NCBI RefSeq assembly: GCF_031769215.1 | Contig: NW_026782038.1 | Span: 124,001 to 188,000 of the forward strand | Direction: 5' to 3' | Origin: Ylistrum balloti | Taxonomy: Eukaryota | Length of the DNA stretch: 64,000 bases | Shown: positions 1 to 64,000 of the stretch, piece by piece | Layout: each line of letters opens with the position of its first letter | Numbering within the stretch: the stretch's first letter is position 1 | Made by a program: the position numbers and the translations under genes | Notes under the pieces: model-generated | The model's database searches: none | What the model was told of the DNA's origin: nothing | Seen by the model: the letters and a program-made list of their open reading frames with translations, nothing else

Positions 1-1
1 C

Positions 2-840
2 CAAAGCGGATCTGCTATAGCATTCTTGGGTATTTCAAGGAATCATGCAAAAGTTGCCAAATCAATAGGGAATTTAGTAGGGTGTGTAGCTGATAAAGAC
101 AGCGACATTGACAATCATGTGCTAAGAGATTGCCTCAAGAGAAAGACAGCCGATGAATTATTACAAGCCCAGTCGAATCCTGGGACTCAACATTTTGGAA
201 ATTTTTCTCTTTTACCAGCAATTTGGCCAGTTATTGATGGAGAACTACTTCAAAGATCACCTTTGGACAGTTTGAATGATCCGAACTCGGAAGAATCTAA
301 TTATTTTAGATCTCTTGATTTGCTGGCAGGTACGACTGATAACGAAGGATCATTGATGCCGATGTTTTTGGCGGGATTTCAAGAATCCATGGAATTCAAT
401 ATGACAGAAGGTATACCGACCCCTGTCTTATGTGACGTTGTGGCACCAACATTAGCTAAAGAGATGTTTAATGACAATAGTGTCGCATCAGATTTAATTT
501 GTAAGGAATATTCTTCTGACAACCTTGAACAACAGTCACGAAATATTGTAAATCTATTTGCGGATTCATGGTTTGTGTTTCCGACGATGCATCTTCTTGA
601 GTTTCATGCGAAGGATAAACTATCTCCAAACACATATCAATATATATATACTCAGGCAGTGAACTTTTGGTTTTTGATTCCCACTTATCCATGGATGGAA
701 GGAGCAGGGCATGCGGTCGAGTTGTTGTATATGTTTGGTCCGACAGGATTGAGTGAAAGGGATCCATCTTTGTCCACGGACGAAGGAAAAGCTTTCACTG
801 ACGTTCTCGTCACGTACTGGACCAACTTTGCCAAATCAGG
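2..840 (+). CDS. Carboxylesterase/cholinesterase-like copy 1, large exon (5' part outside window)
   Basis: Frame open from base 2 (QSGSAIAFLG...). Contains catalytic Glu (GTTDNEG), His (GAGHAVEL) and YWTNFAKSG. Donor GG|GTAAAT at 840/841. Confidence 0.93.
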
Positions 841-1405
841 GTAAATAGGGTCTTCGATACGCCAGTGGTTACAGTCACACCCGCTCTCTGCACCCCTTAA
901 ATACTTCATGGCAAAATAAAAGGTTACGTGTGTACATCAAACGATCTCGAAGTCGCATACCGGTATATTGTAATGACTATAAAGTTGGGTGTCGCTCCAT
1001 CGAAATCTCCAAAGGAAGCGTATCAGTCTGCGATTGGTTAGTTTTTGTTTGTAATAGAACCAACCAAATGTTCCAGCGGTGCAGAGAGCGACAATGATCG
1101 TAAACCATGGAGTATCGATAATGGATAAATAGATTTTATATATTTTATCATGCACATGCTCCTGTTTACATAAAATATCTGCATTACATTAACATTAGAA
1201 AGCAGGATTAGTGTAGTAATACTTCGTTACTTTCATTAATAAGTTACACTACTGATCCGTTTATTGATACAATGAAGGTAGTGGACATCATGAAACCGGT
1301 ATTTGTAAATTGTAGCTCTATCATTCACATGATTTTTACCTATCATACTTTATTCTTTATTTTTCGAATCTTATTACTGATGACGGAGTCTTGTATTCTA
1401 TATAG

Positions 1406-1580
1406 GAATCCGAATGGAGATGGCCTGGTTCCGTGGAAAGCGTTCAGTCTTAGTAGCCGGGACTATCTAGAGTTGAAGTACCAGCCAAGTCCGGGTGAGA
1501 ACCTGTTCGAGAAAAGGATGAAGTTCTTATCACAGGACATATCAAACAAAATACAGACCGCTGCCAAGACTGAGCTATAG
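1406..1580 (+). CDS. Carboxylesterase copy 1, terminal exon (NPNGDG...KTEL)
   Basis: Acceptor TATAG at 1401-1405. 175 nt; first base completes the Gly codon; ends AKTEL-TAG. Confidence 0.92.
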
Positions 1581-4482
1581 AAACAATTATTTCTGTACGT
1601 TATGTCAATACTTTACTTAGGTATTTTACATACACAAGGTACCGATTGACAATGAACAATAACAAGGCCATTCAATGGTATGTCTGTATAGTACCATGTT
1701 TTGGTTTCTTTAAACGAACATATTTGCATTCATGCTTTTGAAAATGTTGTTTGATTATTTCATGCCTGATTTCTTATTTACAACTTTAATTGTAAATATA
1801 CAAATCAAATCAACGTTTTATTGATTTGTAGCTATGTTTATCATTCCATTATTTTTTGATGAATTAAACTTAAATGAGGATTTATTCATCTTGTTGTTTC
1901 ACGATAATGGGACTTTATTTTCAACTAAGTACAAGTTCAATTCCATTAGGTATATGTCCCATGCATGAAGCAAAATACTATAGAATAGATAAGGGAATTT
2001 TTGAGTGGATGGTACAAATGATTTACAGATGAAAACGTCTTTCAATACATATTAAACTGTTGGAACACAAGAGGCGATTGGGAAATAATAAAAAAAAAGA
2101 TATCGACATATCAACAGAGCCTTAATTCAAATACGTTATATAACGGATACATGAAGATATTTATTTGATTTATTTGTTTCTATCTTCCTAAGACATTATT
2201 TCTGGTTTGTATGTCCTTATTAGTAATTAGTATCCATTCTAAAGTAATGGTTATGTAACGTTTCTTTCATTAGAGAATTTTCATGATCTTATCCCTAATA
2301 AACTTCTGATTTCTGTCGCTAACTTAAAGTTGTGGTTACAGCAGATGATGCACATCGACCTTCAAGATATTTATAATAACGACATACTAAAATGTGTCAT
2401 CTAAATGTGAAAGAGAGAGAGAGCATGATAACCTTTGTGACATATTCCGATTAACTTTTTTTCTGCATCCAGTGGGTTTGAAGGTAGGTCTAATGTCAGA
2501 ATGTCGATAAAGACGATAACCGTACAGCAGATGATATTCTCAATGCAGGGATTGAGTTCAGTCAATATTACCCCGATAGCTTAACTGGATAATTCTATAG
2601 CGAATGATACATAGATCCCAATCTCCATTTGAAAGAAACACATTGAGAACTTCGGATGAGTTTCCTATCATGATCTCTAGTTGATACCTGTCCACGGTGT
2701 TTGTTGTTTTATCGATCTATATATTTTAGTGAACATTCAGAGATAGACATGACGAATTTATGGCATGTACACCAGAAACCAATATAAACAACAATTTAGA
2801 CAGATAATCCACAGAGACAAATATTTCAAGCCTTTTCATATGCCTCAACTCATACCACGCGCCAAAACTATCGACAACTAGATAGGAAAGTGAGCGGAGC
2901 TGCTACGTCATCTATAGTTGAAAGGAACGTTTAGATAGTCTCAAGACAATGGGAGGGACTGTTTCGAACAAAATTTACAGGTGTTGGTTTTTGTTGAGTT
3001 TCGTTGATATTGCGAAAATTACTTGTTTTTATTCATATTCTGAAGATTATATAATGGATTTTTTTTTCATTTTAACACGGGATGCAAAACCAAAATTCAT
3101 TATCATGTTTGTTTAAATGCATATACAGTGTACTGGAGTTTATGCATAAAACAAGCATACTATCCCCTAAATATATTACTTGCTTTATTCTTATAAAAAT
3201 CTACAGTATTCTCATCTACAGATAAAATGTTTCTCTCAATATCTTGGAGCGTCGTCTTCTTGTAGACAATGATTAAGCTGGCCTCAATGGATTGCTGGTA
3301 TAAGTAGAACTGATTTGACATCCTCTTCGTTGTTTACAAGTAATAGAGATAATAAAATATACTCAGGTCTGGTAACACAAGTCCAGATGTAGGGATCTTT
3401 TTGGAAGTTTATTCATGTACACAAGAAGAAGCCTACAATTACAATGAATAGACATAATGCCATATACTTATAGTTATTGATGTACATATCAATTGAAATT
3501 ATAATAGATTGAACTGGAGAGTCAATCTTACCAGGTCTCTGGAGAGAATTCCTCCTCGGTTTGTGCCTAATGAAGTAATAATTATTTGGGCTTATGAGAG
3601 CATGTGGTTGGCTGCACATGCCCATACTAGGAATCTCGAGATGAGGTGCTTGATGAAATACCCCTCTCCCACTCAGGTGTGAAGTTAATATACACACATA
3701 AATAAACTAGACCAAGTTTAAGTATTGTGTATATACGGCTTACATAATTTCAAAAATGTTTCTTTATCTACTTGAGAACAACCTTAATAAAGAAATCCGA
3801 GATATTAAAACAATGTCCTACAAACTTAAACGTATTAAAGGGTTTTTCGGCATTCTATTTACAACCGATCAGAATAGAAGAGTTGCGTGTGTATTCGTTC
3901 TGACTCGTTTAACAAGGCTTTCTTATGTTATATGCTGCTTTGTATAATTGTGAAAATATATATGTGTTTGTTTGTTTTGCATATGCATGTGTGTAAGCTA
4001 AAACTGTCCTAAAATTCACGCTGTGTTATAGACCAAAGAGTAATGTCTCCATATGTACAAGGTAAGTTGATAGTGATTGAGTAACTGAACGCATGGTTTA
4101 CAAGGACAAGCTATGTTACTGCATTCCTATTGTCCTCTTTAGTCTCTGACTGTCCCCATTATATTACATTGACTGATAAACTTTAAAGGAAGCTACGTAT
4201 CATTACCAATTGCTTGGTTTGCTAATCCTTTATCGACACAAGAAGATGCATCTTTGATATTGTGCATGCACTATCAGATAACCTGCTGACATGGTTTGCG
4301 ATAAATAAGTGACGAAAATACAGGGACGGCACACATTCTTTGATGATGATGATACTAGTCTGGATTTTCGAATACCGTATCAATTCTATTGACATCGTGT
4401 AGCGAATCGGTGCATTCGTTAATACTGGTATCAGTTTTAGTCCCGATAAGTAATCAGTAAAGATATTGGTACTGTGTAACGA

Positions 4483-4690
4483 CAACTCAAAAACAAGTAT
4501 TTCGTGATAATATTGGTAGTATGTCGGTACAACTCAAATAGAAGAAATTCGTGATTAAACTGGTAATATGTTGGGGCAACACAAAAACAAGAAATTCGTG
4601 ATTAAATTGGTAGTATGTTGGGGCAACTGAAATACATGTAATTCTAGATTAAATTGCTAGTATGCTGGGACAACTCAAATACATACAACT
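4483..4690. repeat. 47-bp minisatellite, about 4.5-5 units
   Basis: CAACTCAAA starts at 4483, 4530, 4577, 4624 and 4671. Confidence 0.9.
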
Positions 4691-5579
4691 CCAAGAGGTA
4701 AGTAATGACATTGATAGTATATATAGCACAACTACTGTAATCAGTAATGATCTTCCTGTCAAGATTGAAGATTTAATGGAGACTTTACAGGAAACATTAT
4801 AGGTATCCATCGAACTACGTTATATTCGCTTCCTCTATTCTTGATACGAAACCTTCAAATATATTCTGCTTATACTACTTCTTGTGACCTGTAGAAAGAA
4901 GCTTGCAGATTTTATAAATTCATTGATGAAGTGACACAAATAAGGCTTTTTGGGCCTATCTGTACGAATGGCCGCCACTCTCCAGCAACTCGCCAATCCA
5001 TGAAAATATGTTATGTCATTTAAGTGTTATGATACAACTTTAACTTTCGAATGTTTTATTGTATGTGACGAGCCCTAACTGATTTATACAGGTGTCAGAT
5101 GAGCCAGTGGTTCCCGAATTTACTGGAATTGTGGTATCCGCAAAGAAATAGACATTTAGACCGATTTTAACAACGGACGAGCTTGATCATGCAAATGTGG
5201 TGTGGAATGACATAAAATTTTACGATACAATACATACAATTTTAATTCTGCAAAATGTACACATATTTTTACTATTTTGCCACTATATATAAAATACACA
5301 TATCTAACGCTCATCCATTCATTTTCAGCCACTTCCGGTGAATCGATACTGTCTGGATAGAATGACGCTCACAAGAGGTTTGGTCATTACTTCTAGATCA
5401 GAACGTCCCAGTCGAACTTCCTTCAATGAGGCTGGTACCGGATTGCAGACTCATAAAGAATAATTAACTTATCTGGCAGCACGATCAAAGATGTCCGTAC
5501 ATTAGTCACCTAGAACACAGTCAGATATCGGGTATAATGAGACATACATATACATATATGTTCATGAAAATAGGTACAA

Positions 5580-6460
5580 TACTGGGACAATGCTGTCCAT
5601 AGCACGTGATATCCATAGAAAATAAAGACACTCGTTCACCTAGAACCTACAGGTGTAGCCCACACAGGACCATCAGGATTCCTACATAGATTAGCTTGAA
5701 CCGAACCGCATCATAAGTAGATTTAGGCCATCTTAGTTCTACCTTCCTAACTGTATTTCGAGCTATAAGGTACGTAAGTTAGACTTACTTATTATCTCAA
5801 GATATCATCAAATTTGGGAGATGAGTTTATCTATCTCTACACTCTTGTTTAAAGATATCGAACAATCTAATGTTGATAATGTTTATGATATTTTCAGGTG
5901 TAAAGGTGTCTTCATATTGCCATATGTACCCTACACCCAATCTAAAAAGTTCATCTCTCACACCATACAGCCATTCGCTACCGTTTTATAACGTATCGCA
6001 AAAATTACAAGGACGAATTTTGAATTACAATACATGTGCAGAAGAATCGCCGCTTTTGAGAGATATTTGGTAACTTAGATGGAAGGTATGACTAGCTTTT
6101 TCACTTCTACATTGTCAGGTACGGGAATGTTCTACCTTAAATGACCTGCAAACTAGGTTTTACATACCATGTGCAAAATTTGTTTTAGATAATTAATCTA
6201 TAACAATAAATTTGTGAGGAATGAAAAATAGTTTTAAACGAGACATTTTGAATGAACTTGTTTCAATATCAGCAATTGTGGTTGTTGTTTAAAACTGCTG
6301 ATTGAATGCTCACTTATGTGTGATGTCTGTAATTGTTATGTCACTACATGGTTTGCCAGTATGAATTCTTACAATGGCGTGGGATTACAGTTACGCATGA
6401 ACAAACAGTGATATATATAGCGTAAAAGTTGCATGATCAGGGTATTCATGTTGAAAGCAG
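5580..6460 (-). mobile_element. Decayed L2/CR1-like LINE ORF2 3' fragment
   Basis: Disrupted frames give VRDELFRLGVGYIWQYEDT, RLFDIFKQEC and LEIQLGR. Similar at nucleotide level to 19596-20065. Confidence 0.6.
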
Positions 6461-7631
6461 GACTCGGGACTTGATAGTCTCTCTGCTCCTTGGCTTGGCG
6501 GACGTCTATACCACAAGTACGTTGGGTGAGTAATATTACCGTTGACTTACAGATATAACTGCATTATTAGATACCTCATATGTCTCTGTCTGTTACAGTA
6601 ACATGTGAACTTTTAAGTAGGCATTGCAGTGTTACTAAATTGCTTGTACAACAAAATTTATGAATGTGTCTTTGGCCAAACAATCTATTAACATAGCAAT
6701 ACTGACTAGTAATACTTTGAAGGAGTCATTAGATAGCGAATTTTACTTTTTAGTATCAACCAGCTGTATAAGTCAGAGAAAGTCACCATAGAATTACATA
6801 TAGTGTTCAACAACAACATATGCATGGTATCTATACGCGAGGACGGAGACAAACTACCATTGGAAATAGTTCAGGGTCCGCGATACGAACTGTTAAGTGA
6901 TTATATAAGCCTACACAGAGACAAATTAGAATAGTTAGTAATATTAGTTCACTAACAACTTCGTGGTACTTTTAACGGAAACAATACCTTCTACGTTAAA
7001 ATGGTTCTTGTAAAGGTCGCAACCTCAAAGTCAATGATATTATCAGTACCCGTAAATAATAAAATGAATTCAAGAAATGGAATCCTTGGTTATAAATATA
7101 TATATATATATAACTTGCTAACTTAATATGTTAGAAAAAAATCTAGTAAATAATTATATTTTCGTAGGAAAAGAAAACATGGAGTTGGTAATAATACAAA
7201 ATTTAGCTTAAGAATACCATTATACTTTGTAGTAATGATTTTACCAGGTGTGGTTCCTCATTTACCATTCTCATTAATGATCACATATACCAATGCATTG
7301 TTAAACACACTGGCTCTCAACAGGCAATGAACGAGCAAAATAGGGAACATTTTAACATGATTTGGCGTTGTCTATGAAAATAGTTAGTTAAAACGAATAT
7401 CCTACAGTACTTTTATTAATTCGTTATGTACATACTTATTTGTAAGCTTTCTTCAAAAATAAGATAATATATTTCTTTGATCAGATAATTGTAGTCCAAT
7501 ACTGAAAAGGTCAAATTTCAATACCTTTGAATATACACGACTTCAGTATATATCTGATAACAAGTACAAAATAACTATATATTTACTAACATTCATCGTA
7601 GAGTTTTATAGATTTTGTTATTTAAGATAAA

Positions 7632-9187
7632 ATGATGGCATCCCAGCTGTTACTTTGCGTGTGGGTTAGCTTCACGATGATACTCTACACATCATGCCAG
7701 TCCTTCCAGACAGTCCACACACCTTCCGGTCCTATCAAGGGACTGGTCGTCCCTACTCTTGGAAAGGATATTGTGCAGTTTAGGAACATTCCGTATGCGA
7801 AACCTCCAATTGGTAACCTTAGATTTGAGAAACCACTTCCGATAGAACCGTGGACAGAAATACTTGATGGAACTGTTTTTGGACCCTCTTGTATGCAGGA
7901 TAAATCTTTCCTGTCAGCTATAGGGGAAAATACAGATCATGCGATGAGTGAAGATTGCCTATATCTAAATGTTTATGTACCGGGAGATGTTTCGACCAAT
8001 GCCAACAAGGCAGTGATGGTTTGGATCCATGGTGGAGGATTAGTACTCTTCAATGGTTGGGGCTATGATGCCTCATTTTTGACAATGAAAGACATCATCG
8101 TAGTTACTATTAACTACCGCCTAGGGATATTTGGATTCCTTAGCACGGGAGACTTAACAATGCCCAGCAATTTTGGACTATGGGATATGATTGAAGCATT
8201 GAAGTGGGTTAATAAAAACATAGCTTCATTTGGGGGCGATCCTGATTCTGTGACTATTTTTGGTGAATCGGCCGGAGGCATCGCTGTGTCATTTCTGGGT
8301 ATAATTCCAAATACTGCTGGTTTATTCAAACGCATGATTGCCCAAAGCGGATCTGCTATAGCATACTATTGTGTTACAAGAGATCCCGTAAAATTTGCCA
8401 AATCTATAGGGAAATTAGTTGGATGTGTAGCTGGCAAAGACAGCGATATTGACAATCATGTGCTAAGGGATTGCCTCAAGAGAAAGACAGCCGATGAATT
8501 ATTACAAGCCCAGTCGAATCCTGGGACTCGGACTCAACATTTTGGAACATTTTCTCTTTTACCAACAATTTGGCCAGTTATTGATGGAGAACTGATTCAA
8601 AGGCCACCTTTGGACATTTTGAATGATCCGAACTCGGAAGAATCTATATATTTTAGATCTCTAGATTTGCTTGCAGGTACGACTGATAACGAAGGAGTAT
8701 TAATGCCGATGTTTTTGGCGGGATTTCAAGAATCTATGAAATTCAATATGACAGAAGGTATACCAACCCCTGTCTTATGTGACGTTGTGGCACCAACATT
8801 AGCTAAAGAGATGTTTAATGACAATAGTGTCGCATCAGATTTAATTTGTAAGGAATATTCTTCTGACAGCCTTGAACAACAGTCACGAAATATTGTAAAT
8901 CTATTTGCGGATTCATGGTTTGTGTTTCCGACGATGCACCTTCTTGAGTTTCATGCGAAGGATAAACTGTCTCCAAACACATATCAATATGTATATACTC
9001 AGGCAGTGAACTTTTGGTTTTGGATTCCCACTTATCCATGGATGGAAGGAGCAGGGCATGCGGTCGAGTTGTTGTATATGTTTGGTCCGACAGGGTTTAG
9101 TGAAAGGGATCCATCTTTGTCCACGGACGAAGGAAGAGCTTTTACTGATGTTCTCGTCACGTACTGGACCAACTTTGCCAAATCAGG
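7632..9187 (+). CDS. Carboxylesterase/cholinesterase-like copy 2, large exon (576 aa spliced)
   Basis: Signal-peptide-like N-terminus, GPSCMQ..SEDCLYLN, HGGG oxyanion loop, FGESAGG, GTTDNEG, GAGH. Donor GG|GTAAAT at 9187/9188. Confidence 0.95.
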
Positions 9188-9747
9188 GTAAATAGCGTCT
9201 TCGATACGCCAGTGGTTACAATCACACTCGCTCTCTGCACCCTTAAATACTTCATGGCAAAATTAAAGACTACATGTGTGCGACACATTGTGGAAAAGAT
9301 GTAAAGACTAGTTTGTAATTGTAATTTCCAGAGGGAGCGTATCAGTCTGTGATTGGTTAATTTGTTTCTCATGGAACCAATCAAACTACTGAGCTTGAAC
9401 CTTCAATTTCATCGTAATATGTTCCAACGGTGAAGAGAGCAAAAGTGATCGTAAACCATGGAGTTCCGATTATGGATAAATAGATTTTATATGTTTCATC
9501 ATGCAGAGATTCCTGTTTATATAAAATATCTGCATAACAATAACATTAGAAGATATAGTTATACTTCTTTACTTTCATTATCAAATTAAACTACTGACCC
9601 GTTTATTGATGCAATGAAGGTAGTGGACATCATGAAACCGTTATTTGTAAATCGTAGCTCTATCATTCACATGATTTTTACCTATCATACTTTATTCTTT
9701 ATTTTTCGAATCTTATTACTGATGACGGAGTCTTGTATTCTATATAG

Positions 9748-9922
9748 GAATCCGAATGGAGATGGCCTGGTTCCGTGGAAAGCGTTCAGTCTTAGTAGCC
9801 GGGACTATCTAGAGTTGAAGTACCAACCAAGTCCGGGTCAGAACCTGTTCGAGAAAAGGATGAAGTTCTTATCACAGGACATATCAAACAAAATACAGTC
9901 CGCTGCCAAGACTGAGCTATAG
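9748..9922 (+). CDS. Carboxylesterase copy 2, terminal exon (KTEL)
   Basis: Acceptor AG 9746-9747; 175 nt; NPNGDGLVPW...AKTEL-TAG. Confidence 0.92.
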
Positions 9923-11531
9923 AAACAATCATTTCTGAAGGTTATGACAATACTTTTCTCAAGTAATAACATACATATGTAGCATAAACAATAAACAATT
10001 ATCATTGTAAATACACTAATCAAAATAACGTTTTTTTATTTGTAGCTATGTTAATCGTTTCACGATGTTTTTAATTAATTAAATTTGAATTTTGCTCGAT
10101 GATTTATTCGTCTTGTTGTTGCACTGTAATGATACTTTATTTTCAACTAAGTACAAGTTCAATTTCTTTTGGTATATGTCCAATTCATGAAGCGGAATAC
10201 TTTAGAATAAACACGGTAATTTTTGAGTGGATGGTAAAAATGACTCACAGAAGAAAAACGTCTTTCAATACATATTAAAGTGTTGGAAGAAGCGATTGGG
10301 GAAAAATATTTTTTTCAATAAAAAATATCGGCATATCATCGAGCCTTAATTCAAATACGTTGTATTACGGACACACGAAGATATTTATTTGATTTATTTG
10401 TTTATCTCTTCTGTATGGTTTTTATGTGCATTTATCTAGGAATTAATACCCATTCTTAGGTAATGGTTATCATTTTCATGATCTTATCCTAAACAATCTT
10501 TTCTGACGCTTGCCAAATGGTGGAGGCCATTTTCCTGGCAGTAGCAGATGACCGTTAACGACCTTCAAGATATTTACAATAACGACATACTAAAATGTGT
10601 CATCTAAATGTGAAAGAGAGCATGATAACCTTTGTGACATATTCCGATTAACCTTTTTCTGCATCCAGTGGGTTTGAAGGTAGGTCTAATGTCAGAATGT
10701 CGATAAAGACGATAACCATGCAATAAGTGATATTCTTAATGCAGGGATTAATTTCAGTCAATAATAGCACAACGAAATGAATTCATAACACATGGTGTTG
10801 TCTCCAACTTTTGCTGCATTATTCCATAGAGAATGATACATCAATTCGAATCTCCATTTGAAAGAAACTTTAATAAATAAAACAAAAATTCCAAGACACA
10901 AACACAATATCCTACAAGCATCAATATATTTTCTGCATTCTATTTACAACCGCTCAGAATAGAAGACCCTTCGTGTGTATTCGTTCTGACTCGTTTAACC
11001 AGGCTTTATTATGTTACATACTGCTTTGTATAATCGTGTAGATACATTCGTTTTTGTTTGGGTTTTTCTCATATGCATGTCCGCTTAGCTAAAATGATCC
11101 TAAACCTCTTGTGTCACAGACCAAAGAATTACTCTCATACCTAGCAGACGTCTCTATCTGTACAAGGTAAGTGATAGTGATTAATTGAACGGATGGTATA
11201 CAAGGACAAGCTATTCTACTGCATTTCTATTGTCCTTCGTTAATCTCTGACTGTTCCCATTATATTACTTCTACTGATAAACTTTAAAGGATGCTATGAA
11301 GCGTTAATAATTGCTACGTTTGCTTATTCATAATCGACACAAGTAGGTCTTTCTTTGATATTGACAGTAAAACGTTTAAATATCAAAAAGAAGAACACTG
11401 TCACACAGAACTTCAACACTTGAATACACAATGCATATACATCAAAAACTAAAACTATTTAATATTCGTTTAACATAAAGTACGACAACATCAATAATTA
11501 CACTAATACGTTGGTAGTAATAACGTGCATC

Positions 11532-11534
<3 letters not shown>

Positions 11535-11567
<33 letters not shown>
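11535..11567. repeat. (GAT)11 microsatellite; the paralogous site at 4342 has (GAT)4
   Basis: Direct reading. Confidence 0.95.
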
Positions 11568-11698
11568 AGTCTGGATTTTCGAAACCCGCATCAATCCTAT
11601 TAACATCGTGTAGAGAAACAGCGCATTCATTAATACTGGCACTAGCTTTAGTCGCGATAACACGAGTCGTCAGTAATGATATTTGTAGTGTGTAACGA

Positions 11699-11995
11699 CA
11701 ATTTAAATAGAAGTAATTCGTAATTAATAGTAAGTATGCTGGTACAACTCAAATACATGTAATTCTAGATTATATTGCTAGTATGCTGGGGCAACTCAAA
11801 TACTTGTGATTCGTGATTATATTGGTTGTATGCTCGGGCAACTAAAATACACGTGATTCGTGATTATATTGCTAGTATGCTCGGACAACTCAAATACATG
11901 TGATTCGTGATTATATTGTTAGTATGCTGGGGCAATTCAAATACATGTGATTCGTGATTATATTGCTAGTATGCTGGGGCAATTCAAATACATAC
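11699..11995. repeat. 47-bp minisatellite, about 6.5-7 units (paralog of 4483-4690)
   Basis: Unit CAACTCAAATACATGTGATTCGTGATTATATTGCTAGTATGCTGGGG; starts at 11745, 11792, 11839, 11886, 11933 and 11980. Confidence 0.92.
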
Positions 11996-13528
11996 AACTT
12001 CAAGAGGTAAGTAATGACATTGATAGTATATATAACACAACTACATGTAATCAGTAATGATCTTCCTGTCAAGATTGAAGATTTAATCGAGACTTTACAG
12101 GAAACATTATAGGTATCTATTTAACTACCTTAAATTCGCTTTCTCTGTTATTGATACGAAACCTTCAAATATATTCTGCTTATACTACTTCTTGTGACCC
12201 GTGGGAAGAAGCTTGGATATCTCCTCAGCAGTTGATTAATGAAGTTTGTTACCCTGTCTGTACGGATTGCCGTGATTCTCCAGCAACCTCGCCAATGCAT
12301 GAAAAGTTGAGTTTGAAAAAATTACCAACGTATGAACAAAACTATAATCCAAACTTTTGTCTTAAGGTCAGATGTATCATATATAACAGGAAGTGTTTCT
12401 CTGTTTATGTATGTGTTATCGGTTAGAGGCAGTGTTTTCTGTTTACCTGTGTGTTTATTTCATATGTCCACGTTGTCTATATTTACTTGCAACTTGTCTG
12501 TCTAGTTGTATACATGGCCGCTTTCTTTTATCCGCTCGTAACGGCATGCAAGTGGCACAGTTTCGTTCCGCATAGAAGAACGGGCTCGAAACGTGTTTTC
12601 GTTTCAGTATGGCGACCAATGACACACTTTACCAGACACTTCACTTTGAACATTTGAATATCGGAAGATTTCTACTTTCTGATATATTGTTTTCGGAGAT
12701 GACATTAATAATGAATTTGAAGCAACATCACTTCACTAAGAGCAACAAAAAGACAATAAATCTAATGCTGATTTTACATATTTTCAACAAATTATAAAAA
12801 TATTCATTGACAAGCTGCTTTTTATATCAAAAACTCTCCTGCAAAGTCAATACAAGGTAAGTGATTAAACATTATATTTATTATTATTTGATATTTTAAG
12901 GAATTTGTTTTTCATTGTATTGTTGAATTATTTGTAAATCAAATGAGTACATGAGTCAATGATCATAAATATTTTGAGTTTGTTTTTATGAACTTGTTAT
13001 GGTTGTTTTCTTGGGATTTTTTCACAGGAAATACATTGTTATAGAACTTTAAAAATAAAAATGACTCTTTTATTCTCTGTATTTGGAAATTAGAGATATA
13101 TGATGAAAAAAACTACATTTGAATTCGGATCGCGTCACTCTTAGTAATACATAAGGACATTTATAACTTGGAAGCAGAAAGGACAACAATACAGCGTGAA
13201 AGAACACGCCCTAGCTGATTTAAACAGGTGTAGATGATATCACAGTGGTTACCGACAAAACAACTGGGATGGTGGTATCCGAAAAAGAAATAAGAAATTT
13301 CGACCGATGTTTAAATTGATTGTTGATGATTATAAACAAGTACATTATATATCTTAATTCTTCCTACCACAATTTTGACGTTTTCGTGAACTTCTTTTGG
13401 TGGTCGTCTATTAATTGACGATGTTTAGTCGTTAAAACACTCCTGTCGAATGTCATTACTTGGTGATTTATAATTCACATGGGTAACTAGATATCAAACA
13501 ATACACAAGTCATTATTTAATTCAAATT

Positions 13529-13703
13529 CTAAAGTTCTGTTTTAACATTTTTCTTGAGCTTGTTAGGGATCTCCTGTAACAAGTATTTTATCCTCTTTCC
13601 GTACAAGTTTTGACCCGGTATCGGCTGGAACTTCAACTCCATATAGTTCCGATTGTCTGGTGTGAACTCTTTCCACTGTACTAAACCATCTCCATTAGGA
13701 TTC
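13529..13703 (-). CDS. Carboxylesterase copy 3, terminal exon (KTEL)
   Basis: Minus-strand acceptor CACAG; 175 nt; NPNGDGLVQW...VKTEL-TAG. Confidence 0.92.
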
Positions 13704-14350
13704 CTGTGCAAATAAAGTCTAAAATGAATATTGTAAACAAGAGAATGGTTAAGATCTGTTTTGATGTTATGCGATGTCCCTCTCTATCATTTAATAATTC
13801 AACAGAAAATGAACCTATTGTTAAACTGGTATTAGTATCAAAATGCGCCGCATTTATTCTTTATACCAAGATCAGTTATTTTTTCTCTTATATTTACACC
13901 CGGCCGGGGAATATATACATCTTTTGTTCAATCTTTTGACACTGTTTGTTTAACAGCTTATCATTGTATGTTACGTCTAAATGACGAGGAATAGAAATAC
14001 CGGTTTAGAATATTCACAAAATTTCAAAATTTTCCAAAATATGATTAAAGGGTTAATGTACCTACTTTGCTGCAAGTTATGATCGATATTGATTTTCAAA
14101 AACAAACTTCTGGATTTTAAACTTTTATCCCGTTGCAGCAAAAAATATCTCTAGAAGGATGCAGCTAATGTATAACGCAATTTAGTCCTTTTTTTAATAG
14201 ATTTATTTATTGTATAACCATTCTATTTTCACCCACTTTCATCACTCGCATCCTTCAAGAGACCTCAAGTGACGAAATCGCTGTATGGTGCACTTTTATT
14301 ACATATATATTTGATTTGTCTTTTTATGTGTTACAATAGAAGAGTCTTAC

Positions 14351-15903
14351 CCTGATTTGGCAAAGTTGGTCCAATAATTAACAAGGACGTCAGTAAATGC
14401 CCTTCCTTCATTCGTTGACAAGGATGCGTCCATTTCGTTCATGCCTTTCGGGCCAAACATGTAAACCAGTTCGGTCGAGTGTCCTGCTCCTTCCATCCAC
14501 GGGTATTCAGGAATCGCATAAGGAAAGGTCAATGTTTGGGTATACAAATATTGATATGTGTTAGCGTTTTTGTTATGCTTTGAGTGGAATTCGAGGAGTT
14601 GCACCGTTGGAGCATTAAACCATGCATCTGAATACAGATTTGCAATGTTTCTACCTTGTTGCTTGATGTTGGCAGCCGTATATTCCTTACAAAGTAAATC
14701 GGATACGACTGTATCGTCGTTGAACATTTCCTTAGCTAATGTTGGAGCAACAACGTCGCATAAAACAGTTGTAGGAATACCCTCAGTAATGTTAAATCCC
14801 ATGGGTTCTTGAAGTTCAGACATAATAATAGATAGCAGGGATCCTTCATTGCTGGTCGTGCCTGTCATCATATCTAAAGACCTAAAGTAAGAAGATTCCT
14901 CAGAATCCGGGTAATTTAAACTATCGTAAGGTGACCTCCGCAGTAATTCTCCATCGATAATGGGCCAGATCTGAGGTAAAAGAGAAAAAGTGTCTGTATA
15001 TTGAATTCCTGGATTCTGTTGAATATTTAACAACTCGTCGGCACTTTTGGTTTTGAGGCAAACTATCAGATTTTTGTTACTGATATCTTCATTTTCGTCA
15101 GCTATACATCCTAGGGCTTTCCCCGCAGCATTTGCAACGCCTGCGGGATTTGGAGCAATACCCATAAATCCTACAGCAGATCCACTTTGAGGTATGATAC
15201 GCTTAAATAAACCAGCAGTACTTGGAATCACAGCAAGGTATGACACAGCAAAACCACCTGCCGATTCGCCAAAAATTGTAACAGATTCAGGATCGCCCCC
15301 GAATGAAGCTATGTTTTGATTTACCCACTTCAAGGCTTCAATCATATCCCAAAGGCCAAAGTTGCTTGGTAGTGACGTATCTCCCGTACTGAGAAATCCA
15401 AATAATCCTAGACGGTAGTTGATGGTTACTACGATAACGTCTTTCATTGCAATGAGTGACCCGTCAGATTCCCAACTATTTCCCAATATAAAACCTCCGC
15501 CATGGATCCAAAACATGACTGGTTTCTTCACATCATTTAAAACTGATCCAGGTACGTAAACATTTAACTGTAAACAATCCTCAGTTAATTCCGGATTTTC
15601 TGGCATATTTTCCCAAAGCTCCGGATAAAAAGATTTATCTTGTATACAAGAGGGACCAAAAACAGTTCCGTCGAGTGTTTCTGTCCATGGTTCTACCGGA
15701 AGTGGTTTCTCAAATCGGAGATTGCCAACTGGAGGTTTTGCGTAGGGAATATTTCTGAACTGCACAATATCCTTTCCAAGGGTAGGGACGACCACTCCCT
15801 TGATTGGACCGGAAGGAGTGTTGACTATCGGGAATGTCTGACCTGATGCAAATACAATCACCTCATACTGTAGCAAAACACATAGGAGGATCCGGAAATT
15901 CAT
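14351..15903 (-). CDS. Carboxylesterase/cholinesterase-like copy 3, large exon (575 aa spliced)
   Basis: ATG at 15903 (MNFRILL...) lies 9 nt after acceptor TTGATTCAG. Motifs HGGGF, FGESAGG, GTTSNEG, GAGHSTEL. Donor GG|GTAAGA. Confidence 0.95.
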
Positions 15904-16699
15904 CTTGTAACCCTGAATCAAATATATTGATATCATTATGACCGAAAGAAGGCGCTATACATATCAATTTATGTGAAGTTTTTTATTGTTATCTAGAAAA
16001 AATTATCAAGACAATGAAGATATATGCTTATTATTTGTTCTTCATGATATTATTATGTAGGTAAATACTGTGCATTAAAGCAGATATACTTTTTATATCA
16101 TCTAAAACTCAAATTCCTGTTACTATGTTCTTATCGACTGTTGTGAATTCATCAATATTTATCAATATTTCATTATTTTATGATAAATGGTATATATGTT
16201 TTATATTAGTAATAACATAACTTTTAACGACATAATCGTTTTTTGTAAATTCATTGTAAATGATAGCGGACGTCTTGCGCGCCATATCCATCTCAGTATT
16301 GTTACGTCATTATAGCAAGTTGAGTAGTTAAAAAAAATAGTCTAGAAGAACAACCGTGTTATTCTTCATTGGATTACAATAAGTAGACATTTACAAATAA
16401 GTTGAAGAGTCGATAATTTTTTTTTTGTAAAATATTACAAAAATAATTTACCCAGTAAAGTCAATCATGTGATCATACTAATATGAAAGCATAGTGATCT
16501 AGTGAAACTGTGAAAACATATCTTCTCGGAAAAATCAGTCTGGATTTAATGCCAACAGGGAACGTTAAAGCATGGCAATCTTCAGTGGTAGCTGACCTTA
16601 TATTTAGTGTTGATATTAAGATAAAAGGTCAGTTTATCAAAATAAATGACGTTGATATCTTCTATACTGTTTGGCCTCTTGGACCGGACAGCTCAGAAA

Positions 16700-17145
16700 C
16701 ATAATATGTATAAGTGTTCGAAAAGCTCAAATCGTTAAAGACAACTTATTTTCCCTTCATTCTTTCCTCATTTCCTCAAGGACACGACGAGTTCACCAAT
16801 CACATTTTTTGCACACTCCACGAGCTATTCCTAACAACGGCGAAAAGAAACTAGAGTCGACAGACCTCGAAGGAAGGGGGAAATAGACAGCCCACCACCT
16901 GTCTCACTCTACAATGTTTGGAATTTTTCTTCATTGTGTACAGAGATAAAAAGCAAAATAATAACCAGAAACGGAAGGAGGACAGGACATAAATCTAGAA
17001 AACAGTTAAGCAAGTGCACCCATCTTGTCCAAAATCCTGGATATGTACCCGAAGACGTACAATGTATTTGATGCATTCCAGGGAGTTGGAAAGAAAACAA
17101 GGCTCCTATAGTGCCTTACGCTCGTGATCACCTGACCGTTAGATC
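16700..17145 (+). mobile_element. Possible highly decayed Gypsy-type pol fragment (RNase H to pre-integrase)
   Basis: Weak motifs in the expected order across frameshifts: KAQIVKD (cf. YAQIEKE), LQCLEFFFIVYRDKKQN (cf. LQxYDFxIVYxPGKxN), IPGSWKENK, PYARDHLTVRSG. Confidence 0.3.
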
Positions 17146-19172
17146 GGGTATTAACTGCATAAGTAGAAAGATACAAAGTGTGAGAAATGAATCATTACTT
17201 TCCTGGCTACATCCTCCCTTATGATCTTGGTTCTAGTCTTGACTGTGGTTATTGCAAGAGCGTTAAACCCTTACAACTATATGTCATTGAATATTTCAAA
17301 ACAAATTGAATTCCACATATGATTATACTGCAGGTATTTCTTCACGTCAATAGATAGATCACCAAAGTCCATATGTCATATTGGTCATACATTTTGGTTA
17401 GTGTTCCCATAAAAAAGTTATTAACAACAGGAGAAAAGGTGACAAAATGAGACAATCGATCTGATATAACTAAGGATGGGGTAGAAGAATATGGGAATGC
17501 AGCAGGAGAGGTTTACGACAAAGAATGTAATATAGGAAAGGAAGGTAACTGTGAAAGAAAAAAGGTAAAATATTTATATAAATATATAGGTCGCCAAAGG
17601 TCAAATAAATTATTAATATCAATCAATATTGCATGCAAACTTATGTCAAAGGTCAATATATAGGTAACCACAGGTCAAGTAAGTATTCAATATCAATCTA
17701 TAATGTATGCTCTTTCCTTTACACATATTATTACAACGTAAAGTTATATCAAAGGTCAATTTATAGGTCATCAAAAGTCAAAAGTGATCAATATCAATCA
17801 ATATTTGATACTTTTGCATCGTACAATGTAAAGTCAAAAGACACCCACCTTCTCCCCCTCCCCCTCCCCCTCCCCCACCCTTAATCCTGCCCAACCCACA
17901 CCCTTACCGGTCAATCGTGGAAGCAATATTGATTTCGCAATATTGTCGATCTGAAAAGGGTCCATTTTCATTGATCACTTTTTAACGGACCCTTCTAGTC
18001 GGTTCCATTTTATACCAGGGGTCAATTTTAAACGTTACATCGGCTAACCACTTTACTGTACACACACACACACTGTTAACCACATGGAACAAATCAGGAT
18101 ACATGTTTAAATAGCACCATGTGACTAAAAATAGCTTCGAATCACTACATGGTACATAGAAGAGTAATCCCACGCTTGTTAAAAAGAACTACTTATATAA
18201 CATGGGTTACAAAGTACAAGATCCATTCATAATAATAACTTGCATTAAAAACTCATGACAAATGGTCAAAAACATGTCATTTCAACTCTAAATCCGACTT
18301 TCTAGGAGCATATTCACATATGTGTATAATTCAAATAATAAATAAGCACGAAAAATCGCAAGATCTACAACACATTACATTAAACGTGTCATACAAAAGA
18401 AAGTGTATGTGTCCGAATCCCTTGCTTAATCTTATCTCTGACATTTCCCTCACCCAGCACCAACATACCTGTATCGAGAGTAGAGCTAATGTGATATGCA
18501 GAGGGTAAGTGTGTCGGTTGGAACGTTGTACTCACGTGTGTGTGCTTTGTACAACCTGGACCTTTTATAAGATACTAAGGCTTATATAAATACCCTACTT
18601 GAAAGAAAACCGGTCATTCTTGTTTGATACGGTCAACGTTAAATGGTCTTGTATATTGCTCGGATAGGAAAAAAAGAAAGAGACATCGTTGATATGTTCT
18701 TCATATAGCCGGAGAATATATTGCTTTCTATCAGTACATTTTTTCATTTACATGACCAATTATTTCAGACTTGTGCAACTATTACCTGACTCTTGTGATT
18801 ATTTCATAATAACCTTAACAGAATGAGGGAAAATCACTTCTAATTAGTCATACACATCCTCACGGATTGTGAACACAGTATCAATATAAACAACCCAAAC
18901 ATATTGTCTCTCGTAGATAACATCTAACTACTTAATATTTATGTACGTTAAAGCCGATTACTTTTACTGATTTACTGATACATCAACCACCTGCTACTAG
19001 AGTATTCACCGTGTATTATATATTGATCAATGAGTAACGGAAGATATGGTGTGCCACTGGTCCCTAGCAGGTCGAGGTAAAGAGAAATTTCCTCCATCGC
19101 AAAGCTAGAAGAGAACCGTACCCCTGCACAGTTAAAACATATCACACAATGCTTCTGTGTTTCCGTGTACTT

Positions 19173-20065
19173 CAATTCACTTCACTTCACTTATTTATTA
19201 CCTGGAGCATTGCAGTTCAGCACTTCAGAATGACATACAACATATACAGGTATGAACAACAAATTTTCTCGTCCACGACACATCATCAATTAGTGTAGAG
19301 GGAATTGAACATATTACCCACGTACCATTTAATTATTTCTTTTGTATTTACCCATTATGATAAATTTGGAAAAAAATTTAATTAACTGAGTCTATAACAA
19401 GAATATTTCTACTTAAACGTTTCCATAAATCCGCATGTTTTTAACATTTAACCATAAAATGAAATTCATCTTCTATGTCACTACTGTTACATAAAGTGCA
19501 TATTCTGTTATTCCATTCTCTATTATTATACCTCCCAATTTTAACATTCAGTTTGTTAGATGTCCTCACTGATATACTTGTACTGGAAACATTGGAAGAT
19601 GCGTTTATCTTATCACTACACTCTTGTTTAAAGATATCGAACAATCTAGTTTTAATAATATGTTTATAATATAATGAAGTTAAATGGTATCTTCATATTG
19701 TCATATGTACCCCACACTCAATACAAAAAGTACTCTGGCTCAAAGATGCTCTACCTTAAACAACCTACAAATAAGGCTTTACATACAATATGCAAAACAT
19801 GTTTGAAATGATTAATCAATAACAATAAATATGCGAAGAATAAAAATGGATTTTAAACGAGACATTTGGAATGAACTTGTTGTAGTGTCAGTCAATTCCA
19901 GATTGAATTTTTCAGTCATGGGATGTCTAGGGCTGTTGTGTCCATGTCGCTATATGGGTTACCACTATGAATATTTACAATGGCATGAGATTACAGTTAC
20001 ACATGTGCAAACAGTGATATTTACATAGCGTAAAATTTGCATTATCAAGGTATTCAAGTTGAAAT
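19173..20065 (-). mobile_element. 5'-truncated L2/CR1-like LINE with zinc-knuckle C-terminus and (TGAAG)n tail
   Basis: KTRLFDIFKQEC...RTSNKLNVKIGRY...RICTLCNSSDIEDEFHFMVKC. The minus-strand 3' end reads AATAAATAAGTGAAGTGAAGTGAATTG. Confidence 0.75.
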
Positions 20066-20403
20066 CTGGTACAATTTTTCACCCCTACCTTCGGGATTCA
20101 TTTTAACATACATTATTTATAGCAAAGGTAGCACCCATTAGACCTTTTTCTACATTTCTGTTGACCCATAAATCTATTGAATTAGATAAAATTTAGTTTT
20201 ATTAGGCAACGACTGAAAGATGTATTTTGCAACGAAAAGGAAAACTTACAAATGAAAGTTTTAGTTAATTAAATACATCAGACAAGATATTGAGAATTCA
20301 TCAGATGTGTATGTTTTTCAAAGTGTGTTAGCATTTTTAACAGAGTGAATAAGACAGCGACTTATATACAAATATAGAATTACATAAGTAAACATTGAAT
20401 TAA

Positions 20404-20453
20404 CAAGCATCATACAGTTTTTTTCCTCCATCTAGGACTCGTCAGTGGGCCTG
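20404..20453 (-). ncRNA. Degenerate type I hammerhead ribozyme motif
   Basis: Minus strand: CAGGCCCA-CTGACGA-GTCC-TAGAT-GGAG-GAAA-AAAACTGT-A-TGATGCTTG. Core boxes are intact, stem II has one mismatch and stem I pairs partially. Confidence 0.45.
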
Positions 20454-20806
20454 AATTTTGAAACCTAGGAAGTCAATGAGAAAAGTCCAAAGCCATCGGA
20501 ACAGTAGTCCTATTATTAATAAATTTCGTATTTTTCCTATTTCTGATAATTTTCAGAATAACGTCAAGTACAAGTGTTTATTCTTAACTATTTATTGTAT
20601 ATAACACTAAATTTGCATGGACGGCTTCACAGCTCTGATCCGCAAAAACTAAAATGTGTAATTTTACCTATCATGTACAAGAAAAAAGTATTTAAAATGA
20701 GAAGTTCTCCATATTGAAAGACACTACTATAATGCTAGCTTGATAACAATAGTTTTCTTGAACGGTTTCAGAGTTCTGATCTGAACAGCAACCTACCCCT
20801 TGTCAA

Positions 20807-20917
20807 GGGGCTGCGATGGTCGAGTGGTGAAGTCGTCCATGTACATCATGTGCCACAGGTCTGGGTTTTTTCTCCGGTAACTACGGCTTTCTTCCACCAC
20901 TTAAACCTGGCACGTCG
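20807..20917 (+). mobile_element. tRNA-derived SINE fragment (A box plus V-domain-like core)
   Basis: GGGGCTGCGATGGTCGAGTGGT A-box head, then GGGTTTTTTCTCCGGTAACTACGGCTTTCTTCCACCA resembling the V-SINE core. B box appears deleted. Confidence 0.55.
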
Positions 20918-21223
20918 CTTTCGTAAAAAATAGTACTTGAAAACTTCTAACTATGCATATCACAAAAATCCAGATCTAATGCTGAGTAGTAGGTCAAAAT
21001 ATCCAATCTTCTTAACGTTTTCAAACAACTGATCAAATATCCAATTAACCTCAACAGAAATAAAGACGTATTATTGAAGATTTACATGGAGCCCTGTCAA
21101 ATGATAACGGTTGATAACACCTCAAAATTTCATTTGATTTCCTTAAAGCCGTACTAGTATCAGTACTGAAGCCTTGAGCCATCTAGTTCCACGAGAACGG
21201 CAACGAAGAAGGACAATGAATGG

Positions 21224-21398
21224 CTACAGTTCAGTTTTGACATTATTCTTGATTTTGTTCGGTATTTCCTCCAAAAGAAACTTCATCCTCTTCTCGTACA
21301 AGTTCCGACCTGGCACTGGTTCATATTTTAACTCCATATAGTCCCGACCTTCGGAACTGAATGGTTTCCACGGGACCAAACCATCTCCATTAGGGTCC
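21224..21398 (-). CDS. Carboxylesterase copy 4, terminal exon (KTEL; missed by ORF track)
   Basis: Manual translation: G|DPNGDGLVPWKPFSSEGRDYMELKYEPVPGRNLYEKRMKFLLEEIPNKIKNNVKTEL*. Acceptor AG at 21400-21399; 175 nt. Confidence 0.92.
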
Positions 21399-21999
21399 CT
21401 ACGTTAGATAAAAACTTCATTTAATATATATCGTATAAAAAAAGATAACAAAACATGCGACTGAACAATTGAAGTCTTTACCGAACAGACTGCTGACAGA
21501 GAGAAACCAGCATTAAGGATGTTTACAGTGGAATTAGTCATTAGTTATTTACTGGATTTTCCATAGGACACAAAACAGAATATGAAAATTCAACACATAG
21601 CTATCATTTGATTGTAGTTTTATGCTAAAAATGTAGAAAAGTTTTAGAAACGTCCTACCTTAAAAAAGATTAATTAGAATAAAGCTATGATCAAGACATT
21701 TCAGTATGTGATACTGACTTGCAGATGACTTGTAATCTTAAGTCAAAATCTGAATTAGGTGAGGTATCTTTTTATGTAAATAATATATAGTTAATGTATC
21801 TATGATATTTTTTAGAAACATGAAAATTAAAAAATTGAAAACGCTAATGCTTCATTCGAAATGTGGTTTGTAGTTATTTTGATATCAAGTATTTCACCAG
21901 ACACTGTTAATTGAACCTTTATATTTTAATATATATGATATTCTAGATACATTATCTATGACGTTATAACAAGGGTGATTATGCGATCTTTTGTGCGTG

Positions 22000-22162
22000 N
22001 NNNNNNNNNNNNNNNNNNNNNNNNNNNNNNNNNNNNNNNNNNNNNNNNNNNNNNNNNNNNNNNNNNNNNNNNNNNNNNNNNNNNNNNNNNNNNNNNNNNN
22101 NNNNNNNNNNNNNNNNNNNNNNNNNNNNNNNNNNNNNNNNNNNNNNNNNNNNNNNNNNNNNN
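22000..22162. other. Assembly gap (163 N) inside the copy-4 intron
   Basis: Run of N. Confidence 0.99.
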
Positions 22163-22170
22163 ATCCATAC

Positions 22171-23720
22171 CCTGTTTTTGCGAAGTTAGTCCAATATCGA
22201 GCAAGGACGTCCGAAAAAGCTCTGCCTTCAACAGTAGATAACGATTCATCCAGTTCGTTCAGACCTGACGGTCCGAACTGGTAAAGCAGCTCGGTCGCAT
22301 GCCCTGCCCCTTTCATCCACGGAAAATGTGGTGCCATGTAATGGAAATTGATTGGCTGATTATATAAGTATTGGTAGGTTCTAGGTGAAGCTTTGCCGTT
22401 AGCATGAAAACCTAGAAGTTGAACTGTGGGAGAAACAAACCATGTGTCCGCGTGCAAAATTGAAATGCTTCTTGCTTGTTCTGCCATATCATCAGAAGAA
22501 TATTCTTTACAAAGTAAATCTGAAACTATGGAATTATTGCTAAACATTTCCCTTGCTAATGTTGGTGCAAAAACGTCACACAACACAGCCGTTGGCATAC
22601 CTTCAGTCATGCTAAAATTCATCGGTTTTTGAAGCCATCCTAAAAACATTGCAATTACCGAGGCTTCGTTGCTAGTTGTACCAGCGATCATATCCAATGA
22701 TCTGAAGTAAACTGATTCCTTTGAGGTTGGGTCATTCAAACTTTCTAAGGGGGATCTTGGAAGAAGCTCCCCATCAATGGTTGGCCAAAGTAAGGGTGAT
22801 ACAGAGAAATAACCGAAAAATTGCGTGCCTGGGTCCCTTTGAGCATTCATTAATTCTTCAGCCGATTTGAGCTTGAGACAGTCTGCAAGATCATTGGTGT
22901 TGACATCTCCATCTGTGTCTGGTAGACATCCAACAAATTTCCCTGTAGCTTTCGCAGCTCTGACAGGATTTGGTGCAATGCCCATAAATCCTACAGCAGA
23001 CCCACTCTGAACTATGAAACGTTGAAAAAGGCCTGCAGTGCTTGGAATCACAGACAGGTACGATGCTGCGAAACCACCGGCCGATTCGCCAAAAATGGTT
23101 ACCGATTCAGGATCACCCCCAAATGATGCTATGTTCTTATTTATCCACTTTAGGGCTTCGATCATATCCCAAAGTCCATAGTTACCAGGCATAGCGGAGT
23201 CCTCAGTGCTTAAGAACCCAAATATTCCGATGCGATAGTTGATGGTTACTACTACAACGTCCTTCATAGCCAGGAACGACCCGTCATATGTAAATGTACT
23301 TCCCATCATAAAAGCACCACCATAAATCCAAACCATTACCGGTTTTTTCACTGTAGTTGTCACCTCACCTGGAACATAGATATTCAGCTGCAAGCAATCC
23401 TCGTTCACTTCTGCATTTTCTGCTTTTTCCCATAGTTCTGCAAATAGGGATTTATCTTGCATACAAGAAGGTCCAAACACAGTTCCATCAAGGATGTCCG
23501 ACCAGGGGTCTACTGGAACAGGTTTCTCAAATCTTAGGTTGCCAACTGGAGGTTTAGCGAACGGAATATTACGAAACTGCACAATATCCGTACCTTGAGC
23601 AGGGACGACAACACCCTTGATGGGACCGGATGGAGTGTTGACTATAGGGAAAGTCTGACATGATGTAAATGTAATGAAGATGGAGAACAGGATCGAACGA
23701 TAGAAGAGGATGTGGTTCAT
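22171..23720 (-). CDS. Carboxylesterase/cholinesterase-like copy 4, large exon (574 aa spliced)
   Basis: ATG at 23720 (MNHILF...) lies 8 nt after acceptor TTACAG. Motifs WIYGGAF, FGESAGG, GTTSNEA, GAGHATEL. Donor GG|GTATGG at 22171/22170. Confidence 0.94.
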
Positions 23721-26700
23721 CTTGATCCCTGTAATTAAAAACAAATTATTTATGCGTCTGATACTTTTTCAGTCAAGGTTAATCAAACGGGCAAAATCCT
23801 TTCTTCGAGTTCTTTTCTAGGTTAATGACATATTAAAACTGCATCATTGAAAATTAATTAATTCTTGTCTCGAAGGCATCTTGATACCCTATAAATGGTA
23901 ATTGAAATCACTTCTTTTAGCGTGATTTACATACCGTTGAGGATGTCTTTACCGGTAATAAGTAGTAAAATATAAATATTACTGGGGTCCTGTGACACAT
24001 GATACAGCATTTTATTAAAAAACAAACATTTTTAAAAATTAAACGATTTTTGTTACACGAGTTATGTATTTATAGGGAAAAAGTATTTTGAAAGAAAAAA
24101 AAAGATTTTTCTCAAGTATAATTTATAAGTATATACAAATCTCTAATCTGAGCTTCGATGTCTGGAATCGTTACCCGTCACTTCGTCACAGCACACCATT
24201 TCCATATGAATTATGCCTTCGTTTGCTATTACCTAATCGTGTCATAGATGAACGTCTTATGCATATCATTTTTAGGGTTATATAACATATCTTAGTTCTA
24301 TGAACTGAAAATCATTGTTGGGTTCTCCAATGTCCCATCAACAGATATCGGAAGAATCAACCCCGACTTCATAGATTGTACTACAATAAGTCACCTTATG
24401 AAATAGAGCAGACATGTGATAGTCTTTCTCTGAGGACCGATAAAAACAGCAAAAAAAAAACAAACAAGCCTATTAATATAGTTGTTATCTTATTAAGATT
24501 AAAGGACAGGTCTTGTTATCACACATTTTCTATTAAATATTGCATGCAATATTAGAATGCTTTCAATCTGGCAAATACCCGCAACAACAGTTTGAGTAGG
24601 AGTGTCAGAAAATTCACGACCACATCCGTAGCAAAATCACTTGACTCCTGGCTTCCATGATTAGAACTGAGAATGTAGGTACACATGTATATGTAAATAC
24701 CCTTATATGTTCTGCGAAATTGAAAACAATTACACAAATAGGAAACTTATTACCAGAATGACCTGTTGTGTTGACATTTCAACGGAACTTTCATATTTAT
24801 CACTTTTTATCCCTGATATGCCCGTGTGATACATGTACTGTTTCCCTTTGTCAAAAAGTGCACGGTCTGATATGTAGTTATTACCTACCCGAGCTGCTTG
24901 TGAGAAATGACACTGTTATTATGCAATAAAATTAATAAAATCGAAATTGGACCTAAAATGATTCAAAGAAAGACGGGTATGTGTGTTCCATAAGTCGATT
25001 GATTACGTTTTTTCCCCAATTTTCGATAATTTTAAAAGACCGTAAGCCGTGCATTGTTTTACAATCTACCCTACCCTGTTTGAATATAGACTCGTCTGTA
25101 ATCAATATTATCGACAAATTTACAAAATACCTCATTCTGATCAGAATTTTATCAGATATCTTAAACTCTGTTTGTTCTGGGTGTGAACAGACAGGTTTAT
25201 CAAGATCAAACAAGGCATATACATATGTACATTGTATCCAACGTTTCGACGTAACATGTCCTATATCTTCGGTGCAATCTACCTATTTTGGACCTTCAAT
25301 AGGTCTAAATAGCCAATGGGGCGTATTTTACAGTGAATATATAACATGTTTAAAACGAAAATGTGTGCATGGACACTTGTCTTAGTATTTTTCTATTTAT
25401 CATATGCGTAACTACCAGAACCCGGGGACTGGACTGTTACAATCCACTCTCCAGTTACCCCTGCGACTAACTGCAATGTCAGTTATATCCTAGCGACAGC
25501 GGTCACAGTTAATACGATTAGTCAGGTCTTTCATAACATTTATGAAGTTTCATGTATACTCAGAGATGTGACAGTATTTGATTAGTCAACTATTATTATC
25601 GATTTACGTAGCTGAGCCGCTTCGACAGTCGCAATTTCCGGTGACATTAATGATTGACCTCAGTAATCTACCAACGAAAGTCAATCTGTTAAAATGTTGG
25701 CAGTAATGTAGATAATATCTCCGTTATAATTTATTGTCGTTATATATGTTCCGTACCGTGTACGACCATATATTATTCTTCTCACCAGTGTATGTGTGAT
25801 GATAAAGAACACTTACCAGCTGAAAGTAGGTCACTGGTGTGGTAATCTGTGTACACTGTCTCAAGTTAAATCCACAACTGGGTACCGAGTACCGGATTGT
25901 ATGGCTTTTGACGAGTCATTGGTCGTTGGCATGCTATCAGGAATTACCTCAAGTCCAGTTATTGAGTACTCACTGCATACGATTTAAAATAAATAAAGTT
26001 ACGGATATGTGTTTACATCATTGATCAGCTGTCTTAGAGAGGTTAAGTGCAGTGGATAGCTGTACATATAAAAATGTTATAAATAAAACTTTGTAAAATG
26101 ACCTATTGTTTCACACTATACGCATGACGGAGCGAAATAAATTAATTTTAATTAATCTGAATCTAAAATTGAATGACATTGTTTACTCTCTCCGAACGAT
26201 AATGATATGAATTAGTGTTTGGTCGCTCCTATTTTATTTCAGTTTTTTAACGTTGTTAATAAAATTGTTGTGCAGATTTTAAAATTTCATAATTAACAGA
26301 AAATACACAATTTTAACAGTTATGAAAAGAATATCTAACCATTTAGTTCATTTAACAACAAAGTTTGAAGGCGATGTGACGTCTCTTTATCTATAGTATT
26401 ATGTATTTCTGCACATAATTACTCTTACACTAGTTTTATAAACAGTGCGTGCTCTTTCAGTTTGTTGTTGCAGTATAGGTGATTGCATAATAATTTACAT
26501 ACATGTACCTACATGCATGTAACAATAAATCAAAACAGAGAGGATATCCCTGAATTTCTTGTATTATAGGACACACCCAGAGACCGAATTATAATATAGA
26601 TTTTTCCACTAAAATACAGAAAGTATCAAATGTAATGTAAAAGATAAAAGCATTTACCTAGGACTCTAAACATTTACTTTTATTTCTGAATGACTTTGCA

Positions 26701-28650
26701 GATTGGCCATCTGTAGGTTCTATTATCACAAGCCTTGTGACATAAACAATCGCAGATTATATGTCTGTCAGTTATATATGGAGGAAGTACAATTACTTAC
26801 TACAGCAATATATATAAACAACGTGCTGTAATATAGAAAATACATCTTACAGTTTGCTTTGTAGTTATTGGTCTTTGGATTACACCCCATACCCACCCCT
26901 CTTACTTAAGGTGCATTATCTTAGTAGTAAGCACATAAACTCTGGATATTTTTTTAGTTCATCACAACATCACAGTACCACAGTATACTATACCTGACTA
27001 GATTGGATGGTCATCGATCGAAGTCAAATGTCATCCTTGATCACTTTTAAAATGTGTAAAAATATATCCATGAACCTCTCAACGAACTTAATTCATGCTC
27101 ATATCATTAAATTACACCATTAAGTTCTGGGGGGTCCATGAATTCGGGTTAGAGGCGCGCAATATATTCAAAACTGCAAAATCAGATTTAAGGAGCACCC
27201 TCAACCTCCCAAGAGCCGAGAGCGAGAGAAGGGATCTCAACTTTACTTTCCTCTGACGATCATGCAATGCAAGTACAAGCCTGCGAACAATGAACAAATT
27301 ATTCGAAAAAAATATATGTTCATACACATCAACAAAGAATGAAGATGTCTTAAAGAATTTATTTTAATTGCGAGTAGTGCTGTTCGGAAAAAACTGTTTG
27401 AAAGATTAATCTGTGCTATTATAAAACATGTATTCGACAGGATTTCGTGACTACGCAACACGCGTTAACAGCGAAAAGGTAGACCGACCGCCAGAAACGA
27501 TTTGTCACTACGGTCACAGAGTTCTGGTGGTTTTAAAGTTACAATGGTAAAAAGAATGTTCCGTTGTGTCATATTTTTTTCTGTTCCCGTCTAGACAAAT
27601 AGGAATATCAAGTTCTAATGCATATGCTAATCTTGTAGACACAATGTTCTTTTAATCAAGAACGAATCGAAAAAATCGGGCAGCGTGTTGAAAAGTCACG
27701 TGTTCATATCCGTACTTTCTTGGCGACAACCATTAATTAGATATTTCTTTCAGATATTGGTATAAGTGATTTTGGCTTATGGAATAAGTAAATCTAAAAA
27801 GTATTATATTTTTGCTAGGGCCATATTTAAATTCATCAATTTGCTAAATAGAGTAATTTTATTAAGTAGTGTAAGGAACATTGTTATCAAGATGCCTGGT
27901 CGAATATCTGCAAGCCAGCGAAAGATATGTTAACATTTTATTCAGTTTTTAAACGATTCGTCAATACTTCGAGTACCACCATTTTGTTATGCATTTTTTT
28001 ATTCTGCGCTGTAGGGTTGATAAACTCAGTTTTACTTCCAACATATTGAAATGCTTAAAAATCCTTTTTTTTTAAATCATACCAAAAAATGTCACCTATA
28101 GACTTCATTCCTTCGATGTCGTGTTTTATTTATCGGTTGAGAGTGGTTTCAAGGCTGTTTATTCTCGAACCGGTCAAGGTCAGGCGCGAGTATGAGGTGA
28201 TCACTGTTTGATTTAGTGGGAGATTAATATGAGAACCTAACCTACTTAACCTTAAGGTTTACTGATCGTCACAGAACAGAACGGAACTTCTTCGTATACT
28301 CTGTAAGGATATCAGTGAATATGCTGACACAGAAATGACTAACGTCACGCTGCATTACTACTCCTAGCATGGTTAGGCAGTTATACATACTCCAATATAT
28401 GTATGGAATTTGACACTTGCATCAATGGAATAGTTATGTGAAACAATTGTATAAGAAATACGAAATAAGAAATTATCAAAAAAAGATGTTTCTACTGGCA
28501 TTATGAAAGATTAAAACCATTACCCATTTCAATTGTAAAACAGACTTTAAGATAACACAAAATTAAACTTAAACGAATAATCCACAGACGATCGATTTTT
28601 TTTTTTTTTTTTTTTTCATGTAGAAGTTTTTCTCAATTTCACATCCATTT

Positions 28651-29229
28651 AGGTTTACTCGGCTCAAGTAAAGACATGTCAGAACCTTAAATCAATATAA
28701 GCTGTCAATGCTTCACTTTAACACTATGAAAGAGGTAAATATCGAGAAACAAGTGTTTATCGGCAATCTAGATTATGACCCGATAAATGTATACACACCA
28801 GTAACACAAATTGTTTTCCCTATACTTCACGTATTCAATGCTGCGATACCTTATATAAAAAGAGCAACAAAAATTACCAATATTTCAACAATCCGCAGTT
28901 TTTCAATGAATACTTCGAGTATAATAGTTTGGTTAAATATTGTTAATGTGAAAGATATCAGATCTGCAGGGTTGACAAATCCCGTTTTACTTACAATTAA
29001 GTTTACCCGGGGCTAGTAAGGACATGTCAGAGCCTTAAATCAATATAGACTGTCAATGACTCACTTTCTTACTGTGGCAAATGCAAACCTCGAGAGACAA
29101 GTGTTCAACAGCGATCTTGATTTTGACCCCATAAATTTATGCATACTTGTATTACAAAATTCTTTCATCCTATACAACAGGTATTCAATGCCGCGATACC
29201 TTATATGAAAAGAGCAACAGGAAAATACC
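28651..29229. repeat. Two diverged ~230-bp direct repeats (28651-28877, 28999-29229); third copy at 38120-38290
   Basis: Shared blocks GTTTAC..GACATG.CAGA, CGAGA.ACAAGTGTT and ATCT.GATT.TGACCC.ATAAAT. Confidence 0.85.
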
Positions 29230-29559
29230 AACATGTCAACATATTCATATTACAAACACTCAAAGCACAAGGAGAATCAGAACATGTGTTCCAGAAGAGT
29301 TAGTTTCATCGACGACGCACGCTATGTAAATCATGGTTAATCCAAGAAAGTAGAGTCACGTTCTCAAATAAGAACAATGTATACAACAACGGAACCAACA
29401 TGAAAAACCTAATGAGCATCACACACGTCCATATTTATGTCACACAAAGAAATAGAATATTTTTTCAATGAAATCACTATGATGACCTTAAAACTTCGCC
29501 ATAATTGTCAGCAAGCAGCATATTTTGAAACCCTGTGTTACGGGTCCATCAGCTGACGA

Positions 29560-30250
29560 TAATAGTAATAGGTCCTGGAATATCGAATCAACTGCGACAT
29601 GCAATCACCAGAGGATGGAGATGCAAGGATGATGCTATCAATTAATATTGAAATCAATACGCTAATCATTCAGCTTGGCAGAAAGATGTCCATGTTGGTT
29701 TCATTGTAAATCAAGATCGAGATAAGTGACCGAAGTGGCTTTCCAAATCTGGTAGGCACATATGGTGGAAGTAAAAAATAAATATAATAAAATAAAATAT
29801 ATCTAGAAGTGAAATGAAAAGACTTTGCAAGGCCTTTATGCCATTTTAATTAGCTCTTCGATAAATTCAGCCTCTTATGAAAGAAAAAAAGATCAACCAC
29901 AGAGGGGCACAGTTAGTTCCCAATGTGTGCCAATTGTCTGTTGGAATATCTTACCACAAAACTCGACGAAAATGTTGCCGACGTGAAACTCGATCAGTAT
30001 TATGATTTCGTCACCCATTTATTTCTTCTTTGAGTTGGACATATTTTTCATGAAATACGCTTTAGTATAGTTCATAACCATATATTTGTACCGCCATTCA
30101 TCTTTCTTGAGGAATAAAGATCTAATAACGAGAAAACGTATGACAAGAACCAGCAATATATAGTTGTTTTATATGGTTTCTTGTCACGTAGATACTGAAG
30201 CATGATAAGCAAGTTTTTCTTCGTTACTCAATGTATAGGTGCGGTTTCCT
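29560..30250 (-). mobile_element. Decayed Penelope-like element reverse transcriptase (Naiad/Chlamys-like)
   Basis: RYKYMVMNYTKAYF, NIFVEFCGKIFQQTIG..GTNCAPL, EAEFIEEL, SVTYLDLDL and MSQLIRYSR occur in order, with stops and frameshifts. Confidence 0.85.
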
Positions 30251-31256
30251 TCTTTAACAAGCAAATCTAATCATTTTTGTGTACAGGAAATGTATTTAAT
30301 GTCTGCAGACAAGGATCCAAATATTGCGCGCGTTGTCTGCAGGCACTATGACATAGCTGACATGTAGATCTTGAAATGTACATTTTCTATCTGTAAATTC
30401 CTCTAAGAGAAAAGGACAGAATAAAAGTGAACTCAATGAAGCATATTTTCGATTCTTCCCTTCTCTTTCATGTGTTTTAATGGACTCCCTTATTAACTTG
30501 AAATTCCAATTCCAATTAACGGACGGGGTTTCACGGTATGTAGGACACTTCATGAAAAATTCAAGTCACCAGTAACTATGTGCCCAGTTGGACTGTAGTT
30601 ATAAGTAGAGATAGAACAAGAAAAAATGTGACGGTAAAGTTCTCCTTAGGTCTTGTACATTCAGTTATTGCAGGGTGTGGTTATAGCTGAACAGTTTGAA
30701 TGCAATGGGCTTGAAGTTAATGTGGGAAATTACAGGGATATTTCTGCCTTGGGAGTATTATGAAATGTTAGCTTCAACAGACCCCTTGTGCAAAATATTG
30801 CTGATGTTTATCTAATTAAAATGCGATGGAGGAATTCCACTTCTAATATCTGGTTCACAGATTCATATAACAAGTTTGAAATATTGGAAAGTGGGGAAAA
30901 ACTGTAAAATCAAAGCTTTGTTTAGGTTTGTTAGACAAAGCTAATGTTAAAATAAAAATGGTGAGCGTGTAAGCGAAATTTAGCGGTAAAATGAATCGTT
31001 ATTCAGCGTGTCACACTCCAAGGTCAAATCACATTCATTGTCTATGTATATACTATTTCAAAACGTCACTTTCCATATTATGTTATGCTGTGCCTGTCAT
31101 ATGAGTTACATAATTTACAGATATTCGGACATTTTATGACCACATTACAACAATTTATGGAGGAGCATAAGGACCACGCAGAGAAAAAAACAATTTCGTT
31201 TTTTAGTGTTAACAACTTGAAACTTGAAAACAGGCTCGAAACTCAGCTTACACTAT

Positions 31257-31437
31257 CTGGCCCCAGTTTCACGAATCTTCCTCAAAGAAATCTTAACTAC
31301 TATAAAAGAGCATTACATAAGTTTAGGCAAAGCTTAAGTCTAAGACAAATTCCTTAACTTGCGTAATGTTTTCTATGGCCAATCGTAAGTTAAGGAAAAT
31401 CCCTTAAGTTACGGAAGATCCATGAGAGTGGGGCCAG
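31257..31437. mobile_element. 181-bp MITE with 25-bp terminal inverted repeats
   Basis: CTGGCCCCAGTTTCACGAATCTTCC versus the reverse complement of the right end (21/25 match). Internal inverted pair TCCTTAACTTGCG / CGTAAGTTAAGGA. No clean TSD. Confidence 0.7.
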
Positions 31438-31917
31438 GTTACATTGTCGTGACAGTAGAATGATTGCTGATGAAACGACATACATGTATTTACAACATTG
31501 CCTCTATTTTTCGTATTTTAGGGTTAATAAAATGTTCGCAAGTTACACAAAATATCAAGATTATCATGTTTATATACGGTTCTATAATACATTATGCCTT
31601 AAGTCAATTGTCTGTTTAAAGGCTTATTTTCCTGTGAAACTACACAGTTACAGAGTTAAAATATTTTCATCATGATATCAAAAGAAGATCACAGTATTTT
31701 TATATTAGTATTTCATGCTTTAATTTCTCCGCTACAGTAAATGATAGAGCGTTCTGTTATAAAACAAATATATTTCGACAGTCTACAAAGAAAGTTTACT
31801 GGTGTATGAAATGGCACTGTTAATATGAAAACGAACTACCATAATGATAAACATGCCTCCCCACAACACATAAATCATAAATAACATGATCTTTATTTTC
31901 AATACTTGGTTATTAAA

Positions 31918-32121
31918 GATTCACATGGTTTAACTTGATTTCTCTACTAACTACGAGACCCCAAGCTCAGTTATAACACTTACTAGGATTTCACACGATA
32001 TAGCTTGAGTTCACTTCTCACTACAAGATATAAAGTTCAGTTGCAACATTTTCTAGGAATTCACACATAATAACATGATTTCACCTCATACAAAAACAAC
32101 CTAAAGTTCAGTCTTAACACT
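31918..32121 (-). repeat. Three degenerate 70-71-bp units, the first overlapping the KTEL-stop codons of copy 5
   Basis: AAG(T/C)TCAG anchors at 31963, 32033 and 32104, each preceded by an ATTCACA/TTTCACA block. Confidence 0.75.
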
Positions 32122-32275
32122 CTTGCTAAGCTTATTCGGGATATCCTCAAGCAGCAATTTCATGCGCTTTGCAAAAACGTTTTGTTCCATGACAGGTTCT
32201 ATATTCAAATTCATGTAGTTATGTTCGTTTGGACCAAAGGTCTTCCAGTGAACGAGGCCCTCGCCATTAGGATTT
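32101..32275 (-). CDS. Carboxylesterase copy 5, terminal exon (KTEL)
   Basis: Acceptor TTTCAG; 175 nt; NPNGEGLVHW...SVKTEL-TAG. Confidence 0.92.
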
Positions 32276-32527
32276 CTGAAAACAGGCAATGTATATGTTT
32301 AGTCCAAGCTGACGTATGAACTGTGGCAGTACAAGAAATTAAGAAATTATAATTAGGAAAAAGCAAAGCATCAGTGTTATGTGCCAGTAGTTGAGTTCAC
32401 TTCAATATCTTGCAACAGGTCAAAGATCAATAACTATATATTGTATTTGGTAATTTATGTGTGAAATGTTTAAATATGATATTTATGTAAAAAGTCTAGA
32501 TATACTAAAAAAGACCTTAAAACCTAC

Positions 32528-34068
32528 CCATTTTTAGCAAAGTTGGTCCAGTAGTTCACAAGAATTTCTGTCAGCGCTCGTCCCTCTGTACTGGATAATG
32601 ATTCGTCGAACTGATTCAATGTTCCCGGACCAAAAAGGAACAATAGTTCAACTCCGTGTCCAGCCCCTCTAGACCATGGAAAACTGGGAATTATAAAGGG
32701 AAATGTAATATCCTTTGTAAACAAGTATTGGTATGTATTCGAACTAGTCTTTCCTCTTGAATGGAAATCCAGTAATTGTTTAGTTGGAGCCACAAAAGCA
32801 GTGTCAGCAAACAAATTTGATATGCTTCTGGATTGCTCTTTGATGTTTTCTTCACTATACGCTTTACATAGCATTTCCGGTACAATGGTTTCATCGCTGT
32901 ATGCTTGTCTGGCAAACGCAGGGGCTAAATCCTCACACAATACAACAGTTGGAATACCTTCTGATAAATTGAAGTTCCTGGACTCCTGCAGCTGCATGAT
33001 AAGGAATGGCAAAATTGAACCTTCATTGTCCGTCGTTCCTGACATCACATCAAGAGATCGAAAGAAAACAGATTCTTTAGATGTCAAATCCTCCAAGCTT
33101 TTGTAAGGACTTCTAACGAGCAATTCTCCGTCAACAAGTGGCCACAACAGCGGAGCCACTTTTAAAACTCCAAAGTCCGTTGTACTAGGGTCACTCTGGG
33201 CTTTAAATAAATCTTCAGCAGATTTTTCCTTCAGACAACCTACAAGAGCTTTCTTGTCAACAGTCGAGTCGTTTTCAGTGATACATCCAACATAGCTACC
33301 AACTCTCTTGGTAAGTCTGAATGGATCATGTACATCCCAAAACTCACTAACTGAAGCTCCACTCTGGCTAATTACGCGTTTAAATAGTCCTTCATTGCTT
33401 GGAATAACTGATAAATAGGAAACAGCGAAGCCTCCTGCCGATTCTCCGAAAATGGTAACCGATTCAGGGTCGCCTCCGAATGATGCTATGTTTTTATTTA
33501 CCCATTTCAGTGCTTCTATCATATCCCATAGTCCATAGTTACCTGGTAGGGCGGCATCTCCTGTGCTTAGAAATCCGAAAACTCCGAGACGGTAGTTAAT
33601 ACTGACCACAATGACATCTTTGAGTACTAAAAACGACGGATCCAGGAACCAGCTATTTCCTATCTGAAAACCTCCGCCGTGAATCCAAAACATGACGGAC
33701 TTTTTCTCTGATGTTGAAACCGCCCCTGGCACATATATGTTAAGTTGAAGGCAGTCTTCTGAAGTAATGTTATTTTCTGCCCTTTCCCACATCTCTGGTA
33801 AAGAGTGACTATCTTGTATACATGAAGGTCCGAAAACAGTGCCGTCTAAAGTTTCCTTCCATGGTTCAATGGGAACAGTCTTCTCAAATCGAAGGTTGCC
33901 CAAGGGAGGTTTAGCATAAGGAATATTCCGGAACTGAACTATATCCTGTCCGAGAGTAGGAACAACAATGCCTTTGATTGGACCGGAAGGAGTGTTGACT
34001 ACCGGGAAAGACTGGGAGGTAGCCCCAGCTAGCAATGATGCAAGCCATACAATCTGGTATACAGCCAT
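32528..34068 (-). CDS. Carboxylesterase/cholinesterase-like copy 5, large exon (571 aa spliced)
   Basis: First ATG at 34068 (MAVYQIV...) after acceptor TTTTTTTCTGCAG. Motifs HGGGF, FGESAGG, GTTDNEG, GAGHGVEL. Donor GG|GTAGGT. Confidence 0.95.
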
Positions 34069-37000
34069 GGTCGTCACTATGTGTATTCTGCAGAAAAAAA
34101 AAGCGATTTCTGTTTCCGATTGACTGTATCAAATGCAGTTAAATCTAAGGTAGTAAATATCTTCCTATGCTTATCAAGTCTGTTGTTCTGGAGTTATTTG
34201 AGAAATCAATATTGTCTTGTTAACTTTTCACAGGTAAACAATATCACATTTTCGTGAAAAAAACCTTTGCAGGCTTACATGAATGAAAAGGGACAACAAA
34301 TCAGCTTATACAATTGACAAACCCGGGGTACAAAACCAGAATCTTGGAGGTGTCATTTACAAGTAACACTACGTTCCATGATACAATTTCATTTCCATCG
34401 GCGTAAGCAAACAATGCATTTCAAATTACTTTATCAGATGTCTAACTCAATCCTCAGCCGGAGCTAGACAGTGGAGCAGTGGACATCGACAGCTAGGTTT
34501 CCGCCATATTTTCAGCCGCGGAGTAACTTGAAGTTTAACTCTCTCTGAACGCTTTACATCATTACGTCTGTTAGTGACGCGAATAAGTAACATTTTCTAT
34601 GTGAATATGAAAATAAATTTCCATCGCACTGCGAAGTTATAATGAGTGAGTAGTGCCCGCGAAAAGCCTAGTCAGCTTCCTTGTTTTATAAGTATTCTAA
34701 ATATGTCAGTAATTTAGCTACATGTATTTTGCTTGTGAAAGTGTAATAAATAGAATATTCAGTAGTGTCGTCAGTAGTTACAAATATCTTTCACTGGTGT
34801 GTTTAGTATTTTTAGTATATCTGACGTAAAAGATACTAAAATATTAAAATGTGAAATATATTTGTTATTACTGAAGACACGATTATGTATCCTCAATACC
34901 TAGTGTCAGCAGAATCAGGGACACTGCTATAAAACACACATACAGTACACACGTAATAAAATGCCGTCTACATAAAATACACGCATTTATTGCAAGCAGA
35001 AAGATATCAACATAAACAAGATAATGTCTGTGTCACTGTTGCATAAAGCGCTACATTCTAATGCGTCTGTATCGGTTGAGCTCCTTATGTTGAGTCACTA
35101 GGTGGCTGTGAACGTCATTAAACAATACCATAATATTCAAAGCCGTTTTTCTATACTGGTTTTTTTAATTGTAAAATGTATAAATCATATTGCTTACCTC
35201 TGTTGCCGTAGTACCCCACTCTTCTTTTATCTGGGTGTTGAACTATGGATATCTGCTTTTATCTACAGTTAACTAAATCACCACACGCGTATGTACACTG
35301 TAGCAAAGGTATGTTGTGTTAGGAGCGCTGCGTGATTTGATCAATCAGAGCAAATCTCACGCACACTTTAATCGAATAGCTTATTCATACTACTCGTATC
35401 GTACGATATGTTACTGCACATCAAAATATTTAATATAAAATTCCAAAATTGTATAGTTTTTGATAATACCTTTTAAAAGCGGTTTATAAGAAATTTAACC
35501 AGTTCGTTTCATTTGAAAACGTAAGCACATATAAAGCACGGGATCTAACTCAAAGACAACCTGTGCTAGAAATAGCAAGCGACATGTAAGACCTATGTAT
35601 AGACAAACTGGCGTATCACGGTATATGAGTAACACTAATTGTTGTCTGGAGATGGTCGTATGTAGTATGCGTACACCTACATCGCTACCACGAGCAACCC
35701 CGACGGTTTTCGTAAAGGGAAGACGAATTATCTTTCCGACTACTCAATATGAAGTAATGATGATACCACATGTTGTAGGAAGAGGGGAAGACAGAAATGA
35801 GGTCAAAAGAAAGAAATGTCTGTGTTATCAACTAAGGAATAATTACAACCTTATAACTTGTATCACAGTGATAGAATGCTTTGTTTTAATTGCTTTTCTA
35901 TCAAGTGTTCTAAAAATTGAAACAAAAATAAATTCTAACTATAATAGCACTCATGGCAGTATACAATGAAATGCCGTTATCGGAGGACATGTGATAATGA
36001 ATTGGTGACATGTAACCATTTTTACATACATTGTCGAAGTGCTAAAGGGTTAACGCCGATCTGTTACATATAGAAAGATAAAGACGGCCGTAACAAATCA
36101 GAAATGGAACCCTTCGCACAACAAATTGATATCATTAAGAGGATATTTGTGTTATATTTCGTGTTTTGACAGATTCGTGAAACTTTTTAAACTAACATAT
36201 TGGTTTCAATCATTTATTGATGATGACTGAATTACAAAATTGTATTGTTTGATGTGCATTGCGTATGTTATTCAGTTGATATTTCCTCCTGATAATGTTC
36301 AGAGTGCATATTTCCTTAGCAATCCTTCGCCGACTCAGCAAAATCAAGATAAACATCATTCATTTACTCGTTGGTTTGAAATGGCCCATGTGACGCAGTA
36401 TATTGTTCTTGAAAGTTGTATCAAAACTAACAGAAAACGTGATAAATCTTCTAATGATTAAGACTGGTTCTCGCTCTCAATATATGTTTTCCCATAATGA
36501 CTGAACAACAACACCAAAATATCAATAGAATCTTGATTCAAGCTCAATGAACTATGAACTAGATTTACAAGAAGGCTCCTGAAGTAATACACGTAGAATA
36601 CAACAGATATTCCTGGGGGTAAAAGTCTCCTGCTTTATCGACGACATGTCGTATAAGCCATGGTCAATTAATGGAATTGATGTCACCAAATGAGATAAAG
36701 GTAAAACTGTTAAAAAGCCACAATGAAACCAACATGCATATTAACGATTATCAACCACATTTAACTTAATATCACACAAAGAAATAGAATGTGGTCTTTA
36801 TGACGATCATAAAACTTCCCTATATTCATCATCAACCTGCATCTCTCGAAAGTCTGCGTTTAGAGTTTATCACATCTTGGCGGATTTGTTGCATGGTTGG
36901 TAAATATGATATAGACATAGTCAATATGTATTCAAAATTTCAAAAAATTCAAAATATATAACATAGCTCATTTTTTATTTATTCCATATTGACCAGAAAC

Positions 37001-39544
37001 ATGTGGGATTTCAACATAGAAACACTGTTTCTTAGTGTTGTTTTCAAATGCGAAAACGAAGTCAGTTATTATTTGTCTACTTACAGAAAACAATAAAGAT
37101 CTTTTCAGAGTGATGATTACAGCGAGAGATAAATGCATAACTGTTTAAGAGCAAGTACAATGTGATCAAAGTTATGAGATAGGTCCTTACGTCATAAAAA
37201 CAAGAGATCCAAGGGGAATCTTGACGCCCATGATTGTTTGGTCTTCATTTTTTTTTTTTTTTTTTTTTGAAACTTGTATATTTTCCCTTCTTTTATCTTC
37301 CTTCCTCTTATTTCTCTTATTCCTACATATAAAATATGAGAAAGATCCATCCAGTACTTCTCAGGAATGAGCGATTACAGACTTCTGTTGTCACAATCCA
37401 GAGCCCAGAATGCAAAATCCACATTTTGTAGAATCAACCAAGTAGGAAAGATACATGTACATATGTTTGAATTGATTTTCCTCTTCAAATATTGAAGCTT
37501 GCATCAGTACGGAAGCTATGTATTAATTTGTTATTGCCATCTTTATTAAAATGCGTATCTTAATTATAGCTCTATCACTCTTCGTAAAGGACCTAATAAC
37601 ATCCAATAAGGAGTCATGTTCTGGCGACCTTCGCACCATCTGTACTTAATAACAGATGAATGGCCCGAATGACATCTACAGCAAGTCATTTCGTCACAAC
37701 ATGTAGACCATTCTGATAAAAATTCATATATTTATTTTCGCTCAGGTAGCATTTTAATCACATTGACATAAAGATATGCTCTAGCTTCAGTCGACATGTT
37801 GTGATGAAATGATTTAATAAACAACTAGGATTATGCAAGCTATTTCGTCTACCTTCGTTCACTTTCAAAATTCGATAAACGGTAATGTGCTTGGCTAAGG
37901 CAAACTTTTAACAGAACATGACCTGTTATGAGATGTTGTTAGATCTTATTCGGATCTGCATTTTAATCAGACGGTTTGTTACCTGAAACATTGTAGAAAA
38001 ATAGTCATTTCTTAACATATTAAAAAAAAATTAAGAATTAAGAAAATTCAAAATGAACGAATAATCCTTATTTGATCTATTTTATTCAAATTACTGTTTA
38101 CCTTATTCTCAAACTATCTAGGTTTACTTGGGTCTAGTTAGGACATGCCAGACCCTATTGTCAATATTAGCCGTCACCGGTCCACTTAAACATGGTGACA
38201 GAGAACACCGAGAGACAAGTGTTTAACAGTGATCTAGATTATGACCCGATAAATGTATACATGCATGTACTATGAACTTATTTCATTTCATACTTTTAAA
38301 GGCCGTAGTATCAAAAACATCAATGTAAAACCTGATAGGAGAGTTACCGCTTCTAATATCAGGTTCACAGATTCACAAAATGTCCATGAATGGTTTGCTT
38401 ACACATGAACATAGTGGTAAGCGAGTAAGTTGAATTACACAGTAAATGTATCGTCCATCTTTACATATCAAATCATACTTTTTTGTCACTTCACAAGTTA
38501 TCCCAACATGCCATTATCAGTTGGTGATATGTTATTTTCTCATATTTAATGATAAAATGCATATTCCGTTAGTGGGTCATATAAATGCCACGGTAAATAT
38601 CATAATCCATTAGATTGCTTGCTATGTGTTAAAATCGTTGTCAATAATACTTGAATTTTCATTCCAACGGTAAATGCTATGATCAGGCCTCAAAATACAC
38701 ACATATATTCAACCATTTTGTATAACCATATTATAACTATGATGATAAGAGAAATGATTTACATCGTAACAACAATTTAATGTCACTTTCGTATACTGTA
38801 AATACATGAAGTTTTTCCGTTGAATTCATTGTTACACTTAATCCACGAATTTATATGTCCATAAAATGTTAAATATATAAATTGCCATGAATTATAGTTC
38901 TTCTGAATTTCGGGAGCAAAATATATTTCCACAAAATCAAGCAAACCGTGCACTTTTTGCAAAACAACCGAATATGAGCCCAACGATGATAAATAATTTC
39001 GGGAGACGTAATATAACACATACACCACATGCTTATATCACGTTCATGACATCCATGTTTCCCTAAATGCTATATCAGCCTGTCTGGTTTACTTGTTTGG
39101 ACAATACGCAATACTTCGAACTTCTTTTTCATGGGGTTGGGTTGTCATTATTCTCATTATGTTTGAATAGTATTGAAATAGTTTGCTCATTCGGAAATAT
39201 ATCAATATAAATGTATTCCAATCAGTTCAGATTTCCCTTGGTTAAAAAAATGTGTACAAATTATATTGACTCTTTTAATATTAATATTATTTTCATATTT
39301 ATATACACATCGATTGTCTGGCTATATGCTTATCTTTATAAAACTGCACTGTTACAAATTAAAATACATTCTTGATAATGATATCAAAATATGAGATAAA
39401 AATGTTTTTCGACATCTAATTATGGGACGTTTTCCAGTCGTCATTAAGATTTCATTGAGAAATAATTTATTTCTTTGTATGATATGACACTGGACGTTGG
39501 TTCCGTTGTTGTCTACCTTGTTATTTGAAAACCTATTACTTACA

Positions 39545-39740
39545 TGGATTGACCGAGCTTTACATTACGGGTGTCGTTGATGAAGCAGAAGACGCTTAAT
39601 CTTCCGGAACACCTGGTCTTTTCACCTTGTTCTTTTTCAAGAGTTCCCGTGTAATTGTTTATTTTGGTCATATTTTGCCCTTGTTTTATTGAATTTAAGC
39701 TTGGATTAGGAATATGTTGACATATTGGTATTTTCTTGTT
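39545..39740 (+). mobile_element. Relic of a short interspersed bivalve-type repeat, possibly Penelope-associated
   Basis: ACGGGTGTC...GCAGAAGACGCTTAATCTTCCGGAACACCTG resembles a recurrent bivalve repeat consensus as recalled. It is absent from the paralogous copy-5 flank. Confidence 0.35.
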
Positions 39741-39866
39741 GATCTATATATGCATTGTACACGTGATTTGCTCCGCTACAGTTAGTGATAAAGCCAGCTG
39801 TTATAAAACAAATACATGACGAAAGTTTTAAGTAAAAGTTCAATTTTAAAACTCATCGTTATCAGG

Positions 39867-40065
39867 GATTCACAATGTATAACTTAAATTCATCCTGAGC
39901 TAACTACAAGACCTAAAGTAAAGTTTTAACACATTTTCTTACAATAGATTCACATAGTACACAGTATAACTTGATTTCAGCTTGAACTAACTACAAGTCA
40001 AACACAAAGCTCACATGCTGTAGACTGAATCTTTACTACAAATCCTAAAGCTCAGTCTTAACACT
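39867..40065 (-). repeat. Related degenerate repeat units at the 3' end of copy 6
   Basis: GATTCACA..TATAACTT..TTCA..CTAACTACAAG occurs twice. CCTAAAGTAAAGTTTTAACAC mimics the KTEL-stop segment CCTAAAGCTCAGTCTTAACAC. Confidence 0.7.
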
Positions 40066-40219
40066 CTTCCTAAGCTTATTCGGGATATCCTCAAGCAGTA
40101 ACTTCATGCGCTCTGAAAATACATTCTGATCCATGACAGGTTCTACATTCAAATTCATGTAGTTATGTTCGTTTGGACCAAAGGTCTTCCAGAGAACGCG
40201 GCCCTCGCCATTGGGATTT
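40045..40219 (-). CDS. Carboxylesterase copy 6, terminal exon (KTEL)
   Basis: Acceptor TTTTCAG; 175 nt; NPNGEGRVLW...SVKTEL-TAG. Confidence 0.92.
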
Positions 40220-40412
40220 CTGAAAATGATGAAAAACAGGTGGTTTGAATTAGCAGCACAAATAATTTTATGAAACATAACATTGAAATATTGAAAATAG
40301 CAAAACATCAATTTTATGTGCAAGTGGTTGAGTCCAATAAACTACATCACAATGGATCAACGACAACAAGGTTGATAATTCGAATATAATGACAAGAAAC
40401 TTCATCACCTAC

Positions 40413-41962
40413 CCCGTTTTAGCAAAATTACTCCAATAGCTCACAAGAATTTCGGTCATTTCTCGTCCTTCCGTACTGGATAAAGATTCGTCGAGTTGGT
40501 ACATGCCATCCGGACCAAAAAGGTACAATAGATCAACTCCATGTCCAGCTCCGTCTCTAGACCAGTTATAATTGGGAACTACAAAGGGAAACGTAATGCC
40601 CTTTGAAAACAAGTATTGGTATGTATTCGAACTGGCTCTTTCCCTTGAATGGAAATTCAGTAATTGTTTAGTTGGAGCAACGAAAGCAATGTCTCCAAAC
40701 AAATTTGATATACTTCTGGATTGTTCTTGGATGTTTTCCTCACTGTAGGCTTTACAGAGCATTTCCGGTACAATGGTTTCATCGTTGTATGCTTGTCTGG
40801 CAAACGCAGGGGCTAAATCCTCACACAATACAACAGTTGGAATACCGTCTGATACATTAAAGTTCCTGGACTCCTGTAACTGCATGACAAGAAATGGAAC
40901 AACTGAACCTTCATTGTCCGTCGTTCCTGCCATCATGTCAAGAGATCGAAAGAAAATGGATTCTTTAGATGTCAAATCCTCCAAGCTTTTGTCTGGATTT
41001 CTAACGAGCAATTCTCCGTCAATAACCGGCCATAGTTGTGGACTAATGGGTATATCTCCAAAGTCCGTTGTATTAGGGTCGTTTTGAGCTTTAAATAAAT
41101 CTTCAGCAGATTTTTCCTTCAGACAACTTACAAGAGCTTTCCGGTCAACAGTCGAGTCGTTTTCAGTGATACAGCCAACATAGCTACCAACTCTCTTGGT
41201 AAGTATGAATGGATCCTTAACCTCCCAAAAATCACCAATTGAAGCTCCACTCTGAGGAATTACGCGTTTAAATAGTCCTTCATTGCTTGGAATAACTGAT
41301 AAATAGGAAACAGCGAAGCCTCCTGCCGATTCTCCGAAAATGGTAACCGATTCAGGGTCGCCTCCGAATGATGCTATGTTTTTATTTACCCATTTCAGTG
41401 CTTCTATCATGTCCCATAGTCCATAGTTACCCGGCAGGGCGGCATCTCCTGTACTTAGAAATCCGAAAACTCCGAGACGGTAGTTAATACTGACCACAAT
41501 GACATCTTTGAGTACTAAAAACGACGGATCCAGGAACCAGCTATTTCCTATCTGAAAACCTCCGCCGTGAACCCAAAACATGACGGACTTTTTCTCTGAT
41601 GTTGAAACCGCCCCTGGCACATATATGTTAAGTTGAAGGCAGTCTTCTGAAGTAATGTTATTTTCTGCTTTTACCCAAAACTCTGGTAAAGAGTGAATAT
41701 CTTGTATACATGAAGGTCCGAAAACAGTGCCGTCTAAAGTTTCCTTCCATGGTTCAATGGGAACAGTCTTCTCAAATCGAAGGTTGCCCAAGGGAGGTTT
41801 AGCATAAGGAATATTCCGGAACTGAACTATATCATGTCCGAGAGTAGGAACAACAATGCCTTTGATTGGACCGGAAGGAGTGTTGACTACCGGGAAGGAC
41901 TGTGAGGCAGCCACAGCCAGCAATGATGCAAGCCATACAATCTGGTACACAGTCATGATCAT
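40413..41962 (-). CDS. Carboxylesterase/cholinesterase-like copy 6, large exon (about 574 aa spliced)
   Basis: TTCAG|ATG at 41962 (a second ATG is at 41956). Motifs HGGGF, FGESAGG, GTTDNEG, GAGHGVDL. Donor GG|GTAGGT. Confidence 0.95.
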
Positions 41963-42309
41963 CTGAATTCCGTATAAATGAAAACAAAAACAAATGACAA
42001 CGAAATAACAGGGAATGTACAATAATCAGAAAATTCCTGTATCTATACTTATCAAGCCTGTTGTGTTGGAATTATTTGACTTTGAAGATAGAGGACCCAG
42101 GGGTCAGCATAATCTTTTTGATATACCTGTTAATTGAAAACGTTACCATACATGCTACTGCTTTATGATCTCTTGACATTACATGATTAGCCCTATATTA
42201 TATTGAGGACACTTTCTTTTCTTTATACTATCAAAGTATTGGATGGTACTGGTGGCTTCTGCTGCAGCCGCATATATATTGATGTCTTTAAATAACATAA
42301 ACTTTCATG

Positions 42310-42650
42310 GTATTTACACACCATAATTGGAAATCAAAGTCACTAAAGATTCTTCTACATCAGCCGCTTGTATGATAAGCGTGATGGTTTCAATTTCGCT
42401 ATTGTAAATTTTCCATTTCTGTATAGCAATACCCTGCATCCAAGACCTAAGATATTTACATGTCGCAGTTGATTCGATATTCAGGGCCCTGTTCCAATTA
42501 CCAAGATTTTCGTGCAAGAAATCGTCAACTGACTGACAAACTCGTAACACAATGTTTCAAAAGATAATGGTTGATGACAATTATGGGTAAGTTTTCATGT
42601 GTCGTCAGTGATGAAGTAGACACTTATTCTTATGACCTTATTCTCCTTGA
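42310..42650 (+). mobile_element. Decayed Penelope-like element RT thumb region (Naiad/Chlamys-like)
   Basis: LEIKVTKDSSTSA, RLYDKRDGFNFAIVNFPFLYSN, YMSQLIRYSGPCSNYQDF. Confidence 0.85.
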
Positions 42651-43620
42651 ACTCTACGTATATATATACATATATATATATATAGTATATTTTGCCCTGG
42701 TTTTATTCAAGTTGAGTTTGGATTATGATCATATGATATGTCGGGTAAATTTCGTTTCTGAACGGAAATATTAATTTCTAAAAATCGCTGATATACATAT
42801 ATTTTTCATTAAACATGAAATAAAACTGTTAGTTAACTTTCTTTTTTTTCGAATAAGATAACAAAAAAAAAGGTGGGAGAGAAATTACAGAACTGCCTTC
42901 TCCCCGCCTACTTCGCCATTGATATGAAATGCCAGCATATCCAAAATCTTACTTTATATATAAATTCAGAAACAGAGCAATACATACACAATGAAATATC
43001 CCTTCACTTCATACGTACATGTGATTATTTCTGAGAAGATCGATACCATATCTGTGACTATTCAGAAAAATGTGTCGAGATAGACGTTCTTTGCAATGGT
43101 CCATTATTTTCTGTTTTTTAATGCGTCAGTTAATTCTGTATCAGTTGCGTCCCTTTTAACCAGAGCCCAGTGGCAAGCGTATGTCACTATTTGAATAGCA
43201 TCTTCTTGACAAAACATAACAATAACGTAAAATAATCACAAATTTCAATTTTGAACGTTTTGCTACACTATGCAAAGGTGGATTTCTTATACAGAACGCA
43301 CCTCCAAATAATGTGAATGCTTACCTTAATGAAGCAGTAAGTAGTAGGTTCCGTACTCTCCCTTTTCTGTGTGTTAAACTGTCGATGCCTGCCTTTAAAT
43401 CGATAAATAAATCATACATTTGTACAAGAGTTGTCGTTCCTTAAAATCATTTTCATGCAGGCCTCAAACCACTGTTTCACTTCAGGGCCGTTATACACGG
43501 CAAATTGAAAATTCGAGTCAGTTAGTCAATATTTTCTAGGCTCAATTATAACATATATGTTCATATTTTTTTTACTCGGGGTTGTTGTACAATATCTATT
43601 GTAGTGTATGAATTTTTCTT

Positions 43621-43628
43621 TGACGTCA
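43621..43628. promoter_or_regulatory. Perfect CRE palindrome TGACGTCA in a CpG-rich stretch between divergent copy 6 and NTAN1
   Basis: Exact motif; function is not demonstrated. Confidence 0.2.
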
Positions 43629-44169
43629 TATTTATGTCTGTTGGTGTGGCAGGACACATTTAGTGAGGAGGCTCAAGTAGTGATATATGATTTTGAGCCC
43701 TCGGACTTTGAAACAGTTATTTGGGAAACTTTTTAAAACAAATTCGGAAAATCACAGCGTGTTTTGCAGAAAGTTTCAGCGAACTATATGTGCGATACTG
43801 GTCACAATTATGCAGGTTTTTGTTATGTCCTGTTTTCAACTACTTCGAATTACCGGTTATTCAGATAATCATTGCTGAGCTAGGAAAGAGGTTTGTGTCC
43901 GCAATTTTATCAGTGTTTTAGTGCATTTATACCGGAAATTATTAGTTACTACTAAACTGTAAAGCGGATGGCGGACTGAATTGAATGTGCCCTGCCCCAG
44001 TTGAAAGTCTCGGCCTTTACAGTAATCGTTTTGCTAATTTAACTTATGATGTAGTATATATGATCATAAATCAGTTTAGTTATTGAAAAATGCCATTGTT
44101 TTGAAAATGAAAATTAGCTGACTGAGTACATCAAGCTCCTGATGTAACGTGCAGTAACAGCAAACACAG

Positions 44170-44955
44170 GCACCTGTATCATGCAGGGGACTGGATTTTA
44201 GCTTATGTTGTTTACGTTCAATATACAGGTGCTCGTGCAGCAAGACATCGTCTGGTATATCATAAAGACCATATATATGATCAATGAAGTAATAATAACG
44301 AATTATCAAACGATGCAAGCCCCTTTACGAATAAAACACAAATATTACATAAATTACATTATAAAAACAAATAAAGTTAAATCGAGAGCGATGATGTAAA
44401 AACTTGATTTTTTTTTTTGTTTATATTATATACAAATGAATGGGAATTAGTGGGAGATATGCATACTAAAATTATGGTTATTATTACTGAAATGAAATAA
44501 AGTATCAAAAATGTTTTATATAAATTTTGGTACGTTTTGCACTGTAGACACTGAGGGTATATGTGCGATAGCATCGAAAACAATTGCATGTCACACTCCG
44601 AGGAAAGTAATATACTGGTACATATCAGCCATACTCTAAATAAGAATTGTTTGATTGAGAAAAAGAAAATTTATCATAAAAAATTTATAAAATTCTGCTA
44701 TATCTGTATCTATACCCCCATTTTCAATTATCCTGTTGATGGTAGCATCAACATTTTGAGCATATTCTAACATCGAAGCATGACCAACTTTGCAATAGAA
44801 TGTCTCATTTGATAACTTGTAATTGGCCTAATCAATGTAACCATCTGTGTTCATGAAGACCACTGCGGAGCCTTTGTCCGCTGGTTTGATCACAATACTG
44901 GTGTTTTGTTTTAAGCCCTGCAAGGCCTTCTGTTCTCCCATCCCAATGTCACAGG
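44170..44955 (-). mobile_element. Decayed Penelope-like element, RT N-terminal region
   Basis: EQKALQGLKQNTSIVIKPADKGSAVVFMNTDGYID*ANYKLSNETFY is the diagnostic PLE motif. Weaker downstream traces: VPK, ISPT, IPDDVLL. Confidence 0.8.
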
Positions 44956-45769
44956 TCAAGTATAACAACAACGAAATTGCCTGCCATTCTTTTATTGGGC
45001 CTTCCCGTGAACAGCTATAGCATGAAACCCCTGAAAAAAATACACAAATAGCTGGATAGTACTATGACATGGTGATATGTTATGTAACATGTACGTTTTA
45101 ATTTACTGTATACATGTCAAGTCCAATTCCGCGAATGAAAGTAATTGAAACGTAGATTATAATATTTACCTTCCAAAACCCCGTCGGTCTGGTAAAGTGC
45201 TTCATTCTGTACACATTTTGTACTATCATGCGGGCATATGTAAATGGACCCCAGAGGATACGTCCGTATATACGACGGTCCTGGCTATAGTGCGTCTTAC
45301 ACGCTGTGTAAAAGGGTTTTTATTATTTCACTGCCATACTCCACTCACCATTGCATGCTTTTTCACGACTCCTTACACCCTAATTTACATACAGGACGAA
45401 AACAACACCAAATATGGACGATGACACCACCACCCTGACACGACACGTGTAACAGGAACTTCCCAACATAGTTGACTAACGCGTACTGACACAGAAAATG
45501 ATAAGACACTTTCCTAAGTTAATAGTAATTGAACTACCTGTCACACCAAGGTTATTTTTTTAAGTATGGTGCATTGTTGGGATATCTGTTTTACTTCATC
45601 TATAAATGCTTTCAATGCTGGAACTTTACTGGGTAACAAATTCCATGTACTTTTTTAGTTAAATTGGTTTACAGGGGTTGTTGTGGCAGAGTTGTAATTG
45701 TTTCTTCGTCTTTAGCATATTGTATACCAAAATGGAATTGTATGTAGAAGATTCTGATATCCTGGAGCA

Positions 45770-46651
45770 ATTCTGCATTGTGCATTGTGTGTAAACTTTT
45801 TTTTAAACTCTTCTCCTCTTACATAACTGGATAGATTTCAACCAAATTTGGTCTGATGCATCATTAGATGAGGGTAATCATTTCTTAAATTCAGAATTTT
45901 GATTTGACCCCTAGGAGTCGAGGGACAGGGCCACAAAGGTGGAGGTGATGAACCCTAGTTCTCCTTTCTGCCTGAGTGGATTTCAACAAGCTTAGGCCTG
46001 GCCTGGTTCAGCAGGAAGGGTAGGCAATTATTTCATGAGGTATGAAACATGTTTAAATGACCTCTTCTCAATAACTTAAAGGATGAGGTTGCTGATATTG
46101 GGCCAACTTTCAAAGGTCACAGGTGTCAAATGTGTTGAAATGCTTAAGCACTTCCTCTCAATTACTGAAAGGCTCAGGATGATGTTATTTGGCCTGTAGC
46201 ATGCTAGGATGTAGGGCTACCAACTTTGTTAACATGAATGACATTGACCCACTTTCAAGATCACAGGTATCAAATATGTTAAAATATTTGAATGACTGCT
46301 TCTCAATAACCAAAAGGCCCAGGGTGCTGATATTGGACTAACTTTCAAAGTCACAGGGGTTAAAAGTGTTGCCATGCTTAAGCAACTTCTTAATGAAGGA
46401 AAGGCCAAAGGTCTTGATATTGGGCCTGTAGCTTGCTTTTTCAGCAAGCAATACATCTGCAGTAATGGCGATCGTGTAGTGCATGTAAAAAGAATATGTT
46501 TTCAAATTTGTAGAAAATGTCTTGATGAACCAACAATGTCTTCTATGTAAACTGTAGAAGAGTTAAGCAATTTATTTTAGACCTATTTATTCCTCTTTCA
46601 TACATAGGTCTTTATAATCAGATGACTGTTAAGGCCCATGGGCCTCTTGTT
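45770..46651 (+). mobile_element. Helentron-type non-autonomous element (HINE-like), 5' end eroded
   Basis: Degenerate TTGTGCA repeats, three internal ACTTTCAAAGGTCACAGG-type units, and a 3' end CAGATGAC + perfect palindrome AGGCCCATGGGCCT + CTTGTT. Confidence 0.6.
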
Positions 46652-48561
46652 AATTAGAATGATCATCTCGTTTCCTGATGTGATTTTAAGATATTAAAAC
46701 TACAAACCAACCCTTGTGCAGAATGGCCAGTTTTGTGTTACACACACCCTGCAGGAGTAACAAAAGTTTCATTTGGCAGACATGTAGGACCCTCTCGAAT
46801 CGAGCTATGGCTGACTTGGACATAGATATAAATATATATTAATCAGAAGGGTTCTGGATATCTATCCGCTATTTTTCCTTTCATAAAAAAAACTGAATGT
46901 GCTTTATGTGTTTAATTATTTTTCTTAATTTTAATGTGCAGTACAACTTCATTATGTTTAACTTTAAAATAATGTACAATGCTGTACAGTACTGTCCATG
47001 TAGGTGCTGTTATGTTTTCATTTTAAGCATATTATAATTCGAAAGTATAATTGGCATTGAATGACAGAATTAGTGTCCACCTTTATCCATGATCTAGCTT
47101 AGAACTCAGGTAGCTTAGCTTGCTAAACAAGAGTTCGAAGTTTTTAGTAAATTGATTATTGCATATTTTTCAGATGGATACCACTTCTTTTTTTATTTTA
47201 TTCAGGACTGTACAGTACAGCTTAACTTATAGATATATATTAGATCATTTGACAACTCCATAGGCAGTCCAATTTCTACTTATAAGATTACTTTTACAAA
47301 TCTAAATCTGTCACTGATTTAAAACCACAAAAATATTATTGAAAAACCAGGAAACTTGTACATGAGTTTATAATATGAGAGAGATCCCTCAGCTTCCTGA
47401 TTTTTCTGTAAGAGTTATCTATCTTTGCATTATTTGCATTGTCATCAGTAAATTTTCACAGCTGTCTTTTCAAGGGTTACAGGTAAATGTTCTATAAATG
47501 AGTTTATGCTCACCTTAGATAGATTGTGCCATAAACTTAATTTGTTAGAAACAAATGTTTTAAAAATACTTCCATTCATCTAATATGTACATGTGTAATC
47601 TGTTTTATATATATTGTTGTCAATTTTTGGCTTGGCTCATAGTGTTGTGGCTGTTGTGCTTCTGGAAGTCACTCTTACATTTGGTTTCTTTTCACATTTA
47701 TTGTATGCCTAGTTCTTCTACCTTAATGATTTTGTTTTTGGTAGTAAAATATAAAGTTTTATTTTGAAAAGATAAGATTTTGTATTTCCACTGATTTTGA
47801 ACAAATCAGATAACAGTATTTACTGTGAAAAAAGACCTTTTTACCATGAGTAATAAGGAATGTCAGCTCTTTTAGAGATTGTACAAATACAATCAGCAAG
47901 ATGGGAGGAAACTGGTTAATTAATGCAATGCATTGATGCTGGCCAATCTAGATCAGATTATGTTTTACACATGTTGTATTTTCCTGCGTTCTGAACAATT
48001 ATTTGAAGATTTATATTTTAACTGTGAAACTATATATGATATCAGGAAGTCATTTCTGCTCACCTGTGAAAAATATCGAAGTTTTCACCCCAATCATTGA
48101 AATATGACTACACTGCAGTGATTCGTCCAGGAAAAGTCAAAGCTTTTCAAACTCTCTTCAATATTATAACTTCATTATTTTATGTTACTGCTGTCTTAGT
48201 TTCATGAGAACTAAATATAAAGATCCTCCAACATGAATTTTTTGTTTTCTAATAATATACTCAACAAAACTATAAGCATAACTTTGAGCCATTCTATAAA
48301 TTCTTGACCTGGCAATGTAAGTTAAGTTGTAAAACTTATATGAATCAATGCATGTAATGCTGTCAGCATGGAATATGTTTTCTTTTATGTCGATACATAT
48401 GAGTGTAATGCATAGATCAAATATATTTTTGCAGTCATCTAACAGGAGCTTAGAAATTAACTAAAAAGAATGAAGAATGTTTTATCATACTCTACCATTT
48501 CATGTTCCCCAATATGTGTGATAGTGAATTGGTATCAATTTATATTTCACCAACTCTGACC

Positions 48562-49959
48562 TAGCTAACCTGGCCCAAAAGGCAAAATGAGCTATAGGGA
48601 TACCACAGTGTTCGTTGTCCAGCATCCGTCATCTGTCCGTCGTCTGTTTGTCCATCTATCATCTATCAATTTTTCCTATAAATTGCAACTAGTCATGAAT
48701 GATTAATAGGTATTTTTTTTTTATTAAATTGGGTCTTAAGCATCCTTTGGGGAAGAGGAACCAATTTTGTATAAATGATGGGTCTGAGATTTGGGGCCTG
48801 GGGGTGCAAGGCCTAATAGGGAAAATTTATCACTTTCTTTAAAATCTACCTTGTTCTTCACGAGATATTGTCCAAATTTGGTCCGAAGCATTCTTGGGTG
48901 AAGGGAAATCGGCCCCCAGGGGCCAGAGGGACAGGGCTCAAGAGGGAAAATCTATCAATGTCTTTAAAATCATTTTTATTCTTCAGGATTTGTTGGATAT
49001 TGTCCAAAATTCGTTTGAAGCATGCTTGCATGAAGTGAAAACAGTTTTGTATAAACACTGGGTTTCGGCCTTTAGGTGCCAGATTAGGTCTGAAGCATGC
49101 TTAGGTGAAGGTCTGGGACCCCTGGAGCCAGCTGGGCAGGTCACAATGTGGAAACTATCAATTTCTTTAAAATATAATCTTTTTCTTAAAGAATTGCAGA
49201 ATAATCTTTGAAGTCGGTCTGAAGCATGATTGGGTAAATGGAAATCAGTTTTGTATAAACAATATGTTTGAACCTCCTTGGGCCAGAGGGTCAGGCCCAA
49301 TATGGGAAATAGAGCAAATTCCTTAAAATCTTGCTCCTCCTGTAGGAATGAAAGGATTTTGCCCATATTTGGTCTGTAGCATTCTTTGATGAAGAGGAAT
49401 CAGTTTTGCATAAACTTTAGGTTTGGGCCTTTAGGGTGGGAGGAGCAGGGCCCATTAGGGGAAATAGGCCAAATTCTTTGAAGTCCTTCTTCTTCTGTAG
49501 GAATAAGTGGATGTTGTCCCAATTTGGCCTGGAAGCATGATTGGGTGAAGAAGAATAAATCTTATAGGGTGGGAGGGATAGGACCCAGTAGGGGGAAAAG
49601 GATAAATTCTTTAAAATCATTCTTCTTATGTAGGAATGCCTAGATTCTGTCCCAATTTGGTTTGAGACATACTTGGGTGAAGGATCAATTTTGTTTGAAC
49701 AATGGGTTCAGGGCCACTGGGGTGGGAAGAGCAGGGCTAGATAGTGAAAAGAGAGCAAAGTCTTTCAAATCCTTCTGATGTTGAAACTGAAGACATCCTT
49801 GGTAAAGAGAACTCAGTTTTTATTTTACGAAGAGTATACCTAAGCCCCTTTTGGAATTAGATATAAGTGTTTTAAATACTTTCTTTTCACTTAGTCAAAA
49901 TAAATCAATTTCAGCAAACTAAACCAGGTGAGCATTATAGGTCCTAAAGGCCAAGTGTT
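48562..49959 (+). mobile_element. Helentron-type non-autonomous element (HINE-like) with about 8 degenerate ~150-bp internal repeats
   Basis: Subterminal inverted pair GCTAACCTGG / CCAGGTGAGC, GTCC/CTGT-type microsatellite near the 5' end, recurring AATTTGGTC..AAGCAT anchors, and a short 3' hairpin. Confidence 0.7.
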
Positions 49960-52900
49960 CAAACAGGAAACTGCTATCAGATTTTTTTCTTTCAACTAAA
50001 ATACAAAGGAATGCAATCATGGCACTGAAAATGACACTTCAGTACTTCTGCAGTTGTAATAATAGTTTTCTATGCATGTTTGTACAGAAATTGTATGTAA
50101 CAGAAGTGGCTGGCGATATCAATGGACAATATTGGTGATATATCAACCAGCATGTATATAGGTTAGAATATAATATGCATATGTATTTTAGTAAGGACAG
50201 TTCATTATCAAAACATGTTGACTTCAGTAATTGTCGGTGTCTAAATAAGCTAAGTTTGAAGTCTGGATATCTAGAGGCTGAAATTTAGTAAAATCATTTC
50301 ACTAAAAGGTATAGAATTATAAAGACCTTAAATATATACAGTACTTCATTTACAATGATAAGGATTGGGTTAAATACAAACTTAGGAAGGCTGCCAATTT
50401 AATTCGTGTTGGTTTTTATAGATCAGTTGAGTGTGGAAGGAAAGCACAAATATTGTTTTCTGTTCTGTAATAGCAAGATTCTACACACTGAAGGTCTCTG
50501 TAACAGGTGGGTGTGTCACATCATATTATTAATTTTCATGCAAATAGCTTCCTATGAAATTACCCAATTAAATATTTCAGTAGGTATCAAAAATAGACAG
50601 TGTTACCAGAACAAAATAGAGATCAAAGATGAATTAATTAAAGAAATAATAATAAGAAGAAAATGTTACTTACAATAGTTGTTTTTAATTAATTTTTATT
50701 GTTATTATTCATTTGGAATATCTGTGGATGTATAAATATAGTAATATGCTTTTTACATATCATTACCAATATGCTAATTTCTCTTGTGAAATTGATAGTA
50801 GTTTTGTTATGTTAGCTGATAAATAGCTTTAATCCTGATCAGCATATAGCTTGTCGCTTCAAAGCCTGCCACCACTGGGCCTAGTTTTAAATCAATCAAT
50901 CAACTGATTGGAACAGGTATGTGGTTGTAAATGGTGGCAAAGATAAGACATTTAAATGTGTACGGTAGCCAGCCACGGGTATGTGTAGTAGATATATACA
51001 CCTGTACAGTACTTACATGTATATCTTAGAGTGCTCTGTAACTGGAACCTTATTTGTACCTGTCAAAGGTATGTCAATTGTCATTTACATTGAAGTATTG
51101 ACATTTTCTTACTGCTTAGTTAGAATCTGGAATTTTCTTACTTAAAGGTGCAATTTAAATGTTATGTGACTTTGTCGTGGAATTTGTTGAATTAACTACT
51201 ATGCATGGTATTTGACTAGCATATGTTTGGGATTTTTGGTGTATAAAGTACTTGTTGTTATGTTACAGGGCGTGTCAAGCTAAACTCCAACAGCATTACT
51301 ACTGTCATTCTACTGTAATGTAAGTATATATCAATCTTTACATAACATTTTTTTAAATGCCTTAATAAGATTGCAGTACTGTTTTTTTAGTAAAATTGTG
51401 AAATTAGTGCATGCTGTAAAGAAAGCTTTAGGATGCGGTAAAAACATCGAACAGGATGAGGAAGGTGTGCAGTGCAATTAACACATATTCAGAATTGCAA
51501 ATATAAGTAGCTTACTTTCTTAAAAAGAAATTGATCTCCCTATTGCGATCCTGTGACATTCATCTTGGTTCTTAACTCGCATTTAATAGAGCCCATTCCT
51601 CCCAATCTGCATCAGTATTTTCATTTCTCTTGTTTGGTGCTACTTCTCAGGGCATATTTGGTCTGACAATAGGCCTCATATCCAATTGAAATTATTTCAC
51701 ATTTTAGTCATTCATCACTTCCCAATTCACCAATTTTCTTTTTCAAAATGTGACAAAAATGCCCCATACTTTTCTAGTTAAAGCCTTGTCCTTTGACGGA
51801 ATGAAGAGGCCAGAGATGATAAAATATACATGTAGTTACCTTCCATTTTCCTGTCTTATTATTGAAGGACAGCTTCATGTCATTTGGTGAGATAAGCTTC
51901 GTCTTACTCGTCCTTCCACATATGTTTGAGCTCTGCCGTTGGGGGAGCCAACCTTTGTATGAAGAAATGATAAGAAAATAAAGAGAAACTGGAGAATTGG
52001 ACATTATATAAACATAAAGTGGAAAAATCATAAAATTCAGTTTTTATTACTTATGTAAAGCACCTAAAGTAGACTTAATTGAAGAATTTGATTAATGAGA
52101 AGCTAAAACCTGCTCCTTTTCCATAATGCTGCACAAGAGATGGTGTGACTATGCCAGTCATTGAGGCTGTTTTATGTCTTGAGAAAATGGAGCATATTTT
52201 GAAAAATTGAGAAAGATTTATGTGTATCATTAAGGTATGCAATGTATGTATATATACACTGTGCATGTATTGATACATGTTATATACATAGTATAAATAT
52301 TATGTTATGTATATGCCTTTTAGTATTGTTCTTGTGTTCAGAATTATTAAGGGTCAAAGTGTAACTATTTGCAGAACACAACAAACTTACCTGTATCACC
52401 TATCCATTACTATGATGCAACAATGTAGTTTAGAATTTCATTAAAGTCAGCAATGTGAATTAGCTAATTTGTTCAGCATATTGTAACCAACCATAGTTAT
52501 TCTGTTATAAACCCATGTAACCCAAATTGATCTCTGATTCAGTCTAGGTTAAGATTGTAGAATGATGAAACAACATCCTACGATTTGGATAATTACAAAA
52601 TTTCCTTCACAATCAATACTTGTCATATCTAATATTGATGAACAGGATAAGCCATGCAGGTAAACATTCAATTATGATGAAATGATAACAAATTGATTTT
52701 CATTAAACTGTTCAGGCATATCGTGATTCTACCTGCAGATCAATACATGCAGGTAAAACAGACCAAGAAACTTGAGATTTTCATACACAACAATATCATA
52801 CAACATAAAACAGTATTTCACTGAGTTCCCAGTAAGGGTGTGTATTGGATTGAATCTGGTATATTTCATTTGGGTTGAACTTACTATATTTCATATTTTT

Positions 52901-54429
52901 CTCCTTCACATTTAATCATATGATGATGAATATTCACTGTATAAATTATATTTCTTTTTTTAATGTCTTGAAAAGCCCAAGCAGTAAAGTAGCTTAAAAT
53001 ACCTGAAGACATCTACAATTGTGTGAGCTTTCAAATCAATGTTGTTGATATTCCACAAACTACAAGCGTGCCTGTCAAAGTACATTGTACTATATTCTGA
53101 CAACTTAAATGGATGTGTATTGTATAGATATATTGTTCACAAAATGAATAGAGGAACTGTAATAATAATGTACTATAATGACTCGTAGAATAATACCCTC
53201 AGCCATTAATGTCAAAGGGTATTTCTAAAGACTGCATATAGTATTACATGTCAATATACCCTTATCAATGTCTTGTTTATTTCTGGTATGATAAAATGAG
53301 ATGAAAATTTTTGAATGAATGAGAATTGAAAAAATTTCTATGAATACAACTCGGTTTCAGTATGATTACCTAGTACAGCTGTCTATGACTAGTTCAGTTT
53401 TACTCTTCATAGCGATATGATTACAGACAAGATAGTTATAATTATATACCTGAATAGATTTGTAGAAATATAGAATATAGTACTGATATATCGCTGTATA
53501 TCAGAAATCTTGTCATCTCAGACTGGACAATAGTGTGAATATCAGGTTATTTTATTATACAGTACATTTATGGTTTGATTGGTTATGGTGCTATAAATTA
53601 TGTAAGTGAAGTGCAGTTTAAATGGCTGCAGAAGAAAGGCCTGTTTTAGATTTAATGGGTTTAATAAAATATGCTTGTAGATAAAATCATGTTCTAGTTT
53701 TAAATGTTAAATTTTGTGTTATGGAATAATTTGCCCTGGTATGTACTGAAATATTTTTATTGTAACCGTGATTCAGTGTTTGCTTAAAAGGTGAAAAATT
53801 TTGGCATGCACTCAAATACATAGATGTGTAATGTTGTTTTTGAGGTACTGTACTTAGACTGTACCAGTAGAGTTCTTATAGAACTATGTTGTCTCCTTAG
53901 ATTACAGTATCAGATTCTATACATGTCAGTTTATGTCTACAGACTAAAACCTGTCGAGTCTGACACACTGACAAATCCAATAAATTGTAGGCCAAATATG
54001 ATGTCAGAATAAACATCCAAATATGCAGGTTTAGAATCGTTGTAAATTGAGAGGATTGGAATTTTCATCTACAAGTGATGACAAGTATATGATGGATGTG
54101 CCCAGATATCGGAATACTCAAGGATTTGATCTGACAAGTTTCAATGCTTAAAATGTATACAGAAAGCTTACTTATATACATAATTACTACCAATTAGAAT
54201 CAGTTTCTTTCATGATTAGATGAGGTGTTTTGTCTATTGAAACCTGGTCAGTTCACCAAACATACACATATTGCAAGGCCACAGTAAGGATTTTAGATTT
54301 TTGTATTACCTGTACATTGTATAGAAAAGATGTTATATATTTGTCCCTGTTTAACCCCAGATAAGGTAATCAATAGTGAAATCTATTGTGTATTTCAGCC
54401 TGAACACCTGTGCTGGGGGATGTGACAAC

Positions 54430-54510
54430 ATGCCTCTGTTTATTAATGGACTTTCTATTGGACATGTTCCAAAATCTCTCCAAGAATTCTTTGACCGTTA
54501 TGATTTTAAG
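54430..54510 (+). CDS. NTAN1: Protein N-terminal asparagine amidohydrolase, first coding exon
   Basis: MPLFINGLSIGHVPKSLQEFFDRYDFK (27 aa; resembles the NTAN1 N-terminus MPLLVEG...). Acceptor TTTCAG at 54398 adds a 5' UTR part; donor AAG|GTAAGC. Confidence 0.8.
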
Positions 54511-55424
54511 GTAAGCAATTTTAAGGGACCTTATAGTAAGCCTTTATACAGGTACAACATTGATCCTAGCTTCATGTTTATCATTGTGGCTGTACTAACA
54601 GTATACACAATGTTTGTACATCTGAGTGATATATTTAGTTCATGTTAATTTCTCACTTTGTGATTCACTCAAGTTCAAAACTTGTGTGATTCTTCAATAA
54701 ATCTATTTGAGAGGAGTTCAAATTGACCTTCCATAGACAGGAAGGTTGCAATCAACTTTTTCTTATTTTTAGATATTTCTATAAAAAAAATTGATGACCT
54801 GTCAAGTAACCAGCAATTGAGCAATCATTCCAAGGACTCCATTATTTAAACTTTAAAGCCCAGTTAGCTTAAGAGCAGATTTCATCCAGCACATGCTAAG
54901 AGACTTTGTAACTTTGTCATAATTACATTTACTAGCATTTGTTATTCTAAAAATTGTGTCAGTGATTTTGAAGTGATTCAAAAGCCAAAATCTGATGTTT
55001 ATATTTTGTATTTTAAGTTTTAGAACTGCATATTATCTGTATAGTATAGTATCATTAATGTATATCTTACTTTTCAATGACTACCACTGTGTCACTTTCA
55101 TTAGGTAAGTTATCAGTGAAGCATATCGCATGAATTTCTATACACGGTCTAGAAGTTATTGTTATGTTTTCTAATCAATCTGGGGTTTCTTTCCTGAAAC
55201 TAGAATTGCTACAATTGATGTTGCTCCTAGCCAAACAAGGAGCATGGTTGAAGTAGAAAGTACCCAAGTAGAAACTGTCATGGTTGAACGATATTGTGAA
55301 TCATTGATTGGAAACTGTCATGGTTGAACGATATTGTGAAGTATCAATAAATCAATACATTTTTCACTGAGAACAAGAATTTATAACACACTGCCATCTA
55401 CTTTCTGCCATTTATAAGCTGAGT

Positions 55425-55971
55425 GGAACATGAGAGGCAATGTCACACATACTATCAGGAGGTAGCATTGCTGCATGGGAGATAAAGATGGTGTCACAAC
55501 AAGGTCCTGAGTGAATTAAATGGCAGACCTTGAAGAGGAAGAAAAGTGTAAATATGAAAGTAAGGCAGTGGAAGATTTGAGATATGGTGAGACATCTGAG
55601 GTGAGGAGACCAGCCACAGGAAGAAGTGAGAACTGCAAGTGGACCTGGATGGGAAGCTTGTATTCCCAAGTATTATAGACACAACACTCTGCCAAGACAT
55701 GGCACTGAAATAAATGCAGTCAAAGATTATCATCGAAGTGGAACTGGCAGTACCATGGGAGGAGAATGGTGAAGATGAACTTGAACAGAAGAGCTTTAAG
55801 TTTACAGACCTTACATATATGGCTGAAAGTAGATTCCAACCAAGGTCAACTGTATAGGTTTACCAGCTTATTTAATGAGCAAGCTTGTACATCATTAAGT
55901 AATGTTTTGGAAGGTTAATGAATGTCTTCATAAATCTTGGTAAAGCAGCAGGACTAACATCATACTGGATA
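55425..55971 (+). mobile_element. 3' remnant of an R2-superfamily (Hero-like) non-LTR retrotransposon, restriction-like endonuclease domain
   Basis: HILSG..GR.RWCHNKVLSEL, VDLDGKLVFP..DTTLCQDM, IEVELAVPWEEN..E.KS.KF.DL, NLGKAAGLTSYWI. Confidence 0.85.
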
Positions 55972-56757
55972 TAGCACTGTCAGAATGACATCTGATGAAA
56001 GTCAGGGTCCAGAGAGTAGTGCTTTGGGGACCACATCTATAGCAGTGTCAGAATGACATCTGATGAAAGTCAGGGTCCAGAGAGTAGTGCTTTGGGGACC
56101 ACATCTGTAGCACTGTCAGAATGAAAGTCAGAGAGTAGTGCTTTGGGGACCACATCTGTAGCACTGAGAGTCCAGAGAGTAGTGCTTTGGGGACCACATC
56201 TGTAGCACTGTCAGAATGAAAGTCAGGGTCCAGAGAGTAGCGCTTTGGGGACCACATCTGTAGCACTGTCAGAATGACATCTGATGAAAGTCAGGGTCCA
56301 GAGAGTAGTGCTTTGGGGACCACATCTGTAGCACTGTCAGAATGAAAGTCAGGGTCCAGAGAGTAGTGCTTTGGGGACCACATCTATAGCAGTGTCAGAA
56401 TGACATCTGATGAAAGTCAGGGTCCAGAGAGTAGTGCTTTGGGGACCACATCTATAGCAGTGTCAGAATGACATCTGATGAAAGTCAGGGTCCAGAGAGT
56501 AGTGCTTTGGGGACCACATCTGTAGCACTGTCAGAATGAAAGTCAGGGTCCAGAGAGTAGTGCTTTGGGGACCACATCTGTAGCACTGTCAGAATGAAAG
56601 TCAGGGTCCAGAGAGTAGTGCTTTGGGGACCACATCTGTAGCACTGTCAGAATGAAAGTCAGGGTCCAGAGAGTAGTGCTTTGGGGACCACATCTGTAGC
56701 ACTGTCAGAATGAAAGTCAGGGTCCAGAGAGTAGTGTTTTAGGGACCACATCTGTAG
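55972..56757. repeat. Tandem array of 13 units (68-bp and 58-bp variants, plus shorter ones)
   Basis: Unit TAGCACTGTCAGAATG[ACATCTGATG]AAAGTCAGGGTCCAGAGAGTAGTGCTTTGGGGACCACATCTG. Confidence 0.97.
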
Positions 56758-56939
56758 TATACAATCTTCATTGTAACATTCCTTTATGGCAGGCAGGTAT
56801 CAAATGATTTCTATTTAGTATTCAATCTTTTGTTGAAATATATGTGAGAAAGTAATTTCCTTACTGCTTAGGTATATTTACCCAGAATATTAGGTACAGT
56901 GTTATGTTCAGAAACCATATTGAATTTCTCCAATGCAAG

Positions 56940-57790
56940 TCGAGTACCTGTTTAGATGTTTCGTACCTGTTTTGGAGACAAGTTCTTACAAACAGGAGTG
57001 TAGCTGTTTAGGACTCTAGTTCATGTATCTACCTGGAAGTCAAGCACCAGTCAAAGATTATACCTGTCTTAGAGTTTAGTACCTGTCTAGGTGTCTACTA
57101 CCAGCTCTAGTACATGTACATGCATGGGAGTCAAGTACCTGTTTTGGAGTAAACTTGTCTAGGTCTCTGTTTCACGGACCTACCTGACAGTCAAGTACTT
57201 GTCAAAGAGTAAACCTGTTTAGGAGTCTAGTACCAGTTTAGGTGTGTACTACCTACCTAGGAGTCAAGCACCTGTCTATGAGTATAATTGTCAAGGAGTC
57301 TAGAAGCTGTCTTTGAGTTTACTACCTGCCTATGAGTCTCCTACCTACCTAGGAGTCAAGCACCTGTCTAAGAGTATAATTGTCAAGGAGTCTAGAAGCT
57401 GTCTATGAGTCTACTATCTGCTAGGAGTCAAGCACCTGTCAAAAAGTAAACCTGCCTAGGAGTCTAGAATCTGTCTATAAGTCTACTATCTGCCTAGGAG
57501 TCTACTACCTACCTAGAAGTCCAGTACTTGTCTAGGAGTCAAGTACAGGATTATACAATGCAGGGGAGTCAACTACCTATCTTGGAATAGGAGCCTACTA
57601 CCTGTCTAGGAGTCAATTGCCGATCCAGGAATATATATGTCTAGGAGAAGGAGTATACATACCAGGAGTAAAACACCTGTTTAGGAGTATACTTGTCTAG
57701 AAGTCTAGTATGGATATACTTATAGACATGTACTTAGAGTTTAGTATACCTGTCTAGGAATTCCTGTTCCTGTCAAGGAGTATACAGTAT
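56940..57790. repeat. Old degenerate short-period repeat (core ACCTGTCTAGGAGTC)
   Basis: Dozens of variants of ACCTG../TAGGAGTC with roughly 15-17-bp spacing. Confidence 0.8.
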
Positions 57791-57978
57791 TAAAAACTTA
57801 GAGCTGGATTAAAAGTGGATAGCACTTAATTTGCTGTATTAAAAGTTGGTAAATGTCTTTGATATAATAAATGCTAATAATACTAAACATATTTGTTACA
57901 ATTATAAAAATACAGAGTACACTACTGCATGTGGTATACTGTATTTATCAAGCCATAAGCCCAGGGGTCCATAAAAAA

Positions 57979-58605
57979 TCAATCAATCCAAGGGGGCCAG
58001 CATACAAATTCTTACCCAGTGTCAATAAATCTAAGGTGGCCAGCATACAAATTCTTACCCAGTGTCAATTAATCCAAGGGGGCCAGCATACAAGTTCTTA
58101 CCCAGTGTCAATTAATCCAGGGGAGCCAGCATACAAATTCTTACCCAGTGTCAATTAATCCAAGGGGGCCAGCATACAAATTCTTACCCAGTGTCAATTA
58201 ATCTAAGGTGGCCAGCATACAAATTCTTACCCTGTGTCAATTAATCCAGGGAGCCAGCATTAACATCTTTCCTAGAGTCAATTAATCCAGGGGAGCCTGC
58301 ATTAAAATCTTACCCAGAGTCAATTAATCCAGGGGGCAGCATACAAATTCTTACCCAGTGTCAATTTATCTGGAGGGCCAGCATACAAATTCTTACCCAG
58401 TGTCATTTAATGCAGGGAGGTAGCATTCAAATCTTACCCAGTGTCATTTAATGCACACAGCTAGCATACAAATTCTTACCCAGTGTCAATTTATCTGGAG
58501 GGCCAGCATACAAATTCTTACCCAGTGTCATTTAATGCAGGGAGGCAGCATTCAAATCTTACCCGGTGTCATTTAATGCACGCAGCTAGCATACAAATTC
58601 TTACC
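57979..58605. repeat. 43-bp minisatellite, about 15 units
   Basis: Unit AATTAATCCAAGGGGGCCAGCATACAAATTCTTACCCAGTGTC. Confidence 0.95.
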
Positions 58606-59197
58606 AGACATAGCTTATTGTTGGGTAAATACGGTAAGTCTCCAAGTATTTAGTACTCTCACGTTCTCCTCTAATGTGTGTTTATATATATATACCATCC
58701 GTGTAAGTACTGGGGTCAGGTAGATACACTGACTATCATTACAGGTATAGAGACTTCCAGATAGCTTTCACTTGGGTTCCAAACATTGATTCTGTAATTA
58801 TCTGTTATAAAAGTGTGGACCTGTCTATGAACGACATTGGTGATAACACAGAGAGATATATATACTATAGTGATAGGGTGCTGAAATCTCCAGGGATATA
58901 GCAGTTTATTGAAATAGAATTAAATGTGTCAATACTGGACTCAAGTGGACTGTTGAATATATGATAAGGATTATAGCTCCTATTACACAGTTTCCATACC
59001 TATTATAATGGATGGCAATAAACTTGTAATTTCAACTCACTGGTCATTCAATTTTTTTTATTCTAAATTAAATTTGTTATAAAGTAACTTGCTCAAGTTC
59101 CATTCAGTTTTGATGAAAGTTGTCTGGAAGGAAAATCATTGCTAATGCTTTACATGTTATATGGCTTATATGAGTAAATCAGAATGTAACCTAGTAA

Positions 59198-59586
59198 TGA
59201 TACATACTCTAGTCCCTTGTAAAGCTTGATATCTGATGAAGTTTAATGAGACATACTCTAGTCCCTTGTAAAGCTTGATATCTGATGAAGTTTAATGACA
59301 CATACTCTAGTCCCTTGTAAAGCTTGATATCTGATGAAGTTTAATGATACATACTCTAGTCCCTTGTAAAGCTTGATATCTGATGAAGTTTAATGATACA
59401 TACTCTAGTCCCTTGTAAAGCTTGATATCTGATGAAGTTTAATGATACATACTCTAGTCCCTTGTAAAGCTTGATATCTGATGAAGTTTAATGATACATA
59501 CTCTAGTCCCTTGTAAAGCTTGATATCTGATGAAGTTTAATGATACATACTCTAGTCCCTTGTAAAGCTTGATATCTGATGAAGTT
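59198..59586. repeat. 49-bp minisatellite, 8 near-identical units
   Basis: Unit ATACATACTCTAGTCCCTTGTAAAGCTTGATATCTGATGAAGTTTAATG. Confidence 0.97.
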
Positions 59587-61324
59587 GTTTCGTACTAAAG
59601 GTAATTACATCATTTGCTGTGATCTAATCACTTTTGAAAATAATTGTAATCCACCATCATTCTGTTTTATTCCCAATTTCAGTGAAAGTTTTGTTTTGTT
59701 TAACAATTTATTTAATTCATTGTTTTCAAATTGATACCAAAGACTCGTTAAAATGATTCATTTGTATCTCAGAAAAACAATTGAACAAATTCAATACTGA
59801 ATTGTAAAATCAATTCAATTTTTATCCTGTCCGTTCTATGGCACTTTCGTAATATTCTACACTGTGCTGTTGTAAAATAACTTAATTGTAATCTTACCAA
59901 ATTATCTATATATCTATCTATACAGTTATAACTGCCATCCATGATTTAATATTTAAGATCTTCATAGGTTGAAAACTAAATTCTGAAAATGATGTGTTAA
60001 TTTACAGCAATAGATCCATGTACATAATATCTTGATTCAAATGTTTGTACATAATGATAAAATATATCATATGTATTGTATTATATAACACCAATAATTT
60101 TCAGTAAATAGTAGTTGTGGAAATCAGTAAAGAAGATACATTTTGACTGAGTGTTCATTGTTTATCTGTTTTTTTATAAAGCCATTTACTGTAGATTAGT
60201 CAATGATATTCCTGACTGTACATTATGACCTGTGTGTGAGGTGGGACTTAAGCCTAGTTCTGTACGTGTATACCAAACCATATCAGATGACCACTGGCAG
60301 AGATTAAATCGTAAAGTATATCCACACGTATTCTTACACGTATTCTATCTAATGATTCATCTAATTGTATTTGTACTTAGGATAGGGAAACTTGAGCCTT
60401 TAGAATCCACTTATCATAACACATAGATTTATGTAGGTCATATTTTGGTATACCCGTAAAGTACAAATGTATTACAATGACATAATACTTAGGGTTTTAT
60501 ATTCGTGATTTTTATTAACAGGTCTTACACAAACAAAAGGGCCAGAACTCATGGCAAATTTAGGAGCAATCTCATTGATATACAGAGTAGCATGGCACTC
60601 TGCCTTGTTTGCATTGAACATTTATGAGACACATATGATAAATATTTTAAACCTTGTGTCTGTAACACATTGCATGTACATATGTTGCAGAAATCACTAT
60701 TGTTCATATATGTGTGGGAGTATACAAGTATTTGAACAACTGTCATATTTAAAGTAGATATAACAACTGGGTTTTAAAAAAGACATCAACATGTCTGTGT
60801 GCTCTAAATCTGAAGATAAACAATCACTTGTGTTTGGAAAATAAACATTTTCCTCTGTAACTTGTCAACACCTATAACAATGGGTGGTTATTTGATCTCT
60901 GTGATCTGTGGTAGGTATAAGGTGCTGCACAGATGTCAGCACACCTTACCAGGATTAAAGGTCATTGTCCCAAGTCACAGATGGACAGATAAAGTCTAGA
61001 GTGTCGGGTACAAAACAACGTGGCCTCACATTTCTTCATTATAAAAACAAAGATAAAACTATGATTTATTTTGAAGAATGTAGATATATGACTTGTGTGT
61101 TGTTTGTGGTTCTAATTGAAATCATGATCTGGTGATTGAGATCACATTTACAGCGCTGGTTTGTCATCTGTAGTTTGTATTAACATAGCACATGTAGCAA
61201 GTATCACATTCCATTTACTTTGTATTGTTGATATATTTCTGACAAAATGTAGACTTAGACTTCAACATTTTTTACATCAACTACCTTTAATGTTGCCATC
61301 AGAATTGTGACTATACAAGTAGAT

Positions 61325-61900
61325 GCCCTCACCATTTCCATCAGAAACATGTTTATACATGCACTGGTAGTTGTCCTCACCTTGCCACCAAATTGATATA
61401 TGATCATACATATACATGTATTTTCCCTCACCATTACCATCAGATTTGTGAACATACATGTATTTGCCCTCACCATTACCATCAGATTTGTGAACATATA
61501 TGTATTTGCACTATCATTACCATCAGATTTGTGAACTTAAATGTATTTGCCCTCACTGTTGCCATCGGATTTGTGAACATACATGTATTTGCCCTCACCA
61601 TTACCATCACATTTTAGAACATACATATATTTGCCCTCACTGTTGCCATCATATTTGTGAACATACGTGTATTTGCCCTTACTGTTGCCATCAGATTTGT
61701 GAACATACATGTATTTGTCCTCACAGTCACCATCAGATTTGTGAACATACATGTATTTGCCCTCACTGTTGCCATCAGATTTGTAAACATTCATGTATTT
61801 GCCCTCACCATTACCATCAGATTTTAGAACATACATATATTTGCCCTCACTGTTGCCATCTGATTTGTGAACATACATATCGTTGGCCTTATCATTGCCA
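61325..61900. repeat. 42-bp minisatellite, about 13 units, just upstream of NTAN1 coding exon 2
   Basis: Unit CATACATGTATTTGCCCTCACCATTACCATCAGATTTGTGAA. A period of 14 codons explains the ORFs on both strands. Confidence 0.95.
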
Positions 61901-61958
61901 TCATAATTTACATGACAACGTCTACAATTATATAAATAATCACTTTTGCCATTGCCAG

Positions 61959-62064
61959 AGCTCGTCCAAACGACTGTGCTGTCAGTCCTGTAAGATGCAT
62001 TCACAGGATGAAGGGGTTTTATATGTTGGTCAGCGAGAGATGGCAGTCACTTCTCCCGAGGATG
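61959..62064 (+). CDS. NTAN1: NTAN1 second coding exon
   Basis: SSSKRLCCQSCKMHSQDEGVLYVGQREMAVTSPED-G matches NTAN1 GLLYVQQRELAVTSPKDG. CCAG acceptor and G|GTTGGT donor; phases 0 and 1 fit the neighbouring exons. Confidence 0.9.
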
Positions 62065-62617
62065 GTTGGTTACTTTTTCTTTTGTCTTTCTGGCATTAAA
62101 AGCCTTAATTGTCTTCTGTTGTATACGCTAACCAAAAAAACCTTCGTTAAACAGAATATTTACATATTTCCTATCATATTTTTGCCATAAGATTCATTAA
62201 ATACGCCATGATTTTGTGCTTGAATAACTGTTTTCAATTTTTCTTATTTAATTAGTTTTACCTCAAGAAATTTATTTTTCAACAGACTATAATCAGTTTA
62301 TTGATTTTATTTTCAAGATGCAGAAAATGTTTTTCACAATTTAATTTCTTGCTGAACTGACAACCTTTAATAATTACAGTTACACTTAATGTGATATGAC
62401 CAATTGTGATATCAAAGAACATACTTGGTAAATAACTGCTGTGAAGGTCATTATGAAAGTAGGGAATTTCCTCACTCAAGCTGCCCTGATAACTGATTCA
62501 TTCAAGAAATTAAGTTTGTTGTTTGAGGGCAGCCAATTACATCACATTTTAACTTATTGCTCTATGACTAAATACATGAAAGTATACCTTAATTATCATT
62601 TTTGTCTTGAATTGCAG

Positions 62618-62683
62618 GAGTGTTCAACATTCTAGGAACAGAGGATGCCACAACATGCCACATTGTTGTTCTACGCCATACAG
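62618..62683 (+). CDS. NTAN1: NTAN1 third coding exon (catalytic Cys motif); gene continues beyond window
   Basis: GVFNILGTEDATTCHIVVLRHTG matches NTAN1 GSISILGSDDATTCHIVVLRHTG. TTGCAG acceptor and CAG|GTACAG donor. Confidence 0.93.
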
Positions 62684-63171
62684 GTACAGTAACTTTTGGT
62701 CTTTTATTAAATGTTTGTTGAGATATCTAGATGTTTTATGTCAGGAAGTTAGATATTGGATTATCAAATCTATTTTGTAATAGGTAGTAACTTATGAAGG
62801 TAGCTAGTACTCGAGTTCAACTAATAGATAGTGAAAAACCTTCTAAATCCAGTGTTCCTAAATATAATCCTTAATTTACATGTTTCAGCATGTTGGATTT
62901 GAAAAAATGAATATCTCAATAAAATCGAAATTTTACATGTAATTCAAATTAAAAATTGATGAAATAAGGGTTAAATAAAACAAGAAAAAGATTTACCTTT
63001 TGAAAATGTACAAGGACAATAAGATGGAGTATAATGGAAGAGAAAGCATCTTCTGCTATATCAGCAATTTTGGCATATTTAATCTTGGTCAGTCTAAGCA
63101 AGTAAGTTGTCATGTTCTTAAATAAGAACGAGGTAAAAAACAAAAGACAACCAACAGCATACTATTGAGCT

Positions 63172-63975
63172 GCAAACACCTCTGTCTTCATATCACATAA
63201 GGGCAAACACCTCTGTCTTTATATCGCATGAGGGCAAACACCTCTGTCTTCATACCACATAAGGACAAACACCTCTGTCTTCATACCACATAAGGACAAA
63301 CACCTCTGTCTTCATACCACATAAGGACAAACACCTCTGTCTTCATACCACATAAGGGCAAACACTTCTGTCTTCATACCACATAAGGGCAAACACTTCT
63401 GTCTTCATACCACATAAGGACAAACACCTCTGTCTTCATACCACATAAGGACAAACACCTCTGTCTTCATACCACATAAGGGCAAACACTTCTGTCTTCA
63501 TACCACATAAGGGCAAACACTTCTGTCTTCATACCACATAAGGACAAACACCTCTGTCTTCATACCACATAAGGACAAACACCTCTGTCTTCATACCACA
63601 TAAGGACAAACACCTCTGTCTTCATACCACATAAGGGCAAACACTTCTGTCTTCATACCACATAAGGGCAAACACTTCTGTCTTCATACCACATAAGGGC
63701 AAACACCTCTGTCTTTATATCGCATGAGGGCAAACACCTTCGTCTTTATATCACATGAGGGCAAACACCTCTTGTCTTTATACCACACAAGGGCAGACAC
63801 CTCTTGTCTTTATACCACACAAGGACAGACACCTCTGTCTTTATACCACACAAGGGCAAACACCTCTGTCTTTATACCACACAAGGGCAAACATCTCTGT
63901 CTTCAAACCACACAAGGGCAGACACCTCTGTCTTTATACCACACAAGGGCAAACATCTCTGTCTTCAAACCATAC
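63172..63975. repeat. 31-bp minisatellite, about 26 units
   Basis: Unit ACAAACACCTCTGTCTTCATACCACATAAGG, with variant blocks. Confidence 0.97.
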
Positions 63976-64000
63976 AAGAAGACAAAGGATTTCTTGTACA

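Follow-up and report, generated by a model that had tools for sequence, protein, structure and literature searches.

The window, by which we mean the whole stretch of 64,000 nucleotides of the Ylistrum balloti genome that was analysed, contains a tandem array of six intact carboxylesterase genes, which six-frame translation places two on the forward strand and four on the reverse strand. Each gene consists of two coding exons separated by an intron whose donor (cut between GG and GT) lies in phase 2 within the glycine codon of an NFAKxG motif, at window positions 840, 9187, 14351, 22171, 32528 and 40413 in copies 1 to 6. The introns measure 565, 560, 647, 772, 252 and 193 nt in the same order and end in AG acceptors. 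The first coding exons are 1541–1553 nt long, and the coding portion of the last exon, which runs on as 3′ UTR, is exactly 175 nt to the TAG in all six copies and ends in KTEL. The spliced reading frames of 571–575 amino acids have no internal stops. The layout described by an earlier sequence-only reading of this DNA, namely a large exon of about 1.55 kb, a phase-2 intron in the FAKxG glycine codon and a 175-nt end with KTEL, was thus found in every copy.

Copy 1, on the forward strand, begins at G000:C181:123294, 707 nt upstream of the window, so that the window holds only the 3′ part of its large exon (1–840), its intron (841–1405) and its last exon (1406–1580, ending AKTEL). Because its 5′ half, GESAG motif included, lies outside the window, this GESAG was invisible to the sequence-only reading; the claim of six intact genes with GESAG triads was borne out for all six once the upstream flank had been added for copy 1. 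Copy 2, also on the forward strand (large exon 7635–9187, intron 9188–9747, last exon 9748–9922, ending AKTEL), is 93% identical to copy 1 and encodes a signal-peptide-like N-terminus, GESAG, Glu and His in its large exon. The four genes on the reverse strand all end in VKTEL: copy 3 (large exon 14351–15903, intron 13704–14350, last exon 13529–13703), copy 4 (22171–23720, 21399–22170 and 21224–21398, with a masked N stretch at 22000–22162 inside the intron), copy 5 (32528–34068, 32276–32527 and 32101–32275) and copy 6 (40413–41962, 40220–40412 and 40045–40219), the last being 87% identical to copy 5. Public Ylistrum balloti gene models are letter-identical to five of the six window proteins (P0007 for copy 1, P0001 for copy 3, P0009 for copy 4, P0012 for copy 5 and P0013 for copy 6), and our junction calls rest on the sequence together with these five exact matches; in run X1 the introns are covered evenly, in a DNA-like manner. 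An acceptor 0–19 nt before the ATG had also been proposed for copies 3–6, and candidate AG dinucleotides do lie there, at 9, 8, 19 and 0 nt, respectively; copies 1 and 2 have weaker AAG candidates 8 nt upstream of the ATG. The array is therefore real, intact and largely annotated already.

In a Pfam scan of the eight other open reading frames of the window and its upstream flank, a single MBOAT fragment exceeded the cut-off. The MBOAT-family O-acyltransferase gene in question (PF03062; L001:1845-2186, L002) lies upstream of copy 1, its end being some 7 kb away. Towards the other end of the window, unrelated minisatellites follow one another over positions 55972–63972 (with periods of 58, 19/73/92, 43, 49, 42 and 31), and a long Cys/His-rich open reading frame at 61494–62096 overlies the 42-bp array.

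What kind of enzymes do these genes encode? The five large exons scanned match COesterase (PF00135) at E values of about 1e-121 to 1e-124, with scores of 408–418 bits where the gathering cut-off is 27. The catalytic triad is complete in all six proteins (Ser of GESAG, Glu of T(D/S)NE and His of GAGH), as are the HGGG-type oxyanion glycines, and every copy has a hydrophobic N-terminus, six common cysteines and a pI of 4.7–5.0. The C-terminal KTEL found in all six resembles KDEL and is a putative ER retrieval signal of the kind carried by vertebrate CES1–5. Neuroligin traits, that is, loss of the catalytic serine and a transmembrane segment with a cytoplasmic tail, are not present in these proteins, in which the triad is intact and the tail soluble. 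The top matches in sequence and fold are CES1 and CES2 (PF00135; PDB 9grb, 8axc, 1mx1). Against solved structures, copy 2 scores 236 bits with CES2, 226 with CES1, 224 with bile-salt lipase, 220 with neuroligin, 207 with AChE and about 196–206 with BChE, so that all top relatives lie within about 40 bits; the true scallop AChE (L035), for its part, reaches 450–520 bits against the solved cholinesterases. In fold comparisons, CES2, neuroligin and AChE resemble the AlphaFold model of copy 3 (pLDDT 94.9) to about the same degree (TM 0.78–0.82), and a search of the ESM Atlas returned generic carboxylesterase clusters only. The array proteins share with CES1/CES2 the GESAG triad, the HGGG-type oxyanion hole, a size of about 61 kDa, an acidic pI, tandem clustering, the first and second disulfide pairs in the absence of the third, cholinesterase pair, and a C-terminal XXEL ER signal. 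Unlike CES1/CES2, to which they are about 30–34% identical, they end in KTEL instead of HXEL, form a separate clade and carry an extra conserved cysteine pair near residues 380/403. Their genes have two coding exons, whereas CES genes have many.

We consider it likely, with a probability of roughly 0.7, that the six genes encode type-B carboxylesterases that act as soluble, CES1/CES2-like enzymes of the ER lumen on lipophilic dietary, xenobiotic or lipid esters. The signal peptide would carry the protein into the ER, and KDEL receptors would retrieve it through KTEL, as the human proteins with this tail suggest, which are reported to localise to the ER (PMC2140024). KTEL is described as binding KDEL receptors weakly, and AGR2 as leaking out (PMC7519367); partial secretion is therefore possible. 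For comparison, the tails of CES1 and CES2 are given as HIEL and HTEL, and the pI of CES2 as 4.8–5.0 (PMC6146386). Within the lumen, the Ser-Glu-His triad and the HGGG-type oxyanion hole, both observed as residues, would hydrolyse esters, and lipophilic esters are the reported substrates of CES1/2 (PMC6146386, PMC2266714). The idea of a tandem expansion of ER-retained esterases thus stands as regards the expansion, the intact triad and the KTEL in six of six copies, and the retention itself is probable.

The array has continued to duplicate. Copies 1 and 2 differ by a Ks of 0.126 and a Ka of 0.036, copies 5 and 6 by a Ks of 0.19, and Ka/Ks is 0.08–0.34 where estimable, which indicates purifying selection overall. 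The same 47-bp minisatellite follows copies 1 and 2 on their 3′ sides (window 4481–4683 and 11705–11993) and so marks the extent of the duplication of about 8.3 kb that produced them. That these two copies are merely two haplotypes placed in tandem by the assembly is hardly credible, for although the duplication unit with its flanks is 81–92% identical, their Ks and Ka are far above the differences of about 1% seen in run X1, whose contigs also have a depth of about 20–30 over the shared stretches against about 10 over unique ones (X1 may be the source sample and is hence not independent). The amino-acid differences within the recent pairs are concentrated in the segments that line the gorge (18/81 against 7/181 in other coil for copies 1/2, and 25/82 against 16/181 for copies 5/6; p about 1e-5). 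For this contrast, the segments were defined by landmarks of AChE once the list of differences was known. Ka/Ks is 0.66–0.68 in the gorge and 0.16–0.26 elsewhere. Since the gorge values stay below 1, they do not amount to a signature of positive selection, and a relaxation of constraint explains them no less well than selection does. The gorge-loop changes fit a diversification of substrates: among tandem duplicates with a core under purifying selection, divergent gorge loops might widen the range of esters accepted.

Do these genes derive from cholinesterases? The sequence-only reading had proposed that they are cholinesterase-derived and had pointed to the gene layout; such an origin would mean descent from within that group, with loss of the tetramerisation exon and acquisition of KTEL. 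Part of this observation stands. The scallop AChE gene (L035) has one large exon that ends at the same phase-2 intron as the window genes; downstream of it come an NPN-type exon and, after that, a separate tetramerisation exon (C588:1122709), these tail exons having been located by protein search. A profile search of the genome with PF08674 gave no match, and its controls gave none either. The window genes lack a tetramerisation (WAT) exon, their coding sequence ending in the NPN exon with no third coding exon after it. Among the motif rows of the fetched loci, GT occurs at the FAKxG site in 46 of 50, including the neuroligin-like gene L052, and the large exon and its intron are therefore not diagnostic for cholinesterases; of the claimed cholinesterase-type scaffold, the exon and intron are real features of scallop AChE, but the intron is found in a neuroligin-like gene as well and the third exon of AChE is absent. 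Open reading frames that end exactly at FAxxG make up 35/120 of the AChE hits and 36/120 of the family hits, and one of 119 vertebrate CES models ends at FAHTG, which is a hint only of a common intron. Vertebrate CES genes have many coding exons and may share the FAKxG intron. BCHE is reported to have four exons (PMC11526157). In the silkworm, one phase-2 intron is described as common to 45 of 69 CCE genes (PMC3017765), and from its position we infer that this is the same site as the FAKxG intron; the accessible part of a honeybee paper (PMC1761136) makes no mention of a FAKxG intron. The likeness to cholinesterase genes probably reflects an old, superfamily-wide intron and a large intron-free exon and not descent within the cholinesterases.

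The residues tell against such descent as well. Array proteins share the fold, the triad and the large exon up to the FAKxG intron with cholinesterases (AChE of the ace-1 type and BCHE; PF00135 and PF08674), and they lack the hallmarks of that group. The choline-binding W84-type motif (the W-N-P-x6-EDC omega loop) is present in 110/120 AChE hits and in 0/120 family hits, five window proteins included. An omega-loop Trp does occur in copies 3–6, which might speak for a cholinesterase origin, but it is out of register, lying 12–13 residues before the second cysteine where the cholinesterase spacing is 10, and copies 1 and 2 lack it, as do most members of the family that fall outside the KTEL clade. 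Both positions equivalent to the third disulfide, C402–C521, are occupied by other residues in all six proteins; an equivalent of D72 is absent from the window proteins when aligned to cholinesterases; and the equivalents of the gorge aromatics (W233, W279, F288, F290, F330, F331 and Y334) are mostly aliphatic or polar, in loops whose alignment is uncertain.

Trees were computed from subsets of 93, 40, 28, 75, 34, 40 and 30 rows, drawn from about 490 fetched proteins and from genes of the scallop's own genome; the sampling did not extend to bile-salt lipase or to the AChE/BChE and neuroligins of vertebrates, and the supports are SH-aLRT or SH-like values only. In every tree that includes them, the cholinesterases form a clade of their own without the family (SH-aLRT 98–99 in five trees and 86 in one). 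The window proteins group with proteins of bivalves, gastropods, Lingula and Lineus (support 90–96), and the vertebrate CES proteins form another clade (99–100) to which they do not belong, so that they are placed outside both groups. With the full family set, all six tests that joined the family to a single cholinesterase subgroup rejected the nesting (p 3.6e-38 to 0.035). A union with AChE alone gave AU p=1.8e-4, 0.035 (LG) and 0.011 (mixture model), with 5e-5 in a further test, and unions with mollusc AChE or with the two other scallop cholinesterase-like genes were likewise rejected. These two genes, L036 (C105) and L038 (C390:14368), group together as the sister of the AChE clade, and both retain the Trp motif and have extra introns. 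A derivation of the family from inside the cholinesterase clade is hence rejected. With nesting rejected at AU p 0.011 under the mixture model and at up to 0.035 under LG, and with the cholinesterase-defining residues absent, the ancestry originally proposed is very unlikely and may be regarded as largely refuted.

A broader relationship fares somewhat better, namely that the lophotrochozoan family as a whole and the cholinesterases are sister groups, that both took the large exon from a common ancestor, and that the CES-like ER chemistry is convergent. Scallop AChE and the family have this exon in common, FAxxG endings being about equally frequent in the two sets of hits, and a union of the family with all cholinesterases was not rejected (p 0.12, 0.50 and 0.28; 0.07 without L034). 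Unions with CES (p 0.43 and 0.73) and with neuroligins (p 0.36) were not rejected either, and the free trees, where resolved, lean towards CES as the sister group (88 in FastTree and 87 under the mixture model with tunicate and hemichordate rows); the constraint that joins the family to CES is better by about 6 lnL units. The extra introns of L036 and L038 also count against this relationship, as they imply that intron loss may be repeated. On balance we consider it unlikely.

The array is an ordinary part of a large two-exon family of molluscs, brachiopods and nemerteans, judging from sequence comparison. A search of the scallop genome gave 76 matches, of which 49 are of the type with one large exon. 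Their last-exon tails vary, being of ER, secreted and GPI types, and comprise KTEL, HQEL, hydrophobic GPI/TM-type sequences and endings in -VG, -LG or -GK. Eight further KTEL genes lie on contigs C1162, C876, C136 and C123, some of them probably haplotype duplicates. Among public homologs that reach past FAxxG, the last four residues are KDEL-like in 37 of 84 (18 KTEL, 8 HDEL, 5 RDEL, 3 KEEL and 3 others). Mussel, oyster and Lingula proteins carry such tails as well, and the family extends to gastropods, to Lingula, a brachiopod with two proteins that end in KTEL, and to the nemertean Lineus (KDEL). The notion of a lineage-specific redirection to the ER is accordingly not supported, since tails of the KDEL kind are found throughout much of the family, with KTEL present in a brachiopod too. 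Maximum-likelihood trees favour separate gains of ER tails in scallops and in mussels/oysters, but a single origin was not rejected (p=0.20, 0.30 and 0.27). The KTEL clade to which the window genes belong comprises 25 rows (support 100) and includes homologous genes of Pecten, Mizuhopecten and Argopecten, and because sub-branches of it are common to more than one scallop genus, the array is pectinid-wide and older than the scallop genera sampled. The pectinid models, five of them identical to window proteins, are called "carboxylesterase 1D-like", "cocaine esterase-like" or "fatty acyl-CoA hydrolase-like", and other members of the family bear the names acetylcholinesterase-like, neuroligin-like and cocaine esterase-like, all of which are automatic best-hit labels. 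In the mainly open-access literature, supplements excluded, we found no paper that treats the bivalve family as a clade. Some members (L011, L012, L015, L016, L025 and L033) have altered nucleophile motifs, among them GGSAG, GTSFG, GTSSG, GASAG and GHSTG, and L011 lies within the KTEL clade yet has a GPI-like tail, which suggests that the address can be switched through the last exon.

What, then, might the array be for? A detoxification role is plausible. In the digestive glands of bivalves, ester phycotoxins reportedly undergo hydrolysis and acylation, in part within microsomes (PMC6266557, PMC3640381), the acylating enzyme being described as requiring acyl-CoA. A digestive esterase of Perna canaliculus that hydrolyses pectenotoxins and okadaic-acid esters represents a possible functional class; the source, in the part available, calls it digestive and gives no sequence, so the comparison is by description only (PMC6266557). 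The same source, as far as it could be consulted, states that the Japanese scallop does not open PTX2. An alternative is that these are housekeeping enzymes of ER lipid metabolism, such as acyl-CoA, triacylglycerol and sterol- or retinyl-ester hydrolases, and not a detoxification battery. CES enzymes of the ER lumen are reported to use endogenous esters too (PMC6146386, PMC2266714), orthologous sub-branches have been retained across scallop genera, and the upstream neighbour is an acyltransferase gene of the MBOAT family. Ongoing duplication (Ks 0.13 and 0.19) with gorge-centred changes argues against it. Continuing duplication and change of this kind are more typical of environmental-response families. 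We hold the housekeeping role to be possible, if somewhat doubtful.

Returning to our preferred reading of the array as CES1/CES2-like ER esterases, we note that carboxylesterase genes in tandem and with ER signals are familiar from vertebrates and insects, and the array itself is therefore unsurprising; it was the cholinesterase ancestry that made it look so, and this fails the tests run. The interest of the array lies in the family to which it points, a large one whose automatic labels are wrong and which probably provides much of the carboxylesterase activity of bivalves, and in the concrete candidate genes it offers for the metabolism of ester toxins and pesticides in shellfish. It also serves as a warning that neither the FAKxG intron nor the large exon is a usable guide to cholinesterase ancestry. 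In a more speculative scheme, which we think rather unlikely, an intron-purged sister gene of the cholinesterases gave rise to a lophotrochozoan CES-like system with a swappable last exon, of which the KTEL array would be a convergent ER detoxification battery. The last exon would then set the address of the product, in the ER (KTEL/HDEL), secreted or GPI-anchored, or would be read through to give poly-esterases. If this were true, the array members would be candidates for the microsomal and digestive enzymes that process ester phycotoxins.

Apparent poly-esterases were observed at two other loci, and these genes may deserve more attention than the KTEL array. At G000:C390:2570500-2586900 (L017, L018), seven tandem GESAG domains lie behind one N-terminus and are followed by a GPI-like tail; after each FAxxG intron, the NPN-type exon reads without a stop into the next domain, giving exons of 537–539 amino acids. 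The public model that apparently corresponds to this contig (P0057, 506 amino acids) has one domain only, and multi-domain relatives are recorded for Lineus, Saccostrea, Solemya and Styela. The second locus, G000:C166:112000-127000 (L028, L029), has about five tandem domains, of which three have identical search scores and one contains stops, and it is possibly in part a mis-assembled repeat. Many fish ces2b models are likewise of two domains, with about 1080–1090 amino acids, and represent either real fusions or a systematic merging of gene models.
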